Source: Desulfomonilia bacterium (lineage in GTDB: Bacteria > Desulfobacterota > Desulfomonilia > UBA1062). From it: a stretch of 64,000 nt of DNA. The notes below the pieces were generated by a model, which made no database searches, was not told the DNA's origin, and saw only the letters and a program-made list of their open reading frames with translations. The position numbers and the translations under genes are program-made. This document shows positions 1 to 64,000 of this stretch, piece after piece. Within the stretch, counting starts at the first letter, position 1. Each line of letters begins with the position of its first letter. The stretch spans positions 416,001 through 480,000 of the forward strand of contig JBEKDT010000001.1 in assembly GCA_050014195.1 (NCBI GenBank), written 5' to 3'.

Positions 1-17
1 CTGATCGGAAGGGTCGT

Positions 18-998
18 ATGAATGCATCCCGAATCATAGAGCTTGGAAAAGAAGCCGTGCGTATTGAGATCGAAGGTCTCGAGGAGCTTGCTTCTCAGAT
101 AGGAGAGGGATTTGCACTGGCAGTGAAGATCATCGCTGACCTCAAGGGCAAGGTAGTGCTCACAGGGGTCGGGAAGTCGGGCATCATAGCCAAGAAGATC
201 GCCTCCACCATGATGAGCATCGGTACACCCGCCATCTTCATGCATCCCGTGGACGGGCTGCACGGCGATCTCGGCTCCATCGTAGCCGAAGATGCCGCCA
301 TCATTATCACCAACAGCGGCATGACGACAGAGGTCATCAATCTCATCCCTTCATTAAAAAAACTCTGTATCCCTATCATCACCATCACCTCGGATACGGA
401 CTCTACGGTAGCAAGGGCATCCGACGTGGTATTGAAATGCAGCGTGAGCCGCGAGGCCTGCAACCTTGGGCTCGCACCCACCGCCTCAACCACTGCCCAA
501 CTCGCACTGGGTGATGCCATTGCCGTAGTAGTCTCCCGGATCAAGGGCTTTGATAAGGATTCCTTTCATATCCTCCACCCTGCAGGCGAGCTTGGGAAAC
601 AACTCATGGTGGGCATCTCCCAGATGATGATCACCGATGAACGTATCCCTGTGGTTAGCCTCGATATGCCTCTGCCTGATGTCGTAATAGAGATGACACA
701 GAAAAAACTGGGTTTCACCCTTGTAAAAAAGGGGGCTTCCGTGGAGGGAATGATTACGGACGGTGACCTGAGGAGGGTGCTCCTTAAGTATGGGGATCAG
801 CTTGCAGGGCTTAGGGCCAAAGATATCATGTCACCGAAACCCAAGTGCATCAACGGCAACAAGCTGGCCATCGATGCGTTGGATATCATGGAGAAATTCC
901 AGATCACTTCTCTCGTAGTAACCGACGAGTCCGACACAATGACCGGCGTCATTCATCTGCATGATCTCCTGGGAAGAGGTAAGCTGGGACTGCGCTGA
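18..998 (+). CDS. kdsD: KpsF/GutQ family arabinose-5-phosphate isomerase (SIS + 2 CBS)
   Basis: GVGKSGIIAKKIAST, HGDLG, NLGLAPTASTT, HPAGELG motifs; C-terminal CBS pair (GMITDGDLRR). Confidence 0.9.
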   Translation: MNASRIIELGKEAVRIEIEGLEELASQIGEGFALAVKIIADLKGKVVLTGVGKSGIIAKKIASTMMSIGTPAIFMHPVDGLHGDLGSIVAEDAAIIITNSGMTTEVINLIPSLKKLCIPIITITSDTDSTVARASDVVLKCSVSREACNLGLAPTASTTAQLALGDAIAVVVSRIKGFDKDSFHILHPAGELGKQLMVGISQMMITDERIPVVSLDMPLPDVVIEMTQKKLGFTLVKKGASVEGMITDGDLRRVLLKYGDQLAGLRAKDIMSPKPKCINGNKLAIDALDIMEKFQITSLVVTDESDTMTGVIHLHDLLGRGKLGLR

Positions 999-1113
999 TG
1001 TTCATTCATACTCTTAAGAAGAATTGCTGTAAACACACACCCTGCCTGATCCCTCTCATAACAGTTTGCAAACATAAGATAACCCTCTTTCCTTTTTGAG
1101 TCGGCTTCACTAC

Positions 1114-1130
1114 GTAAAGTGCAACTTTAC
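1114..1130. promoter_or_regulatory. 7-3-7 palindrome, candidate operator
   Basis: GTAAAGT-GCA-ACTTTAC perfect inverted repeat just upstream of the GGAGG RBS of the flavin reductase gene. Confidence 0.5.
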
Positions 1131-1147
1131 ACAGGGAGGATTTTTCT

Positions 1148-1621
1148 ATGGAAAAATCATGGCAGGATGTACTGGACAGATTCCATTACGGCATATACCT
1201 CATTTCTATAGCGGCAGACGGTCTTTATAACGGGATGATTGCCTCATGGGTGTCGCAATGCTCACACGACCCGCCGCTCATTACACTCGCCATCAGAAAG
1301 AACAGGCTTTCGCAGGGCCAGATTATGCAAACGGGCAAATTCACCCTCAATGTCCTGCCCAAGGATGCCCTGCCTATCCTTAGCAAATTCAAAGTCCCGG
1401 ACTGGAAACAAAAATTCGACGGCATTGATTACGAACTCTCACCCGGCGGCAATCCCGTCCTCAAAGGTGCCCTGGGGTACCTTGACTGTAACGTTGAGCG
1501 GGCCGTCGATACGGGAGACCATACCCTGTTCATAGGCCGTATAACAGGGGGTGCATTGAAGAATGAGGCAGATACGCTTTCTACGATCCAGTATCCTGGC
1601 AGGTACAGGGGCGATAAGTAG
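1148..1621 (+). CDS. flavin reductase family protein
   Basis: NGMIASWVSQCSHDPP and GDHTLFIG motifs; RBS GGAGG. Confidence 0.88.
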   Translation: MEKSWQDVLDRFHYGIYLISIAADGLYNGMIASWVSQCSHDPPLITLAIRKNRLSQGQIMQTGKFTLNVLPKDALPILSKFKVPDWKQKFDGIDYELSPGGNPVLKGALGYLDCNVERAVDTGDHTLFIGRITGGALKNEADTLSTIQYPGRYRGDK

Positions 1622-2094
1622 CAACTGGGCAGGAATCAATAGGAACAGTGTCAAGCGACTGAATTTGTATTCCCCCGTAATGGGAAGATGACGGTGTACC
1701 ATTTTCCATGCGAGCTGCAGAATAAAATCCATTAAATCTTTTCCAAATCAATACGTTTAGATCTTGTTATGAAATCTCTGATAATCAAGTAGCGATAAGA
1801 ATGTACATTATCATCAATTTCCCAGGTCTTGTGGAACTGATCAGTTATCGCAGTAATGTTCACTTTGGAAAAAGTGATGCTAATGAGTTATAATCAACAG
1901 TAGGCCTATTCAAACTTAGCTTAGGAATAGTCACATGATCATCGGTTTCTCAGTACTTGATAATAGTATTGCGAGGATTTTAGTATACTGCATTTTGCTT
2001 TGAACTTTTATAGTGCTAAGCTGTAAAAGAGAAGTATATTTATTGTTAGACATTAATGTTTAATGGATTATGCTTATTAGAATAAACTTAGTAG

Positions 2095-3024
2095 GTGAAA
2101 ATAATGAATGAAAAACAATTCGAGAGCATTCTGGAGAGGTATCCTGAGTTAATCGAGCATGGCCTACTACTCAAAGGACGGCAGGTCTCAATAAAAGGGA
2201 AGTATATTGATTTGCTTTATATAGATAAGCATGGTCAGAAGTTAATTATAGAACTGAAAATAGGTACAATTGTTCGCAACCATATTGGTCAACTCATAGA
2301 TTATGAAGGTGAACTTCTTAGTCCAGATGATCCCACAATTAGAATAATGATCGTGGGTAACCGTGTTCCTCCCAATCTTCGAAGATCTTTGGAACATCAT
2401 GGAATAGAATGGAAAGAAATCTCTTACCAATATTTGATCAGCTTTCTCAAGGAACAGAATGATTATGAGTTCCTTCAGTTTTTTAATAATGAAAATTTAG
2501 AATTTAATGAGGATGCTCCTTTGATGAGGAAACAAAGGCATGTTTCAGAGTCAACACAATCAATCAATGTTTATAATAAACCTGAAGGACTACAGGTAAG
2601 AAACGGAGCGTGTCTTATGAAGGGATTAAACGAGTCTAAGTATTCCCTCCAAGAAGTTTACGAGAAACAAAATCCTAGTCCCTCTGTTCAAAGGCTTCTG
2701 GAGGAATTCCACCATCAGCTTGTTCAGCGACTGGATGAGAATAACCTGCATTGGATGGCCAGGACACACATCGCAGGAATCTCTTACCTCTGCAATGATC
2801 GTAAGGCCTTTTTATTTCTCGATGTAAGACAGCAATTTATAACAACTCACTTCTTTACAGGAAAGAGTAGTATCGCTGGTATAGGTAAAAGGAATTGGTT
2901 ACATCTCGAAGATAACCTTGGTAGCCAACCCCATAGAATTGTCGATAAAACGTCTCTAGATCGTGCGCTATCATTTGCTGTAGAGGCATATCACATAGCT
3001 AGCGAGTGGACAGGCTTAAAGTAG
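2095..3024 (+). CDS. NucS/DUF91-like PD-(D/E)xK endonuclease domain protein, AT-rich accessory gene
   Basis: IDLLYID...IIELK...IGQLIDY motif typical of NucS C-terminal nuclease domain; visibly AT-rich versus flanks. Confidence 0.7.
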   Translation: MKIMNEKQFESILERYPELIEHGLLLKGRQVSIKGKYIDLLYIDKHGQKLIIELKIGTIVRNHIGQLIDYEGELLSPDDPTIRIMIVGNRVPPNLRRSLEHHGIEWKEISYQYLISFLKEQNDYEFLQFFNNENLEFNEDAPLMRKQRHVSESTQSINVYNKPEGLQVRNGACLMKGLNESKYSLQEVYEKQNPSPSVQRLLEEFHHQLVQRLDENNLHWMARTHIAGISYLCNDRKAFLFLDVRQQFITTHFFTGKSSIAGIGKRNWLHLEDNLGSQPHRIVDKTSLDRALSFAVEAYHIASEWTGLK

Positions 3025-3320
3025 AAACTGATAACGATTGCCTTTTGTTATCTAATAAGAAATTCGGTGTTCCTCAATCCTTGATGTCATACCGCTGATT
3101 ACGCAAAAGAAGCATCGGTTTTATAAACATGGAAATATTGTATAGATCGTGCCATCTCTTATGGTTAATTCAGAGTGATGATTCCCTTGAAAATCAACAT
3201 TCCCCACCAGCCTTTAAACCAAAGGTTTTGAGATGAAATCTCTATCCTTCCATTAAACAGATAAAACGGTCTACATGGTGTCGGAGACGATTAATAATAA
3301 TGTGAGCAGAGGTCTTTTTT

Positions 3321-3507
3321 CATCCCCTCTGAACCCGGTGAGCGAGCGCTGGAAAATCTGGGGGGAAAGCGTCGTCTGTTTGAGCGGAGTGAAACGGAGC
3401 GAGTTTCGACGCGGCCCGGATTTTTCAAGCGAGCGAGCGCACCCTTCAGGGCGGGTTCATGGGGTGCCTTTTCTTTCGTCCTTTCTTTTGGCACCAAAAG
3501 AAAGGAC
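3321..3507. repeat. multi-hairpin intergenic repeat (MITE/REP-like)
   Basis: nested inverted pairs TGAACCCG/CGGGTTCA, GAAAATCTGGG/CCCGGATTTTTC, GCGTCG/CGACGC; ends in perfect hairpin GTCCTTTCTTTTG-GCAC-CAAAAGAAAGGAC. Confidence 0.7.
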
Positions 3508-3600
3508 AAGAAAATAAAAATGGTACAGTCTATAAACATAGGTAAAACAACCATAAATCTTCATTCTGTGAAATCTGCTCCATCCATCAAATCAGATAAT

Positions 3601-3633
3601 AAAAAAGGGAGGGAACTTAAGATTCCCTCCCTT
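3601..3633 (-). terminator. rho-independent terminator of acyl-CoA dehydrogenase gene
   Basis: GGGAGGGAA/TTCCCTCCC stem followed by T-run on minus strand. Confidence 0.8.
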
Positions 3634-3655
3634 GGTGTTTCGAATAGGAGACGGT

Positions 3656-5479
3656 TTAGATGGCGAATGCCTCGTCCGGGATCCTCACGCAGCTGATCTC
3701 GTCCTTGGTGAGTGTCTCACACTTGGAAGGGACCAGCGCCGTGATCCTGTTGATGTAGAACTTGGCGCCTTCGATCTTGCCCGTGTAGAACATCTTTTCC
3801 TTGTCGATGGGATTGGCTGCAAGCTTCTCGGCGGCGACGTTTGCCATCCAGATGTGGAACCAGCCGCAGATGGCCTCGGCAAGACAGTTGAGGAAATCAC
3901 ACGCTGCGATGAGCGGGATGAACGGGTTTGACCTGATAAGCTGGCTGAACTGCATGGCGGTTCCGGCACATGCATTCAACGCCTTTTCCACGATCTCGGC
4001 CTCGGCCTTGAGGTTGTCGTTAGCCTTGGCCTTGGCAACCTGGGCGGCTGTTTCGCCGAGCATGTTCATGAAGTACAGGCCTTTCTTCATGCCGAGTTTC
4101 CTGCCCAAGAGGTCGAGTGCCTGGATGCCGTTGGTGCCTTCGTAGATGCCGTTGATCCTGTTGTCCCTCATCATCTGCTCGACCGGGTACTCACGGCAGA
4201 AGCCGTAGCCGCCGTAGGTCTGGACCGCCAGGGAAGTGACCACATCGCCCATATCGGTGCCGTAGGCCTTCACGATGGGGGTATACATCTCGATCATGCC
4301 CTGCCACTTGACCTTCTCTTCATCCGTAGTGGCAACCTTCAGCCTGTCCATGGCATAGTAGCAGTACAGGGCCAGGATCTTGAGGGCCTCGGTGATGGAC
4401 TTCATCTTTAAGAGCATCCTGCGGATGTCCGGGTGCTGGATGATAGGGCACTGCTTTGCATTCGGGTCTTTCATCTGCATGATGTTCACACCCTGCATAC
4501 GCTCTTTCGCATAGGCAAGGGCATGGAGGTATGCGGTGGTCGACAGGGCGACACCCATGGTGCCCACACCCTGGCGTTCTTCGTTCATCATCTGGAACAT
4601 GATCGGCATGCCCTGGCGCTCCTCGCCCATGAGGTAGCCGATGCACTTGCCGTTTTCGCCGAAGTTGAGCGTAGCGGTGGCATTGCCGTGGATACCCATT
4701 TTGCTCTCGATGCCGCCGCAGTTCATGTCATTGGGCTTGCCCAATGAACCGTCCGGGTTGATCATGATCTTGGGTACTACAAATATGGAGATGCCCTTGG
4801 TACCGGCCGGATCGCCCTCGATCCTTGCGAGTACCGGGTGAATGATGTTCGGGGTCAGATCATGGTCGCCTGCAGATATGAAGCACTTGGTCCCCGTGAT
4901 GGAGAATGTTCCATCGGGATTCCTCTTCGCCGTTGACTTCAGCGCTCCCACGTCGGAGCCTGCACCCGGCTCGGTGAGGCACATGGTTCCGGCCCACTCG
5001 CCGCTGAACATCTTCTCAAGGATGATATTTCTCAACGGATGCTGGAAGTGATCCTCAATGAGTCTGGCTGCGCCATGGGTAAGACCCGGATACATGAGAA
5101 AAGCCTGGTTGCCTGCAAGGAACATCTGTGCACATGCAGCGGCGATCATGGCTGGGAAACCCTGGCCGCCCACCTCGGGGTTGTCGGAAACGCTCATCCA
5201 ACCGCCCTCGCAGTAGAGCTTGTATACCTTATGGTATGATTCGGGGGCATACACCTTGCCATCCTTGAATACTGCCTCAACAGGCTTTCTCTGAACCTCG
5301 TCCGGATACGTAGGTGCGATATCATTCTCTGTGAATTTTGCCGCCTGTTCGAGAACCATGTTCACCATGTCGGCATCGTGGTCTGCAAAAGGACCTTTGC
5401 CGAGGATCTCATCGCTAATGCGGAATACTTCGTGCAATATGAACTTGAGATCCCTCTCGTCTACCCATTGACTTGCCAT
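3656..5479 (-). CDS. acyl-CoA dehydrogenase
   Basis: GTMCLTEPGAGSDVG, GTKCFIS, KMGIHG, QTYGGYG, IYEGTNGIQALDL motifs. Confidence 0.95.
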   Translation of the reverse strand: MASQWVDERDLKFILHEVFRISDEILGKGPFADHDADMVNMVLEQAAKFTENDIAPTYPDEVQRKPVEAVFKDGKVYAPESYHKVYKLYCEGGWMSVSDNPEVGGQGFPAMIAAACAQMFLAGNQAFLMYPGLTHGAARLIEDHFQHPLRNIILEKMFSGEWAGTMCLTEPGAGSDVGALKSTAKRNPDGTFSITGTKCFISAGDHDLTPNIIHPVLARIEGDPAGTKGISIFVVPKIMINPDGSLGKPNDMNCGGIESKMGIHGNATATLNFGENGKCIGYLMGEERQGMPIMFQMMNEERQGVGTMGVALSTTAYLHALAYAKERMQGVNIMQMKDPNAKQCPIIQHPDIRRMLLKMKSITEALKILALYCYYAMDRLKVATTDEEKVKWQGMIEMYTPIVKAYGTDMGDVVTSLAVQTYGGYGFCREYPVEQMMRDNRINGIYEGTNGIQALDLLGRKLGMKKGLYFMNMLGETAAQVAKAKANDNLKAEAEIVEKALNACAGTAMQFSQLIRSNPFIPLIAACDFLNCLAEAICGWFHIWMANVAAEKLAANPIDKEKMFYTGKIEGAKFYINRITALVPSKCETLTKDEISCVRIPDEAFAI

Positions 5480-5526
5480 ATTACCCTCCTTACAAGATTA
5501 TCTTTGATTGTTTTACCTTCCTGTCC

Positions 5527-5571
5527 TGAATGAGCATTCATTCTTATATCCTTTCTATAAATTCATGTCAA
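5527..5571 (-). promoter_or_regulatory. sigma70 promoter with overlapping TetR/FadR(YsiA)-like operator
   Basis: minus strand TTGACA-17bp-TATAAG; operator TGAATGAGCATTCATTCT at 5527-5544 resembles the Bacillus FadR box TGAATGANTANTCATTCA. Confidence 0.65.
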
Positions 5572-5686
5572 CATATCTTCTTTTTGGGTAGCGAATAAGT
5601 TTGAATAAATGGTTGTCCTAGATAATCGTTTATGTCATAATTTCCATGCGGAATTGGTTGAATTGGAATAACAGGAGGACGAGAGA

Positions 5687-6523
5687 ATGAATACATTAAG
5701 CGGAACATTCACCACCCAGGACGGAACCACCCTGTGCTGGAAGGCTTGGCTTCCCAATGGAATCCCCAGGGCAGTAATACATCTTATCCACGGCTATGCC
5801 GAGCATATCGAACGCTATGGCAATGTAGTGAATGAGCTGGTTCCGGCAGGCTATGCCGTTTTCGGCAACGATCATCGCGGCCATGGCAGGAGCCAGGGTC
5901 GCCGGGGCCACGTAAAGAGATTCCAGGATTTCATCGAGGACGAAAGACAGTTCTATACCCAGGTGATCCGGAAAGAGCTCCCCGACACCCCGTACTTTGT
6001 GCTGGGTCATTCCATGGGAAGCCTCATTGCCATGAACTATGTGGAACAGAACCCAGACGAACTGAAGGGGCTTGTGTTGTCAGGTACAGGATCACAACCG
6101 GGTACGGATATCCCAAAAATCCTCATAACCTTAACGAAGATTCTCTCAAAGATCCTACCGGCCATTCACGTGAAGTCGCCTCTACCTCCGGAGTTCATAT
6201 CCAGGGACCCGGATGTAGTGAAGGCGTATGTGGATGATCCCCTGGTCTATAATGTCATAACCCCGAGGCTCGCACACGAGATGAACAGGTATGTGGTTCT
6301 GGGGGCGGAAAAAGCCTTCATGATCAAAACCCCGGTGCTCATCCAGCTTGGTTCGCAGGACACGGCATTCTCAGGCCAGAAGGAGCTCTATGAGAAGATC
6401 GGCGCCAAAGACAAGAGCTTCAAACTCTATGACGGCCTCAAACACGAGGTGTATAACGAGCTGCCCAACGATAGGGCCAAGGTGCTCTCCGATCTGCATA
6501 CATGGCTTGACGCTCACTTATAA
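5687..6523 (+). CDS. alpha/beta hydrolase, lysophospholipase/monoacylglycerol lipase family
   Basis: HGYAEH, DHRGHGRS, GHSMG nucleophile elbow, HEVYNE. Confidence 0.92.
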   Translation: MNTLSGTFTTQDGTTLCWKAWLPNGIPRAVIHLIHGYAEHIERYGNVVNELVPAGYAVFGNDHRGHGRSQGRRGHVKRFQDFIEDERQFYTQVIRKELPDTPYFVLGHSMGSLIAMNYVEQNPDELKGLVLSGTGSQPGTDIPKILITLTKILSKILPAIHVKSPLPPEFISRDPDVVKAYVDDPLVYNVITPRLAHEMNRYVVLGAEKAFMIKTPVLIQLGSQDTAFSGQKELYEKIGAKDKSFKLYDGLKHEVYNELPNDRAKVLSDLHTWLDAHL

Positions 6524-6608
6524 AATGGGAAAAGGCCCTCACCGTCCGTGACGGAAAGGGGCCTTAGGCTCATCATCGCTACCATGAGTTGTTCATGTAA
6601 GGATACCC

Positions 6609-6669
6609 TGTAGGAGCGGCTTTAGCCGCGAGGGTGATACCATCAGTCGCGACTGAAGTCGCTCCTACA
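6609..6669. repeat. GTAG-type REP doublet (REPIN-like)
   Basis: TGTAGGAGCGGCTTTAGCCGCGA ... TCGCGACTGAAGTCGCTCCTACA inverted pair between convergent genes. Confidence 0.8.
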
Positions 6670-6713
6670 AGACATTACCCTCACTCACAGATCAGTGTAT
6701 TATATTAATAGTA

Positions 6714-8162
6714 TTAATATCTGTAATGCTCCGGCTTGAACGGCCCGCCGACACTCACTCCGATATAATCCGCCTGCTCCTTGGTGAGCCTGGTGAGCTT
6801 CACCCCAAGCTTGCCGAGGTGCAGCCTGGCTACTTCCTCGTCGAGGATCTTCGGCAGCGTCTTCACGCTGATCTCTCTTAAGTTCGCCCACAGGTCCATC
6901 TGGGCGAGCACCTGGTTGGTGAACGAGTTGGACATGACGAACGAAGGATGACCTGTTGCGCAACCAAGGTTCACAAGCCTTCCTTCTGCGAGCAGATAGA
7001 TGCAATGGCCGTCGGGGAAGGTGAACTTGTCAACCTGGGGCTTGATGTTAAGCCTCTTGATGCCCGGGAATTTCTCAAGCTTATCCACCTCTATCTCATC
7101 ATCGAAATGCCCGATGTTGCATACGATGGCCTGGTCAAGCATCTTTTGCATGTGCTCTATCCGGATGATCTTGCAGTTCCCCGTCGCGGTAACAAAGATG
7201 TTGGCCTCACGGAGCGCATCTTCGACCGTTACGACCTCAAAGCCCTCCATTGCGGCCTGCAGAGCGCAAATGGGGTCGATCTCGGTGACCAGCACCCGCG
7301 CGCCGAATCCGCGCATGGACTGGGCGCATCCCTTACCTACATCCCCATATCCGCATACGCACACCACCTTGCCAGCCACCATGACGTCGGTGGCGCGCTT
7401 GATGCCGTCGGCCAGCGATTCACGGCATCCGTAGAGGTTGTCGAACTTGCTCTTGGTAACGGAGTCATTCACATTGATGGCAGGGAAAAGGAGTGTGCCG
7501 TTTTCCAGCATCTGATAGAGCCGGTGCACCCCGGTGGTGGTCTCCTCGGATACGCCCTTGATCTCGTTGACCACCCGGTGCCAGAAGCTCGGGTCATCCT
7601 TGAGTCTGCGTTTGAGCACCATATTGATGATGGCGAGCTCTTTGTTATCCGTCTTCGCATCCAGGGTGGACGGGTCTTCCTCTGCACGGTAGCCCCTGTG
7701 CACCATGAGTGTGGCATCTCCGCCATCATCGACAATGAGGTTGGGTCCCTTGCCGCCAGGAAAGGTGAGGGCTTCCAGTGTGCATGCCCAGTAATCTTCA
7801 AGGCTCTCGCCCTTCCATGCGTATACCGGTATCCCGCTTGCGGCTATGGCTGCTGCGGCATGGTCCTGGGTGGAGAAGATATTGCATGAAGCCCACCTGA
7901 CATCCGCGCCCAGGGCCTTTAAGGTCTCGATGAGTACTGCAGTCTGGATGGTCATGTGCAGGGAGCCCGATATCCGTGACCCCTTCAGCGGCTGCTTCGG
8001 GATATATTTTTCCCTTACTGCCATCAGGCCGGGCATTTCATGCTCGGATACGGTGATCTCCTTCCTGCCGAAGTCTGCCTGGGCAATATCCGCCACTTTA
8101 TACTTGAGGCTGGAAAAATCAGGCAGCCCATTCGCGTCCAGCTTTTTCACCTTTTCAGCCAT
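6714..8162 (-). CDS. ahcY: adenosylhomocysteinase
   Basis: [52 protein letters not shown]. Confidence 0.98.
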
Positions 8163-9331
8163 TATTTACCTGCCTTGTCTTTTAAAATAGCCACCTTATC
8201 GGTCTTTTCCCAGGTGAACTCCGGCTCGTTCCTGCCGAAGTGCCCATAGGCAGCGGTCTTCTTGTAGATGGGCCGCAGCAGATCGAGATGGTCAATGATG
8301 CCCTTGGGTTTCATCGGGAAGACATCCCTGACAAGCTTGCTCAGCTTATCGTCCGAGATCTTGCCTGTGCCTGCAGTGTCGATCATAACGGAAACCGGCT
8401 CGGCCACACCGATGGCATAGGCGAGCTGCACTACACACCGTTTCGCAAGACCTGCTGCAACAATGTTCTTGGCTATGTAGCGGGACATATATGCAGCGGA
8501 GCGATCGACCTTCGAGGGGTCTTTGCCGGAAAACGCGCCGCCTCCGTGGCTGGCAAAACCGCCGTAGGTATCCACGATGATCTTGCGTCCTGTGAGCCCA
8601 GTGTCGGCATGCGGGCCGCCCAGGACAAACCGCCCTGTGGCATTGATATAATATTTCGTGTCCTTGTCCAGCAGAGAAGCAGGAATCTGTTTCTTGATGA
8701 CCTCTTCCATGATGCCGTCGCGGACTGCCTCATAGCTCGCATCTTCGTCGTGCTGTGCGGCAATGACGACACTAGTAACCCTTTTAGGTTTTCCATTCTC
8801 ATACTGCACCGTCACCTGGGATTTGCCGTCGGGTCTTAAGAATTCCAGGATCCCGTTTTTCCTGGTATCGGCAAGTCCTTTGGTCAGCAGATGGGCATAG
8901 TGTATGGGGGCGGGCATAAGCATGTCCGTATCATCGCAGGCAAAACCGAACATCATACCCTGGTCTCCTGCGCCCTGCTCCTTGAAGAGGCCCTCGCCCT
9001 CCTGGACGCCCTGATTGATGTCCGGGGACTGCTTGTCAAGGGTCACGAGCACGCCGCAGGTGTTCCAGCTGAAGCCCATGACGGCCTCCGTATAGCCGAT
9101 CTCTTTAACGGTTTGGCGTGCAACACGCTGCACATCCAGATGGTGGGTCGTGGTTATCTCGCCGGATACGATAATCAGTCCTGTGGTAACCAGGGTTTCG
9201 CATGCAACATGTGCATTTTTGTCATTGGCAATGATCTCATCTAAGATGGCATCGGAGATATTGTCCGCTACCTTGTCGGGATGCCCTTCCGTAACTGACT
9301 CGGATGAGAATAAGAAATTTCTGTCACCCAT
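8162..9331 (-). CDS. metK: methionine adenosyltransferase
   Basis: [26 protein letters not shown] motifs. Confidence 0.98.
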
Positions 9332-9438
9332 TCAATAATCCTCCTGTTTCATGAGTATTCTTATATTTGTTTGAAGACCTGGTGCGATATGTTATCCGCA
9401 AAACTTTTAAGTTTAAGGCAAAATCCTTTGGGATCATG

Positions 9439-10833
9439 CTAGACCTTTCTCTTGAGTCCGAGGTATTCGGCAATCTCGGGGGCGCTTCCCTTAAGTGTCA
9501 CCGGTGTATTTTTCAGTTCCTCTTTTGTGGAGATGCCGTATTCAGGGTCAAAGGCATCATCAAAATACAGCTGCTGGAACGAGGCAAACTTGAGCTGGTG
9601 GGAAGTGGAATCCACCACGAACCGTCCTGTAGCCGGGATCAGCTTTTCATGCAGTGCCTTCTTGAGGCCTGCAACAGACTCCCCACCCTGGGTGCAGACC
9701 ACGTGACCGTGCCTGTTGGCCGTCAACATGCCTTCCATGATCTCATTCTCGGTGACCGAGATGACATAAAACCTGTCGTTAAAATGCTTCTCAACGAGCT
9801 GAGAGACCTTGGGGAAAGACACCGGGTCCCCGATCATGGCGGCCTGGGCCACCGATGGGGTTACCTTCAAGGGGACAAACCGGCCGGTTGTCCGCCAGCG
9901 GGCTATAGGGTCGGCATGATTGCTCTGAACACCAAGGATTTGAGGCAGCTCGGATATGATGCCGAGTTCATGAAGGTCTACAAACCCCTCCATGACGGCG
10001 GTGATGTTGCCTGCGTTCCCTATGGGGACAACCACGGTGAGGCCCGCCGTATCCCATCCCAGTTGTTGGGCTATCTCATAGGCATAGGTCTTCTGCCCCA
10101 GAATCCGAACCGGATTCTTCGAGTTCAGAAGGAATACATGATAATCCCGCGCCAGCTCCTCCACCACACGCATGCAGTCGTCGAACACACCGGGCATCTC
10201 GATGACCTGTGCGCCGGAGCCGAGCGGTTGGGATAACTGTTGAGCAGTTACCTTGCCCTTGGGCAGGAGGACCACGGCCCTGACCTTGGATTTTGGGAGA
10301 TAGCTCAAATAAAGAGCGGCAGCGGCCGAGGTGTCGCCCGTGGAGGCGCAGATGCCGAGGACGCTACTTAAGTTTTTAACCCTGATGATGTGATTAAGAA
10401 AGGATATCGCCGATGCCATGCCCCGGTCCTTGAAGCTGGCGGAAGGGTTCAACCCGTCGTTCTTTACGAAAAACGATGCACCCACCCACGTGCTTAATTC
10501 AGGGTTTGCCCTGACCATAGGCGTTTGACCTTCACCCAGGTAGATAACGTCTTGAAGCGGTATGATGGGCAAAATCAGCTCATGGAAACGGAAGATGCCC
10601 TGGATCTCCAGGACATTACTGTTCCTACGGGCATCAAAGATATTCTTCCAAGTTCCGGGCGGTGTGGCCTTCAGTTCGTCGAAGGCCGTGTTCTCAATCC
10701 TCAAAAGAGACTTGCAGGTCGGGCATGTGTAGATGAATTCGTAGATATCATAGCGCTGTCCGCATCCGATGCATGCATAAACCAGGTTCCCTCTTTTCTT
10801 AGGCATGTATGGTTCGGACTTTTCCGGCATCAC
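9439..10833 (-). CDS. thrC: threonine synthase
   Basis: NPSASFKDRGM PLP lysine, CASTGDTSAA, VPIGNAGN; N-terminal CxxC..CxxC. Confidence 0.92.
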   Translation of the reverse strand: MMPEKSEPYMPKKRGNLVYACIGCGQRYDIYEFIYTCPTCKSLLRIENTAFDELKATPPGTWKNIFDARRNSNVLEIQGIFRFHELILPIIPLQDVIYLGEGQTPMVRANPELSTWVGASFFVKNDGLNPSASFKDRGMASAISFLNHIIRVKNLSSVLGICASTGDTSAAAALYLSYLPKSKVRAVVLLPKGKVTAQQLSQPLGSGAQVIEMPGVFDDCMRVVEELARDYHVFLLNSKNPVRILGQKTYAYEIAQQLGWDTAGLTVVVPIGNAGNITAVMEGFVDLHELGIISELPQILGVQSNHADPIARWRTTGRFVPLKVTPSVAQAAMIGDPVSFPKVSQLVEKHFNDRFYVISVTENEIMEGMLTANRHGHVVCTQGGESVAGLKKALHEKLIPATGRFVVDSTSHQLKFASFQQLYFDDAFDPEYGISTKEELKNTPVTLKGSAPEIAEYLGLKRKV

Positions 10834-10937
10834 TTCCCCTTCAACCTATAAAGGCCCCACACTGTATAATAGACTATTGACTTTTTCAATACTTTTTTGG
10901 CATCTTAACGGCTTATTTCTTCAGCCTGGGAGAACAT

Positions 10938-11840
10938 ATGGAAACCTTCACAAATATAGAATTTCCTGCTGTAAAAAAGTTGGGGAGCGGCAAGGTCAGA
11001 GAGATATTTGATGCCGGCTCCGAGCATCTTCTTATTGTCACTACCGATCGCATCTCAGCCTTTGATGTGATCCTGCCCGATCCAATCCCTTCCAAAGGCT
11101 GTGTCTTAAACCTACTCTCCCTGTTTTGGTTTGAAAAAGGATCATCCATCATCAAGAATCATGTGGTAACTTCAGCCGTGAACGCCTACACGGAGCCATT
11201 TAAGGGAGACAGCCGCCTAGCCGGGAGGTCCATGCTGGTAAAAAAAACCAACCCTCTGCCCGTGGAGTGTATTGTAAGAGGGTACATCTCGGGCTCGGGC
11301 TGGAAAGAATACCTTAAACTCGGCTCCGTCTCCGGGGTGAAGCTCCCTACCGGACTAAGGGAATCAGACCGCCTTCCTGAACCTATATTTACTCCCTCCA
11401 CCAAGGCACAGATCGGGCATCACGACATCAATATCGATATGAAGACCGCAGGAGACCTCGTGGGTCAGTCCCTTATCGAAGAGGTAAAGAGTATCTCACT
11501 TTCAATCTACTCCATGGCGGCGGCCCATGCGCTGGGAAAGGGTATCATCATTGCCGACACGAAATTCGAGTTCGGGCTTTTAGAGGGAGAGCTCATCTGG
11601 ATCGACGAGGCCCTCACTCCCGATTCCTCCAGGTTCTGGCCGCTTGAAGGGTACATGCCGGGAGGGCCGCAGAAGAGCTTTGATAAACAGTTTGTCCGCG
11701 ACTACCTGGAAACTCTGGATTGGAACAAGACAGCACCGGGGCCCAATCTGCCGCAGGACATCATTAAGAAGACCTCTGAGAAGTATATTGCCGCCTATGA
11801 GCTGCTTACGGGAAGAATATTCGCACAAGAACGGGCATAG
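10938..11840 (+). CDS. purC: phosphoribosylaminoimidazole-succinocarboxamide synthase
   Basis: [39 protein letters not shown]. Confidence 0.97.
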
Positions 11841-11893
11841 AATCCGCCCCTGCTGCTTTTTTAGAATGGTCTTTCATGATGCAGGAGCTCTAT

Positions 11894-11929
11894 AAAAAAA
11901 ACCACCACTCAAGAAGGCGGTGGTTTTTT
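11894..11929. terminator. bidirectional rho-independent terminator
   Basis: A-run-ACCACCACTC-AAG-AAGGCGGTGGT-T-run. Confidence 0.8.
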
Positions 11930-12107
11930 AGGAACGAGGATGACACTTTCTCAAGATGCAGGGTTCTTTCCGATCTCAATAAGGAGATGCCGGGGGTACC
12001 GAATAACAGGTCTGCGCGGCTCTATTTTTTATAGTTTCTTCATTTAACCTTATGGTCGGTTAGCCCGCCTAGGGATCGGTTTTTCGAATACCCCAGCTCT
12101 TCTCCCT
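11894..12107 (-). ncRNA. candidate structured sRNA of unknown family
   Basis: long closing stem AGGGAGA..GCUGGGGUAUUCGAA / UUCGGUACCCCCGGC.UCUCCUU with G-U pairs only on minus strand; inner hairpins; upstream sigma28-like promoter; downstream terminator. Confidence 0.5.
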
Positions 12108-12114
12108 AAGAAAT

Positions 12115-12141
12115 GTATCGGCAGCGATGTCGATTGCTTAA
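12115..12141 (-). promoter_or_regulatory. sigma28 (FliA)-type promoter
   Basis: minus strand TTAAG-N14-GCCGATAC, matching the TAAA/TCAAG...GCCGATA consensus. Confidence 0.55.
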
Positions 12142-12203
12142 GCGTATTTCTTGAAAGAAAATTTCATGACGACCAGCGGTTCAATCTGGGTATTCCTCGC
12201 CTA

Positions 12204-12908
12204 TCATCTCAGGTTTTTATGGCCCCCCTGTGCAGACAAGAGATTGTTCACCCAGCTCCGGGCGGAGTCTGATACCGCACCGAAAGGTATCGGGGACCCG
12301 ACGATCAGATCCACAAGATGCTTCAGCATGCGTGCCGTGGCACCCCAGACTACGCCCCCCTCGATCTCAAGGAAATAGATGTTGACGCCCCTGCCCCGGA
12401 AATGAGACCGCTCAGCCATCCAGGCCGAATCACTCAGCGCCTTTCTCAAGGGGACCAGCAGCAGGATCTCGGACTCGCTGTTGATCTTAAAGTCGTACGG
12501 ATAAGGGATGGCACCCACCACCGGCGTGATGTGATATCCCACAATGGATATATGGTCATCCAGTAGGCCCAGGACTTCCACGTCATCCCGGCAGAGCCCG
12601 ATCTCCTCGTGGGCCTCCCGCAGAGCCGTCTCCACCAGGCCCTTATCGCCGGTCTCCACCCCTCCGCCCGGGAAGCAGATCTCTCCCTTGTGGTGCTCAA
12701 CGTCCATGGACCGCATGGTGACAATCACCTGGGGATCACCGTCACTCCAGCACAGGGGGAGCAGGACGGCAGATTCCCGGAGGTCCTCCCGGGGGATGAT
12801 CCTCCTCTTGTGGGCGGCCAGCAGGGTACGGATATAATCCTTCAAGGCCTGCTCACTACCAAGAAGCTCATGGATTCTGGAACCTTGCATGGATGCTTCT
12901 ATTACCAC
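12204..12908 (-). CDS. Nudix hydrolase, CoA pyrophosphatase (NudL/PCD1-like)
   Basis: SAVLLPL, HKGEICFPGG, TALREAHEEIG Nudix box, VWGATA. Confidence 0.92.
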   Translation of the reverse strand: MVIEASMQGSRIHELLGSEQALKDYIRTLLAAHKRRIIPREDLRESAVLLPLCWSDGDPQVIVTMRSMDVEHHKGEICFPGGGVETGDKGLVETALREAHEEIGLCRDDVEVLGLLDDHISIVGYHITPVVGAIPYPYDFKINSESEILLLVPLRKALSDSAWMAERSHFRGRGVNIYFLEIEGGVVWGATARMLKHLVDLIVGSPIPFGAVSDSARSWVNNLLSAQGGHKNLR

Positions 12909-12967
12909 AAAGAGCTTGCCATGAACAGGCTTGACCGCATGAGGTCTTGCTGTATATTATACCACTC

Positions 12968-13555
12968 ATGAGAAGCAAAGGTGCAATCAAGAACTACATC
13001 GTCCTCATCAGAGATCTGGTGAGTGATGTGGAACTCCTCCTGGATGACGACATTGAGCACGATTCTTCGCACAGGTGGAAGGAGCATGCAACACTCATCC
13101 TGGGTAAGATCCTCGGCAAGGATCACACCTATGTCAAACAATTCGCTGGGATAGAGTTCTGCACCCCTTTCTTCGACGACTTTGATGAGTTTATGGAGGA
13201 GGATACCTTCCGGCTCGCCCTGGAGGATGCCAGATCATTCCTCATCTCTCTCATCGACGAGCTTGAGAGCGAACACAACTGTACACCCGGCCTCATGGAC
13301 ATGGAGAGCCTGTTCGCCGAGATGAACCGTTATGTCCTCGCCCGAGTGGGAGACCCGGGTATGCGCAGCAGCCTCCACAACCGGATCACAAGGCTGAGAA
13401 ACGGCATGATGTCAGGCGAGATCTCAGGTGATGAGGTGCGCTACCACATGGAGCACATCGGCTGCCTTGATTCCGGGCTCTACGAGCGCATAGTCCCGCT
13501 CCTGACATGGTATTATATTCAGGGGGCGGGGTTTAAAGGGGCACACAACAACTAA
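12968..13555 (+). CDS. hypothetical helical protein
   Basis: long ORF with genome-like codon usage upstream of purH; no catalytic motif recognised. Confidence 0.7.
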
Positions 13556-13607
13556 CCCATATCACACCTCCCTTATACATTCATTATTCCTAAGGAAAGG
13601 AGTTTAC

Positions 13608-15179
13608 ATGCCGAAGATCACAAGGGCCCTTGTGAGCGTTACTGATAAAAAAGACATTACGGAATTCATCAAAGAGCTCGCTTCATTCGGGGTGGAGATC
13701 ATCTCAACGGGCGGCACCGCCAAGGCACTGAAGGATAACGGCATTAAGGTGGTGGACATCTCCGAGTATACAGGCTTCCCCGAGATGATGGACGGCAGGC
13801 TCAAGACCCTGCACCCCCTGGTACACGGCGGGATGCTTGCCGTGCGTGACAATCCCGAGCACGTCGAGGCCATGAAAAAGCATGGCATCAAGCCCATTGA
13901 TATGCTCGTAGTAAATCTCTACCGGTTTGAAGAGACCATTGCCAAGGGTGCATCTCTTAAAGAGGCCATCGAGAATATCGACATCGGCGGCCCCGCCATG
14001 GTAAGGGCCGCATCCAAGAACTACAAGTACGTGTCCGTGGTGACCGATACTTCCCAGTATCCCAAGATTATTGATGAGATGAAGCAGACCGGCGGCACGG
14101 TGAGTGAAAAGACCAACTTCGAGCTTGCCCGGGATGCATTCTCTCTCACCGCGCGCTATGATGCCGCCATATCCAACTACCTCCAGGGTATCGATGTGGA
14201 GGAGGGGCAGTTCCCTCTCACGTATACGGTCCAGTACAAGCGCTCCCAGATCATGCGATATGGCGAGAACCCACACCAGAAGGCTGCATTCTACAGCGAA
14301 CCCAACATAGACCAGCCCGCAATATCAAGCGCCGAGAAGCTCTGGGGCAAGGAGCTCTCGTACAATAATATCATGGATTCCGATGCGGCCCTTGACCTCA
14401 TCATGGAGTTCGACAAGCCCGCATGCGTGATACTCAAGCATTCCAACCCCTGCGGGGCAGCCCAATCTACAAGCTCTTTGGCCGAGGCATACCGCAAGGC
14501 CCTGGCCGTTGATACTACGAGCGCCTTCGGCGGCATCGTGGGCCTGAACCGGGTCGTGGATGCCGAGACGGCCAGGGCTATCGGCGAGATCTTTACCGAG
14601 GTGGTTGTGGCGCCCGATTACACCCCAGAGGCCTTGGCCATCCTCGAGGAGAAGAAGAATGTACGCCTCCTGAAGGTTCCGGGAATTGCCCAGGGTATCA
14701 AGGCAAAGAAGCAGATGCTCTCTTCACGCAGGGTCACCGGCGGCCTGCTCCTCCAGGAACGCGATCTGGGCGACATCGACCTTACAAAGGCCCAGGTGGT
14801 TACCAGGCGCAAGCCCACCAGTGAGGAAATGGAGGCGTTGAAGTTTGCATGGAGGATCGTTAAATATGTCAAGTCCAACGCGGTCATTTATGCAACAAAG
14901 GACCAGCTCATCGGTGTGGGTGCAGGCCAGATGAGCAGGGTGGACTCCTCGAAACTGGCTATCATCAAGGCTGCCAATGCAGGGCTTTCCACCAAGGGTA
15001 CGGTAGTGGCATCGGATGCCTTCTTTCCCTTCAGGGACGGTATCGACGAGGCCGCCAAGGCAGGCGCAACGGCCGTGGTGCAACCGGGCGGTTCGGTGCG
15101 GGACGCGGAGGTCATCCAGGCAGCCGATGAGCATGACATGGCCATGATCTTTACCGGCATGCGTCATTTCAGGCACTAG
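13608..15179 (+). CDS. purH: bifunctional AICAR transformylase/IMP cyclohydrolase
   Basis: [40 protein letters not shown]. Confidence 0.98.
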
Positions 15180-15189
15180 GAGGTATTTC

Positions 15190-16470
15190 ATGCGGGTGCT
15201 GGTGGTAGGCTCGGGCGGCAGGGAGCATACCCTGTGCTGGAAGATCGCACAGAGCAGCCTCGTGGACGAGGTGTTCTGCGCCCCCGGCAACGGCGGCATC
15301 GCCCAGGACGCAGTTTGCGTAGACATCGGGGCGGATGACATCGCAGGCCTGCTGAAGTTTGCAAAGAACAACCGTTTCGATCTCACTGTCGTGGGCCCCG
15401 AGGCGCCACTGACAGCAGGCATTGTGGATGCCTTCCGCTCAGAAGGCCTTGCCGTCTTCGGGCCGGACAAGGCGGCCGCAGCACTCGAGGGCTCAAAGGC
15501 CTTTGCCAAGGATGTGATGAAGGCCTGCGGCATCCCTACTGCAACCTATCGGGTATTCTCGGATGTGCATGCCGCCAGGACTTTTATTAAAGAGGCCCCC
15601 TACAACGTGGTGGTCAAAGCAGACGGCCTGGCAGCGGGCAAGGGAGTGCTCGTCACCTCGTCCAAGGAAGAGGCCTATGCAGCCATCGATGAGGTCATGG
15701 TGAAGAAGTCCTTCGGCGCGGCAGGAGACCGGGCTTTAGTAGAGGAGCTCCTCGATGGAGAGGAGGCCTCGTTCATTGCCATCTGCGACGGCGAGAACGT
15801 CCTGCCGCTGGCCTCGTCCCAGGACCACAAGCGGGTCTTTGACAACGATGAAGGGCCCAACACGGGCGGCATGGGCGCATACTCGCCTGCTCCCGTGGTG
15901 GATGATACAGTCACGGCTGCGGTGATGGAAAAGATCCTGAACCCCCTCGCCAGGGGCCTGAAGAAACAGGGCATCACATATCGGGGTGTCATTTATGCAG
16001 GGCTCATGATCACCAAGACCGGCCCATCCGTGCTTGAGTTCAATGTGCGCTTGGGGGACCCTGAGACACAGCCCTTGCTCATGCGGTGCAAGAGCGACAT
16101 TGTGCCGGTGCTCCTGGAAGTTGCGAATGGCGGGGTCATAAGAAACTATACTCTCGATTGGGAAGAAGGTCCCAGTGTATGCGTGGTCGTAGCCTCAGGG
16201 GGTTACCCGGGCTCCATCGAGAAGGGCAAGGTGATAAGCGGCATCGCTCAGGCTGACAAGATCGCCGGTGTGAAGGTCTTTCATGCCGGCACAAGGCTCC
16301 AGGGAGATGCCTTTGTCACCATAGGCGGCAGGGTACTGGGCGTGACTGCAAAGGCCCATGAGTTGAAGGCCGCCATCGACAAGGCATACCAGGCGATATC
16401 CTTGATCTCCTTCGACAGGATGCACTTTCGCAAAGATATCGGGCACAAGGCCCTGAAGAGGTTGTCATGA
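15190..16470 (+). CDS. purD: phosphoribosylamine-glycine ligase
   Basis: GSGGREH, KADGLAAGKGV, GPNTGGMGAYSP, EFNVRLGDPE. Confidence 0.98.
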   Translation: MRVLVVGSGGREHTLCWKIAQSSLVDEVFCAPGNGGIAQDAVCVDIGADDIAGLLKFAKNNRFDLTVVGPEAPLTAGIVDAFRSEGLAVFGPDKAAAALEGSKAFAKDVMKACGIPTATYRVFSDVHAARTFIKEAPYNVVVKADGLAAGKGVLVTSSKEEAYAAIDEVMVKKSFGAAGDRALVEELLDGEEASFIAICDGENVLPLASSQDHKRVFDNDEGPNTGGMGAYSPAPVVDDTVTAAVMEKILNPLARGLKKQGITYRGVIYAGLMITKTGPSVLEFNVRLGDPETQPLLMRCKSDIVPVLLEVANGGVIRNYTLDWEEGPSVCVVVASGGYPGSIEKGKVISGIAQADKIAGVKVFHAGTRLQGDAFVTIGGRVLGVTAKAHELKAAIDKAYQAISLISFDRMHFRKDIGHKALKRLS

Positions 16471-16955
16471 AAGTAGCCGTTCTCATGGGAAGCAAGTCGG
16501 ACCTTTCGATCATGGAGGAGGCATCGGTCGTACTCAAGCAGTTCGGCATCGATTGCGAGATGCGCATCATGTCTGCGCACCGTACGCCTGATGAGGTCCT
16601 GGCCTTCAGCAGGGATGCAAAGGCAAACGGGTTCTCGGTGATCATAGCAGGTGCGGGCATGGCAGCGCATTTGGCTGGAGTCATTGCAGCGCATACAACC
16701 CTGCCTGTCATCGGCGTACCCATTGCCTCCTCTTCGCTGAACGGCATGGATGCCCTGCTCGCCATGGTGCAGATGCCTCCAGGCGTGCCGGTTGCTACGG
16801 TGAGCGTCGGCAAGGCAGGTGCGAAGAACGCGGCACTGCTTGCCGTGGAGATCCTTGCGCTCAACAATGAAAGGCTCCAGAAAAGACTGGCCCAGTACCG
16901 CTCCGACATGAGAAAGACCGTCCTGGAAGAAGACGACAGCATCAAGAACTCCTGA
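16467..16955 (+). CDS. purE: N5-CAIR mutase
   Basis: MGSKSD, SAHRTP, AGMAAHLAG, QMPPGVPVATV. Confidence 0.97.
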   Translation: MKVAVLMGSKSDLSIMEEASVVLKQFGIDCEMRIMSAHRTPDEVLAFSRDAKANGFSVIIAGAGMAAHLAGVIAAHTTLPVIGVPIASSSLNGMDALLAMVQMPPGVPVATVSVGKAGAKNAALLAVEILALNNERLQKRLAQYRSDMRKTVLEEDDSIKNS

Positions 16956-16958
16956 GCC

Positions 16959-17567
16959 ATGATCGTCACGAAAGATGCCTCAGCCATCGCCTCCCTACTC
17001 ACCGGGCAGCCGGGCTCACTGGTCGCTTACCCCACCGAAACCTTTTACGGGCTTGGTGCACGGATCGCCGATCATAGTGCGCTTAATAGGCTGCTGCGCG
17101 TTAAAGGGAGGGATGCGACAAAAGGCATGATCGTGCTTGTGTCCGATCTGAGGATGGCATGCAGCATCGCGCGGATCAGCGACCCCTGGAAATCGATACT
17201 GGAGAAATTCTGGCCCGGACCTATCAGTGTCGTGCTTTACGCACTCGATGATGTGGACCCGCTCATAGTCTCCCAGGGGAAAATAGCCCTCAGGATCTCC
17301 CCCTTGAGCCTGGCTACATCGCTTGTAGAGCTGGCCGGCCCCATTACTTCCACCTCTGCAAATAGATCCGGCGAGCCGCCAGCACAGACAGCAGAAGAAG
17401 TGGCGAAACAAGGGTTAGATACCGACGCTATCCTGGACGGGGGCCGGACACCAGGAGGAAAACCCTCTACCCTCATCGACCTCACGGTCTGGCCGCCTTT
17501 ATGCCTGAGGGAAGGGGCGGTACCCTTTCAGGAGATATTTGGACTTATTTCCCATGTTCTATCCTAG
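16959..17567 (+). CDS. tsaC: threonylcarbamoyl-AMP synthase (Sua5/YrdC)
   Basis: YPTETFYGL, KGR, FWPGP, TSTSANRSG, PSTLID. Confidence 0.92.
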   Translation: MIVTKDASAIASLLTGQPGSLVAYPTETFYGLGARIADHSALNRLLRVKGRDATKGMIVLVSDLRMACSIARISDPWKSILEKFWPGPISVVLYALDDVDPLIVSQGKIALRISPLSLATSLVELAGPITSTSANRSGEPPAQTAEEVAKQGLDTDAILDGGRTPGGKPSTLIDLTVWPPLCLREGAVPFQEIFGLISHVLS

Positions 17568-17570
17568 GTT

Positions 17571-18356
17571 TCACCGGCCGGAAAAGCTCGGCTTACGTCT
17601 CTCCAGCATGGCATCGATCCCTTCACGGGCATCATGTGTCCTGCCTGCCTCCATGATCCCGAGCCTTTCCTGCTCGAGCTGGTTTTCCAGGAGGGGGAGC
17701 ATGGCACGGTTCAGGTTCTCCTTGGCAATGGCAAAGGCCGCAAGGGGTCCCTTCACGATGCGCTGAACCTTCTCAATGGTCTTCTTCTCCAGGTCGGCAT
17801 CATCTACCACCTCGCCCACCAGGCCGATCTCATACGCCTTCTTGGCATCAATCATGGGGTCTGTGAAGATGAGCTCGGATGCCCTTCCGAACCCGATGAG
17901 GAGCGGCACGTTCAGGCTCCAGGCCCCGTCGGGCGTCAGGCCCACCGAGGTATATGCCTGGCGGAAAACGGCCGATGCGCCGCAGATCCGCAGGTCGCAG
18001 GCTGCCGCAATGGACAGGCCCGCGCCCATACATACCCCGTTGATCATGGCGATCACCGGCTTATCCATCCGTCTGATACCCGAGATGAGGGGGTTGAAGA
18101 GCTTGGTCATCTGCCTGGTGGTATCGCCGATGTCCTCCGACTCCCTGAAGGCCGCAACATCACCACCTGCACAGAAGGCTTTACCCGAGCCGGTGATTAT
18201 GACCGCCTTGGTTGTGTCATCATCCCAGCACACCTCAAGGGCCTTCAGGAGATCTGCCGTGAGTTCGAAGTTCAGCGTGTTCATTTCCTTGAGCCGGTTC
18301 ATTCGGATAATGGCAAGGTCATCCGATTGATCGAGAATGATGGTCTTAAAGTCCAT
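17571..18356 (-). CDS. enoyl-CoA hydratase/isomerase family protein
   Basis: FCAGGD, KPVIAMING, GAG...ACDLR, VGLTPDG. Confidence 0.93.
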   Translation of the reverse strand: MDFKTIILDQSDDLAIIRMNRLKEMNTLNFELTADLLKALEVCWDDDTTKAVIITGSGKAFCAGGDVAAFRESEDIGDTTRQMTKLFNPLISGIRRMDKPVIAMINGVCMGAGLSIAAACDLRICGASAVFRQAYTSVGLTPDGAWSLNVPLLIGFGRASELIFTDPMIDAKKAYEIGLVGEVVDDADLEKKTIEKVQRIVKGPLAAFAIAKENLNRAMLPLLENQLEQERLGIMEAGRTHDAREGIDAMLERRKPSFSGR

Positions 18357-18513
18357 AGAGCCTCCTCGTTATCATTATGCAAACCGACACTTGGGTAACT
18401 CATGCCCTGAATCAGCATATCTTTATACACCCCTTTGGATGCAAAACAAGCCTGCATAACCTCTCGAAGGGAATTATTTGATCAGATTGTTACGTATGCC
18501 AAAACGATGCCGA

Positions 18514-18639
18514 GTCCTGTCGGATAAGACTAATCCTGCAACACAGGAAACCACTTCGAAATACCATGGTACACATATTTTAATAATCTAATGAAATTAT
18601 TGTGGAATTAATCTTTCGAAAAGTTGGTATAGGAATTGT
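18514..18639 (+). promoter_or_regulatory. tandem enhancer sites + sigma54 promoter (locus 1)
   Basis: GTCCT-N7-AAGAC (18514) and ATCCT-N7-AGGAA (18533), AT-rich spacer, TGGTAT-N5-TTGT (18625). Confidence 0.65.
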
Positions 18640-18689
18640 AAGTACCCACCCCATGTCAATAATCTTTATTTTTGATGAGGAGCTCATAT

Positions 18690-18965
18690 ATGTACAGGAA
18701 GAAGAACCGCGATGAGGTTTCAAAAACAAAGGAATTCACTGCTATCGACCCGTTGTACGATCTCATCGAGATCATGGGTGACCATCTCGTTCGAGTTTAT
18801 GAGCACAGGGAGAAATCAAGAGAACAAATAGGTAGCTATAAACAACCCTGCCAGGACCGCCTGATCGTCGAAGCGATAGCTGAATTCCTTATGACAGGCA
18901 AGTTCCAGCTCAGATGCCCGATCAACGAGTGGGAAAATGTCAGTGTGGGAAGGTTTGAACGCTGA
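18690..18965 (+). CDS. small hypothetical protein (LYDL..E / G..[QR][LF] family), paralog of 39500-39763
   Basis: RBS GAGGAG; DPLYDLIEIM...VEAIAEFLMTGKFQL. Confidence 0.7.
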   Translation: MYRKKNRDEVSKTKEFTAIDPLYDLIEIMGDHLVRVYEHREKSREQIGSYKQPCQDRLIVEAIAEFLMTGKFQLRCPINEWENVSVGRFER

Positions 18966-18975
18966 GGGAGACTTT

Positions 18976-19170
18976 ATGAGCAGGGTTGTCTATCTTGTGG
19001 AAGAAGAATGTATCGGATGCGGAATGTGTCAGGATACATGCCCGGAGGTGTTCAAGCTTAACGAGGAAACCAACGTTGCCGAGGTCATCAAGCCTGAAGG
19101 AGGCCCTGAAGACCTCATCCAGGAGGCCATCGATTCATGCCCTGTCGAATGCATCCATTGGAAGGAATGA
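18976..19170 (+). CDS. single-cluster ferredoxin
   Basis: CIGCGMCQDTCP ... CPVECI; RBS GGGAG. Confidence 0.93.
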   Translation: MSRVVYLVEEECIGCGMCQDTCPEVFKLNEETNVAEVIKPEGGPEDLIQEAIDSCPVECIHWKE

Positions 19171-19242
19171 TCGCATCCATATGCGGGCTTGCATGGCTTC
19201 TATACATGCCGGCCACTTTGAGATTGAGATAGAATTCCTCTC

Positions 19243-19659
19243 TTACTCACCGATGATTTTCACCAGCACCCGCTTTTTCCGCCTCCCGTCGAACTCACCA
19301 TAGAAGATCTGTTCCCAAGGTCCAAAATCGAGTTTACCATCAGTGACTGCCACGACCGCTTCACGTCCCATGATCTGGCGTTTCAAATGTCCGTCCGCAT
19401 TATCCTCACCTACATTATGGTGGTACTGAGAAACAGGGCCGTGAGGAGCGAGCTTTTCGAGCCATACTTCAAAGTCATGGTGCAAACCACCCTCGTCATC
19501 ATTGATGAACACACTGGCTGTGATGTGCATTGCATTCACCAGCACGAGACCTTCCTTTACGCCGCTTTCTTTCAGGCACTGCCTTACTTGAGGTGTGATG
19601 TTGATGAACTCGACACGTTTGTCCGTGTTGAACCAGAGTTCCTTGCGAAAGGAATTCAT
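19243..19659 (-). CDS. YjbQ family (secondary thiamine-phosphate synthase) protein
   Basis: [30 protein letters not shown]. Confidence 0.92.
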
Positions 19660-20114
19660 CGTTTATCCCCATCATGCCTTCTTAACTCCATTGCCCATGA
19701 GGATACCATTAACCCTTCGTGAAACAGCACTCCTCGGTTTTCGTACTGTTCCGGTTCAAGCTGCCGAAGGTATTCCATCCCTGTAGAGGCCCCGTCCTCT
19801 GAGCTGAATGCGGATAGAATGGAATCTCCTACAACGGCATAAACGCCATACAGCGTCCCAAGGGTGGGGTTCCGCGAGCACCAGGTAGTCGTAAGGCCGT
19901 CTCTTTCAAAGGGGACAATCTCATAGTGATTCGTAAATTCCAAGCGGTTCTCTCCGAGCATCTTCATGGTACCTTCATTCACCCATAGATCGCCCTGGTG
20001 AATGATGCTCACTGTTCCTTCAGCCGCAACAGCTTTACCCTGATTATCTATGTACGTGCCTAACGCATGCCATGTTCCCGGGTGGAACAGAAAGGTGTGC
20101 CTCGTGGTTTCCAT
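19656..20114 (-). CDS. conserved hypothetical beta-rich protein
   Basis: ORF overlapping the yjbQ-like start; HTFLF.PG.W...G and NPTLG.L.G patterns; RBS AAGGGG. Confidence 0.7.
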
Positions 20115-20314
20115 GTTTGCCCCCCTTATGAGATACTTCATGATGCATAAAAAAATCTAGTCCAGCATCCACACTGGCCTTGGTGATGATACGAGAATAA
20201 TACAGCCGATGTATGAAGCGCAAGTGTTGAACATATTACGTTGCAGCAAAACAGGACAGGAGGACTTGATTATAACAACGGCAATGGAGACAAAAAGTTT
20301 TTGTATCTTGCGGC

Positions 20315-20884
20315 TTACCTTCTTTTCTTATAATCCTTTCCCGAGCAGAAGGCCTTGCCTGCATAGTCTCCAACTTTCCAGTATTGGTTGTCAGGCATGG
20401 TTAAAAGCAGGGGGTCCATCTTCTTGATATCGGGCCTGCCCTCCGTAAGGCATCCCTCACCGGCATAAGCCCCGACAATCTCACCTATGTAGAAGGTATT
20501 GGTAGGGAACTCCATGGTCTTATTGAGCTCGCACTCCAAACACAAAGGGCATTCCTCGATCATGGGTGCAGTTTTGAGCTTGCCGTAGAATACATGAAAG
20601 AGGCCGGCTTTATCGGCCTTCTCGCCTGATACTATACCGCAGTAGTCGGTGATCTCCATCATCTCGGCGTTGGGGAAATTTATGCTGAAAGTCTTAGTCT
20701 CGGCTATGCCTGGACAGGTGTAGTGGTGCCTGCCCACACCCACGCCGATCATCGGCGGATTCGCATTGACCCGGGTGATCCACCCCAGGGCCATGAAGTT
20801 GGGCTTGGCGTTCACCTGGGTTCCCAGGAGGGTGACCGGCATGGGAAAGACAAACGTGTTCGCCCCGATATCCACTTTCTTCAA
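20315..20884 (-). CDS. flavin reductase / flavoredoxin family protein
   Basis: PMPVTLLG, NFMALGW, DYCGIVSG, APMIEECPLCLEC. Confidence 0.9.
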   Translation of the reverse strand: MKKVDIGANTFVFPMPVTLLGTQVNAKPNFMALGWITRVNANPPMIGVGVGRHHYTCPGIAETKTFSINFPNAEMMEITDYCGIVSGEKADKAGLFHVFYGKLKTAPMIEECPLCLECELNKTMEFPTNTFYIGEIVGAYAGEGCLTEGRPDIKKMDPLLLTMPDNQYWKVGDYAGKAFCSGKDYKKRR

Positions 20885-23800
20885 GCACTCTTCCCCTTCA
20901 GATAATTAATCATGGGCTGAGTGACCAGCGGCACCACCTCTCCTATCATGTGGGGCATGAGGTTGGCAACGACCTTTGGCATGAGCTCAGGCATCTGCTC
21001 GCGCATGTAGTCGGGCATGGGGATGCGCTCGGAGACCTTCTTGAGCATAGTAGGCATGACCTTGGGCATCATCATGGGCAGCAGCCTCGGGAACAGGACC
21101 GGGAACATGGGCTTCATGAGGTCGAGCGCACCCGGAATTTTGCCCATAATGCGCATCATGGGCCCCATGCCGAACGGCATGGCAGAGATGAGCTCGGACC
21201 ACATGGTACCCATGAGGTCGGCGAACCCCTGCGGTGTCATGAGTGCTATCATGGCCTCGAACACGGCCCACTGCTTCTGCACTTCGGGATTGGGATCAGG
21301 GAAATCATACCCCAGGGCGGAAGAGGCGAATCGCGCCAAGTCCACTATTTCGAGCGGCATCTTCTTTTTTTCCGCAGTGACCCGGAACTGGAACTCGCAG
21401 CACGGGCACAGGGCCAGGACCTTCTGGGCTCCGGCATCCAATGCCTCGTTCAGACGCGTCTCCCCGATATCGGCGGCTACCAGGGGCTCCTTGAGGAGGT
21501 TGAGCACGCTCCCGCAGCAGTGCGCCTCGGCATGATGATAATCCATCTCCACGAATTTCACATGGGGGATCGCCTTGATGAGGTCCCGTGGCTCTTCATA
21601 AACACCCGATACACGGCCCATGTGGCACGAGTCATGCCAGGTTACCGTAACCTCTTCCTGCCCCGTATCCGGGAAGGTGAACTCGCCCGATCTGATCTTT
21701 TCCGAGAGGATCTCGCTGTAGTGGCGTGCCGTTATGTCATAATCGATACCCAGCTTTTTAGCCCATGTCGGGTAGACATGTCGCCACATCATATTGCATG
21801 CAGGGCAGGATGTAATAACGGTGTCACTGCCGGCTTCTTTGACAGCCTTAATGTTCCTCCTCATGATCGCTTCAAACACATCCCACTTGCCGGCAACCAG
21901 CATGGGCGTGCCGCAGCAGTTTTCCTTGTTGCCAACATAGGTGAAATCCACCCCTGCCTTATCCAGCAGCCGCACACTCGCCATGCCGATGTCCTCTTCC
22001 ACATAGCTCGCGGTACACCCTGCGAAATAGACGTTCTTGGCCTTTGTGCCGGGGCCGTGCTTCTCCTTGAGGTCTTCTGGGAACCACTTGGCTCGGTCCT
22101 TACGGTAGCCGGCCCATATGTTGCCTTCCTTCATGGCTGCCGCCGACATGATCTCAAAGGGAGGGAAGGTCATCTTCTTTTCCTCATCTACGAGCTTGCC
22201 CCTGAGCTTCATCCAGGAAGGCTCTATGGGAAGCGCTGCAGAGCAACGGAAATTGCAGAGCTCGCAGGTGGTGCAGACCAGTATGGTGTCCACCATCTTC
22301 TGGTTCCACTCCTGCTTGCCTTTCATATACTCCCGCAACCAGTACCACTTGCCCCTTGGGCTCTGGCTCTCCCATCCGCGGCCGTAGAACTGATCACACT
22401 CATCCACACAGTAGCCGCACTGGGAGCAGCTGTAGGCATACCAGGCCACATCAGGCGGGATATCCCGAACATCTTTTTCAGGCCTCTCCCCCACTTCCGT
22501 GATAATGGCATAACTGAAAGGCCTGATGAGCGGCTCGAATATGCTCCCCAGTCTGACGGCAGTCCCGATGAGTCCTCCTCCGAGCACCTTGCCGGGGTTC
22601 AGTATCCCCTTGGGGTCGACCTTCTTTTTGAATGACTTCATCCGGGCAAGGCGGTCTTTTCCGAGGACCGCCTTTGCCTTGTTCTTGAAATAGAGCCCTG
22701 TGGCATACGCTCGTCCGCCATATTTTTCAGCAATCTTCATGACCGTGAGCGACAGAGGGAAGACGAAGTTGTAGCTGAACTTCCGCTCATCGCTCGGGAT
22801 GAATCCGAGGATGACCACCTCGGGCTTGCCGGATGCCGATTTCCTGATGACCACCCCCTCCTTGACCACGGGCTGCTGGATGGTGCTCTCCACCTTCTTC
22901 ATGAAGTCGCCGAAGGAAGACAGCGGGATGACCACTTCGGCGGGTACAAGACTTGGACCCAAGCGCTTCACCACCATGAGCTTGAATCGGTGCTTCCATT
23001 CATGGTACGCAATTTTATCACTCAGGATCTCTGCCTCGCACAGTTTGATGATCTTGCCGAGGCCGCTCATAACCTGCCCTGCGTCCTTCTTACGGAAGGT
23101 GAGCGTGATGATGTAGGATGCAGGCAGGAGCACCCGCTCCTCTGCCGGGTGGCCCCAGTGCTCCATCATAGGTGCCTGGTTCTTCATCTCCGCCATCTTC
23201 GGGTTGATGAACACGATGGACCATATGGGCAGGCCTTCGGATATCATTGCCTCCATGAGCTTCTGGAGGTCATGGGGGTTCGGACAGCCGATGGAGACCA
23301 GATCCATGGGCTCATCAAGCTGTACCTTAATGGTGATCTCGCCGATCAGCCCGGTTATGCCTTCCGCATCACTGATCATATCGAGATCTTTCCCCTCGAA
23401 CACGCTGACCGTACCATCGGGAAGCACGACGCGGGCACTCAGCACGATGTCCCTGAACCAGCCGGCTTCAAACGAACCGAAGCCTGCACCTCCCTGGGCA
23501 AGCCAGCCTCCTGCTGTTGAGCTCGGGTAGCTGGAAGGATAGGTAAGCAGCGTGAGGCCTTTCTTCTTCAGCTCGCGGTCAAGCCCTTCCCAAACAATAC
23601 CAGGCTGGACAGTGGCTGTAAGCTTATCTTTATCGATAGAAAGCACCTTCTTCATGCGGTAGAAATCCACCACGATGCCGTTCTCAACGGGCAAAACTCC
23701 GCCGTAGCCCGAAGAAGCCTTGCCCCTCGGGGTGAGCGGGATATGGTTTTTGGCGGCCCACATCACCAGTTCTTTCAGCTCCTCTTCGCTCTGGGGCTGC

Positions 23801-23967
23801 ACCACGGCATCGGGGGTGGTATCGCCGATCAAGGGCTTGATAAGGCTCGGCATGGCGGCTATGTCATGCCCATAGAGCATTCGCTCCACGTCATCAAAGG
23901 TCACACGGTCCTTGAATTTTTCCTTGAGATATTCTTTATGGGCTTTGCTGAGATTCGACATGCTCAT
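20881..23967 (-). CDS. FAD-binding (GlcD-like) + 4Fe-4S + CCG-domain oxidoreductase with Met/Pro-rich tail
   Basis: PRGKASSGYGG FAD motif, DPKGILNPGK, CSQCGYCVDEC, CTTCELCNFRC, ENCCG, HDSCH, HCCG. Confidence 0.9.
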   Translation of the reverse strand: MSMSNLSKAHKEYLKEKFKDRVTFDDVERMLYGHDIAAMPSLIKPLIGDTTPDAVVQPQSEEELKELVMWAAKNHIPLTPRGKASSGYGGVLPVENGIVVDFYRMKKVLSIDKDKLTATVQPGIVWEGLDRELKKKGLTLLTYPSSYPSSTAGGWLAQGGAGFGSFEAGWFRDIVLSARVVLPDGTVSVFEGKDLDMISDAEGITGLIGEITIKVQLDEPMDLVSIGCPNPHDLQKLMEAMISEGLPIWSIVFINPKMAEMKNQAPMMEHWGHPAEERVLLPASYIITLTFRKKDAGQVMSGLGKIIKLCEAEILSDKIAYHEWKHRFKLMVVKRLGPSLVPAEVVIPLSSFGDFMKKVESTIQQPVVKEGVVIRKSASGKPEVVILGFIPSDERKFSYNFVFPLSLTVMKIAEKYGGRAYATGLYFKNKAKAVLGKDRLARMKSFKKKVDPKGILNPGKVLGGGLIGTAVRLGSIFEPLIRPFSYAIITEVGERPEKDVRDIPPDVAWYAYSCSQCGYCVDECDQFYGRGWESQSPRGKWYWLREYMKGKQEWNQKMVDTILVCTTCELCNFRCSAALPIEPSWMKLRGKLVDEEKKMTFPPFEIMSAAAMKEGNIWAGYRKDRAKWFPEDLKEKHGPGTKAKNVYFAGCTASYVEEDIGMASVRLLDKAGVDFTYVGNKENCCGTPMLVAGKWDVFEAIMRRNIKAVKEAGSDTVITSCPACNMMWRHVYPTWAKKLGIDYDITARHYSEILSEKIRSGEFTFPDTGQEEVTVTWHDSCHMGRVSGVYEEPRDLIKAIPHVKFVEMDYHHAEAHCCGSVLNLLKEPLVAADIGETRLNEALDAGAQKVLALCPCCEFQFRVTAEKKKMPLEIVDLARFASSALGYDFPDPNPEVQKQWAVFEAMIALMTPQGFADLMGTMWSELISAMPFGMGPMMRIMGKIPGALDLMKPMFPVLFPRLLPMMMPKVMPTMLKKVSERIPMPDYMREQMPELMPKVVANLMPHMIGEVVPLVTQPMINYLKGKSA

Positions 23968-24013
23968 GCCTCCTGTGTGCTATCCCGCTGAGTTAATCGG
24001 AGCTGTTCCTGCA

Positions 24014-25303
24014 TTAAAAATACCATGTGAGTCCGAAGTCAAGGCTGTCCTCGCTCAGCGTGGACTTGAGGGAGACTGCCTGTCCGAACGGGTCGGTGCC
24101 GGACTCAGAGATGGTCTTCTCGAAGGCATGCATGTAGCCAAGGTTCATGGAGAACTGCTTGGTGAAATTGTATCCAACACCGCAGGTCACATGCTTTTCA
24201 GCAACGGCCGGGAAACCGATGATCCGGAAGGTCTCATAGTAATAGGCAGGGAATATGGTTCCCTGGACATTGACAGCGCTGTTGGGCATGCCGGTTGATG
24301 GATTGAAGCTCCCATTAAATCCGTTGTGCTCCTCAACAGGGTTTTTCGCATAGTTGAATCCGGCCCTGACAGTGAATTTCTTGATCGGCTCCGCCTTCAG
24401 CCCGATGGCATAGACCAACTGATTTTTCCAGTCAAAATCTTTATAGCCGGCGGCATTCGCCCAGTTCAGCCATTTGACATCTGTCTCCACAAGAAGATTC
24501 ATTGCAGAGGGGATCTCATATGAAGCACCGACCCCAAGCTGAGTGGGTGACTCCAGCTTCAATCTATTCAGGTTGGGCAGGTTGATGTTGTCATGGATTG
24601 TCTCCTGGGGAGAAGTATAGCTCAATCCCAGGTTGATTGAATCCGTGGGCATGAAGATAAGACCCAACTGGCCCCCGGCGGAATAGGCCGGTGAAGTGCC
24701 GTTCCTCAGATCGAGCATTGCATAGTCGATGTGAACTGCCATACCAAGGGAGAGTTTGTCCGTGAGAAGCACACTTAAAGCCGGTGCGAACTTCATGACC
24801 TGCAGTGAGGTATAATCTCCCTGGATGAGAGGTGCGGTTTTCCCTCCCCCGAAATTATAATATGAAGAATTATCAAGTGCCCCACCACGATAATCTACGC
24901 CGAGACCCGTCACGCCATACGCTGCAATCCCGAACCTCCACACAGGAAGCTTATCCGTGATAGGCACGGACAGGCCTATGGCAGGAATGGCATAGACAGA
25001 ACTCGCAGATGAGTCCTCTGCAACTGACCCTGCATGTACGACCTCTGCCTTCACATGGGGCATGAAGAGCGTACCTGCAAAATCAAAGGATGATGACGGG
25101 CAGTACGGGCCGACGCACATGGCGGCAGGGTTGGCGAACACGGCACTGATCGCATCCTGCGGGGCGGCAATGCCTGTCCCTCCCATTGCACGGGCATTGG
25201 GTCCGATGCCGATCAGGTTATCGCCGTTCGTGGCAAAGGCTCCTGAACCAAACGCCATAATGACCAGCAATATGATCGCCGAACTTATTGAACTTCTTTT
25301 CAT
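24014..25303 (-). CDS. FadL/OmpP1 family outer-membrane transporter
   Basis: signal peptide, ATNG...ARAMGG, NPAAM motif, C-terminal aromatic YF. Confidence 0.88.
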   Translation of the reverse strand: MKRSSISSAIILLVIMAFGSGAFATNGDNLIGIGPNARAMGGTGIAAPQDAISAVFANPAAMCVGPYCPSSSFDFAGTLFMPHVKAEVVHAGSVAEDSSASSVYAIPAIGLSVPITDKLPVWRFGIAAYGVTGLGVDYRGGALDNSSYYNFGGGKTAPLIQGDYTSLQVMKFAPALSVLLTDKLSLGMAVHIDYAMLDLRNGTSPAYSAGGQLGLIFMPTDSINLGLSYTSPQETIHDNINLPNLNRLKLESPTQLGVGASYEIPSAMNLLVETDVKWLNWANAAGYKDFDWKNQLVYAIGLKAEPIKKFTVRAGFNYAKNPVEEHNGFNGSFNPSTGMPNSAVNVQGTIFPAYYYETFRIIGFPAVAEKHVTCGVGYNFTKQFSMNLGYMHAFEKTISESGTDPFGQAVSLKSTLSEDSLDFGLTWYF

Positions 25304-25386
25304 AACTTCCTCCTTGTGTTTCTTAAGATATCGATACCTGGCTCATGCAGTGGGTACTCTGGATAAGAATCTCCTTTTACATGGTG

Positions 25387-25722
25387 TTACTTTAAGTTTC
25401 TGTCTATAAAAGCAGCGAGTTTGGCCTTGGGGAGTGAACCAATCTGCGTCCCCCGGACCAGTCCTCCTTTTATGAACAATAATGTGGGTATGCTCCGGAC
25501 TCCGTATTTTCTCGATGTCTCAGGACTCTCATCAACATTCACCTTCACCATATTCACCCGTCCGTCATATTCCTTGGCTATGTCTTCCAGAACCGGTCCG
25601 ATAGCCCGGCAGGGTCCGCACCATGGTGCCCAGAAATCCACCAGGGCAGGGCTTTCAGACTTTATAACAATGGCATCAAACGTGTTATCATCGGCATGGG
25701 TTACATATTGCTTGCTCTCCAT
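25387..25722 (-). CDS. trxA: thioredoxin
   Basis: DFWAPWCGPC, SIPTL. Confidence 0.93.
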   Translation of the reverse strand: MESKQYVTHADDNTFDAIVIKSESPALVDFWAPWCGPCRAIGPVLEDIAKEYDGRVNMVKVNVDESPETSRKYGVRSIPTLLFIKGGLVRGTQIGSLPKAKLAAFIDRNLK

Positions 25723-25829
25723 TCTTCGCTCCTTAAAAGTGTTGATTTCTTTTGCACCGGGATTCTTGCTTATGATAACAAGGTCTCATCCCGTGAGGTT
25801 AAGCATAAACCAGCTCAGTGGCGCGGTCA

Positions 25830-25843
25830 TTGATCTAGATCAA
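25830..25843. promoter_or_regulatory. perfect FNR-type box
   Basis: TTGAT-CTAG-ATCAA between divergent thioredoxin operon and Crp/Fnr gene. Confidence 0.8.
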
Positions 25844-25858
25844 CGGAAATAGAAATTT

Positions 25859-26539
25859 ATGGATATACTGAAACAGATTCAGGACATCCCTCTCTTCCAG
25901 GGGCTCTCCAATGATGTATTGGAGGCCCTTTCCCTGCGTGTCCTGATCGGGACGTACCAGCCGGGAGAGGTGATTGTTGCCGAGACGGACCTGGTCAAGC
26001 AGTTCTTTGTCGTTATTACGGGGCAGGTGAAACTTTCCAAGAGCTCGATAGAGGGCAAGGAACAGACCCTGTACCTTTTAGGACAAGGGGAACCTTTCGG
26101 CCTGTGCACCGCCTTTGCCACCCATGACTTTCCCGCCGAGGCCCTGGCGCTCAAAAAGTCCGATATCCTCACCATTCCCGGAGCAGCCGTGGAGGAGATC
26201 GTCATGAAAGAGCCGGCACTCCTCCTGAACATCCTGAAGGTGCTATCCAACAGGCTCAAGGAATCCATGAGCCTCATCGAGTCCCTGGCGCTCAAGGAGA
26301 TCCCCCAGCGCCTGGCCTCATTCATCATCCTCACCCAGCTAAGGGAAAATAAGGACAAAGGCGGCCGGATCGAGTTGTCAATTACCCATCGCGAGCTGTC
26401 GAAGATACTCGGGTCAACACCCGAGGCCCTCTCCCGTGCGTTGAGAAAAATGCAGAACGATGGAGTATTGGAAGTTCAGGGAAGGGTAATCACTATCCTG
26501 AACCACAAGGCCCTGGAGGAACTCTCGGAAGGTGAGTAG
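25859..26539 (+). CDS. Crp/Fnr family transcriptional regulator
   Basis: cNMP-like domain (GKEQTL...GEPFG), HTH with EALSR; lacks FNR N-terminal Cys cluster. Confidence 0.92.
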   Translation: MDILKQIQDIPLFQGLSNDVLEALSLRVLIGTYQPGEVIVAETDLVKQFFVVITGQVKLSKSSIEGKEQTLYLLGQGEPFGLCTAFATHDFPAEALALKKSDILTIPGAAVEEIVMKEPALLLNILKVLSNRLKESMSLIESLALKEIPQRLASFIILTQLRENKDKGGRIELSITHRELSKILGSTPEALSRALRKMQNDGVLEVQGRVITILNHKALEELSEGE

Positions 26540-26773
26540 GACCGGGTAGTACTCTTGATCACAATCCTTGAACTCTATGGTATTGAGTGCGCAGTACCAT
26601 GCCATGATACCTTCTGCTCTTGAATGATCACAGGGTAATAATCACCCAGATGAGTAACATTATTTTTTCGTTGTGGTCTTATAGAACCGATCCAGAAGAG
26701 GTCCGGGTGCTTTGTCCCAGGTGGATGCATCCTAGTCAAAATCCCGCCTTGGGTTTGTCATGGGCTCACTCCT

Positions 26774-28099
26774 TTATTTCCGAGGTGCAACTCTTCGGTA
26801 GTTCATATTTGACATCAGTGCAAACATCATCGAGGTGAAACTCCGCGTATTCTTCAAGGTAGAAACGGCTTTGCGAAGCAACACCGGCCAGGCGTAAATC
26901 TGCCGGTGGATCTCGATCATTTTTTGGGAAAGCTGCTCAGGCTCCATGCTGCCGGGACGATGGATCACCTCGGTCATGTCATAATGATTCCAATCTATGG
27001 GGAAGTTAGTATAGAGCAACCGATTCTCTTTATAATACCTGTCGAAAACCCGAGTGCCGGCAAGCGGCGTAAGAAATGTGGTTTGCATCACATCTATTTG
27101 ACTTCGGATCATAAAGTCGGCACGTTGCTGCAGTTTATCAGCCGTATCACCATCCATTCCGAAGATGAAGGCCCCTAAAACAGCAATCCCTGCCTTGTTG
27201 ATGCGACGGAATGCCTGGGAGTAGTAATCTACTCCCCGCTTGATATTGAGTTGTTTGTGAACCTCTTCCAAGGCACCCTCATCCTCTGCTTCAAGCCCAA
27301 GGAAGACCATCCTGCAACCGGCACGCCTCGCCCAGAAAAGCACTTCCTCATCATCCCCGAAGTTAAGCGAGGCCTGGCAGAACCACCATTTGTTCAACTT
27401 ACGCTCCACCATACCCTTGAAGATCGCCAATGCCTGATCCCGTGACTCTTTGCCGTACCCGATGATATTGTCATCCACAAAGAATATCCTTTTCTCAGGG
27501 ATAGTCTCCAGTTCAGCCAGTACTTCCCCGGGGGGACGCCGCCGGTATCGCTTCCCATTAAAGGCTGTAACCGAGCAGAATTCGCAGTCCATGGGACAAC
27601 CCCGCGAGGTCTGCACGGAGGCGAACATATAGCGTGGATGAAATAAGTCACGTCGCGGGTTCGGTGCACCTGACAGGTCGGTCCATCCTCCCTTGTATAT
27701 CTTTTGCAGATGTCCTGCCTCAACATCCGATATTACGTGCAGCCAGACGGCCTCTGCTTCGCCTATGACAACAGCATCAACATATTGAAGGGCTTCTTCC
27801 GGTCGGATTGACGCATGAATCCCGCCTATGACCACAGGTACCCTCCGCTGTCGATAGATCGAGGCAATTTCATATGCCCGATTGGCAGAAGCGGTAAAGG
27901 CTGTGATGCCCACTAAATCCGCATCTTGATATGAGAAAGACTCCCAGTTCTCATCAAGCAGCTTTACCTTCCAGGAAGATGGTGTGACTGCTGCGACAAT
28001 TCCCAAGCCGATAGGGGGAAACCGGGAAGACCTGTTGACCGTGAGACCAACACGCGCAGGGTTCACAGGGTTGATCAGGACCAGTCTTGGGCGCTTCAT
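26774..28099 (-). CDS. B12-binding domain radical SAM protein
   Basis: VIGGIHAS, GEAE, SRGCPMDCEFC, FVDDN. Confidence 0.92.
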   Translation of the reverse strand: MKRPRLVLINPVNPARVGLTVNRSSRFPPIGLGIVAAVTPSSWKVKLLDENWESFSYQDADLVGITAFTASANRAYEIASIYRQRRVPVVIGGIHASIRPEEALQYVDAVVIGEAEAVWLHVISDVEAGHLQKIYKGGWTDLSGAPNPRRDLFHPRYMFASVQTSRGCPMDCEFCSVTAFNGKRYRRRPPGEVLAELETIPEKRIFFVDDNIIGYGKESRDQALAIFKGMVERKLNKWWFCQASLNFGDDEEVLFWARRAGCRMVFLGLEAEDEGALEEVHKQLNIKRGVDYYSQAFRRINKAGIAVLGAFIFGMDGDTADKLQQRADFMIRSQIDVMQTTFLTPLAGTRVFDRYYKENRLLYTNFPIDWNHYDMTEVIHRPGSMEPEQLSQKMIEIHRQIYAWPVLLRKAVSTLKNTRSFTSMMFALMSNMNYRRVAPRK

Positions 28100-28195
28100 G
28101 TTATAGACAATTCCTTGTTATGGTCGGTTATTACGTCCCGACCTCATTTAAAAATAAAATGAACAGCAGCATTATAATGTTGTAATACCCAACCA

Positions 28196-28211
28196 TTGTA
28201 TTATAATACAA
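28196..28211. promoter_or_regulatory. 16-bp palindrome, candidate MarR operator
   Basis: TTGTATTATAATACAA perfect palindrome in divergent intergenic region. Confidence 0.5.
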
Positions 28212-28251
28212 ATAGAGAATGCAACTATTATTGTGAAAGGAAGAAACTATA

Positions 28252-28701
28252 ATGCCTCTTACAGATAAGGAATCCCTGCAATTGAATCAGGCATTGTTCA
28301 GCATGTCACACGCCTACCATTTGCGTACTGCAAAATATGAAAAAAAGAATCCGACCGGTCTTGCCTTTTCTGATCGGGCGGTGCTCATGGTTTTGGGCCA
28401 GCTGGCGCCGATCAACTCCCGCCAATTATCGAACTTGATGACCATCAATCCCGGCACGATTTCTCAGTATGTCCATAGCCTTGTCAAGAAAGGGCTGGTC
28501 GAAAAAAAACAAGATGAAAATGACCGGCGTAAATGGTGGTTGAGTCTTACGAAAAAAGGGCAGGCCATCTATCAGGAAACAGTCTCAAAAGCGATTGTAT
28601 ACACTAGAGATTTCATATCCTCACTGAGTGAAAAGGAACAAAAGACACTCCATCAATTGCTTTTAAAAGCGTCCCACGCCCTGGGATACGAGTGGCAATA
28701 G
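28252..28701 (+). CDS. MarR family transcriptional regulator
   Basis: LVKKGLV...DRR...LT..G winged-helix pattern. Confidence 0.9.
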   Translation: MPLTDKESLQLNQALFSMSHAYHLRTAKYEKKNPTGLAFSDRAVLMVLGQLAPINSRQLSNLMTINPGTISQYVHSLVKKGLVEKKQDENDRRKWWLSLTKKGQAIYQETVSKAIVYTRDFISSLSEKEQKTLHQLLLKASHALGYEWQ

Positions 28702-29879
28702 AAATGCGGATTTTGTGGGCAGTCAGCTCACTCGGCAAAGGTCACATCATGCGTGACATTGCAATAGTCAACCAACTTCAGAGGTTGACAGATGTAGAAG
28801 TTGACTGGCTTGTCCCTGATCCCGGCGGAGAATTCATGCGCAACAGGGGTTATACCGTCCTTGATCATTCAGGGCTCTTGTCCGGCAGCGGAAAGGTCTA
28901 TGCCCAGGTTTTTGATGGCAGTTCAAACGAGATCAACCTGATGAGGTATACAAAGGCCGATACGAGACTTCACAAGCATGATTTTTTTGTGAGTAAGAAG
29001 GCATGGGAAGATAAGGTATATAATGTAATCATCGGTGACGAGGCCTTCTGGCTCCTCACCGGATTTGCTTCAAGATGGGCAGCTAAGCCTGCCCCTTTTA
29101 TTTTCCTCACGGATTTTATCGGTGTAAAGTCAATGCAGCCCGACATGAATGATATTCTCTTTGCCTGGTATAACAATCTCAAGTTCACCATGAGTTTTTT
29201 AGGACCGGATATCTACATCTACATTGGATACGCAGAAGAAATCCCTGACGAGCCGATGGGTTTTCTGCTTCCGGGCAGGAGATCCTGGGCGCGGCGCCAC
29301 TGCCGTTTTGTAAGACCCATTGTCAGCTTTGATCCTGAGGCCCTCCCTAATAAATCAACGCTGCGCGAAAATCTCGGATTGCCGGTTCATAAAACATTGT
29401 TCATTGCAACAGTAGGCCCGGAAGGAGACGCTTATAAACGAACAACAGACATAGAGTCGGTTCTGGAGCTCTTGCGGTCTGATTACCCGGATGCCCATTT
29501 TGTTATGGTCAGCCCGGAGGCAGGTAGGAAAGACTGGATTCAATACCATGGATACCTTGATGAGCTGTATAAATACTTTGCAGCAGCGGATTTCGTTTTG
29601 ACCCAATCAGGATATGGGAAGGTTGCGGAGCTTGCTGCAACAGGAACGCCCTTCATCGCTGTTCCCCTGGATTTTCACTTTGAGCAGGAATACGTGATGG
29701 CTCACCGTTTGGACCACTACGGGGTGGGAAAGATAGTGACTCTTCGCAATAATTCCCCTGAAACGATTGCTGCAATGGCCCTTCAATTAATGGGTCAAGG
29801 TGGACGAAGGGTATCGGTAGACGACGGAACAGAGGTCGCCTGTATTATCCTGAAAGCAGGGAAGCACACAAGTGCATGA
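28692..29879 (+). CDS. GT-B glycosyltransferase (MurG/GT28-like)
   Basis: N-terminal GKGH, C-terminal AADFVLTQSGYG...E...GTPFIAVP...EQ. Confidence 0.8.
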   Translation: MAIEMRILWAVSSLGKGHIMRDIAIVNQLQRLTDVEVDWLVPDPGGEFMRNRGYTVLDHSGLLSGSGKVYAQVFDGSSNEINLMRYTKADTRLHKHDFFVSKKAWEDKVYNVIIGDEAFWLLTGFASRWAAKPAPFIFLTDFIGVKSMQPDMNDILFAWYNNLKFTMSFLGPDIYIYIGYAEEIPDEPMGFLLPGRRSWARRHCRFVRPIVSFDPEALPNKSTLRENLGLPVHKTLFIATVGPEGDAYKRTTDIESVLELLRSDYPDAHFVMVSPEAGRKDWIQYHGYLDELYKYFAAADFVLTQSGYGKVAELAATGTPFIAVPLDFHFEQEYVMAHRLDHYGVGKIVTLRNNSPETIAAMALQLMGQGGRRVSVDDGTEVACIILKAGKHTSA

Positions 29880-29960
29880 CAATACGTCAGTTCAACACAG
29901 AGAAATTCTAAAAACGCTTTGCTTGAGTAAAAGGATAAGGGGGTCGGTAATTCTGCTCGG

Positions 29961-30026
29961 CTAGGTCCAGGAGATAAATACCAGGATAGAGTATACCAGA
30001 ATGCTTATTGCAAATAACATTCTCAT
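29961..30026 (-). CDS. candidate 21-aa hydrophobic peptide (or decayed signal peptide)
   Basis: AAGGAG-6nt-ATG; MRMLFAISILVYSILVFISWT*. Confidence 0.3.
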   Translation of the reverse strand: MRMLFAISILVYSILVFISWT

Positions 30027-30137
30027 CAACTTCTCCTTCATGGATGGGCTTGTTACAAGTTGGTGCCCACATATACCTTTGTTTTTCAAGTTTCAAGAGG
30101 AATTATTATGGAAACAAACCGTGATTGATCTTTTCCC

Positions 30138-30560
30138 TTACACGAGCTCTTCGAGGATTTTTACTGCATCTTGCACATATTTAACGCACCGGACGGCAAA
30201 GATGGCCTTTTCCCGGGCCTCGGCCAGTTGCTCGGGTTTGCCCAGGTCGTACCCGATAAGCTCGGTGCAGTTGATGGAGCCGTGGAGCCTGGTGAACCGG
30301 TCAACGAACTCCCGCACGACCTCATAGGTCCCTTCCTTCATCTCGGGCCCGCCGCCGTGCTTCAGCCCGATAGCCATAAGAGCGCCTGTAACGGCACCGC
30401 AGGTGAGACCCAGGTGCGAGATGCCGCCGCCGAATGCACATGCAACCTTCGATGCCGTAAGCTGGTCCATGCCGAAGTCCCCGGCAAAGGCCATGAGCAC
30501 TGCCTGGGCGCAGGAGTGTTTGGTTGAGAACAATTGCATGGCATGTTCTGTCTTTGTCAT
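30138..30560 (-). CDS. C-GCAxxG-C-C family putative redox protein
   Basis: SCAQAV, TCGAVTG, INCTEL, RCVKYV. Confidence 0.88.
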   Translation of the reverse strand: MTKTEHAMQLFSTKHSCAQAVLMAFAGDFGMDQLTASKVACAFGGGISHLGLTCGAVTGALMAIGLKHGGGPEMKEGTYEVVREFVDRFTRLHGSINCTELIGYDLGKPEQLAEAREKAIFAVRCVKYVQDAVKILEELV

Positions 30561-30661
30561 AGTTACCTTTATACATTATTTTTAAGAAAAAGGAACGCCG
30601 CACTGTCATGAATGAGGTCGTAACAGCGCGGCGCGATATGCCTAGAGACGATGAGTGATCT

Positions 30662-31189
30662 TCAGATTTGGGGTTCTACCAAAGCAAGCTCTCCGTCCTG
30701 GCGTTTGTAGATAAGATTGAGCTGCTTTGAATCCGTGTTCTGGAAGATAATAAAGTTTTGTGGTGCTTCACCCATCTCCATGACGGCCTCGTCAACACTC
30801 ATGGGCCTGACGGGATAGTTCTTCTCATAGATGAGGCGCTGTTTTGCCTTTTTGCTGACCGGGGGCGCAGCTGCCACTGTTGCCGCCTTACCCTGCTGGG
30901 TCTTCTTACCCTGGAGCTTCTCCTTGTACTTCTTGAGCTGCCTTTCAAGCTTATCCATCACCATGTCGATGGCTGCATACAAGTCCTCGGTGATCTCTAC
31001 GGCGTTGATGACCGTGCCGTCCGCGGTGAGGGTGACATCAGCCTTGTGCCGGCGCTTTTCCACAGAAAGGACGACATGCGCTTCAGCGGTGCGGTCGATG
31101 TATCTGTCCATCTTCGAGAGCCTTTTGAACGCGTAGTCTTTCAGCGCATCGGAAGAGTCAATGTTCTTAAAGGTAATGTCGGTCTGCAT
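30662..31189 (-). CDS. hpf: ribosome hibernation promoting factor (long HPF)
   Basis: ITFKNI.SS.AL, DLYAAIDMVMDKLERQL, PMSVDEA; follows rpoN. Confidence 0.93.
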   Translation of the reverse strand: MQTDITFKNIDSSDALKDYAFKRLSKMDRYIDRTAEAHVVLSVEKRRHKADVTLTADGTVINAVEITEDLYAAIDMVMDKLERQLKKYKEKLQGKKTQQGKAATVAAAPPVSKKAKQRLIYEKNYPVRPMSVDEAVMEMGEAPQNFIIFQNTDSKQLNLIYKRQDGELALVEPQI

Positions 31190-31218
31190 AAATCCTCCTC
31201 TCGTGGTTAAACAATGAT

Positions 31219-32598
31219 TTAAAAGTGTTTCTTCCTCCGGTTTGAAGGAAGAATACCAAGCAGCTCACGGTACTTGGCAACGGTCCTGCGTGCTATCCTC
31301 ACCCCTTTCCCTTTCAGTTTATGGGCTATGGCCTGGTCGCTCAGGGGATGTTTGGCATCCTCCGCCTTGATGATATTTTCAATTTCATTCTTAACGCTCT
31401 GGGATGCGATAAAACTTCCGTCGCTCTTGGATATACCGCTGTTGAAGAAATACTTGAGCTCGAATGTGCCCTGGGTCGTATGCACATATTTATTAGATGT
31501 AACCCTGCTGATGGTGGATTCATGCATGCCCACATCATCGGCAACGTCTCTGAGGACTAATGGTTTCAGGTTCGTGATACCGTGGTCGAGAAAATCTTTC
31601 TGGAACTTGACGATGCTCTCTGTGACCTTGCACAGGGTATTCTGCCTCTGCTGGATGCTCTTTAAAAGCCACTGGGCAGACTTGTAGCAGTCGGAGAGGT
31701 AGTCCTTGGCCATCTTGCCCATATTGTCGGACTTCATCATGATCTGGTATTCTTTGTTGAGCTTGAGCATGGGCAGATCCTCCTCATTGAGCAGGATCAT
31801 ATACTCCCCCTCCATTTTCACCACATACACATCCGGGACGATGTACTGGGGGGGATCGTCTGAGTAATCACGGGCGGGACGGGGTTCCATGTTGACGATG
31901 ATCTGGGCGGCCTGTGCCACATCATCCACGGTTGCAGAAAGCTCCTGGGCGATCTTGTTGTAGTTTTTGGTCTGGAGGTCCTCCAGGTGGGAATCGATTA
32001 TCCTCCACACCAGGGTGTTCTCCAGGTCCAGTATTCTCGCCTGGATCCTGAGGCAGTCCTTCAGGTCACGCGCCGCGATGCCGGGAGGGTCGAACCGCTG
32101 AACCTTGACAAGTACCGACTCAACTATGTCGGGTGTTGACCCGGTTTCCTGGCATATGGTCTCGGTATCAAGCCCCATGTAGCCGTTATGATCGAGGTTG
32201 CCGATGATGAAGAGGCCCACTTCCTGTTCTTTATCGGTAAAATCATTCAGTCTCAACTGCCAGAGGAGATGGTCCATGAGCCCTTCGGGTTTGCAGGTAG
32301 TGGACTCGATGGAGGGCCGCTCATCGTCTTCATAGTAGGGGATATTGTCCTGGCCGTATGTCTCCAGGTAGGCATCCCACCTTTGCCTGAGCTGTTCCTT
32401 CTCCTTGACGGATTCGGGGGTGTCCTCGCGTACACGGGCAATTTCCACATCGAGCAGCGGGTTTTGTTCGAGCTCGCTGTCGATATATTCCTGCAGCTCG
32501 AGCCTGCTAAGCTGCAGGAGTTTGATAGCCTGCTGGAGCTGTGGCGTCATTATGAGCTGCTGCGCCAGCTTGAGATGTTGCTTAAGCTCCAAGGCCAT
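31219..32598 (-). CDS. rpoN: RNA polymerase sigma-54 factor
   Basis: MTPQLQQAIKLLQLS, HESTISRV, ARRTVAKYRE RpoN box. Confidence 0.98.
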   Translation of the reverse strand: MALELKQHLKLAQQLIMTPQLQQAIKLLQLSRLELQEYIDSELEQNPLLDVEIARVREDTPESVKEKEQLRQRWDAYLETYGQDNIPYYEDDERPSIESTTCKPEGLMDHLLWQLRLNDFTDKEQEVGLFIIGNLDHNGYMGLDTETICQETGSTPDIVESVLVKVQRFDPPGIAARDLKDCLRIQARILDLENTLVWRIIDSHLEDLQTKNYNKIAQELSATVDDVAQAAQIIVNMEPRPARDYSDDPPQYIVPDVYVVKMEGEYMILLNEEDLPMLKLNKEYQIMMKSDNMGKMAKDYLSDCYKSAQWLLKSIQQRQNTLCKVTESIVKFQKDFLDHGITNLKPLVLRDVADDVGMHESTISRVTSNKYVHTTQGTFELKYFFNSGISKSDGSFIASQSVKNEIENIIKAEDAKHPLSDQAIAHKLKGKGVRIARRTVAKYRELLGILPSNRRKKHF

Positions 32599-32610
32599 CC
32601 TTAACTCCTC

Positions 32611-33339
32611 CTAGAGAGAAAAGTCCTTACCCACATAGATCTGCTTGACCTTCTCATTCGCCACAACCTGTTCCGGGGTTCCTTCCTCAATTACAAGACC
32701 CTGATGGATAATATATGCCCTGTCACATATCTTCAGGGTTTCTTTTACATTATGATCCGTAATAATGACACCAATTCCCAATTTTTTCAAGTTTACTATC
32801 ATATCCTGAATGTCATTGACCGTGATGGGGTCAATCCCTGCAAAAGGCTCATCCAGGAGCATGTATGCGGGGCTCAGGGCCATGGCCCTGGCGATCTCCA
32901 CCCGGCGCCTCTCACCTCCGGAGAGAGAGACGCCTTTTTGAGTACGCACTTGATCAAGACCGAAGCTTGCCACGATCTCATCACGGTGCTGTTTCAGCTC
33001 AATCCCTTTCAACCCCCTGGCCTCCAAGGGGACAGAGATGTTGTCTTCCACGCTCAACCCCCTGAACACAGAGGGCTCCTGGGGCAGGTAGCCGATGCCT
33101 CGCATGGCGCGACCCGCGAGATCGATGCCGGTGATGTCGTCAGTACCGAGAAATACCTTGCCCTTGTCCGGGCGGATGAGACCCACGATCATGTAGAATG
33201 TCGTGGTCTTCCCCGCTCCGTTCGGGCCGAGCAGTCCGATGATCTCGCCCTTGTTGCAGGCAATGGAGAGGCCTCTGATGACGTACACCTTCCCAAAGCT
33301 CTTCTCAAGGCCATCGGCCTTCAGCGTCATTTCCCCCAT
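32611..33339 (-). CDS. lptB: LPS export ABC ATPase
   Basis: GPNGAGKTT, YLPQEPS, LSGGERRR, DEPFAG, TDHNV. Confidence 0.96.
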   Translation of the reverse strand: MGEMTLKADGLEKSFGKVYVIRGLSIACNKGEIIGLLGPNGAGKTTTFYMIVGLIRPDKGKVFLGTDDITGIDLAGRAMRGIGYLPQEPSVFRGLSVEDNISVPLEARGLKGIELKQHRDEIVASFGLDQVRTQKGVSLSGGERRRVEIARAMALSPAYMLLDEPFAGIDPITVNDIQDMIVNLKKLGIGVIITDHNVKETLKICDRAYIIHQGLVIEEGTPEQVVANEKVKQIYVGKDFSL

Positions 33340-33833
33340 TGCATGATCCCCGTACTCTCTCCGGCATTCACCCGAACTTTCACCCTGCGGCCGGCACCTT
33401 CAACCACCTGAGTGTCGTTTTTCTTATCCAGTGTCACCTTCTGGCCGATGATTTTCTCCTGGCCTCTGGTGATGACGACATCACCCGTCATTACCATTAC
33501 ATCACTGACAAGATCATACACCGCCTTGGCACATGTTGCCTCTTTGTCTTTCCATAAGATATCCACATCACCTTCAGCGGTTAACATGTTGACCTTGTGT
33601 GATTTCTGGTCGTAGACCAACGTCAGGGTATTTCCCTTGACCGTGATATCGGGTTTCGTAGCCTTCACTCTGCCTTTGAATATCGCTGTACCGTTCTTGG
33701 TGTTCACGTCCAGTCTGTCCGCCTCGATGTCAACCATATCGGATACCTTAGGCGGTGTCTTGAGGCCTTCCGCATGAAGGGCATACGGCCAGAGAAGGCT
33801 AAAGATTAAGAATATTCTGCATAACCTTTGCAT
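33327..33833 (-). CDS. lptA: LPS transport periplasmic protein
   Basis: signal peptide, IEADRL, beta-jellyroll pattern; synteny lptC-lptA-lptB. Confidence 0.85.
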   Translation of the reverse strand: MQRLCRIFLIFSLLWPYALHAEGLKTPPKVSDMVDIEADRLDVNTKNGTAIFKGRVKATKPDITVKGNTLTLVYDQKSHKVNMLTAEGDVDILWKDKEATCAKAVYDLVSDVMVMTGDVVITRGQEKIIGQKVTLDKKNDTQVVEGAGRRVKVRVNAGESTGIMQWGK

Positions 33834-34332
33834 GGACCCTTCCGATACAAGCGATATTGGTGAATTGGTCGGAAAATTCCGCCCTGTCGGCCGTGATGAC
33901 TCCACTTTCCCCCTCGATAACTATTGGGTTATCCGTATGGGCAAAATTCTTTACCCTATCCCAGGTGAGGTTATTGAGCCTGGCGCGGGACCCGTTTTGT
34001 GTTTCAATGTTCACCGGTCCCTTAACCTCAAGGATGGATTTGGCGCGATCGTAGAAGGCATCTACACCGCTCAGCTTTAGCCCGCCGGTCTGTGTAAGGA
34101 CAAAGTCTTTGAGACGCACGTCTTGATCCCCTGTCTCATCCACCTCCCGGGCGGACACTTCCATGGTCTTGTTATTTTGGCGATTGCGTTCGTACATGAC
34201 TACATTCATGGCCTGTCGCCTTGGCTGCGTGCCCTTATTCAGGGATGGCGCCATTTGATTATCGCGGGAAACGGAGATGATGAAAGCCAGTACGACGATC
34301 ACACCCGTCAATAGAATCAGCTTATTCCACAT
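33799..34332 (-). CDS. lptC: LPS export protein
   Basis: N-terminal TM anchor, beta-rich domain; synteny. Confidence 0.8.
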   Translation of the reverse strand: MWNKLILLTGVIVVLAFIISVSRDNQMAPSLNKGTQPRRQAMNVVMYERNRQNNKTMEVSAREVDETGDQDVRLKDFVLTQTGGLKLSGVDAFYDRAKSILEVKGPVNIETQNGSRARLNNLTWDRVKNFAHTDNPIVIEGESGVITADRAEFSDQFTNIACIGRVHAKVMQNILNL

Positions 34333-34825
34333 AGCGTTCCATGATCTTGTCGAAAAGCCCCTCGCGCTTCAGGATGATCTCTATGGCCTCCCTGACGGCG
34401 CCGTGACCGCCCGGCCTCGTGGTAACCACTTCGGCCCTCTCCTTGACCATATCCATGGCATCGGCCGGGGCAAAGGTCATACCGCACAGGGCCATGGGGG
34501 GAATGTCCACCACATCGTCCCCCATGTAGGCCATATTGGTCGTGCTTATGCCGAGTTTCTGCGCCGCTTCCAACAGTGCCGGCTTCTTGTCTATTGCCCC
34601 CTGGAAGACGTGCGTAATACCGAGCTCATGCGCCCTGTACTCCAGTGCCTTTGATGTCCTGCCGGTGATAATGACCACCTCGATACCGGCCCGCAGGAGC
34701 ATCCTCAGCCCGTGTCCGTCCTTGCTGTTGAAGGCCTTGATCTGGATACCTTCATCGGTGAAGTAGATGGAAGAGTCTGTCAGTACGCCATCCACATCGA
34801 GCACCAGGCACGAGATCTTGTTCAT
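34322..34825 (-). CDS. kdsC: KDO-8-phosphate phosphatase
   Basis: DVDGVLTD, KDG, GDDVVD, GGHGAVRE. Confidence 0.95.
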   Translation of the reverse strand: MNKISCLVLDVDGVLTDSSIYFTDEGIQIKAFNSKDGHGLRMLLRAGIEVVIITGRTSKALEYRAHELGITHVFQGAIDKKPALLEAAQKLGISTTNMAYMGDDVVDIPPMALCGMTFAPADAMDMVKERAEVVTTRPGGHGAVREAIEIILKREGLFDKIMERYVE

Positions 34826-35634
34826 GAGGTTACCTCGTGGATCTTTTTCAGCTGTACTAAAAGAGGTTCCAGCCGATCGAGCCTCAGGCTGTTCGGGCCG
34901 TCGCTGAGTGCCTGATCCGGGTTGTCGTGCACCTCCAGGAAGATACCGTCAAGCCCGAAGGCCACACCGGCCCGGGCAAGCTGAACGATATACTCGGCAT
35001 TGCCACCCGATGATGAGCCCTGTCCTCCGGGGAGTTGGAGACTGTGGGTCACATCGAGGATTACGGGAAAGCCGAGCGAACGCATGACGGCAAGGCTCCT
35101 CAAATCGCACACCAGGTTGTTGTAGCCCAGACTCACTCCGCGTTCGGTAAGGATAATAGCATTGTTCCCGGTGCTTTGCACCTTTGCTGTTACATTGCCC
35201 ATGTCCCAGGGTGCCATGAACTGTCCCTTCTTGATGTTTACCGGCAGGCCCGTCTTGCCTGCTGCAACGAGGAGATCGGTCTGCCTGCACAGAAAGGCAG
35301 GGATCTGGAGCATGTCCAGGACATGAGCGGCAGGACCTGCCTGCAAAGGGTCGTGGATGTCCGAGGTGACGGGGATGGAAAGACGTTTCTTGATATCCAG
35401 AAGGATATGAAGGCCCATCTCGAGACCGGGCCCCCGGTATGAATCGATGGATGAGCGGTTCGCCTTATCAAAGGATGCCTTGAAGATATAGGGGATCCCC
35501 ATGCGGGAGGTGATATCGCGAATACTTTCCGCCATGAACAGGGCATGGTCCTGCGATTCAATGACGCACGGGCCCGCGACCAGCACCAGATCGCCGGAAC
35601 CGATAGTGATGTCATGAATCTTTACCTTTTGCAT
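34822..35634 (-). CDS. kdsA: KDO-8-phosphate synthase
   Basis: AGPCVIES, KASFDKANRS, QIPAFLCRQTD, KKGQF. Confidence 0.97.
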   Translation of the reverse strand: MQKVKIHDITIGSGDLVLVAGPCVIESQDHALFMAESIRDITSRMGIPYIFKASFDKANRSSIDSYRGPGLEMGLHILLDIKKRLSIPVTSDIHDPLQAGPAAHVLDMLQIPAFLCRQTDLLVAAGKTGLPVNIKKGQFMAPWDMGNVTAKVQSTGNNAIILTERGVSLGYNNLVCDLRSLAVMRSLGFPVILDVTHSLQLPGGQGSSSGGNAEYIVQLARAGVAFGLDGIFLEVHDNPDQALSDGPNSLRLDRLEPLLVQLKKIHEVTS

Positions 35635-35833
35635 ATACCCCTGCCGCACGTGATTACTTTAGCCGCCGATCCAAAATGATAATCGGTGCTCCTGCTAGGG
35701 GATTTATCGTATGGTACGTGGGGTGTCAAGCAATCAGAAGATCAAAACACGCTAAAAGAGCACGGCTGTTTAGAGGGGCCGGGATAGGGGTTGACTACTC
35801 GATTCTGGATACTAATTATCTTTCTCCGTGACC

Positions 35834-37555
35834 ATGAAGGCATACCCGAGGGAAGATCTATCCATTGTGCTTTCCGGTGAAGCAGGACAGGGCCTGCAGA
35901 CCTTGGAACAGCTGATGCTGAAGGTCTTCAAGCTCTCAGGATACCATGTCTTTTCCTATAGCGAATTCATGTCGAGGATCAGGGGTGGGAACAACTCCAC
36001 CCAGATACGGATCTCTGCAAAGAGGGTTGCGTCTTACCTCAGAAGGATCGATATATTCGTTCCGCTCAATGCCGGCGCCATGGAACGGTTTCACGACCGG
36101 ATAACCCGTGAAACGGTCATCCTGGGCGATCGTACATTCATTGACAAACAGTACTTCGATGAGGGCTATCCCATTGGGGAGGTACCCATTGGAGAAATTG
36201 CCAGGGGGATCGGCGGACCGGTTTATACGAATATCCTCGTGCTCGGGATATTTGCAGGGCTCTTAGGGCTTGAAATGGGTCTGCTTGAAAATCAGGTGAG
36301 GCAATTCTTCAGCAAAGCCGGAGATGAACGTACCGGCAAGAACATTGATGCGGTAAGGAAGGGCTTCGACACAGGCTCTCACGTGCTTAAATCGGGCCAG
36401 GTCCTTCCCGTCATCACAAAATCGGAAGAAGTGAAGAATGAGCTCCTCATGAACGGTGTCGATGCAATAGGCATAGGAGGTCTTGCCGGAGGATGCACGT
36501 TCGTCTCATCCTACCCCATGTCTCCATCAACCGATGTCCTGGTGTTTTATGCCAGGAATGCACACGATTTCGGGCTGGTGGTGGAACAGGCGGAAGATGA
36601 AATAAGCGCCGTCAACATGGCACTTGGTTCCTGGTATGCCGGGGGGAGGGCTTTGGTGACTACCTCAGGGGGAGGATTTGCGCTGATGGTGGAGGGGGTG
36701 AGCCTTGCCGGATGCATCGAGTCTCCCCTGGTCATCCATATCGGCCAGCGCCCCGGCCCTGCAACAGGCCTTCCTACCCGCACCGAACAGGCTGACCTGG
36801 AGCATGCCCTCTACTCCGGCCATGGTGAATTCCCCAGGCTGATCCTGGCGCCCGGTACCATAGAAGAGGGGTTCTGGCTTACACGCCATGCCTTCCGGAT
36901 GGCAGATAAGTACCATATCCCTGTTTTTATCCTTACGGATCAGCACTATCTCGAATCCAATCATACCTTGAACCGCCTGGATATCCCGGAGCCGTTAAAC
37001 GAGAGCTTTATCAAAGAGACAGACACCGCATATAAACGCTATTTGTTCACGGAAAGCGGCATCTCACCAAGGGGCATACCCGGCTTCGGCCAGGGGCTGG
37101 TTTGCGTGGACAGCGACGAACATGATGAGAACGGATATATCACGGAAGACTGTTCGGTGCGATCTTCCATGGTTGAGAAGCGGCTTCGGAAACTTAAGGC
37201 CATGGAAACCGACACGATAGCGCCGACACTCACCGGAGGGGATGACTATCGGCATCTTGTCGTCGGGTGGGGTTCGACCTATAACGTCGTCAAGGAGGCC
37301 CTGGAAATCCTCCAACGAAAAGACCTCTCCTTCCTGCACTTCTCCCAGGTGTATCCACTCCACCCGAAGGCCCGTGAACTCATCAATCGGGCAAAAAAAA
37401 GGTTCATCATCGAGAACAATGCCACGGCCCAGTTCGGAAAATTGATCAGACTGCATACAGGAATCGAGCTTGATGGGAAGATTCTCAAGTTCGACGGCAT
37501 GCCGTTCATGCTCGAAGAAGTCGTAGAGCAGCTGGATGCCCTGATGGGAAGGTGA
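35834..37555 (+). CDS. 2-oxoacid:ferredoxin oxidoreductase alpha subunit (gamma-alpha fusion)
   Basis: GEAGQG, SRIRGG, YPMSP, EDEISA, TSGGG, RPGPATGLPT. Confidence 0.95.
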   Translation: MKAYPREDLSIVLSGEAGQGLQTLEQLMLKVFKLSGYHVFSYSEFMSRIRGGNNSTQIRISAKRVASYLRRIDIFVPLNAGAMERFHDRITRETVILGDRTFIDKQYFDEGYPIGEVPIGEIARGIGGPVYTNILVLGIFAGLLGLEMGLLENQVRQFFSKAGDERTGKNIDAVRKGFDTGSHVLKSGQVLPVITKSEEVKNELLMNGVDAIGIGGLAGGCTFVSSYPMSPSTDVLVFYARNAHDFGLVVEQAEDEISAVNMALGSWYAGGRALVTTSGGGFALMVEGVSLAGCIESPLVIHIGQRPGPATGLPTRTEQADLEHALYSGHGEFPRLILAPGTIEEGFWLTRHAFRMADKYHIPVFILTDQHYLESNHTLNRLDIPEPLNESFIKETDTAYKRYLFTESGISPRGIPGFGQGLVCVDSDEHDENGYITEDCSVRSSMVEKRLRKLKAMETDTIAPTLTGGDDYRHLVVGWGSTYNVVKEALEILQRKDLSFLHFSQVYPLHPKARELINRAKKRFIIENNATAQFGKLIRLHTGIELDGKILKFDGMPFMLEEVVEQLDALMGR

Positions 37556-37558
37556 GGA

Positions 37559-38422
37559 ATGGGAACGGAATTCGACATTGATTACCCTGCGGATATTGCG
37601 TGGTGCCCCGGATGCGGAAACTATCATATCCTCACGGCGCTCAAGGCCGCTCTTTCGGAGCTGGCACTCCATCCGGCATCGCTCGTCTTCGTATCCGGAA
37701 TCGGACAGGCGGCCAAGACCCCTCAATATCTGAAGACCAACTACTTTAACGGCCTCCATGGGAGATCTCTGCCTGTTGCCACGGCGGTCAAGGTGACGAA
37801 TCCGGAGCTTACGGTCATTGCTCAGAGTGGTGATGGATGCATGTACGGCGAAGGGGGCAACCATTTCCTCCATGCCATTCGAAGAAACCCGGACATCACG
37901 GTGATCATCCACAACAATATGGTGTACGGGCTTACCAAGGGACAGGCATCTCCCACGAGCATGCGGGGCTTTGTTACACCCATACAGGTGGGTGGGGTAT
38001 GCATGGAGCCCTTCAATCCTCTGGCCCTTGCCATTGCCCTGAATGCATCGTTTGTTGCGAGGGCCAATGCAGGGGACGAGGAGCAGACAAAGGAAATCCT
38101 GAAAAAGGCCATCACTCATAAAGGATTCGCAATCGTTGACATATTGCAACCCTGCGTATCATTCAACAGGGTTAACACCTACCAGTGGTACAAGGATCAT
38201 ACGTATTATCTCGATGATTCCCACAATCCATCCGACAGGGATGCCGCCTTCTCAGCAGCAACCCGATCGGACAGGTTTGCCCTGGGACTGATTTATATCG
38301 GTTCAGGAATACCCACCTTCTCCGAGTGTCAGGATGTCTATAAGACCGATCCCCGGCCGCTCTATCAACATATGGCGAGCCGTGAAAAGATCGAATCCTT
38401 GCTGAATGCAAAGAGGATATGA
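37559..38422 (+). CDS. 2-oxoacid:ferredoxin oxidoreductase beta subunit
   Basis: WCPGCG, LHGR, GDG...N TPP motif, [11 protein letters not shown]. Confidence 0.95.
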
Positions 38423-39219
38423 GAATGAACCTTACAGGCAGGGTAGCCGTCATAACCGGTGCAGGACGAGGTCTTGGCAAGGCTATAGCCCTTGCTTTTG
38501 AACTATCAGGTGCCAATGTTACTTTGTTCAGCCTGTTGGAGGATGAACTGAAAGATATCGCCGCCGACCTTGAAAAGCTCGGCGGAGAATATCTCCTGCA
38601 TACCGGAGATGTGTCGGATGAGCATGATGCGGCTTCTGTGGTTGCTGAAACTTTTGCACGGTTCAGCAGAATAGACATCCTTGTGAACAATGCAGGCATC
38701 ATCGGGCCGGCGCGGTTCCTTGAGGATGCCGTGCCGTCAGAATGGAAGCAGACATTAGATGTGAATCTTACCGGAAGCTATCTCTTTTGCCGGGAGGTGA
38801 TTCCTTACATGATCAAACAGGGAGGCGGTAAAATCATCAATATCGTTTCCGGACTCGGGCAGATGCCGTTCCCGCGTTTCTGTGCATATTCGGTATCCAA
38901 AGCCGGTCTCATCCAGCTTACTCGGTCGCTCTCTGAAGAATTGAACCCCTTCAATATTCAGGTTAATGCCATCGATCCCGGCCTGATGGATACAACTATG
39001 GGAAATGAAATTCGCGCTATGGGCCCTGACGCACTTGGCCAGGGCCTGTACAACCAGATGATCGGGTATAAGGAGCAGGGTATATTAAAAGACCCCAGAG
39101 ACATAGCGGATCTCGCGGCATTTCTTGCATCATCCGATTCAGGGGATATGACAGGTCATATCGGAACCACGAAATACTACCGTACTCTCGGATGGAAACC
39201 AAGCGAGCCGAATATTTAG
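38419..39219 (+). CDS. SDR family oxidoreductase
   Basis: [17 protein letters not shown]. Confidence 0.93.
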
Positions 39220-39274
39220 CAAGTACTCCTTTTTTAAATCATATCAACACCGATCTTCATCCTAAGATTCGATA

Positions 39275-39411
39275 TTCCTGCGAAAAAGGATTTGTCCTGT
39301 CCCACAAGACAATCAGCGATAAACCACAAGGAATGAGGAAACCCGTAGATGCTAATAATATAATGAAATTATTTAACATTAAATATTCTACCGCGATGGC
39401 ACGCCTATTGA
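39275..39411 (+). promoter_or_regulatory. tandem enhancer sites + sigma54 promoter (locus 2)
   Basis: TTCCT-N7-AGGAT (39275), GTCCT-N7-AAGAC (39294), AT-rich spacer, TGGCAC-N5-TTGA (39397). Confidence 0.7.
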
Positions 39412-39499
39412 ATACATCAGATGATAAGAGATATGAGTGCCAGCCATGTAATCAAAGGCAGGACTCGGGTTATGAAGATTAATCACGTGGAGGTTAGTC

Positions 39500-39763
39500 A
39501 TGAATTCATATACGGAATCAAGCTTAGGCAAGGATGGATCGAACACTACGAGAATAACCACACTCTACGATCTTATGGAAGAGATCAATGCAGAACAGAT
39601 CAGCCCACAAAGGGATCCAGGCAGTTACAGTATCCAGGACCCTGCGGGGAATGGTCGATTCAGTCCGGCGGCAGAGAAGGTTTTTCAGATGTTTGAATCG
39701 GGACAAATCAGGTTCAAGAATCTCCAGGATGTCAAAAGAAAATATGCTGGGTGGCTATTCTGA
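39500..39763 (+). CDS. small hypothetical protein, paralog of 18690-18965
   Basis: RBS GGAGG; TTLYDLMEEI...AEKVFQMFESGQIRF. Confidence 0.75.
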   Translation: MNSYTESSLGKDGSNTTRITTLYDLMEEINAEQISPQRDPGSYSIQDPAGNGRFSPAAEKVFQMFESGQIRFKNLQDVKRKYAGWLF

Positions 39764-39846
39764 CATCAGTCATGAACACCAAGGTTAAATTCGGCAATAA
39801 ATGCCACGCCTGACGGCATGGTAATTCTATGGGGAAGGAAATACCT

Positions 39847-40629
39847 ATGGACAACTCTTATGATTATATGGATTTTCAACAATACTACAGGGAAATTCAG
39901 CAATACCCAACTCTAACCCATGAGAAAGAGTATGAACTGGCAAAACAATATCAAAAGGGCGACGAAGCTGCCGGACAGCAATTAATCCAGGCGAACCTCA
40001 GGTTTGTGGTGAGGGTGAGCAGGAAATATTTTTATTGCGGTCACCATTGCCTCGAGATCATTCAGGAAGGAAACCTTGGTCTCATCAGAGCCCTTAATCG
40101 TTTTGACCCTGAGCGAGGGATACCTTTTGTCTACTATGCAGTTTGGTGGGTTGAAGCCTTCATCAAGGCTTTCATGCACAAGAGCGGAAAGGTGAACACG
40201 GGGAGTCTGAGTCATGCCAAGAAATTGCACTCATTGGATGAACACCTTGGAAACGATGACGATAAAGACCGATGGATTGATTTTCTCACAGATGGTGCTG
40301 ATCCGGAGAAAATGTATAATGGCAGGGAGTCATCTCAAAATATTTCATCCGTACTCCATCATTGCTTCACCTTCCTCTCTCCAAGGGAAATATCTGTCCT
40401 GAAACAACGATTTTATTCTGATCCGCCTGTTAAGCTTAAGGAAATAGGGATGCAACTTGGTGTAAGCAGAGAACGTGTCAGACAAATCCAGACAAGATCC
40501 ATGGAAAAATTAAAACAAATTTTAGAAGATCAGGTAAAGGGCCTTTGGGAGTCAACAACCCATGATTCCCATCCACTCACCGAGATCAATCAACTGGGGT
40601 TTATACGGAGAGGAGAATATCAAAACTGA
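39847..40629 (+). CDS. RpoH/sigma32-like sigma70-family factor with short region 3
   Basis: region 1.2 YYREIQQYPTL, region 2 NLRFVV..QEGNLGL..FDPERG..YAVWW, region 4 GVSRERVRQI. Confidence 0.85.
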   Translation: MDNSYDYMDFQQYYREIQQYPTLTHEKEYELAKQYQKGDEAAGQQLIQANLRFVVRVSRKYFYCGHHCLEIIQEGNLGLIRALNRFDPERGIPFVYYAVWWVEAFIKAFMHKSGKVNTGSLSHAKKLHSLDEHLGNDDDKDRWIDFLTDGADPEKMYNGRESSQNISSVLHHCFTFLSPREISVLKQRFYSDPPVKLKEIGMQLGVSRERVRQIQTRSMEKLKQILEDQVKGLWESTTHDSHPLTEINQLGFIRRGEYQN

Positions 40630-40686
40630 AGTATCCCTCTTTACTGAAACACTCTGGCATGTTTTGATCTAAGATTTCTTTACATC

Positions 40687-42117
40687 TTGGAGAAAAGACT
40701 TTATCATGTTCAAGTGCCCATAGGTAATCAGGAAAAGATACTTGTTATCGATGATGACAATCTTGTCTGCAGTTCCATAGCAAACGTTGCTAAAGCCTTG
40801 GGATACAATGCTACGACAGCCCTTACCCTGAAAGAAGGCATCGAGTCGGTTAACAAGGAACCGTATGATGTAGTGTTTCTTGATGTGCATATGCCTGATG
40901 GGAACGGGATCGAAATGCTTCCCAAAATCTGCCAGAGTGGCGGCCGACCTGAAGTTATCGTCATAACCGCCTATGGAGATCCGGAATCAGTCGAGACAGC
41001 CCTTTCCCGGGGGGCCTGGGATTACATTGAAAAACCCTTTTCGAAGAACGATCTTGTCCATCTGTTAAAAGATGCAATTCTCTTTCATGAAAGCAATAAG
41101 CAACCATTGATCAGCGTAGATTTTGAGAAAGAGGGGATCATTGGTAAGAGTTCCCAGATGAGAGAATGCCTGGCATTACTAAGCAAGACATTAAACAGTG
41201 ATGCCAATGTGCTGCTTACCGGCGAAACAGGAACGGGTAAAGATCTCTTTGCGCTGGCAATCCACAATAACTCCAGCCGCGCCAAGAATAACTTTATTGT
41301 GGTCGACTGTGCCTCCTTGCCCCCGAATCTGGTGGAAAGCATTCTTTTCGGTCACGAGAAGGGATCATATACCAGTGCGGATAAAGCGCAGCAAGGTCTG
41401 GTCATACAGGCCCACAGGGGGACACTGTTTCTGGATGAAGTGGGTGAACTCCCCCTGTCCATCCAGCAAAAGTTCCTGCGTATCCTCCAGGAGGGTCGCT
41501 TCCGTCCTGTCGGAAAACCCACTGAGATTGAAAGCGATTTCAGAATCATATCTGCCACAAACCAGAATCTGGACAATTTAGCAGAGATAAAAAGATTCCG
41601 AAAAGATCTCCTCTTCAGACTCAAATCCATCACCATCCATCTCCCTGCACTCAGAGATCGACCCGAGGATATCCTGGAATTGACAAATCACTACCTGCAA
41701 AAACTCTGCAAGAAATATGGCATGAAACCAAAGCGCCTCAGTACTGCATTTAGAGATACCATCATGCAGTATGCCTGGCCCGGTAATGTACGTGAATTGA
41801 TTCACGCACTGGAGAGCTCGCTTACGGTTGCACATGATAGTGCCATCCTGGTCCCAAAACATCTTCCACACCATATTCATGTGCAGGTGAAGCAAAATAC
41901 TGTTGCAGCTAAAAAAAAGAAACCGCTGCGCATTGCGACAAACAACAGCCTTTCCAGCCTCAATGAGGTGCGGGAAGAGGCTATCGCTGAGATAGAACAG
42001 CAGTATCTTAAGGAGTTGATGATCCGGACAAAAGCCCATATTGAGACAGCCTGCAGAATATCCGGGCTATCCCGCTCGCGTCTCTACGCCTTGCTGAAGA
42101 AGTACAACATATCATAG
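40687..42117 (+). CDS. sigma54-dependent response regulator (REC-AAA+-HTH, NtrC family)
   Basis: IDDD/FLD receiver, GETGTGKD, GHEKGSYTSA (GAFTGA variant), LFLDEV, WPGNVREL, SGLSRSRLY HTH. Confidence 0.93.
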   Translation: MEKRLYHVQVPIGNQEKILVIDDDNLVCSSIANVAKALGYNATTALTLKEGIESVNKEPYDVVFLDVHMPDGNGIEMLPKICQSGGRPEVIVITAYGDPESVETALSRGAWDYIEKPFSKNDLVHLLKDAILFHESNKQPLISVDFEKEGIIGKSSQMRECLALLSKTLNSDANVLLTGETGTGKDLFALAIHNNSSRAKNNFIVVDCASLPPNLVESILFGHEKGSYTSADKAQQGLVIQAHRGTLFLDEVGELPLSIQQKFLRILQEGRFRPVGKPTEIESDFRIISATNQNLDNLAEIKRFRKDLLFRLKSITIHLPALRDRPEDILELTNHYLQKLCKKYGMKPKRLSTAFRDTIMQYAWPGNVRELIHALESSLTVAHDSAILVPKHLPHHIHVQVKQNTVAAKKKKPLRIATNNSLSSLNEVREEAIAEIEQQYLKELMIRTKAHIETACRISGLSRSRLYALLKKYNIS

Positions 42118-42146
42118 TATTCTTGAATCGATATTTCATACGTGCA

Positions 42147-42282
42147 TTCCTGCCGGAAGAGACTAGTCCTCCCACACAGGACAATCAGCATTCACTCTTG
42201 AAAGATATGCGTATCATGAAATCATGTAACAAACTAATATTACATGCTGTCTCTTAATCTTCAACAATGGCATGGTAATTGA
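42147..42282 (+). promoter_or_regulatory. tandem enhancer sites + sigma54 promoter (locus 3)
   Basis: TTCCT-N7-GAGAC (42147), GTCCT-N7-AGGAC (42166), TGGCAT-N5-TTGA (42268). Confidence 0.7.
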
Positions 42283-42327
42283 GTATCCTTGTACGAAGGC
42301 ATCCCAGAGAGAAAGGTACTGAACGAT

Positions 42328-42651
42328 ATGGAAAATAAGATTTTGCTGTTGTCAGTAATTATGTTTTTCGGATTCTCGGTCCTTTCAGGGGCTACACCCA
42401 TTGAATTTAAAAATCGGCATGTAATCCTTGGCTATACCCCCATAACCTTGAGACAGCCTTCGGCCCAAGTGGGTAAGGCCTTCTCTGTCGGGGTGCATAA
42501 CATTAAAAACACACTCGCGTTTTCTATGAGTGAACTCAAGAATACTTCTGCTCCCGCCCCTCTACCCAAGCCCTCAACCCTTTTTCTTCTTGGTTGTGGA
42601 ATTATTTTCTCCGTTGGTTTCAGCAAAAGATACAGGCAACACAAAGAATGA
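42328..42651 (+). CDS. small PEP-CTERM-like surface protein (PKP variant)
   Basis: signal peptide ending SGA-TPI; C-terminus PLPKPSTLFLLGCGIIFSVGFSKRYR. Confidence 0.7.
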   Translation: MENKILLLSVIMFFGFSVLSGATPIEFKNRHVILGYTPITLRQPSAQVGKAFSVGVHNIKNTLAFSMSELKNTSAPAPLPKPSTLFLLGCGIIFSVGFSKRYRQHKE

Positions 42652-42759
42652 CTCACATTCTGTGTTAATGCGTCACTACAGCACTATGACTTAAGCGAAA
42701 AGATTAATACCCGGGCAATGATACATTGAATACTTGGAGAAATTCAGCAGGAGGTTATC

Positions 42760-43125
42760 ATGAATGCTACTCAGACCGAGACCAGATATTATATTTTCAA
42801 GTGTCGAGACCATGAATGCAATGAAACTATACCGGTAATATCTTTCATCTCTCAATATGCCTTTTCAGCAGGGAGTATCTATCTGAAAAGACAAGCCATT
42901 GAGAGAGACTATGACCTCATCACCGTCGATGTCATATGTCCGTTCTGCTGCGCAGCAAATCACTTCCAGATAATGGAAAATAAAAAGGAGTTAAGCAGGC
43001 AGGATTATGATGAAGCAAGCAAGGTCATGGAGGTAAAATTGGCGTTGAGACATGAGCTCAATAAGATACTTGCACATGATTACAAGGGTCAGCCAGATGT
43101 TGTCTCTACAATACCCTTAAGGTAA
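42760..43125 (+). CDS. hypothetical Zn-ribbon-like protein
   Basis: RBS AGGAGG; CRDHEC ... CPFC. Confidence 0.7.
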   Translation: MNATQTETRYYIFKCRDHECNETIPVISFISQYAFSAGSIYLKRQAIERDYDLITVDVICPFCCAANHFQIMENKKELSRQDYDEASKVMEVKLALRHELNKILAHDYKGQPDVVSTIPLR

Positions 43126-43173
43126 CTGAGCCAACTAGCCATAAGAAACAAAGCTATAACCCCCATAACTCTT

Positions 43174-43209
43174 GAGGGAGGGTATCAAGATGACCCTCTC
43201 TCGTTTTTT
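43174..43209 (+). terminator. rho-independent terminator
   Basis: GAGGGAGGGT..ACCCTCTCTC stem followed by T-run. Confidence 0.65.
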
Positions 43210-43770
43210 GTAATTTTGCTCATCATCACCCACTCATCTCATCTCATCTTCAGCATCATGATCACCCATTCTTCTCGAACACACTCCCTGTAAGATAGCC
43301 AATTCCCAGGCTCGAAGCCTTTCCTCCAGATATAAAGAAGCCCTTGGGGTGTCACAAAAGATCGGACTTGTTCGGATAAGTTTTAAAGAATTTTGGGCTT
43401 TGACTGTGCCTTTTCACTGTGTTAGGGAGAGGCTATCATGAGTAGTGACGAGAGCAGCAGTAGTCATAGATTTTAATACCCTTGTCCCGGTATAGATCGT
43501 CTGTCCATGGGCAAGGGAGAGATGATCGTGCCGGACATGTACCGTTTGCAATTTTCAGATAACCGGACGATCCTGTCAATAGATACGAGCAGGGTGCGGA
43601 TGTATGCTGAGACATCACCGAGTCTCTTTTTGCGGGATGAAAGGATGGTTTTCAAACACCACGGCACATCCATGCCCTGTTCAGAGAAGTGATTTCCCCT
43701 GCTTGCAAGAAGCTAGCTTTATCGGACCTGTGTGCGAACATGTATGTGAAAGCGAAAAGAGGATTTCAGC

Positions 43771-45078
43771 ATGTATTGGCTGAGTAAATCTTTTCATCGC
43801 ATCGATCGCTTTAAAAAAAGGCTCTTCGTCTTTCTTGCGGTCCTCGGCCCGGGAATCATCGTGATGATCGCCGACAACGATGCAGGCGGTATTTCCACCT
43901 ATGCGGTTACCGGCTCAAAATACGGGTTCAATCTTCTCTGGATGTTTGTCATCCTCCTGCCCATGGCCTATTATGTACAGGAAATGACCGTCCGTCTTGG
44001 CGCTGTGACAAAACGCGGCCACGCAGAGGCTATCTTTGACGGCTTCGGGCCTTTCTGGGGCTGGTTCTCCATTGTGGACCTGATCATTACCAACTGGCTC
44101 ACCCTGGTCACGGAATATGTGGGAATGACGGCTGGCATGAGTCTCTTGGGCGTTCCTCCTTGGTTGACAATCATTGTCGTAACAGCAATCTTGTTCAGCA
44201 TTGTTCTATCAGGGCAATACTGGACCTTTGAAAAGATCACCCTTTTCTTTTGCTGCTTTAATTTCGTATACATTCCGGCTGCTATCTGGGCTATGGATAT
44301 GCCCTCGGCACCGGCATGGAACCACGTCTTTCAAGGATTCTACAATCCGAAGATGGGCGGTTTCACCATGGATCTCATCTTCATTCTTCTCGCCAACATC
44401 GGCACTACGATTGCCCCATGGATGCTCTTCTTCCAACAGAGTGCCGTTGTGGACAAGGGTCTTGACATACACGACGTGACCTACGGGAAAATCGAGACAT
44501 TTGTCGGTTCTTTTTTCACCTGCCTCGTTGCCGTCTTTATTATTATCGCAACAGGTGCAGCCTTTTTCTATCACCATCCACCGATCACGATTGAAGACGC
44601 CAAGCAGACCGCCGAGGCTATAGTGCCTCTTCTGCCTTTTGGTTATGGAGAACTCGCCAGGAAGCTCTTCGCCATCGGTCTCTTTGATGCCGGATTCCTT
44701 GGTGCACTCTGTATCTCTCTGGCCAGTTCTTGGGCCGTAGGAGAGGTTTTTGGCTGGGCACACTCCTTAAATCAAAAAGTCAAGGACGCCCCGTGGTTTT
44801 ACATCGTTTACCTCGTGATGCTGATCACTTCAGGTGCCGTGGTCTTAATACCAGGAGCTCCTCTTATTACTATCACCATGTTTGTCCAGGTGGTGGCGGT
44901 CACCCTTCTACCGGCCGCCCTGGTATTTCTCCTGCTCCTCCTGAATGATAAACCCCTTATGGGCGAGCACGTTAATACGCGCTCACAGAACATCATGAAT
45001 TGGATGATTGTCCTCTTTGTCGTTATTATGTCCTCGCTGCTGGGAATAGGTACCCTGTTCCCGGGGTTATTCACATGA
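43771..45078 (+). CDS. NRAMP-family divalent cation transporter (Mg2+-type clade)
   Basis: GPG..DNDAGG..TY, QEMTVRLG, GTTIAPW.LFFQQS; multiple TM helices. Confidence 0.9.
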   Translation: MYWLSKSFHRIDRFKKRLFVFLAVLGPGIIVMIADNDAGGISTYAVTGSKYGFNLLWMFVILLPMAYYVQEMTVRLGAVTKRGHAEAIFDGFGPFWGWFSIVDLIITNWLTLVTEYVGMTAGMSLLGVPPWLTIIVVTAILFSIVLSGQYWTFEKITLFFCCFNFVYIPAAIWAMDMPSAPAWNHVFQGFYNPKMGGFTMDLIFILLANIGTTIAPWMLFFQQSAVVDKGLDIHDVTYGKIETFVGSFFTCLVAVFIIIATGAAFFYHHPPITIEDAKQTAEAIVPLLPFGYGELARKLFAIGLFDAGFLGALCISLASSWAVGEVFGWAHSLNQKVKDAPWFYIVYLVMLITSGAVVLIPGAPLITITMFVQVVAVTLLPAALVFLLLLLNDKPLMGEHVNTRSQNIMNWMIVLFVVIMSSLLGIGTLFPGLFT

Positions 45079-45097
45079 GTACCAGGGAGGTAACAGC

Positions 45098-46384
45098 ATG
45101 ATCGCGGATAAAAATTTTAAAATGAAGACAAACGATCAGCACCCCGGTTTTGAACAGTTTCGATTTCTCTTCTTCTCCGAGCTGCTCAAACTGCCTGTGT
45201 GCAGGGAAAAGATCAAGAACCGCATCGGAAAACTGAGCGACCTTGTCTTTCTCCATAAAGAGCCGTATCCGGAAGCGGTAGGCATCTATATAGAGCACGG
45301 CTGGGGAAAACCCACCGAGTTCATTCCCTGGTCAAAGGTGATCAAGATTGAGGATGATGCAATCTTTGTCAGGCCGCCGGACAGCGGGGACGTGTATCCG
45401 CCCTTTGTCGATCAGCCGGGCTGGATCCTCATGGACAAGCATCTCATGGGTAAGACTGTCCTCGATATAGACGGCAGGCAGGTTGAGGTGGTCAATGATG
45501 TCCATTTCATCGAGACACGGGGTCTTTTGCTCCTGGTCCATGTGGATATCTCATTTGGCGGCTTCTTTCGCAGATGGGGCCTGGGTAAGTTCGAACTGGT
45601 CAACAGCAACCTCATCTCCTGGAAATATATCCAGCCGCTTTCTGTCGAGGATGCGGTTTCCACCGACAAGGTGACCCTCTCCGTAACCAAGAACCAGATG
45701 CTGGAGCTCCCCAGCGAGGATCTGGCCGATTTCCTGGAAGAGCTGCCCAATGAGGAGCAGCAGGTTCTTTTCTCGGCCCTTGATACGGAAAAGGCCGCCG
45801 AGACCCTCATGGAGGCTGAGCCCAGGGCTCAGCGCCAGATCATCGCCAATCTGCGGGAGGAAAAGGCCCGCAAGATCCTTTCGGAGATGTCGACCCCGCA
45901 GCTGGCAGGCCTGTTCACGGTCCTGCCGCACGACGATGTCACCGAGCTCATGGCTTTCCTGAGCAAGGAGCAGGCCGAGCGAGTCCGCAATATCCTTTCC
46001 CAGCGTGAAATTCAGGCGAGAAATATCATGTCTTCCGATTATGTCGTTGCACAAAAATCAGACAAGGCCGGTGATGTCCTCACCGCGATCAGGGGTTCCG
46101 GCAGAGATCCCAAGAGCATCTCATACATCTATGTGGTCAATGGTGACGGCAAGACCCTGCTCGGGGTGGTTGATCTCCGTGACCTGGTTCTCGCACAGGA
46201 GCATCTGACCATGAGCGATGTCATGGTCTCGCCGGTGGTTTCAGCAGAAGAGGATGATGTACAGGATGATCTGGTGGAAATGTTTGTGAAGTATCAATAC
46301 CACATGATCCCTGTTGTAGACAGGAATGACCGGATCCTTGGGGTGCTCTATCACAATGACATTGATAATCTCATATCACAATAA
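45098..46384 (+). CDS. soluble MgtE-like protein (PRC-barrel, MgtE N-domain, CBS pair)
   Basis: VLDIDGRQVEVVNDV, DLADFLEEL, YIYVV..LLGVV.LRDL, IPVVD; no TM domain. Confidence 0.85.
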   Translation: MIADKNFKMKTNDQHPGFEQFRFLFFSELLKLPVCREKIKNRIGKLSDLVFLHKEPYPEAVGIYIEHGWGKPTEFIPWSKVIKIEDDAIFVRPPDSGDVYPPFVDQPGWILMDKHLMGKTVLDIDGRQVEVVNDVHFIETRGLLLLVHVDISFGGFFRRWGLGKFELVNSNLISWKYIQPLSVEDAVSTDKVTLSVTKNQMLELPSEDLADFLEELPNEEQQVLFSALDTEKAAETLMEAEPRAQRQIIANLREEKARKILSEMSTPQLAGLFTVLPHDDVTELMAFLSKEQAERVRNILSQREIQARNIMSSDYVVAQKSDKAGDVLTAIRGSGRDPKSISYIYVVNGDGKTLLGVVDLRDLVLAQEHLTMSDVMVSPVVSAEEDDVQDDLVEMFVKYQYHMIPVVDRNDRILGVLYHNDIDNLISQ

Positions 46385-46432
46385 CAGTTTCTCAAGGGGT
46401 AAAGGCATGCAAACAGTTATGGAGAGACGATT

Positions 46433-46546
46433 ATGCCGCGCGTGAAGATAACAAAGATGAGCAGGATTGCTTTGTATTTCTTACGATTCTACCTAATCTT
46501 TCTGATTGGTCTTTTGCTGGTCAAGTTCCTGAAAGTGGTTCACTGA
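46433..46546 (+). CDS. 37-aa single-TM peptide in Mg transporter operon
   Basis: GGAG RBS; MPRVKITKMSRIALYFLRFYLIFLIGLLLVKFLKVVH*. Confidence 0.65.
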   Translation: MPRVKITKMSRIALYFLRFYLIFLIGLLLVKFLKVVH

Positions 46547-46726
46547 TAATTGGTATAAGGCACTCGAATAGTACCTTCTCCTCAGGTATTACCATGAACA
46601 TCCTTGTCCGGATTTTCACAACCTTCCACGGATTTGGTTACGAAAAATGATTCCCCATGTACAAATCTGTAGGCGGAACCTCTGATGGTGATATGTAACT
46701 GGCTGATAAAATAGACTGATAAAAAA

Positions 46727-46741
46727 TGGCTCATATTTTGC
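46727..46741 (+). promoter_or_regulatory. sigma54 promoter
   Basis: TGGCTC-N5-TTGC; upstream direct repeat CCTT-N3-CGGATTT at 46602 and 46622. Confidence 0.5.
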
Positions 46742-46827
46742 GTCCATCAAATCAGTACAATGGAACTACTGGAAACAATCGTATGAGGCCAAGCTTAAAA
46801 ACCCTATCGGATAAGGGGGATATCATC

Positions 46828-48180
46828 ATGAAAAATGAAAAATTATTCTATGAGAAGAGAGAAAAGTCGGCAGGCGCAAGATACACGATCGGTAAATTTG
46901 ATAAGGTACCGGAATCCTGTAAGCTTAAGAAGTGTCGATGGATTAAATGGTGCGCTACCCCTGCCGAAAACCTGATTTATGCCACAGCCGCCGATTTCAC
47001 AGATCATAAGCCTGCCGATGCGGCGCAAAAAGAGAGGCTTGAGAATAAATTTATCCAGACCCGGGAAATTGAGTCTATCGAAAAAGGTGGTATTGCCCAT
47101 GATTTCAATAACATCCTCACAGCCATTATGGGGTATACAGAGCTTGCAATAGATAATGCCTCAGAACCGGATAAGGTAAAGCAGAATCTGAAGAAGGCAC
47201 TCATGGCGAGCACCCGGGCAAGAGACCTTGTGAGCCAGATCATAACCTTCAGCCGTCAGGCCGATAAAAAGTTCACCCCTATAAAGTTTAACTTTGCCAT
47301 AATAGAATCACTCTGGATGTTACGTCCAATGATACCCTCGAACATCAAGATCAGACAGAATCTTAAGGTCCCTGCTATGGTCATGGCTGATCCCACCCAG
47401 ATTCACCAGGTCATGATGAACCTCTGTTCCAATGCGGTCCATGCCATGGTCGAGGATGGGGGTGAGTTGGATGTAAGGTTGGAAAAATCGATTATTTATG
47501 GTGATACGAATGCCCATGATCCGGATCTGCCCGCAGGGTCCTATGTAAAGCTTACCATCAGTGATACCGGGCAGGGCATGCCCCCCGAGGTCATGAAACG
47601 GATCTTTGATCCTTATTTCACCACAAAAGAAAAAGAATTAGGACGCGGCAGAGGCCTGGGTTTATCGGTCGTTCATGGGATCGTGAAAAGTCATGGAGGC
47701 GCGATCACCTGTATGAGCACACCAGGAGAAGGGACTTCCTTTGTCATATATCTCCCTGAGATTGAATCCGGGAAAGAGACCATCGGAACCATCGAGGAAA
47801 CGTCTCTCCCCACGGGAACCGAGCGGATTCTTTTTATAGATGATGAGCAGGTTATTGTGAATCTGGCAGAAGAGATGCTGAGTAAGCTGGGATATGATGT
47901 CGTTGCCAAAACAAGCAGCGTCGAGGCCCTTGCGTTATTTCAAGAAAACCCTGACAAATTTGACCTGATCATTACCGATATGTCCATGCCGGCCATGACA
48001 GGAGATAGTCTGGCTCAAAATATCCTTGGTCTGCGCAGCGATATCCCCATCATCCTGTGCACCGGATATAGTAAAGATATCACTGAGGAGAAGGCAAAGA
48101 GTATCGGCATTCGAGAGTTTATCATGAAGCCGGTAGAAATGAGGGTGATGGCTGAAACCATCCGGAAGGTGCTTGATTAA
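46828..48180 (+). CDS. hybrid histidine kinase-receiver lacking a recognisable sensor domain
   Basis: GGIAHDFNNIL H-box, NLCSNA, DTGQG, FDPYFTTK, GLGLS, C-terminal receiver. Confidence 0.85.
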   Translation: MKNEKLFYEKREKSAGARYTIGKFDKVPESCKLKKCRWIKWCATPAENLIYATAADFTDHKPADAAQKERLENKFIQTREIESIEKGGIAHDFNNILTAIMGYTELAIDNASEPDKVKQNLKKALMASTRARDLVSQIITFSRQADKKFTPIKFNFAIIESLWMLRPMIPSNIKIRQNLKVPAMVMADPTQIHQVMMNLCSNAVHAMVEDGGELDVRLEKSIIYGDTNAHDPDLPAGSYVKLTISDTGQGMPPEVMKRIFDPYFTTKEKELGRGRGLGLSVVHGIVKSHGGAITCMSTPGEGTSFVIYLPEIESGKETIGTIEETSLPTGTERILFIDDEQVIVNLAEEMLSKLGYDVVAKTSSVEALALFQENPDKFDLIITDMSMPAMTGDSLAQNILGLRSDIPIILCTGYSKDITEEKAKSIGIREFIMKPVEMRVMAETIRKVLD

Positions 48181-48239
48181 AACCAACTTCATGTATCAAT
48201 ACGTTTAAAAATTCAGCACCATTATAATAGTTCTCTTTC

Positions 48240-50462
48240 CTATTGACCTTGGCGGGCTGATCCGACAAGACGCTGGGTAAACCTGGTGAAGCGTGTTTTG
48301 CTCCGGCTGTTCTCCACGCTGAGCTTGACCGCCCGGGCAGAGCCAATAGTCAAAACCAGTCGCTTGCCTCTTGTCACTGCGGTATAGAGCAGGTTTCTTG
48401 CCAGCATGACATAGTGCTGCGTGTGGACAGGCAGGATCACCGAAGTATATTCAGACCCTTGAGCCTTATGGATGGTCGTTGCATAGGCGATAACCAGATC
48501 ATCCGCTTCGGAGGAACTGTATAAAACGACACGATCGTCATACCCGACCTGGAATGAGCCGTCCTTCTCGTTGATGTCCATCAGATACCCGATATCACCA
48601 TTAAAGACCTCCAGCTCATAATTATTGCGGGTCTGCATAACCTTGTCACCAACCCGGAATTCAGTATTGCCCCTCCTGTAAGGCCTGCCGTCCGGATTGA
48701 GGGCCTGCTGCAAATGCTTATTTAAGTTTTCAACCCCCAGGATGCCTTTATGCATGGGGCTCAACACCTGTACGTCCCACAAGGGATCCAGACCGTATTT
48801 TTGAGGCAGCTCCTCCCTCACCTGGCGGATGATCTCGGCCAGGATCTTTTCAGGGTCTTCCTCTGAAATGAAGCGATATTCTCCGTTGCCGTCTTGGCTA
48901 ACCTCCGGCATCTTGCCCTGATTGATGCGGTGGCTGTTGACGATGATCCGGCTCTCCAGACCCTGCCTGAAGATCGTGTCAAGCCTCACCACAGGGATGA
49001 TCCCGGATGCGATGATGTCCCTCAGGCAGTTGCCCGGGCCTACTGATGGGAGCTGATCGACATCGCCCACACATACAAGGGTGGTCCCGGGGGTAATTGC
49101 GCCGAGAAGATGGTGGAGGAGTAAGATATCCACCATGGAAAACTCATCCACAATAATAAGATCTGCCTCCAGGGGGGTTTCAGCATTGCGCTGGAAAACA
49201 CCTTGGATAGGATTGAACTCGAGCAGCCTGTGGATCGTGCATGCCTCCTTGCCGGTAGCCTCGGTCATGCGCTTGGCAGCACGACCCGTCGGGGCACACA
49301 GGAGGATCTGTGCATCCACCTCCTCAAACATGTGGATAATGGCGGTGATCGTATATGTCTTCCCCGTGCCGGGCCCACCCGTGAGGACCATGCACGTGTT
49401 CTTTGCCGCACACCTTACCGCTTCTCTCTGCAGTTCGGACAGGTTGATGTTATAGCTGTCTTCCATCCATCTGGTCGCCCCATTCGGGTCTATATCGGAA
49501 GTGCTTTTATCGGCCTCGTTCATCCTCGACAGGTTCGCAGCCGCATGCTTCTCTGCCTGGTGAAGTGAAGCAAGGTATATTGCGTCTTCGGAATCCGTCT
49601 TGCCCTGGACCTTCTCTGTGTACACGTAGTTCATCGACTCGAGTTCTGTGATATTCTCCGAGATCAGCCTCCTGTCGACCCCAAGGAGTCTCGACGCCTC
49701 CTGCAGCAGGAGACGGCGGGGAAAATAGGTATGGCCCTGTGTTGCGGCAAGCTCGAGTACATAGATGATGCCTCCGCAGATTCTCTCAGGGGCATCCCTG
49801 GCAATGCCTGTCTTCTCGGCGATCCGGTCGGCGGTCATAAAGCCCACGCCCGGGATATCGACGGCGAGACGGTACGGGTTGTTTCTGATCACGTCAATCG
49901 TATTGTTCCGGTACTTCTTGAAGACCTTGGCAGCGAGGCCGGCCGTAATGCCCTGGCTGTAGAGGAAGACAAACGTATCGCGCAGGTTCGTATGGTCCTT
50001 CCAAGCCCTGAGGATGGCCTCGGCGCGCTTTCTGCCTATGCCGCTTACCTCCCTGAGGCGATACGGCTCCAGGTCGATGATCGTAAATGTGTCCATGCCG
50101 AAGGCGTCAACGATGCGCTTTGCGAGCTCCGGGCCTATCTCGTCGATCTCGGAGGTAAGATAAGCCTTTATGCCCTCCACGGTCACCGGGGGCTTGGCCT
50201 CGAACTCTACAGCCTTAAATTGCAGGCCGTACTTCGGGTGCTCCACCCAGGATCCCTTGAACTGGTAAAGGTCCCCGATGCGAGGAGAGGGAAGGAAGGC
50301 CACGACGTTTACTTTTGAATCATCATGCCCCTGGAGCCTGACCCGTGCGATGGTGTAGCCCGTATCAGAGCGGTGAAAGCGCACCTGCTCGATCTCCCCT
50401 GACAGGACCACAGGAGTATTCGCTGCGCCGTTCTTCTGTGAGGGTTTCTCAGCACCGCTCAT
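48240..50462 (-). CDS. recD2: RecD2-type ATP-dependent DNA helicase
   Basis: HPKYGLQF, NPYRL, GGPGTGKT, APTGRAA, VDEFSM, GDVDQLPSVG, TIHKAQGSE. Confidence 0.93.
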   Translation of the reverse strand: MSGAEKPSQKNGAANTPVVLSGEIEQVRFHRSDTGYTIARVRLQGHDDSKVNVVAFLPSPRIGDLYQFKGSWVEHPKYGLQFKAVEFEAKPPVTVEGIKAYLTSEIDEIGPELAKRIVDAFGMDTFTIIDLEPYRLREVSGIGRKRAEAILRAWKDHTNLRDTFVFLYSQGITAGLAAKVFKKYRNNTIDVIRNNPYRLAVDIPGVGFMTADRIAEKTGIARDAPERICGGIIYVLELAATQGHTYFPRRLLLQEASRLLGVDRRLISENITELESMNYVYTEKVQGKTDSEDAIYLASLHQAEKHAAANLSRMNEADKSTSDIDPNGATRWMEDSYNINLSELQREAVRCAAKNTCMVLTGGPGTGKTYTITAIIHMFEEVDAQILLCAPTGRAAKRMTEATGKEACTIHRLLEFNPIQGVFQRNAETPLEADLIIVDEFSMVDILLLHHLLGAITPGTTLVCVGDVDQLPSVGPGNCLRDIIASGIIPVVRLDTIFRQGLESRIIVNSHRINQGKMPEVSQDGNGEYRFISEEDPEKILAEIIRQVREELPQKYGLDPLWDVQVLSPMHKGILGVENLNKHLQQALNPDGRPYRRGNTEFRVGDKVMQTRNNYELEVFNGDIGYLMDINEKDGSFQVGYDDRVVLYSSSEADDLVIAYATTIHKAQGSEYTSVILPVHTQHYVMLARNLLYTAVTRGKRLVLTIGSARAVKLSVENSRSKTRFTRFTQRLVGSARQGQ

Positions 50463-50538
50463 GTCCCGGACTATTCCATCTCCTTGAGAGATTATACATC
50501 ATGATGTTCCGGCAGGAACTACGAAAATCAATCTTTCC

Positions 50539-50563
50539 GTCATACCCGCAGAGGCGGGAATCC
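50539..50563. repeat. single REP-like palindrome
   Basis: GTCATACCCGCAGAGGCGGGAATCC, same class as the REP units inside the MITE copies. Confidence 0.6.
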
Positions 50564-50745
50564 GGAGAAATAGCATGCAGGGTAAGTGGAGCACAGCCCG
50601 CCAGGTCCTCTTAGTATAATCCTCATAAATGACTCCACCCACCTTGCGCAAAGCACCCGTGTTGCATTATGTCATAATCGGCTTTATATGATCTGAAGGA
50701 ATTGGAATGAAGTGTTTTCTTAAAAGCGCGCAGGGGTGATGCCAC

Positions 50746-51627
50746 TTGAAATCCGGAGAAGCCAGCCGAACTGCCGAGTTTAATGCGCTGTTCCGTGCTA
50801 TCGAATCATCACGCCGCCCTCGGAGCAAGCGGCTTTTTGAGGACCCTCTTGCCCCCGGCTTCCTCGATAGATTGAAGTGCGCCTATTTTATATCACGATT
50901 GCCGTTGGTCGGCCGGCTCATACCCTTATTTATCGACTGGAACTGGACCGGGGTCAGGGCCTCGGCCATCGGCCGGACATGCTGGATAGATGAGCAGCTT
51001 CGCGTTGCGCTCGAGGGCGGCATTAGACAGGTCGTAATACTCGGAGCCGGTTACGATTGCCGCGCCTACAGGCTCTCAGGCATCGAACGGACCCGGGTGT
51101 TTGAGCTCGACCATCCAAGTACCCTGGCTGTGAAAGTAAAGCGCCTGAAATATCTCTTGGGCGCTATCCCAAAGCATGTGAGCTTCGTGGAAGTGGATTT
51201 CGACCGGCAGGACTTTGCTTTACTGCTTGAAACTTCGGGATTCGATCGCTTCGTTCCCACATTCTTTCTCTGGGAAGGGGTCATGCACTATCTTAAAGCC
51301 GAGGCCGTCGACATGACTATACGCTCGATCGCGTCCTTGTCCGCACCCGGGAGCCGCCTCGTCTTCACCTACATCCACAGCGGCCTGCTCGACGGCTCGG
51401 TCCGCTTCGGAGACATGGGCCGTGTACCTGCCACACTGCGGAAGACCGGCGAGACGTGGACATTCGGACTTCGTCCGGAGGAACTCCCGGGTTATCTTGA
51501 CGGGCGTGGGTTCTCGCTTGTTACAGACATCGGCTCCACCGAGTACCGGGTACGTTACATGGGGGAGAAAGGCCGCCACCTGAAGGGCTTTGAGTTCTAC
51601 CGGGCAGCGCTGGCCGAGGTGAAATGA
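50746..51627 (+). CDS. SAM-dependent methyltransferase (LCM/Ppm1-like family)
   Basis: QVVILGAGYD.RAYR, FELDHP, WEGVMHYL. Confidence 0.9.
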   Translation: MKSGEASRTAEFNALFRAIESSRRPRSKRLFEDPLAPGFLDRLKCAYFISRLPLVGRLIPLFIDWNWTGVRASAIGRTCWIDEQLRVALEGGIRQVVILGAGYDCRAYRLSGIERTRVFELDHPSTLAVKVKRLKYLLGAIPKHVSFVEVDFDRQDFALLLETSGFDRFVPTFFLWEGVMHYLKAEAVDMTIRSIASLSAPGSRLVFTYIHSGLLDGSVRFGDMGRVPATLRKTGETWTFGLRPEELPGYLDGRGFSLVTDIGSTEYRVRYMGEKGRHLKGFEFYRAALAEVK

Positions 51628-51674
51628 GGATAATTGGTTAGCTTGGTCCGACCCTGAACCTGACAATAATTTTA

Positions 51675-51868
51675 GGGTACCTCTAATAATGCAGGGGATT
51701 TCATATGAATTTATTTTTATTGTCACCCTGGTCCCCACTTTCGTGGGGATAAACTCCAGCGGGGGTCCAGAACTACTCAAAATAACTGGATTCGAAGCTT
51801 CCGCGGGAATGACACTGGGGGTGAGATCGCTCATTCTTTTTCGAGATCATCAATTTTTTGAGGTGCCT
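51675..51868. mobile_element. MITE copy 1
   Basis: TIRs GGGTACCTCTAA / TTTGAGGTGCCT, flanked by TTTA on both sides; near-identical inverted copy at 58963-59133. Confidence 0.85.
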
Positions 51869-52756
51869 TTTAACCTTTGAGAGGTGATTCTACTCAAGGG
51901 AATCACTTCGACCTGATTCGACAATCGATAGGTCTTTTCGCCTGGATAGACCACGATCAGACGATCAAGATCCAGATCCGCAAGTGCGATCTTCATCGAG
52001 GGAGTTAACCGGGGGGCATCCATGCGTTTGCATTCAAGACCGATCTTTCGGCCGTCTATGATCATCAGGAGATCAAGTTCAGCCCCGTTATGTGTGGCCC
52101 AGAAATAGAATTCCCTGGGATGAAATGCCTTAATGGATTCTTCTATCACATAGCCTTCCCAGGATGCACCGCACTTGGGGTGGGTGAGGAGTTTCTTTTC
52201 TGTTCGTATGCCGAGCAAACTGTGTAAAAGGCCCATATCCGTGAAGTAGATCTTGGGTGCCTTAACCTGGCGTTTTTTTAGGTTTGCGTGCCACGGCATC
52301 AGCTGCCGGATCATAAACACACCATCGAGAAGATCGAGGTATCGCCTTGCTGTGGACTCATTAACACCGAGCGTCCGAGCGGGCTCGGCAGCATTCCAGA
52401 TCTGCCCATGATAGTGGGCAAGAATGGTCCAGAATCTCATGAGCGTTGTTGTCGATGCCCCTATCCCCATGATAGGCAGGTCACGCTCTAAAAAAGTCCG
52501 GATGAATGCGCTCCTCCAGGAGAAGCTTTCTGATTCGCTTTCAGCAAGGAATGAAAGAGGCAGACCTCCTCTGAGCCAATGTCTGGCCTGGTTTTCAATG
52601 CCGACTTCAGACAGTGAGAACCCGCTCAACGTGATGGTTTCCATTCGCCCTGTAAGAGACTCAGATGACTGCCGGAGCCATTGCCTGGATGCACTGCCGA
52701 ATACCATGATATTGCTGCATGTAAAGCGGGAATTTCATGGAAATAGAACGGGGTTG
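51850..52756 (-). pseudogene. 5'-truncated AAA_14/DUF4143 ATP-binding protein
   Basis: GSAS..LRQSSESLTGR, RGG.P, KRQVKAPKIY, ELDLL; Walker A region absent; decayed PVLFP* upstream; stop codon lies inside MITE. Confidence 0.75.
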
Positions 52757-52757
52757 T

Positions 52758-53396
52758 TCAAGTGCCGTCCCAGCCCGAGTCCAGGAGTATCCTGATACCC
52801 TCAGCCCTGGTTAATCCTATACCCTCGACTTTCTGAAGCTCCTCAACAGAGGCATTCATGACCCTTGATATCGACCCGAAATGCCCCATCAATCTCTTTG
52901 CAAGCCTTGGCCCTATCAGCGGAAGCCCCTGAAGGAGATACAACTGCCGTGACCTGAGCCTCCTGGGCCGATATCCGCCTCGCAAAGGAACAACGTCCAT
53001 GTCTTTATCATACTGTGATCCTATCATAATCAAAATGTCTCTGGTGTGTTCCTTTGAGCGGGAAAATATCACCGGGGTATGCCAGATCGTCTGAACCGAT
53101 ATGATTGACCCTCTTATGGCATTGCTGTTGAAATCAAGGTCTGTCATGTATGGATCGCCTTCTATGAGAAGGATCGGACGGCGGCAATACTTTTTCAAAT
53201 TCGAGAGTTGCCTGAATAACCGCGTGTCAACTAAAGAGATGAGGAAATCCTTTGCGGTCTTTCTCTCGATGGTTATGGAATCGTTGATCACATAGTCGCC
53301 ATACGGCAGAGCCTTGACCCGAATCTGGATATCATCTCGTGCAAGCTGGTCAATGAGGCCGGAGTCTTTTTCCCGATAATCTATATCTATCCTCAT
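52758..53396 (-). CDS. ERCC4/XPF-family nuclease with HhH pair
   Basis: IDYRE, GDY, IERKT..DF..S..D.RL..Q, LLIEG; LPLIGP and VEGIG HhH motifs. Confidence 0.88.
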   Translation of the reverse strand: MRIDIDYREKDSGLIDQLARDDIQIRVKALPYGDYVINDSITIERKTAKDFLISLVDTRLFRQLSNLKKYCRRPILLIEGDPYMTDLDFNSNAIRGSIISVQTIWHTPVIFSRSKEHTRDILIMIGSQYDKDMDVVPLRGGYRPRRLRSRQLYLLQGLPLIGPRLAKRLMGHFGSISRVMNASVEELQKVEGIGLTRAEGIRILLDSGWDGT

Positions 53397-53429
53397 AGCG
53401 ATTTCATTTCAGTGAATCATGGGATGAAG

Positions 53430-53933
53430 CTAAAACATTTTCTTGTATTGAATCCTCAAAATCTTTCCCTTATTGATATTGTCTCTAAACACCTTTTCAC
53501 GGTGTCTGGGATAGAGATTCTTGCCATGTCTTCCTATCCCCTCCAATGCCTTCTCCACGCTGATGGATGTATGTTCAAGTTCCATATATGAGATTAGCTG
53601 GATGGCGGAATGATCACATGTGCAGAACAGTATGTTCTTCACTGATGTGCTCAGGTAGGCAATGGATTCCGTTTCTCCGGGATCAATTCCGAGGAAGGCT
53701 TCCCGTGCTTCCAGCTTCACCTTCTTCAGCAACTGCTCATCAAGAACATCTACAATCGTAACTTTGTCCTTGATATCAATCGGGAGGGCCTGATCTTTAT
53801 ATGGATAAAATCGTGCTTCCCGAAAGACTGTACGGACAACGTAAACATCATAACCTCTGGTAATAGCATCAAAGAGCTGAAGCGAGTGAAGGTCGATGAT
53901 CACATCCGCATCAAGCAACACCAATTTTTTCAT
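53430..53933 (-). CDS. PIN-domain protein
   Basis: LLDADVIID, IDPGETESIA, CTCD..A acidic PIN pattern; overlaps upstream gene. Confidence 0.7.
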   Translation of the reverse strand: MKKLVLLDADVIIDLHSLQLFDAITRGYDVYVVRTVFREARFYPYKDQALPIDIKDKVTIVDVLDEQLLKKVKLEAREAFLGIDPGETESIAYLSTSVKNILFCTCDHSAIQLISYMELEHTSISVEKALEGIGRHGKNLYPRHREKVFRDNINKGKILRIQYKKMF

Positions 53934-55053
53934 AGTGCTCTTCCACAAAGCCTTTCCCTGCTAAATAGGAATCTACCTCGTGGCGCTCGATGCTTAGGTA
54001 TTGTGCGAACAACCCCCGTGAGATCCGTCCTTCCATCAGGCAGCGGCATGCCAGTGATACATATCTCTGTGGGAACACCGGAGGCGTCTCCTCATCCTGC
54101 GCTTCCTGCCTGAGAGACCGGTCCAACTCGCGAACCTCGGGGTCTGCAAGATGGGCCTCCACATCCTTTTTCTTCAGTTTTCCAAGATTGACCAGCCTCC
54201 ACAGAATGGCTTCCATTGATACCTCAAACTCAAGGGCAAGCTCGATGAGGTCTATGATGCGTATCTCGCCTCCAACAGAGATTTCCCTGAGCGCTTCCAG
54301 AAGAGCTGTCTCGGGCAGGAGCAGGTATGAAGCAAAGATATCCGCGTACTGTTCCGGTCTCGTCTTCTTCCCTTCGCCGATCTCTTTGTGGCTGAATAAC
54401 TCCCAGGTGAGTACATGAAAAAACTCATGTGCCAGGTCGTAGTTCCTTCTCCATGGCTTATCGCTGCTGTTGATGAGGATGCCCACCCCCAGGGCATCAT
54501 CCACGACACAAGCCCCGGATATGGATTTATCGAACTGCATATGAAAGATCCGGTATCTGAGTGTCTGTTCAAGAATGTTCCGTAATTTAGATGCAGGCCT
54601 GCTCCCCAGATCGAGAATGCGGTGGATATCGTGTGCAAGGTTAGCCGCACACTCATATCCATGGCTGTCGAAGTTGGTACGCTCGCAGTTGACCGGAAGC
54701 CTCCGTATCTGGGGCTTTATCTGCAGGAGTCGTTCGAGCTCGGTATAATGCTCCAGGTGCTCAAGGAAGGTACGCTCCTGCTTTTTCACATCCGTATCGG
54801 GCGATTTTCTCCACAACGGCTTGGGGTCGGGCCTTATGTCCTGATCGAAGAAGTACAGGATGTCGCGTCGGTACAGACGGGCCATTGAGATGAGCTCGTG
54901 AGCATTGATGCTGCGCTTGCCCTTCTCGATGTCCGAGAGGGTCTGGTAATTGTTGAATCCGAGCTCTTTTGAAGCTTCTTTGAGGTTGTACCCTGCGGTA
55001 TCCCTGGCCGTTACGAGCCGGTCTACGAGGATCTTCTGCTTTTCTTGTGTCAT
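53911..55053 (-). CDS. XRE-HTH / ImmA-IrrE metallopeptidase fusion
   Basis: N-terminal HTH (YQTLSDIEKGKR), AHEFFH HExxH, EQYADIFASYLLLP, FEVS. Confidence 0.9.
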   Translation of the reverse strand: MTQEKQKILVDRLVTARDTAGYNLKEASKELGFNNYQTLSDIEKGKRSINAHELISMARLYRRDILYFFDQDIRPDPKPLWRKSPDTDVKKQERTFLEHLEHYTELERLLQIKPQIRRLPVNCERTNFDSHGYECAANLAHDIHRILDLGSRPASKLRNILEQTLRYRIFHMQFDKSISGACVVDDALGVGILINSSDKPWRRNYDLAHEFFHVLTWELFSHKEIGEGKKTRPEQYADIFASYLLLPETALLEALREISVGGEIRIIDLIELALEFEVSMEAILWRLVNLGKLKKKDVEAHLADPEVRELDRSLRQEAQDEETPPVFPQRYVSLACRCLMEGRISRGLFAQYLSIERHEVDSYLAGKGFVEEHYEKIGVA

Positions 55054-55071
55054 AAGCACCCTTTGATAGAT

Positions 55072-55137
55072 AAGATATTCTTATCTTTTCCATTATAATA
55101 TCGTCAATAGAATAAGATTAATTTATGGTCTTGTCAA
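55072..55137 (-). promoter_or_regulatory. sigma70 promoter and operator of XRE-ImmA operon
   Basis: minus TTGACA-17-TATTCT; palindrome AAGATA-TTCT-TATCTT at 55072-55087. Confidence 0.55.
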
Positions 55138-55241
55138 GAGTTGGTTGTCTGTGAAATGTGTATCTATGTGGTATCAATTTCATGATTGATGATTATTTTG
55201 GAAAAGGAGATCTATGGGGAGGATCACTCGGTACGACCCGT

Positions 55242-55256
55242 TAGAAACGTCCCCTT
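55242..55256 (+). repeat. 15-bp junction motif copy 1
   Basis: TAGAAACGTCCCCTT, identical copy at 56724-56738. Confidence 0.75.
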
Positions 55257-55257
55257 T

Positions 55258-55776
55258 TTACCCCTGCTCCAGGATGAACCGGAAATCGCAATGTGGTGCT
55301 CCCTGCATGATGGTCTGAGTTCGCAACAGCCTTATCCGAGGGTTGAAGCCCCTCGCAAATGGTTCATCCCGGCTGCAGGAAAGGCAGAAGCCGAACTCCC
55401 TCAAGCCCATCCTGTCATACAGCTCGACATAGCCACAGCGGATCACATCGAAGCTCAGCTTCAGCTCGGACTCTTCACGCATACGAATCACAATGGCATC
55501 ATCTTCGGACCATATTTCCTTTACCACGCGGCTCAATTCTCTCAGGGAATTCCCGCCGTACTTATCGGCCATCATCCTGCCTGAGGCCAGCGCATCGGCC
55601 TGAATAGCCGCAGTTGCGGCTTCCATGGCTTTATCATGACCCAGAACACTTCCGAATCCCCTTATGAGACACGCTGCTATCGGCGCTTGAATCTCCCGGC
55701 GCATGAGATGGCTGATCGCAAGCGAAGGTTGTTGAATGTTCTGACTGTCGGGGCTGTGCTGGTCTTCTCTGCTCAT
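55258..55776 (-). CDS. L-2-amino-thiazoline-4-carboxylic acid hydrolase-like family protein
   Basis: RREIQA, FDVIRC.Y.E.Y, LSCSRD, RTQTIMQGA.HCDFRF. Confidence 0.82.
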   Translation of the reverse strand: MSREDQHSPDSQNIQQPSLAISHLMRREIQAPIAACLIRGFGSVLGHDKAMEAATAAIQADALASGRMMADKYGGNSLRELSRVVKEIWSEDDAIVIRMREESELKLSFDVIRCGYVELYDRMGLREFGFCLSCSRDEPFARGFNPRIRLLRTQTIMQGAPHCDFRFILEQG

Positions 55777-55797
55777 CTCTTTCCCTATATTTCAGAT

Positions 55798-55975
55798 GGT
55801 TCCCTGCAGCCTGCTGCAGGGTCCTTAACTTCCTCGCCCCTCGAGGGAGTGATTCGGGACATCCATGTCCCTCACCCTGAAGGGCGCACGTAAAGTGCGT
55901 CCAATTCGTCTATCCTGACGAATTGTGGACCGAGGAGAGGGGGAACCGAATAACCCTTCGCTTCCCCGCAGCTTC
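55798..55975. repeat. nested multi-hairpin palindromic element
   Basis: CCCTGCAG/CTGCAGGG, GGGACAT/ATGTCCC, GCGCAC/GTGCGT, AATTCGTC/GACGAATT hairpins in series. Confidence 0.65.
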
Positions 55976-55987
55976 ATTTGCCCGATC

Positions 55988-56641
55988 TTATCGCACATCT
56001 TTCCCTGCAAACCGGGCTCCCATTTCAAAGGCCTTTCTGCAATCTTCCGGAAACACCTCTCTGCGCCTTTTAGCCTTTTTCACGGGATCAAACCGGGATG
56101 AAACCACTTTTGCATAATCCTCGAACTGATAGGTATCGAAACAGAAGAGCGACTCGGACGCGCCGAATATCATCTGCAGAACCATCTCCTGTATGCCCAG
56201 GTGCAGGGCGTAGCCCCATTCTTTCAGCTCCTCTTCCTTGATATTCATCGTATAGATCAACCCGGTATGAATCTTTCTCGGGAAGATCGCCTGGTATGGA
56301 TCCGTATACGCGGTGAAGGGGAACATCAGGCGCTCCATGAACGATTTCATCTCTCCGGTAACCGTTCCGAAATAAATCGGGGAGCCAAGGATGACGGCAT
56401 CGGCTTCTTCGACTTTTTTGAACACAGGAGCCAGATCATCTTTTACCGCGCACCTGCCGTAACTCTTTCCACCTATGGTCTTGCAGGCAAAACAGCTTAT
56501 GCAGCCTTTATAGTTCAGATCGTAGAGATGAATGAGCTCGGTTTCAGCCCCCTGTGACGAAGCCCCTTCCAGGGCCTTTTCAAGCAGAGTTGCCGTATTC
56601 CATTTCTTTCTCGGACTTCCGTTTATTGCCATGACCTTCAT
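55988..56641 (-). CDS. flavodoxin-fold iron-sulfur flavoprotein family
   Basis: NGSPRK..NT, CISCFAC..C, GSPIYFG. Confidence 0.9.
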   Translation of the reverse strand: MKVMAINGSPRKKWNTATLLEKALEGASSQGAETELIHLYDLNYKGCISCFACKTIGGKSYGRCAVKDDLAPVFKKVEEADAVILGSPIYFGTVTGEMKSFMERLMFPFTAYTDPYQAIFPRKIHTGLIYTMNIKEEELKEWGYALHLGIQEMVLQMIFGASESLFCFDTYQFEDYAKVVSSRFDPVKKAKRRREVFPEDCRKAFEMGARFAGKDVR

Positions 56642-56723
56642 AGGCTTCACCTCCTTATTTATGTTACAATACAAAAATAAAAATGGATTGACAATGAGAG
56701 TAGGGAGAGTTCTTTATTTCAGA

Positions 56724-56738
56724 TAGAAACGTCCCCTT
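56724..56738 (+). repeat. 15-bp junction motif copy 2
   Basis: TAGAAACGTCCCCTT. Confidence 0.75.
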
Positions 56739-56748
56739 ATATTTGAAG

Positions 56749-56903
56749 GTGCTTATCCAGGCAGTAAAACGTAATATCGACCGTTTTCTGATGATTTTAT
56801 GTTTCAACTTTCCAGAGAAGAATTTGAAAACTTGAGGTCACAAATTGTGACCTTAAATAGAGGCGGCCGTCGCTATCTCCCTTATGCATTCACAGAACAA
56901 GGC
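56749..56903 (+). pseudogene. ORF6N/KilA-N DNA-binding domain fragment
   Basis: [13 protein letters not shown], frameshift, [38 protein letters not shown]; no start, no C-terminus. Confidence 0.85.
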
Positions 56904-57125
56904 TTGATGCAAGGCGAACAAGCCGATGAAATCCGGGGACACCATTGCTTGTGATGCTGATATATACCGTTTCAAGTTATCACCCGATGCCTAATGCCTC
57001 ATCAGGAACAATTCAAGATACTTGTATATCACAAAAAGAAAACCCGTTATTGCAGTCAAGATAGCTACAAACATTTTCAGCTTTTCCATATGTACGCCCC
57101 CGCCCTTTCTTTCCAATGGGAAGAG

Positions 57126-57629
57126 CTATATAGATTCTTGAGCACCAATATCGATTATCCTTTGTTTAAGAGCATTTATAATATCTTGAGGAATTTCCTT
57201 GTATTTCTTAAGCAATCCTTTTACGACGTAATACGGGTTTAAAATCAGTATGTAATTGTAATCACCTGATGCACCTGGTTTCGCCTCAATAAATCCAAGT
57301 TCTGTTAATATTTTCATTCGATCTTTCCATGTCCTTTCTGCTCTTTCTCCTGTAAAGCCGGATTCAAGGGCAAACATTCTTGGATTATCGATTGTCACCA
57401 TTGCCTCATCAAAAACATGGTGCCACAAGGCCATATAGGTCGATGATAAGGGTTTGCCTGAAGAGAGATGGTTCATTATGAGGCAGAAGTACGTCAATGT
57501 CCTCGGAATTGTTGTATAACCATCACTGGTTTTTCTGTTCCACAGCTTATCTTCAGGAATCTCATTCCAAAGCTGATCTCTGAGGTCCATTTTTTTCTTA
57601 TGAATTCTTTGTGATCTTTTCTGTGACAT
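57126..57629 (-). CDS. hypothetical winged-helix-like protein
   Basis: RBS AGGAG; LRDQLW..LW.RK..GYTTIPRT..GKP.SSTY..LW..ESGF.G.RA..TW..RM..L..LGFI; AT-rich. Confidence 0.75.
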   Translation of the reverse strand: MSQKRSQRIHKKKMDLRDQLWNEIPEDKLWNRKTSDGYTTIPRTLTYFCLIMNHLSSGKPLSSTYMALWHHVFDEAMVTIDNPRMFALESGFTGERAERTWKDRMKILTELGFIEAKPGASGDYNYILILNPYYVVKGLLKKYKEIPQDIINALKQRIIDIGAQESI

Positions 57630-57850
57630 TGTTTTCTCCTTTCTTTCAAGTATTATATTGCTGACTAATATATTATTAAGCAAGCAATAACAAGGACTTA
57701 TGTAATACAAATAAAATAAGCATGCCCGTGTTAACTGTTATCTCGATATATCAGTAGGCAAATACATGTCAACTCAATATTCAATAGGAATAAAAAGGCG
57801 TTATAAAAATCAATTGCTCCTATAAATTCAAAATGATTGCGATTTTGCAC

Positions 57851-57905
57851 TGTGCTCTATGTGCTTATAGTGCTTATTTGTGCTGCTTGTCCTCATGGTG
57901 CTCAT
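57851..57905. repeat. tandem ~9-bp-period GTGCT array (iteron-like)
   Basis: GTGCT at 57852, 57861, 57870, 57880, GTCCT at 57889, GTGCT at 57898. Confidence 0.75.
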
Positions 57906-58032
57906 GTGGGTTCCAAGGGAGGCACTATCTGATACATAAAATTATGGATCATGATAATTAAAGATACCATTACCTTAAAGAGATGAGGGTCAGGTCCCAA
58001 CAATTAACACCCTTCTTGAAGCTATCACCGAA

Positions 58033-58896
58033 TCATGACTCATGAGGCCGTGTCCCTTTGCATTTGGGAAAGGTGGAACAGCCGTAAAACAAGCTCCCAG
58101 CTGTGGGTCCCTTCTTTGCAGTACGCAACACCATAGCGCTGCCGCATAAGGGGCAAAGAATAGGGGTGGGGTTGTCGTGGACAGGCATCTTAATGACTGC
58201 CGGTTTAACTTTATGGATTGGTATTGCCGTGTTTTTGATTCTGCCGATCATTGCATACAGCTCTTTGCCGTTGACGAGCTGGATGGGGTTGCCTCTGGCA
58301 AAATCTATCGCCTCCTGGGTAAAGGTGCCCGAGGTAATGACGATCCCTCCCGATGCCTTCTTGTCATAGACCACACCGAGCAGTTGCCTGACGATGACGA
58401 CGCCCACGCTCTCCATCTTCCAGTGCTTGCACTGGACAAAGATGGTCTCGCCGTTCTTCTTCAGCACAAGGTCCACCCCGCCGTCTGCCCCGCCTCCTCC
58501 TGTCTCGATGATGGTGTATCCTCTTCTTCTGTATGCCTCGCCCACGAGCCACTCGAAATCCTGCCAGCTCAACGATCGAATCGTTTCCCTGTTCTTCTGG
58601 CTCTTGAAAAGAACGATCCTCTCTTTGCGGTTGAAGACTGAATTCACGAAGGAGAGGCCTGCTATCACGAGAAAAAAGAACAAGGCCGAGTTGGCGAATG
58701 TTGGTCCTGCTTGCGCCAGGTTTCTCAAAAAGACATCGGGTGGAATGCCGTTGGGACCTGGTGCTGCATGGGAATTACCCCACATTGCCGGAATCGCATA
58801 CTTCAATAATCCATAGCTGAGAACAGCAAGAATGACGATAATCCACCACGATGCTTCAATCAGGTCATCGGCGAATGAGGTATTTCTTCGTGCCAT
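58033..58896 (-). CDS. membrane-anchored Mrr-family restriction endonuclease with topoisomerase-type Zn ribbon
   Basis: two N-terminal TM helices, WQDFE..V, DGGVDL, VQCKHW, CPLCG.AMV.R...FYGCSTFPKC. Confidence 0.88.
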   Translation of the reverse strand: MARRNTSFADDLIEASWWIIVILAVLSYGLLKYAIPAMWGNSHAAPGPNGIPPDVFLRNLAQAGPTFANSALFFFLVIAGLSFVNSVFNRKERIVLFKSQKNRETIRSLSWQDFEWLVGEAYRRRGYTIIETGGGGADGGVDLVLKKNGETIFVQCKHWKMESVGVVIVRQLLGVVYDKKASGGIVITSGTFTQEAIDFARGNPIQLVNGKELYAMIGRIKNTAIPIHKVKPAVIKMPVHDNPTPILCPLCGSAMVLRTAKKGPTAGSLFYGCSTFPKCKGTRPHES

Positions 58897-58962
58897 GATC
58901 GAACCCTTTCCTAGTTTCATTCATTATTATAACTTTATCGAATTCTTTTATTGTTTTATTAA

Positions 58963-59133
58963 AGGTACCTCTAAAATTTGATGATCTCGAAAAAGAATGA
59001 GCGATTTCACCCTCAGTGTCGTTCCCGCGGAAGCGGGAATCCAGTTATTTTGAGTAGTTCTGGACCCCCGCTTTCGCGGGGGTGACAATAAAAATAAATT
59101 CGTATGAAATCCCCTGCATTATTAGAGGTACCC
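58963..59133. mobile_element. MITE copy 2 (inverted relative to copy 1)
   Basis: AGGTACCTCTAA ... TTAGAGGTACCC, flanked by TTAA on both sides. Confidence 0.85.
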
Positions 59134-59432
59134 TTAATATTGACTCCTACACAACATCATGAACTCTCGTTGCGTGGAGAGTCAGCAATGAAACGAGTTT
59201 CGTAGGGATGACATAATGGGACTTTTGCAATTGGTGCTTATTATTTGATTTGTATGGTTCACTGCTGCAGAATAGGAGCGGTCAAAGAATGCCAGGCCCT
59301 CATCGATGCACAGTGATATGTTTATACCACATGTGTTATCATTCTCCAGTACGATTTCTCCCGGAAGGGGAACGATGGGGGCTTTCCATGCATACTCCAT
59401 CTTTCACTGCTCCGTATAACAGGAGATAGACA

Positions 59433-60275
59433 ATGGATCAGTTTGTGCGGGTAAACAATATTCAATTGCACTATCTCGATCACCAGGGTGGCGACCCGCC
59501 CCTGGTGCTCATGCCGGGCTTGACGGCAAATGCCTGTTCGTTTGACGGCCTCATCAAGGCCGGGCTAAGTCCGGCGCTGAGGGTGTTGGCCCTTGATCTT
59601 AGGGGACGCGGCCTGAGCCACAAACCTGACAGCGGCTACAGCATGGCCGACCATGCCGCCGACGTGCTCGGCCTGCTGGATACGTTGGAGCTCCGGCAGG
59701 TCGTGCTGGGCGGCCACTCGTTCGGGGGCTTGCTGTCCATCTATATGGCTGCCAAAAATCCTGAGCGGGTCAGTAAACTGGTGATCATCGATGCTGCCGG
59801 ATCGATGCACCCCCGGGTGCGGGAGTTGATCAAACCCTCTGTTGACCGCCTTGGTAAAGTGCTGCCCTCGTGGGAGGCTTACCTTGAGGCCATGAAGCAG
59901 ATGCCTTTCTACCAGGGCTGGTGGGACCCGACAATCGAAAGCTACTACCGGGCAGACGTAGAAATCCGCGGCGACGGCACGGTCAAGCCCCGCTCGCGTC
60001 CCGAAGCGATCATCGAAGCGGTGGAAAAGTCCCTGGCTGAGGATTGGGCTCAACTCTTGAGAGCAGTCGGGCAGCCGGTGCTGCTGCTCAACGCCCCCGG
60101 CCCCTTCGGCCCGCCGGGGACTCCGCCGGTTCTGCCTCGTGAACAGGCAATGGATACGGTCAATATGCTCTCTGATGGGCGATACGGAGAAATCCCCGGC
60201 AACCATATGACCATGCTCTTCGGTGAAGGGGCGCAGCGGATTGTTGAGGCCATTTTAGCTTTTGTGTGCCAATAG
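59433..60275 (+). CDS. alpha/beta hydrolase
   Basis: PGLTAN, DLRGRGLS, GHSFGG, PGNH. Confidence 0.9.
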   Translation: MDQFVRVNNIQLHYLDHQGGDPPLVLMPGLTANACSFDGLIKAGLSPALRVLALDLRGRGLSHKPDSGYSMADHAADVLGLLDTLELRQVVLGGHSFGGLLSIYMAAKNPERVSKLVIIDAAGSMHPRVRELIKPSVDRLGKVLPSWEAYLEAMKQMPFYQGWWDPTIESYYRADVEIRGDGTVKPRSRPEAIIEAVEKSLAEDWAQLLRAVGQPVLLLNAPGPFGPPGTPPVLPREQAMDTVNMLSDGRYGEIPGNHMTMLFGEGAQRIVEAILAFVCQ

Positions 60276-60314
60276 TATGCAAGGTTCGTTCAGTAACATG
60301 AGGAGGTGTTCATA

Positions 60315-60752
60315 ATGAAAACAATAGCCTTTGACTCCATCGTGGTGGGTGATGCACTTGAACCGGTAGTTCGAAGCGTGACACAGGAGACGTTTTGGAA
60401 ATTCTCGGCTGCATCTCTTGACTATAATCCGGTTCACAACGACCTGGAATGGGTGAAAACCGCACAACCTTTCGGCATTGATCAGACGGTAGGCCACGGC
60501 ATGATGACGATTGCTTTTATGATGAGTGTGGTTTCCAACTGGGCCTATCCATCAATGCTGATGATCAGAAAAAGCGAGTCAAAGCTTATCTTTCCTGTCC
60601 TGGCAGGATGGACCGTTACCTGTACCGGTATCATTGCGGAAAAGCACCTCATATGCCCCGGTAAAAATTTTGTGGTGATAGATCTTGAGGCAAAAAACCA
60701 GGATGGACAGTTACTTGGTGTATGTAAAGCAGAGGTCGTCTTCCCTGACTGA
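60315..60752 (+). CDS. MaoC-family dehydratase
   Basis: SLDYNPVH, GHGM hydratase motif; RBS AGGAGG. Confidence 0.88.
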   Translation: MKTIAFDSIVVGDALEPVVRSVTQETFWKFSAASLDYNPVHNDLEWVKTAQPFGIDQTVGHGMMTIAFMMSVVSNWAYPSMLMIRKSESKLIFPVLAGWTVTCTGIIAEKHLICPGKNFVVIDLEAKNQDGQLLGVCKAEVVFPD

Positions 60753-60806
60753 GGAGATGAAACCCTTTGAAAAAGGTTCGCCCCGAATATACGAAGGAGA
60801 AGCATA

Positions 60807-61271
60807 ATGGGCAAAGATCTCTTTTCAAAATATATAACGACTGAAAAGCAGAAGCAGTTCGATACAAACTTCTTCAAGGATGCACAGAGCTATGAAGTAT
60901 GGGATGAGATCGATTTTTCAAACATCGAAGAGGTGGATGGTGAACAGACCTTTGAGATCAAAGCTGAGGATGTTAAGTATTTTGCAGAAGCCGTCATGGA
61001 TGACAATCCCCTCATGAGGGATGAATCATATGCAAAGAACTCTCCCTACGGCGGACTGGTCCCTCATCCTGTATTCGCTACCACGATCATCTTCTGGTGT
61101 ATCGGCACAAAGGGGCGGGGCAACTGGATCAGGACTCCCGGCGCACGAAACCCCGGCCAGTATATGGAATTGTATGAGAATTTTCGTATCGGCGAAGTAA
61201 TCCACATCAAGATGAAGCCCTTTGACCGGTACATCAAGATCAGAAGGTTCCTCCAGGGGATGCACCCCTGA
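60807..61271 (+). CDS. MaoC/FAS1-like dehydratase subunit, probably C-terminally truncated
   Basis: FAEAVMDDNPL..D..YA..SPYGGLV.HP; ends shortly after DRYIK without the final beta strands. Confidence 0.7.
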   Translation: MGKDLFSKYITTEKQKQFDTNFFKDAQSYEVWDEIDFSNIEEVDGEQTFEIKAEDVKYFAEAVMDDNPLMRDESYAKNSPYGGLVPHPVFATTIIFWCIGTKGRGNWIRTPGARNPGQYMELYENFRIGEVIHIKMKPFDRYIKIRRFLQGMHP

Positions 61272-61510
61272 AAAATTGCCTTAAGGTGAAGCTCACCGGG
61301 TTCTCGGGTGTCTCTTAAATACCGGGGAAGAAAACTGTTCACTGCTTCGGCATTGAATGCTAGTATGTGTTGCCGGGAATTCCGGCCTGAGAGGGCCGCC
61401 GGCGCAGAGTCCATAAACCGGTGAGTCGGTTCGAACGCCGTGTCCATGGGCGCGCCTCCCTGAAGATTCGGGGATCGGGGATGGGCTTTTCAACCAGGGG
61501 AGGGAGTTGT

Positions 61511-63358
61511 ATGGGGCGTATCAATCTGAAAACCATCATTCGAAACTTTCTGTGGTTCGTCAATTTCAGGACCATGATCAAACTGAACATGTGGTGGCTG
61601 TGGCCGCGGCGCAAGCGGACCTTCTTCATCTTTGAAGGCAGGGAATATACCTATCGCGAGGTCTATCAGCAATCTCAGCGCTATGCCGGTTTCTTTCTCT
61701 CCGAGCGGCATAAACTGGTTGTAAGCGGGAAATTGGGCAAGGATGAGCGGTTGGCGCTGGGGATTTATATGGACAACACCCCGGAATTCATCTTTGCGGC
61801 CCTCGGGGCCGGATTGAGCAATTCGATCCTCTTTGCGATCAACACCGGGTTCCGCGGCGAAACGCTGGCAAAGGTCATCAACCAGGCGAAGATCGCCCGC
61901 CTGATCACGAACGCGAGCGTGGCCGCGGAGGTGGAGAGCATCATCCCGGATCTGACCGTACTCGGCCGTGAAGATATTTTGTATGCCGGAGAGGAAGGCG
62001 AGATTGTCGGCACGGGCTACCGGCTGCTGGAGCTCTCCGTTGCCGGCGCCACGTCCAAGGCCGCGCAGCAAAGCATGGTGCCCATTGACAATTTCAGCCC
62101 GGTCATCGTCATCTATACCTCCGGTACGACCAGCCTTCCCAAAGCGGTGCCCTGTACGCACATCAAGCTCGTGGGCGCGGGTGTTGTCGTTGAGAAAGAT
62201 GTCCGCCTCACCAAAAAGGACCGCGGCTACATTTCCATGCCGCTCTTTCACTCGAATGCCTGGTACATCGGCATCCTCACGCAGATGGTCGCGGGAAGCA
62301 GCTTTGTGCTCAAGCGCCGCTTCAGCGCACGGGCCTTTGAGGATGACATGCTGGCCTACGGTGTGACCTTCCTGAATTATGTCGGCCAGCCGCTTCACTA
62401 CATCATTGATGCCCTGGAAAAGAAATACGGAAGCGGCGAAGCGGTCGAGAAGGCCCTGGCAGGGCATCCGAAAAACCGGTTCCGGATCGCCTATGGGAAC
62501 GGGGCCTCGGTCGTGGACCGCAAGAAACTGATGCGCTACCTCGGCATGGAACACATCTTTGAAATCTATGGATCAACAGAGGCGGTCATCACCACAGCAA
62601 ACCGGCCCGGCGATCCGATCGAATCCGTCGGCCAAGCGCAGGATTCGGTTATGATCCTTAATGAGCAGGACAGCGAGTGCCCCCCGGGGATCGTGGATGC
62701 GGGCGGGCGGCTCAAAAACTACGATCAGGCCGTGGGTGAGATCTGCGCCAAGGTCGGCGATGACAACCTCAGATTCGAAGGCTACCTTGACAATGCCAAA
62801 GCCACCACGCAAAAGTTCCGCAACGGAATCTACCATTCAGGCGATCTGGGCCATATCCGGATCGTGAACGGCAAGCGGTACCTGTATTTCAACGGGCGTA
62901 CCGATGACTGGATCCGCAAGGACGGCGAGAACTTCTCTGCCGAGAATGTCCTGCAGTTTGCCCAGCAGATGCCCTGTGTGGACTGCGCGATCGCCTACGG
63001 CGCGCCGTGTGACGTATCGGATGAAAGGGTTATGGTGACAATCCAGCTCAAGAAAGACGCTCGATTCGATCCGGATGCGGTACATGCCTGGCTGATCCGG
63101 CAGCAGAAAGAGGGCGGTATGGACCCCAAATGGATGCCCGACTTTATCCGTATCATCGAGAGCTTCCCCGTGACCGACACCCACAAGATCGTGGTGCGTC
63201 CCTATAAGCGGGAGCATTACAATATCGAGTGCAACCCCGATATGGTGGTTTATTTCAGGACCAAGAGCGATGCCACCTACACCCTTCTGACGCCGGAAAA
63301 GTACCAGGGCATGAAGGAATGCTTCATCAGGAACGGCCGGGAATCTTTACTCCTCTAG
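61511..63358 (+). CDS. AMP-binding acyl-CoA synthetase (long-chain/FATP-like)
   Basis: YTSGTTSLPKA, YGSTE, SGDLG, GRTDDWIRKDGEN. Confidence 0.92.
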   Translation: MGRINLKTIIRNFLWFVNFRTMIKLNMWWLWPRRKRTFFIFEGREYTYREVYQQSQRYAGFFLSERHKLVVSGKLGKDERLALGIYMDNTPEFIFAALGAGLSNSILFAINTGFRGETLAKVINQAKIARLITNASVAAEVESIIPDLTVLGREDILYAGEEGEIVGTGYRLLELSVAGATSKAAQQSMVPIDNFSPVIVIYTSGTTSLPKAVPCTHIKLVGAGVVVEKDVRLTKKDRGYISMPLFHSNAWYIGILTQMVAGSSFVLKRRFSARAFEDDMLAYGVTFLNYVGQPLHYIIDALEKKYGSGEAVEKALAGHPKNRFRIAYGNGASVVDRKKLMRYLGMEHIFEIYGSTEAVITTANRPGDPIESVGQAQDSVMILNEQDSECPPGIVDAGGRLKNYDQAVGEICAKVGDDNLRFEGYLDNAKATTQKFRNGIYHSGDLGHIRIVNGKRYLYFNGRTDDWIRKDGENFSAENVLQFAQQMPCVDCAIAYGAPCDVSDERVMVTIQLKKDARFDPDAVHAWLIRQQKEGGMDPKWMPDFIRIIESFPVTDTHKIVVRPYKREHYNIECNPDMVVYFRTKSDATYTLLTPEKYQGMKECFIRNGRESLLL

Positions 63359-63383
63359 TCGTTTACGAAAGTATTACCCATGA

Positions 63384-64000
63384 CTATACGGAAAAGGCCT
63401 TGGTGATCTCATCTGTTCTGAACTGGGGCAGGGGGGTTTGTTTCCCGTCCCGGTAGAGGATAAGACCCTGCGATGAGGTTATGGTCCCGATATTGGCGCC
63501 GCAGATGCCGGCCTGGCTCCAGGCCGCCAGGATTGCCTGAGCATATTCCGGCCTGCAGCACACGATGAGCGACCCCGATGCCAGGGCCCCCAATGGGTCT
63601 ATGGAAAAGACAGGAAGAATTTTCTCGGCAAGGGCTATGAGGGGAATGTGCTCCAGATGGACCTCCATGCCGCAGCCGCTTGCGCCTGCCAGCTCGAAGA
63701 GCCCGGTGGCAAGGCCTCCCTCCGTAGGGTCATGCATGGCAGTTACCCCGCCTGTTTCCAGGGCGATCCGTGCATCGCGGGTAACGCCGATCCCGGGGTC
63801 ATAGATCAGGTTTTGCGCCTGCTTCAAGGTTACTTCATCAAGGCCCAGCTTGCCGGCAAACTCACGTGCAAGGAGCGCTGTTGCCTCAATGGGAATGCCC
63901 TTGCTCAGGAGGACGGCATCACCCGGTTTCGCGCCGGAGGAGCGTATGATGCCGTGACCGGAGACTGTGCCTATCATAAATCCGATGGCGATCGGTCTTT
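63384..64000 (-). CDS. AIR-synthase/HypE-like family protein (5' part outside window)
   Basis: GAKPGD, AMHDPTEGGL, DPLGALASG. Confidence 0.8.
   Translation of the reverse strand, partial: RPIAIGFMIGTVSGHGIIRSSGAKPGDAVLLSKGIPIEATALLAREFAGKLGLDEVTLKQAQNLIYDPGIGVTRDARIALETGGVTAMHDPTEGGLATGLFELAGASGCGMEVHLEHIPLIALAEKILPVFSIDPLGALASGSLIVCCRPEYAQAILAAWSQAGICGANIGTITSSQGLILYRDGKQTPLPQFRTDEITKAFSV

Follow-up and report, generated by a model that had tools for sequence, protein, structure and literature searches.

What does the 363-nt spacer that separates purC from a convergent NUDIX gene encode in the genome of an uncultured Desulfomonilia bacterium? The spacer belongs to a window of 64,000 nt, the whole stretch of DNA that was analysed, which corresponds to positions 416001-480000 of contig C1 in a host genome (G000) of 4.2 Mb and 29 contigs. 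An earlier note, made from the letters of this window, had placed a sigma28-driven structured small RNA on the minus strand of the spacer and had speculated that it is a 6S-like promoter mimic or a protein sponge. Comparison of the locus with its relatives indicates that it very probably holds a real structured RNA gene. Because the predicted promoter is of the kind that drives flagellar genes, the product is probably a novel RNA regulator linked to motility. The explanation as a whole, in which an independent gene represents a new family of sigma28-dependent regulatory sRNA acting in trans, is the one towards which we lean, at somewhat better than an even chance, and its separate parts are weighed below.

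Locus and predicted fold

The RNA gene lies on the minus strand between purC, its convergent neighbor on the plus strand (10938..11840, SAICAR synthetase; Pfam SAICAR_synt, 1.7e-70), and the NUDIX gene, which is located upstream on the same strand as the RNA (12204..12908; Pfam NUDIX, 8.2e-13). The NUDIX product is CoA pyrophosphatase-like, its score against the NCBIfam CoA pyrophosphatase model being 118 bits, under the cut-off of 134. The distance from the NUDIX stop codon to the RNA is 97 nt, with no terminator in between. A tRNA/tmRNA scan returned 0 genes.

The 248-nt stretch containing the RNA has a minimum free energy of -74.2 kcal/mol, compared with -60.2 +/- 5.0 for 200 shuffles, none of which was as good (z -2.79). 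In this fold, the minus strand forms a rod of ~127 nt (12107-11981), in agreement with the ~125-nt domain closed by a long stem that had been described from the letters. The closing stem pairs AGGGAGA..GCUGGGGUAUUCG (12107-12085) with CGGUACCCCCGGC.UCUCCUU (12001-11981). Its outer helix, P1, joins the 5' strand AGGGAGA (12101..12107), which probably lies at the 5' end of the RNA, predicted near 12107, to the 3' strand UCUCCUU (11981..11987), which closes the rod. In P2, the almost invariant 5' strand GCUGGGGUAUUCG (12085..12097) pairs with CGGUACCCCCGGC (11989..12001), which carries one bulged base. P3 follows, with its 5' strand at 12077..12081 and its 3' strand at 12005..12009. P4 pairs GCGGGC (12063..12068) with GCCGCGC (12014..12020) around a bulged G. 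RNAalifold returned the same four stacked helices on an alignment of 12 sequences and on an independent MAFFT alignment of 31 sequences.

The rod ends in an apical A-rich region (12021..12062) that begins with UAACC (12058-12062), contains one or more weak, variable hairpins and has an A-rich 3' side ending in AGA. Across 31 homologues, this region measures 32-43 nt and its hairpins are lineage-dependent or absent; UAACC and the A-run are conserved, and the remainder of the loop sequence is variable. The region is a candidate seed or protein-contact region. The inner GCGGGC/GCCGCGC stem and the small AACC/GGUU and CUAU/AUAG hairpins singled out in the earlier note are all part of the minimum free energy fold, but the CUAU/AUAG hairpin showed no conservation in relatives.

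An intrinsic terminator, consisting of an A-run, a GC-rich hairpin and U8, occupies 11894..11929 of the minus strand in the same fold and ends 87 nt past the closing stem, much as expected from the ~90 nt that had been estimated. A simple terminator scanner missed this hairpin and listed solely a weak site at 11849-11833; weak cmscan matches to terminator-bearing families do align on 11894-11929. The hairpin is usable in both directions and could therefore also terminate purC. The rod and the terminator are connected by a tail of ~50 nt (11930..11980, minus strand) containing the C/U-rich CAUCCUCGUUCCU (11930-11942), which in our own reading may be anti-Shine-Dalgarno-like. This tail is restricted to the subgroup of the host genome, where it is kept in the 8 closest genomes, and is missing in other lineages. 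Most of those lineages have a U-run directly after P1, and the rod itself would therefore terminate an RNA of ~130 nt. In the host genome and its closest relatives, the U-run after P1 is broken (UCUCCUUAUUG) and followed by the tail and then by the strong terminator, so that the predicted RNA is ~214 nt long.

Distribution and covariation

BLASTN with the spacer gave matches in 11 of 14 congeneric genomes besides the host and in none of the 10 further family genera that were sampled. In the resulting alignment, the conserved block starts precisely at the promoter-like motif and stops where the closing helix ends. Covariance models were subsequently built, the first from 12 sequences and the second from 26. 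Searching with the first model revealed one full-length copy of the RNA in 26 of 52 family genomes, the host genome counted, distributed over five of 14 genera. Excluding the host genome, the carriers amount to 13/14 genomes in genus g1, 4/5 in g11, 2/2 in g23, 3/3 in g7 and 3/12 in g5, and the search found no RNA in 15 genomes of the nine other genera of the family. The second model recovered the same 26 carriers among 122 genomes of the class, whose other family contributed 70 genomes and no match. When the phylum was sampled evenly, this model matched two of 151 genomes, both belonging to genus g1, and 0/148 genomes outside the family.

Two broader scans were consistent with this distribution. 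An exact-pattern scan over one genome per species gave 26 loci, of which ten are real, all from genus g1 and already found; the other 16 were judged by eye to be chance matches in unrelated taxa. A metagenome scan gave 99 stretches, and the 80 that were examined included ten strong model matches (100-123 bits), six of them new sequences. Two further metagenome matches (L120 and L123), mutually identical and scoring 22 bits, resemble GC-rich coding sequence and were set aside. Judged by these searches, the RNA constitutes a new family that occurs in a single family of uncultured Desulfomonilia, which are relatives of sulfate reducers.

Selection on the fold was examined in two alignments. The MAFFT alignment comprised 31 distinct sequences, without L120 and L123 and without the copy from genome G065 (L090), whose interior is unalignable, and the structure tested on it was written by hand from the fold of the host RNA. 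In this alignment, 92.1% of cells were paired, compared with 39-48% when the partners were slid; changes on both sides were seen in 11 of 30 pairs (6.6 +/- 1.5 in shuffles, with 1/500 reaching this value, and 4-9 when slid), and the covariation score was 0.217 (0.143 +/- 0.008 shuffled, 0.064-0.103 slid). The model-fitted alignment of 26 sequences gave 94.7% paired cells versus 40-51% with partners slid, 12 of 30 pairs changing on both sides (shuffles 5.9 +/- 1.5, with 0/500 reaching it; slid 3-7) and a covariation score of 0.254 (shuffled 0.147 +/- 0.009; slid 0.055-0.087). For related sequences, these shuffle counts do not amount to a probability; the slid controls, which retain the relatedness, are clearly lower.

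The changes on both sides fall mostly in P3 (three of five pairs), in P4 (three to four of six pairs) and in one P2 pair, which is G-C in 15 and A-U in 13 of the 31 sequences. The conservation of the fold through such compensatory changes bears out the proposal of a structured non-coding RNA. P2 has 97.3% of its cells paired, and both P1 and P2 are conserved in sequence beyond the demands of pairing alone. This pattern appears to fit protein recognition of the helix, or an alternative pairing, better than a plain scaffold, which is why a protein-binding reading is weighed below. Furthermore, the wobble pairs had been said to work only on the minus strand. They do so, one U.G in P2 being kept in 31/31 sequences; since the opposite strand would have A.C mismatches in place of the conserved wobbles, the minus strand is taken as the functional one.

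The sole open reading frame that had been noted, AUG-AAG-AAA-CUA-UAA, is present in the host genome. Because these four codons are lost in relatives and indels of 1-2 nt break the reading frames, the RNA is regarded as non-coding. A CUG-initiated small ORF, open in some homologues, was rejected for a frame shifted by 1-2-nt indels. A K-turn at the internal loop between P1 and P2 was likewise discarded, as the loop bases vary among homologues.

A predicted sigma28-type promoter

Upstream of the rod, the minus strand carries the -35-like element TTAAG (12137..12141), a 14-nt spacer and the -10 element GCCGATAC (12115..12122), which contains the sigma28 hallmark GCCGATA and is kept in homologues. 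The -10 consensus of sigma28 promoters is GCCGATA(A), and their -35 element is TAAA-like and located 14-15 nt further upstream. The combination TTAAG-N14-GCCGATAC (12141-12115), from which a sigma28-driven promoter had been read, occurs once in the window and in 0/100 dinucleotide shuffles. The start of the domain was also placed correctly, although the gap that precedes it had been given as ~8 nt; 7 nt separate the GCCGATAC octamer from the AGGGAGA start at 12107. A sigma70 promoter scan of 11700-12400 returned 0 sites.

The motif is retained well beyond the host genome. Among the 30 homologues with at least 50 nt of upstream sequence, which were those scored for the promoter, 25 from five genera keep T[ATC]AAG 14-15 nt ahead of the -10 element. 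The motif ends 7-8 nt before P1, with a spacer of varying sequence, and CCGAT stands at the -10 place in 29/30 homologues, as read by eye from the listing. In four of the five exceptions, CCGATA is intact and the -35 element is changed; the fifth, the G065 copy, has neither element.

The corresponding sigma factor is available in the host. A check for fliA, run on the whole genome, located the gene at C9:178303-178977 (TIGR02479, 276 bits against a cut-off of 189.6), and FlgM and two flagellin-family genes are also encoded. As fliA exceeds the cut-off in 49/52 family genomes, RNA carriers or not, its co-occurrence with the RNA is uninformative. Elsewhere in the host genome, TAAAG-N14/15-[GT]CCGATAA precedes the flagellin gene, a FlgL-like gene and the flgM operon, and the same -10 element precedes fliS. 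The wider pattern T[ATC]AAG-N14-15-[GT]CCGATA has 30 matches in the genome, against 9 for the reversed control and 10, 5 and 11 for three shuffles. A crude gene map, 88% of it coding, places 19 of the 30 between genes. Sixteen ORFs behind the intergenic matches were scanned. Seven encode flagellin, a flagellin-family (FlgL-like) protein, FlgM, FliS, a rod protein and two MCPs; the others comprise an EAL-HDOD protein, a PAS hybrid kinase, PFK, NlpC/P60, a PilB-like ATPase and a LysM protein, together with three ORFs to which no family was assigned. TTAAG stands ahead of the rod gene and TCAAG ahead of one MCP gene; genuine motility genes therefore use the -35 variant seen at the RNA gene. In a stricter scan with T[TC]AAG-N13-15-GCCGATA, the scanned ORFs behind the 10 matches were non-flagellar, one of them GspH/pilin-like, and flagellar genes were recovered only with the wider motif that includes TAAAG and [GT]CCGATA.

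Several observations weigh against this assignment. The TTAAG or TCAAG of the RNA promoters is unlike the TAAAG of the flagellin, flgM and fliS promoters of the host, from which the host's own TTAAG differs by one base; several of the genes behind the motif (PFK, NlpC/P60, LysM and PilB-like ATPase) are non-flagellar; and one homologue, that of G065, is without a -10 element. Despite these points, the in-silico evidence for the predicted sigma28-class promoter is strong, and dependence of the RNA gene on FliA is likely.

Proposed function and alternative explanations

In the mechanism that we propose, RNA polymerase with FliA (sigma28) would start at ~12107, and the transcript would fold at once into the ~127-nt irregular rod of P1-P4, with an A-rich loop tip beginning UAACC. 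In the host genome, transcription would then pass the C/U-rich tail and reach the terminator at 11894, giving the ~214-nt form; in the other lineages, the U-run after P1 would mostly end it at ~130 nt. The RNA would act in trans at the post-transcriptional level by pairing with mRNAs through its loop and, in the subgroup of the host, also through its tail, possibly with the assistance of Hfq. Transcription itself, the ends of the RNA, FliA dependence in vivo, action in trans and the targets are all what we infer from comparative sequence analysis.

Such a post-transcriptional role in trans appears likely because synthesis of the RNA would coincide with expression of the late flagellar and chemotaxis genes. 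A trans-acting sRNA is further favored by its own predicted promoter, its terminator, the conserved unpaired segments and the analogy with known sigma28 sRNAs. Among the features expected of an Hfq-type sRNA, we observed a predicted promoter of its own, an intrinsic terminator with U8 and an hfq gene in the genome (Hfq, 74.3 bits). Base pairing in trans as the main mechanism is nevertheless a tentative proposal, to which we give slightly less than even credence. When 3683 crude start regions were searched with duplexfold for pairing to the apical loop, the P3-P4 linker or the tail, no outlier emerged, the best z scores being -3.8 to -4.7 and the duplexes being long and loop-rich. The best blastn-short target, 16 nt inside a gene for a TPR protein, was dismissed as fitting chance, with an expected count of ~0.4. 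Moreover, the apical loop is variable apart from UAACC and the A-run, and the C/U-rich tail is found in one subgroup only.

These target searches, which gave no convincing mRNA, lend some weight to a different possibility, namely that the RNA is a protein-binding decoy or scaffold. The P1/P2 helix, with its U.G wobbles and bulge, would dock a flagellar-checkpoint or RNA-metabolism protein, and the RNA would titrate or deliver this partner once sigma28 is active, the sequestration of the sigma28 holoenzyme being the extreme form. Five of the 12-13 P2 pairs never vary and the U.G pair is kept in all 31 aligned sequences, while P3 and P4 covary freely; the rod pairs its 5' end with its 3' end, as 6S and Y RNAs do; and the genome contains csrA and fliW. 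We nonetheless consider this explanation unlikely. No partner protein is encoded adjacent to the RNA, the neighbors being NUDIX and purC. A CsrA-binding form has to contend with a single conserved GGA that lies inside the P1 stem. The 6S-like form, which had been the speculation of the earlier note, is not supported: the ~127-nt core has no central bubble and no Rfam 6S match, the two AACCGA words on which the promoter mimic had been based showed no conservation in relatives, and seven carriers have a canonical 6S RNA elsewhere in the genome. Slightly more improbable is a decoy that works specifically in the flagellar checkpoint, with P1/P2 binding the sigma28 holoenzyme, FlgM, CsrA/FliW or another factor. 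Since sigma28 would make the RNA itself, a decoy of this type would give RNA-based feedback on the late flagellar genes, which to our knowledge has not been described for any bacterium.

The genomic position of the RNA raises the possibility of cis-antisense control, in which a sigma28-driven RNA forms a perfect duplex with the 3' region of purC or its transcription collides with that of purC, so that purine synthesis would be linked to motility. At every locus with enough downstream sequence to judge, the RNA gene and purC are convergent. In 17 of the 27 loci examined with a crude ORF test, the convergent stop codon lies 1-35 nt from P1 and no purC terminator is visible; the purC mRNA would therefore run antisense through the RNA gene at these loci. 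However, the tail-to-tail order of NUDIX and purC is also present in family members without the RNA, where the two genes are 50-100 nt apart in four of five genomes examined and the fifth has a spacer of ~280 nt with no match to the RNA. The order is thus ancestral, and the linkage of the RNA to purC may be historical. In addition, the bidirectional terminator lies between purC and the RNA core in the host genome and its seven closest relatives, in which the core is still fully conserved, and the covariation and strand-specific G.U pairs argue for selection on the RNA's own fold. Regulation of purC in cis is accordingly doubtful, at about the level of the checkpoint decoy. Finally, it is very unlikely that there is no independent gene at all and that the rod serves the NUDIX gene as an elaborate terminator or a stabilizing 3'-UTR element, preceded by a chance or vestigial motif: the rod does follow the NUDIX stop codon on the same strand without an intervening terminator, P1 with its U-run looks terminator-like in many lineages and family members lacking the RNA do well, but the motif, absent from the window shuffles, persists in 25/30 homologues at a constant distance of 7-8 nt from P1, despite divergence of the spacer and flanks, and a 127-nt rod of four helices with conserved internal loops far exceeds what a terminator needs.

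The trans-acting, sigma28-dependent sRNA thus remains our preferred reading. Sigma28-controlled sRNAs have so far been studied, according to two reports, in Enterobacteriaceae and Campylobacter (PMC10578931, PMC11187230). If our reading is true, they would extend to an uncultured lineage of Thermodesulfobacteriota. The family combines covariation support with an unusually clear promoter and a distinctive rod shape, and its sequence-invariant helix hints at a further partner. One gene with one promoter and ~130 nt of RNA constitutes a clean experimental entry point, which could reveal how motility is adjusted post-transcriptionally in anaerobes of peat, sediment and soil. With 31 distinct sequences and a model, the family is also ready for RNA databases.

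Comparison with known systems

The RNA had been thought to match no recognized family, and database searches agree. Rfam 15 gave 0 matches at gathering thresholds in the 64-kb window. At E values up to 10, seven chance-level matches (E 3.9-7.5) were obtained in 11800-12300, of which five fall on the terminator and tail, one covers 11836-11881 and one, mir-1502, overlaps the promoter and P1. Seven homologous loci gave four chance-level matches, none of them on the RNA. No Rfam 15 family therefore matched the RNA or its seven homologues, even at E values up to 5-10. Within the paper collection that was searched, combining Desulfomonilia with FliA or with small RNA found only unrelated work.

A CsrB/RsmZ-type sponge was rejected, as only one GGA is conserved and it is buried in P1; a second GGA (CGGAUC) is CCGAUC in the host genome and CAGA in others. 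The comparison with 6S RNA (RF00013) is closer in outline, in that the 5' and 3' ends of both RNAs pair into a long irregular rod and each is present as one copy per genome. However, 6S RNA, which binds the RNA polymerase holoenzyme and templates pRNA, is ~185 nt long with a central bubble and a second long stem, whereas the new RNA has neither feature in its ~127 nt and consists of four stacked helices capped by one A-rich terminal region measuring 32-43 nt. Their promoters also differ, that of 6S RNA being of the housekeeping type and that of the new RNA apparently of the sigma28 type. The 6S covariance model matched neither in the window nor anywhere in the host genome. It does detect 6S RNA in 11/52 family genomes, at other loci, and seven of these 11 genomes (G047-G050, G020, G053 and G054) also carry the new RNA. 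Identity with 6S RNA was rejected on the model result, the length, the architecture without a central bubble between two long stems, and this coexistence.

Structured RNAs linked to flagellar genes are known from Rfam, where the motifs Termite-flg and flg-Rhizobiales share this link with the new RNA; both are cis elements upstream of flagellar genes. A nearer functional parallel may be CJnc170 (FlmR) of Campylobacter jejuni, which is described as a FliA-dependent sRNA whose overexpression lowers filament length and motility (PMC11187230). Like the new RNA, as predicted here, FlmR is a free-standing sRNA of the late (FliA) class in a host with a FliW-CsrA system; it comes from a different phylum, and no similarity between the two was detected. 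Campylobacter jejuni reportedly also has the paralogues CjNC1 and CjNC4 (PMC4626219).

The sigma28-dependent sRNAs of Escherichia coli, UhpU, MotR, FliX and FlgO, are characterized as Hfq-binding, base-pairing regulators that tune flagellar synthesis and are conserved only among some Enterobacteriaceae, with UhpU encoded in the 3' portion of a metabolic gene (Melamed et al. 2023, PMC10578931). In both systems, synthesis is set by the flagellar sigma factor, here by way of a predicted promoter, and the position of UhpU resembles that of the new RNA behind the NUDIX gene. No sequence or Rfam relationship between them was found. The E. coli sRNAs are UTR fragments with a free seed, whereas the new RNA is predicted to be a long rod, paired from its 5' end to its 3' end and tipped with an A-rich loop.

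The RNA and its surroundings

The hairpin at 11894-11929, which lies between purC (10938-11840, plus strand) and the structured RNA (12107-11981, minus strand), is flanked by an A-run on one side and a U-run on the other, so that it can serve as a terminator in both directions, and it is probably shared by purC and the RNA. Beyond the NUDIX gene on the other side of the RNA (12204-12908, minus strand), a 202-aa ORF (12947-13555) separates that gene from purH and has no match in Pfam or NCBIfam. Further along the window, at 35828-38422, lie genes for a 2-oxoacid:ferredoxin (acceptor) oxidoreductase, one for its alpha and one for its beta subunit; an SDR oxidoreductase gene comes after them. The interval 39829-42117 holds a sigma-70-family factor (266 aa), which scores far under the RpoH and RpoS cut-offs, followed immediately by a sigma54-dependent response regulator (476 aa).

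Elsewhere in the family, the copy of the RNA in genome G065 (locus L090:1501-1624) retains the outer helices P1 and P2 around a different, GC-rich interior and lacks the CCGATA -10 element; it may represent a decaying or re-wired version. The Rfam 6S model matched 11 of the 52 family genomes, for example at G020:C26:12123-12307 (locus L217). It gave no match in any of the 15 genomes from the genus to which the window belongs; these probably possess a 6S RNA that has diverged beyond the model's reach.

A candidate sigma28 regulon

Judged by promoter sequence, sites of the form T[ATC]AAG-N14-15-[GT]CCGATA delineate a candidate sigma28 regulon in the window's own genome, where they are spread over contigs C1, C3, C4, C5, C6, C9, C10, C11 and C15. 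Motility genes behind the motif encode flagellin, an FlgL-like member of the flagellin family, FlgM, FliS, a rod protein and two MCPs. The motif also precedes genes for an EAL-HDOD protein, a phosphofructokinase, a PAS hybrid histidine kinase, an NlpC/P60 peptidase, a PilB-like T2SSE ATPase and a LysM protein.

In the region C11:35360-35485, flagellin has a 5' leader of about 100 nt in which several segments are rich in GGA, including one at the ribosome-binding site. Both CsrA and FliW are encoded in this genome. In our reading, the GGA-rich leader, CsrA and FliW would together fit the FliW-CsrA-flagellin partner switch.

Follow-up and report, generated by a model that had tools for sequence, protein, structure and literature searches.

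A conserved tandem enhancer motif delineates a putative sigma-54 regulon in an uncultured Desulfomonilia bacterium

Results

Three intergenic regions of the 64,000-nt window (i.e. the whole stretch of DNA that was analysed) carry pairs of imperfect palindromes of the form DTCCT-N7-ARGAH, which begin at 18514/18533, 39275/39294 and 42147/42166 and are each followed by a sigma-54-type promoter (Table 1). The host is an uncultured member of the Desulfomonilia (Thermodesulfobacteriota), a relative of the sulfate reducers known from metagenome bins only. Direct reading of the sequence found each of the six half-palindromes and the -24/-12 element of each promoter at the coordinates given in a first-pass annotation, confirmed that all three regions are intergenic and assigned the one deviating right half-site, GAGAC, to the site at 42147.

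Table 1 Features of the three tandem enhancer (UAS) loci and associated genes in the window.
Feature	Position	Strand	Remarks
UAS 1, pair of imperfect palindromes with 19-bp period	18514..18549	+	predicted -136 to -103; PWM 35.1 bits, third in window
Sigma-54-type promoter TGGTAT-N5-TTGT	18625..18639	+	weakest -24 of the three; 76 nt past UAS
91-aa small protein P0005	18690..18965	+	paralogue of the 39500 protein
64-aa single-cluster ferredoxin	18976..19170	+	PF13370 Fer4_13, 64.9 bits
rpoN (sigma-54), then hpf	31219..32598	-	all three sigma-54 Pfam domains
UAS 2, tandem palindromes	39275..39310	+	predicted -147 to -114; PWM 42.7 bits, top score of the window
Sigma-54-type promoter TGGCACGCCTATTGA	39397..39411	+	87-nt gap from UAS
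87-aa small protein P0001	39500..39763	+	unannotated, lineage-restricted family
Sigma-70-family sigma factor, regions 1.2, 2, 4	39829..40629	+	PF04542, PF04545, PF00140
NtrC-type response-regulator enhancer-binding protein (REC, AAA+, Fis-type HTH)	40687..42117	+	alternative ATG at 40706
UAS 3	42147..42182	+	30 nt past activator stop codon; PWM 36.5 bits
IHF-consensus-like element	42227..42239	-	41 nt upstream of -24 TGG
Sigma-54-type promoter TGGCATGGTAATTGA	42268..42282	+	86-nt gap from UAS
107-aa secreted protein, degenerate PEP-CTERM tail (P-K-P for P-E-P)	42328..42651	+	PF07589 14.2 bits
121-aa Cys-rich protein, labelled zinc-ribbon-like by us	42760..43125	+	no family matched
Hybrid histidine kinase (HisKA, HATPase, REC)	46726..48180	+	candidate activator partner

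The search for the tandem pattern with at most two mismatches yielded six matches in the window, i.e. the three loci on both strands, against 0.37 expected, and none of 100 shuffles reached six; this test is circular, because the pattern had been derived from the same three loci. The single palindrome was weakly enriched in the window (13 matches vs. 5.35 expected, with 3 of 100 shuffles reaching 13). An independent PWM was trained on 19 unique sites of other genomes, excluding the window and its near-identical relative L001, and was run against the window. The matrix recovered exactly the three loci: positions 39276, 42148 and 18515 ranked highest (scores in Table 1), followed by the reverse strands of the same loci, while the next-best match in the window scored 9.0 bits and the maximum over 20 shuffles was 15.3 bits. 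The plus strand outscored the minus strand at all three loci, i.e. the tandem is directional. With one genome per lineage, the half-site columns carried 1.48 bits of information vs. 0.60 for the interspersed columns, and the UAS 2 sequence of L001 differed by three substitutions, all of them outside the half-sites.

The TGG of the promoters begins at 18625, 39397 and 42268, with the -24 elements reading TGGTAT, TGGCAC and TGGCAT and the -12 elements TTGT, TTGA and TTGA, respectively. The canonical GC at -12 is absent from all three (GT, GA and GA in the window), in agreement with the non-canonical -12 described before, and the earlier distances from site end to TGG were reproduced as well. Among the 24 tabulated sites the -24 GG is invariant, as GGCA in 23 and as GGTA only at window position 18625; their -12 elements comprise 19 TTGA, five TTGT and no TTGC. 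The gap between UAS and promoter amounts to 84–88 nt in 22 of these sites; the remaining two, with 74 or 76 nt, are shorter by one helical turn. The spacers, previously noted as AT-rich, contain 70–77% A+T vs. 49% for the window. A relaxed IHF pattern was matched at the position of the 42227 element in 7 of the 24 sites, so that a role of IHF may be regarded as suggestive only. Taken alone, the promoter pattern was not significant in the window (four matches vs. 1.68 expected; 12 of 100 shuffles reached four), the fourth match, at 53117, lying antisense within an ERCC4-nuclease ORF.

P0001 belongs to a family of 97 relatives, all of them annotated as 'hypothetical' and without Pfam domains, with 41 representatives among 1.84 billion proteins. 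P0005 gave no Pfam or NCBIfam match and aligned with the family profile, from which it had been excluded, with an hhalign probability of 92.8% (E 3.9e-7). The first-pass list of targets was thereby substantiated for the two paralogous small proteins; it also held for the ferredoxin (Fer4_13), whose gene starts 10 nt past that of P0005 and is probably co-transcribed with it, and for the PEP-CTERM-like protein, whose orthologues pass the Pfam test. The window protein itself lies under the PF07589 cut-off of 20.7 bits, with a match limited to profile positions 5–24, and all five positional counterparts tested (L012, L014, L016, L017 and L021) pass it with 20.9–30.5 bits. No exosortase (EpsH) was found among the scanned ORFs of the window. 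The zinc-ribbon-like gene, overlooked in the first-pass annotation, is a probable second gene of the operon at 42268 and a probable additional member of the regulon; in L012 a homologue with 37% identity comes first behind the UAS and promoter of that genome.

The designation 'RpoH-like' for the sigma factor needs correction, as the protein fails the TIGR02392 cut-off for RpoH (167.9 vs. 323.1 bits), and its best solved relative is RpoS (129 bits; RpoH 83 bits). Region 3 was detected neither in this protein nor among the about 60 closest clusters listed.

The activator encoded at 40687–42117 comprises a receiver domain (PF00072, 93.4 bits) with a phospho-acceptor Asp, in whose sequence DDD, FLDVHMPD, T and K can be made out, an AAA+ domain (PF00158 Sigma54_activat, 207.6 bits; AAA lid, 72.9 bits) and a C-terminal HTH_8 (PF02954) with 20.1 bits (E 5.4e-4), just below Pfam's 22-bit cut-off. 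Its recognition helix SRSRLYALL is invariant across all orthologues, and its L1 loop reads GSYTSA instead of GAFTGA, the Thr being kept and the Phe being replaced by Tyr. Closest solved relatives are NtrC4 and NtrC1 of Aquifex. Identity with NtrC, AtoC or PrsR (TIGR02915) was rejected on the NCBIfam equivalog cut-offs (344.5 vs. 558.6, 333.8 vs. 714 and 299.5 vs. 502.6, respectively).

In this genome the activator gene has no kinase gene next to it; the closest gene for a hybrid kinase lies 4.6 kb away. This kinase, a candidate partner of the activator, shares only 36–38% identity with the kinases encoded directly before the activator in L008 and L016; no PAS or GAF domain was detected in it.

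The phylogenetic footprinting suggested in the first-pass annotation covered about 10 kb on each side of the activator gene. A tandem site with a GGCAY-N5-TTG[A/T] promoter was found beside the activator orthologue (59–98% identity) in 20 of 21 related genomes, or in 12 of 13 groups formed at at least 90% identity; the exception, L013, is a 7.4-kb contig. This linkage is kept in two gene orders, namely UAS, small protein, sigma factor, kinase, activator, UAS and PEP-CTERM in the first, and kinase, activator, UAS, small protein, Lon-like gene and sigma factor in the second. Among 51 loci with more distant activators only two weak site matches were observed, both at other distances. What the sequences show directly is where the sites lie, that they are conserved and linked to the activator gene, and which domains the encoded proteins contain.

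Discussion

We consider it likely that all three regions contain sigma-54 promoters which depend on an enhancer and belong to a single regulon under control of the activator encoded at 40687–42117. The proposal that this NtrC-type protein acts through these sites at sigma-54 promoters is corroborated by the linkage in 20 of 21 genomes and in two gene orders; rpoN, too, is encoded in the window. Several observations count against this reading: the -12 elements without the canonical C, the promoter pattern, which taken alone is not enriched in the window, the HTH_8 score just below the cut-off, the deviating L1 loop, the lack of an adjoining kinase gene, and the occurrence of the recognition helix in other proteins (see below).

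Alternatively, sites and promoters could be functional and yet be read by another protein, with the neighbouring activator gene linked to them for some other reason. The reader might be a different enhancer-binding protein with a similar helix-turn-helix, or a paralogue that consists of the DNA-binding domain only and serves as co-activator or competitor. Such a stand-alone 80-aa copy of the activator's C-terminal domain, with the same recognition helix, is encoded between activator gene and site in 14 of the 21 related loci, and the distant activator of L042 possesses an identical helix although its locus contains no such site, wherefore the helix alone does not define specificity. Furthermore, up to 69 such activators per genome are reported for Desulfobacteria of the same phylum (PMC12316311), which also favours another reader. 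On the other hand, the mini-gene is absent from the window and from L001, both of which nonetheless keep all three sites, and in 20 of the 21 genomes, rearrangements notwithstanding, the sites accompany the full-length activator. Moreover, a stand-alone DNA-binding domain has no ATPase and cannot by itself activate sigma-54. On balance we regard another reader as unlikely.

It is far less probable still that the palindromes are structural elements, i.e. terminator hairpins of upstream genes or a dispersed repeat, with the -24/-12-like strings nearby being incidental. A terminator scan did flag minus-strand stems at two of the palindromes (39312–39292 and 18548–18534), and two of the three sites come after a convergently ending gene. 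However, these stems and the upstream genes are on opposite strands, no co-oriented gene precedes the site at 18515, and the PWM detects no extra copies in the window. In addition, it is the half-site sequence (TCCT...AGGA) that is conserved and not mere complementarity, and the distance to the promoter is fixed at 84–88 nt in 22 of the 24 sites. A chance origin, for which one might argue that the motif was defined by the earlier reader after seeing the data and that the promoter pattern alone is not significant, is refuted by the PWM from other genomes, which finds these loci only, by the arrangement kept in 12 of 13 lineages and by the fixed geometry.

For the regulon under the 40687–42117 activator we infer binding, looping, phosphorylation, transcription starts and physiology as follows. 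Two activator dimers would occupy, via their C-terminal Fis-type helix-turn-helix, the two TCCTG-N5-CAGGA-like palindromes, whose centres lie at about -140 and -121, with 19 bp between them. Once a hybrid sensor kinase has phosphorylated the receiver domain, the AAA+ domains could form the active ring, which would be looped by the spacer of about 86 bp, A+T-rich in this genome and with an IHF-like element at one locus, onto RNA polymerase-sigma-54 at GGCAY-N5-TTG[A/T], and ATP hydrolysis would open the promoter. Three outputs are predicted: first, the 87-aa protein together with the alternative sigma factor of the sigma-70 family, to which read-through would add the activator itself; second, the paralogous small protein with the ferredoxin; and third, the PEP-CTERM-like surface protein with the zinc-ribbon-like protein. 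The autoregulation proposed in the first-pass annotation is in part tenable: it is plausible in this genome, since the small-protein, sigma factor and activator genes are co-oriented and no plus-strand terminator is predicted between 39763 and 42117. It is not a conserved feature, however, as the commonest arrangement (10 of 21 related loci) has the activator gene upstream of the site.

Across the related genomes the conserved core would consist of a PAS/GAF hybrid kinase and the NtrC-type activator, which act through a sigma-54 promoter on an 88-aa protein of the unannotated, lineage-restricted family and a sigma-70-family factor devoid of region 3. Further targets are PEP-CTERM proteins, the zinc-ribbon-like protein and the ferredoxin, as well as superoxide reductase and a GalT-like enzyme in relatives. 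The regulon would accordingly represent a two-component system feeding a cascade from sigma-54 to a second sigma factor, and the programme it drives is probably related to redox or stress with involvement of the cell surface. One may combine these elements into a private Desulfomonilia cascade, in which a PAS/GAF hybrid kinase, together with an activator whose L1 loop is a Tyr variant (GSYTGA or GSYTSA), would address a dedicated promoter class with A/T at -12 and thereby the region-3-less sigma factor and an 88-aa partner serving as anti-sigma factor or adaptor. In 14 of the 21 related loci the stand-alone DNA-binding domain, behind its own sigma-54-type promoter, would feed back on the enhancer. 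In this complete form the scheme appears unlikely.

The circuit is real but fairly ordinary for bacteria, and its architecture is textbook. NtrC/AtoC/ZraR-type systems share the REC, AAA+ and Fis-type HTH domains as well as two adjacent dimer sites about 110–150 bp upstream of a -24/-12 promoter with a bendable spacer in between: AtoC binds a pair of neighbouring 20-bp sites (about -146 to -107), and at glnAp2 the centres of the NtrC sites lie near -140 and -108. The present system differs in site sequence, in the Tyr-containing L1 loop, in A/T instead of C at -12 and in its targets.

A further related system is PrsK/PrsR (Haft et al. 2006, PMC1569441). There, single PEP-CTERM genes with long intergenic regions are preceded by an upstream motif and a sigma-54 promoter and controlled by a response regulator of NtrC-like type. 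Regulator type and the order of motif and promoter ahead of PEP-CTERM genes are alike. However, PrsR motif 1 ends with TTTACA about 63 nt from the promoter, whereas the site described here ends with CAGGACA some 86 nt from it; the transmembrane kinase PrsK contrasts with the PAS/GAF hybrid kinases found in relatives of the present genome; and PEP-CTERM genes, controlled by PrsK/PrsR, are here one branch of the regulon only.

An enhancer-binding protein and sigma-54 turn on a second sigma factor gene also in the Rrp2-RpoN-RpoS pathway of Borrelia (PMC2940757, PMC3037356) and in the HrpR/HrpS-hrpL cascade of Pseudomonas syringae, in which HrpS carries GAYTGA for GAFTGA (PMC3105312). The sigma factor found here is distinct in being lineage-specific, without region 3 and neither RpoS nor an ECF factor, and the present system differs further in its clear conserved tandem enhancer, in the unannotated small protein presumably co-transcribed with the sigma gene and in the unrelated host lineage. 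The type of reasoning used here, which ties an activator gene to a sigma-54 promoter and a motif conserved upstream of it, has a parallel in the comparative-genomic Desulfovibrio vulgaris regulons of Kazakov et al. 2015 (PMC4641369), none of which, within the passages searched, has a sigma factor as target or the present motif.

With these results a previously unannotated regulator of an uncultured Thermodesulfobacteriota lineage gains a DNA motif, a class of promoters and a set of targets, and a signalling pathway is connected with a family of unannotated small proteins as well as with a sigma factor that is still unclassified. The proposed cascade from sigma-54 to a second sigma factor is testable and lies outside the few pathogens with known ones, and the 38-bp matrix is directly usable to find the remaining regulon in complete genomes of the group. 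The L1-loop variants GAYTDA, GAYTGS and GSFTGA are regarded as functional in D. vulgaris activators (PMC4641369). In the present system the conserved non-C at -12 and the Tyr in the sigma-54-contacting loop, which occur together but need not be co-adapted, may offer a cheap handle on the interplay between loop and -12 fork junction. The HTH and RpoN box of the sigma-54 encoded in the window align unchanged to solved sigma-54.

Predicted tandem enhancer sites in the window

As listed in the table, the window carries three tandem pairs of imperfect palindromes (DTCCT-N7-ARGAH), each upstream of a sigma-54-type -24/-12 promoter. The first-pass annotation had described these six sites, the -24/-12 elements, the distances between site and TGG and the non-canonical -12, all of which were confirmed by direct reading. 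The three regions are intergenic: the first is flanked by an enoyl-CoA hydratase gene (minus strand) and a small ORF, the second by an SDR gene and a small ORF, and the third by the gene of the activator, an NtrC-type enhancer-binding protein, and a gene for a small secreted protein. A+T makes up 70–77% of the spacers compared with 49% window-wide.

With up to two mismatches allowed, the tandem pattern was restricted to these three loci (6 matches on both strands, 0.37 expected) and none of 100 shuffles attained 6 matches. This shuffle test is circular, since the pattern was derived from the same three loci. The single palindrome was mildly enriched (13 vs. 5.35 expected, attained in 3 of 100 shuffles) and the promoter pattern alone showed no enrichment in the window (4 vs. 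1.68 expected, attained in 12 of 100 shuffles). Its fourth match, TGGCAT-N5-TTGA, lies antisense within an ERCC4-nuclease ORF without an upstream site and was discarded as a chance match.

For the decisive, independent test a weight matrix of 38 columns was built from 19 unique sites of other genomes, excluding the window and its 98%-identical relative L001. In the window it scored 42.7 bits at 39276, 36.5 bits at 42148 and 35.1 bits at 18515, the + strand, which points towards the promoter, outscoring the reverse strand at each of them. After the three loci and their reverse strands the next locus reached 9.0 bits, and the maximum of 20 shuffles was 15.3 bits. Consequently, the window contains exactly three such sites, and their recovery by an externally trained matrix argues against a chance pattern.

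Coordinates of the features discussed in the window and in related loci (L numbers)
Feature	Sequence	Position	Strand	Remark
First palindrome pair	window	18514/18533 (starts)
Second palindrome pair	window	39275/39294 (starts)
Third palindrome pair	window	42147/42166 (starts)		right half GAGAC
First promoter	window	18625 (TGG)		TTGT, gap 76 nt
Second promoter	window	39397 (TGG)		TTGA, gap 87 nt
Third promoter	window	42268 (TGG)		TTGA, gap 86 nt
Rejected promoter match	window	53117-53131
IHF-like element	window	42227-42239
Small protein	window	18690-18965		91 aa
Small protein	window	39500-39763		87 aa
Ferredoxin	window	18976-19170
Sigma factor	window	39829-40629		sigma-70 family
Activator	window	40687-42117	+	alternative start ATG at 40706
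PEP-CTERM-like protein	window	42328-42651
Zinc-ribbon-like protein	window	42760-43125
Hybrid kinase	window	46726-48180		HisKA, HATPase, REC
rpoN (sigma-54)	window	31219-32598	-
rpoN neighbourhood	window	30662-35649	-
RecD2-like helicase	window	48240-50462
Defence or mobile-type patch	window	51850-59000
Spurious relaxed matches	window; L002	7675; 11426
Most divergent orthologous site	L019	11843-11877		period 20 bp
80-aa gene	L002; L016; L006	11665-11907; 11865-12107; about 11809-12050
Multi-PAS hybrid kinases	L002; L008; L012; L016	7369-9969; 7060-8583; 4979-8857; 6176-10372
Desulfoferrodoxin	L012	3224-3879
GalT-like uridylyltransferase	L010; L006	11287-12649; 20645-22007
LonB/LonC-like AAA protein	L002	12871-14652		593 aa

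Conservation in related genomes

A scan of genome contigs with the activator protein yielded 73 loci. Activator identity was 98% for L001 and 59–77% for L002–L019, L021 and L022; the gene that is truncated in L021 has its other end in L060, which belongs to that bin too, and the remaining loci (identity ≤51%) were treated as other family members. The loci come from metagenome bins labelled Desulfomonilia, Syntrophaceae or 'delta proteobacterium'. The related set thus defined comprises 21 genomes and 13 groups at ≥90% activator identity, the window being grouped with L001.

In 20 of the 21 genomes and 12 of the 13 groups, the fetched locus contains a tandem site with [T/C]GGCAY-N5-TTG[A/T] downstream of it, the sites of L019 and L060 being confirmed by eye; site and promoter are absent from the 7.4-kb contig L013. 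The most divergent orthologous locus, L019, has a 20-bp instead of a 19-bp period, as read by eye. When all 1.26 Mb of loci were scanned under relaxed settings, 2 of the 51 loci with distant activators gave matches, both weak and separated by 166 and 188 nt from a string resembling a promoter, and two further matches, in the window and in L002, were spurious. Among 24 tabulated sites the end of the site and TGG were 88 nt apart in nine cases, 87 nt in five, 86 nt in two, 85 nt in four, 84 nt in two, and 76 and 74 nt in one each. Two additional sites, in L006 and L010, have a similar promoter 155–157 nt downstream. With one genome per group, the half-site columns carry 1.48 bits of mean information vs. 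0.60 bits for the interspersed columns, and the second window site (39276) differs from that of L001 by three substitutions, all outside the half-sites.

Gene order and linkage to the activator

Two gene orders were observed. In the first (window, L001, L008, L016 and L017) a tandem site is followed by the genes for the small protein, the sigma factor, in some cases a kinase, and the activator, then by another tandem site and the PEP-CTERM gene. In the second (L002, L003, L005–L007, L010, L011, L018 and L022, with L004 and L009 assigned by motif search) the kinase, the activator and an 80-aa gene precede the tandem site and the small-protein gene. In the ten loci of this order that reach the sigma gene, 2–2.5 kb further on, the intervening gap holds a larger gene. 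In L002, the only locus in which it was read, this gene encodes a LonB/LonC-like AAA protein; in the other loci the ~2 kb gap suggests the same gene. A protease-like neighbour of the small-protein and sigma genes may point to regulated proteolysis. In L012 a desulfoferrodoxin gene lies between the site and the sigma gene, and in L015 and L060 the sigma gene comes immediately after the site. Of all targets, the gene for the sigma factor recurs most constantly across the related loci.

The sites track the activator gene regardless of the side on which the targets lie. Because they follow it through rearrangements, the usual comparative argument, the motif was assigned to the activator. As this linkage to the orthologue holds in both gene orders and in 20 of 21 genomes, it argues for the earlier proposal that this protein would bind the sites.

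The small-protein, sigma and activator genes of the window share one orientation and are separated by 65 and 57–76 nt, no + strand terminator was predicted between them, and a predicted sigma-70-like promoter overlaps the activator start. Given the co-orientation and the lack of a predicted terminator, the proposed positive autoregulation, atop a basal promoter, is plausible for the window. It cannot hold generally, since the second gene order places the activator upstream of the site.

Proposed target genes

Both small proteins contain the motifs (T)TLYDL[MI]E and QDRxIAxxIAxMFxSGxIRF. Direct BLASTP between them was weak (E 0.36) and was superseded by a profile comparison: a profile of 20 relatives, with the 91-aa protein excluded, matched the 91-aa protein with 92.8% probability (E 3.9e-7), corroborating the suggested paralogy. 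The family has 97 members in a set of 5.8 billion clusters, all 'hypothetical', without Pfam domains and, where the host is named, from Desulfomonilia or deltaproteobacterial bins; among 1.84 billion proteins it has 41 representatives. A search for longer or fused forms returned none, which is weak evidence, the ESM Atlas gave no usable match, and the 5' leaders of 12 small-protein genes yielded 0 predicted pairs of conserved RNA structure.

The sigma factor contains regions 1.2, 2 and 4 and lacks region 3. This make-up is shared by the ~60 closest clusters among the matches listed, to about 40% identity, where the scores fall sharply. The label 'RpoH-like' could not be upheld: the protein scored below the RpoH equivalog cut-off, and its nearest solved protein is RpoS. 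The proposed ferredoxin target was identified as a Fer4_13 ferredoxin. For the supposed PEP-CTERM-like protein a signal peptide and a PEP-CTERM-like tail were found, but its own score is under the cut-off; positional counterparts in L012, L014, L016, L017 and L021 pass it. The adjacent zinc-ribbon-like protein has a homologue in L012, the gene of which comes first after the site; co-transcription is probable for the window gene.

In relatives, the L012 desulfoferrodoxin (superoxide reductase) and a GalT-like uridylyltransferase, encoded in L010 and L006 behind a strong tandem site with the unusually long gap, are probable regulon members. As a set, the targets would loosely fit a role in redox or stress protection and at the cell surface.

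Activator and kinase

The activator consists of a receiver, a sigma-54 interaction domain, an AAA lid and a C-terminal Fis-type HTH, the latter scoring 20.1 bits, slightly below the Pfam cut-off of 22. It fell below every cut-off of the NCBIfam models NtrC, AtoC and PrsR, and its closest solved proteins are Aquifex NtrC4 and NtrC1. The recognition helix SRSRLYALL is invariant across all orthologues and most distant relatives differ; the distant activator L042 has the same helix, yet its locus is without a site.

A hybrid histidine kinase gene was found immediately upstream of the activator gene in all four relatives checked (L002, L008, L012 and L016), the encoded kinases carrying PAS domains, a C-terminal receiver and, in two of the four, GAF domains. 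In the window this position holds no kinase gene, and the activator is thus without an adjacent kinase. The nearest hybrid kinase of the window, 36–38% identical in its catalytic part to the relatives' adjacent kinases, is a candidate partner.

At 14 of the 21 related loci a stand-alone DNA-binding domain is encoded by the 80-aa gene between activator gene and tandem site; the window lacks this gene. The protein is a copy of the C-terminal DNA-binding domain of the activator (49–64% identity) including the helix SRSRLYALL. The gene has a sigma-54-type promoter of its own in front of it (TGGCAYATAnnTTGTTA), upstream of which no consistent site of the same type was found across the 14 loci. The 80-aa protein could compete or cooperate with the activator at the enhancer.

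The -12 element

The promoters have a canonical -24 element. None of the 24 tabulated ones carries the consensus C at -12, where 19 have A and 5 have T in a conserved TTGAATA context, and all [T/C]GGCAY-N5-TTGN strings of the orthologue set (including L020, omitting L001) gave A 30, T 23, C 4 and G 2. Candidate promoters adjoining 10 more distant activators with a Phe loop read TTGT (4), TTGC (4) and TTGA (2). In seven distant loci (L026, L034, L036, L037, L044, L050 and L062) a sigma-54-type promoter, often TTGT/TTGA, lies straight after the activator gene, about 0.8–1.1 kb past the GAFTGA codons; a base other than C at -12 may therefore be common in this part of the activator family or phylum.

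A or T at -12 might be co-adapted with the sigma-54-contacting loop of the activator. This loop reads GSYTSA in the window, and Tyr stands in place of the canonical Phe in 21 of 22 orthologous sequences (window included) and in 4 of 45 distant activators. The GAFTGA Phe is reportedly the subject of Zhang et al. (2009). Work on PspF reportedly tied the Phe of this loop to the fork junction at -12, and a weak -12 element loosens the closed complex. This possible co-adaptation is weakened by the Phe-loop relatives, which also have non-C -12 elements, and by L019, whose loop is GAFTGA, yet whose promoter is TTGA; it is therefore regarded as unsupported. Nothing points to an altered sigma-54 as the cause: in the window's sigma-54 the HTH (HESTISRVT) and RpoN box (ARRTVAKYRE) match solved sigma-54 without change, and consequently sigma-54 itself gives no reason for the deviation. 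Tyr loop variants are known for HrpS (PMC3105312), and in activators of D. vulgaris they are considered functional (PMC4641369).

Furthermore, an IHF-consensus-like element (relaxed consensus) occurs at a fixed position 41 nt upstream of TGG in 7 of 24 spacers, including one of the three in the window, which is only suggestive of IHF involvement.

Comparison with known systems

The architecture of the regulon is that of classical two-component enhancer-binding proteins. The PEP-CTERM branch resembles PrsK/PrsR (Haft 2006, PMC1569441), differing in protein, motif, spacing and kinase, and the sigma branch resembles Rrp2-RpoN-RpoS (PMC2940757, PMC3037356) and HrpRS-hrpL (PMC3105312). Full-text searches of main articles on Desulfovibrio sigma-54 regulons, PEP-CTERM/sigma-54 and Desulfomonilia sigma factors turned up no account of the regulon. 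Judged from sequence, it is real, conserved, previously undescribed and of a textbook type, with predicted binding and predicted transcription starts. Some added interest comes from the family of unannotated small proteins, the sigma factor that lacks region 3, the constant absence of C at -12, the Tyr loop and the stand-alone DNA-binding domain of the relatives.

Other features of the window

Over the whole window, 0 Rfam matches at gathering score and 0 tRNA genes were obtained. The rpoN neighbourhood is of the usual kind, with a kdsA-like DAHP-synthase-family gene, HAD phosphatase, lptC, lptA, lptB-like ABC ATPase, rpoN and hpf. Genes of defence or mobile type form a patch, their products being a DUF4143 ATPase, the ERCC4-type nuclease, a fusion of an IrrE-like peptidase with an HTH, and an Mrr-type restriction endonuclease carrying a zinc ribbon.
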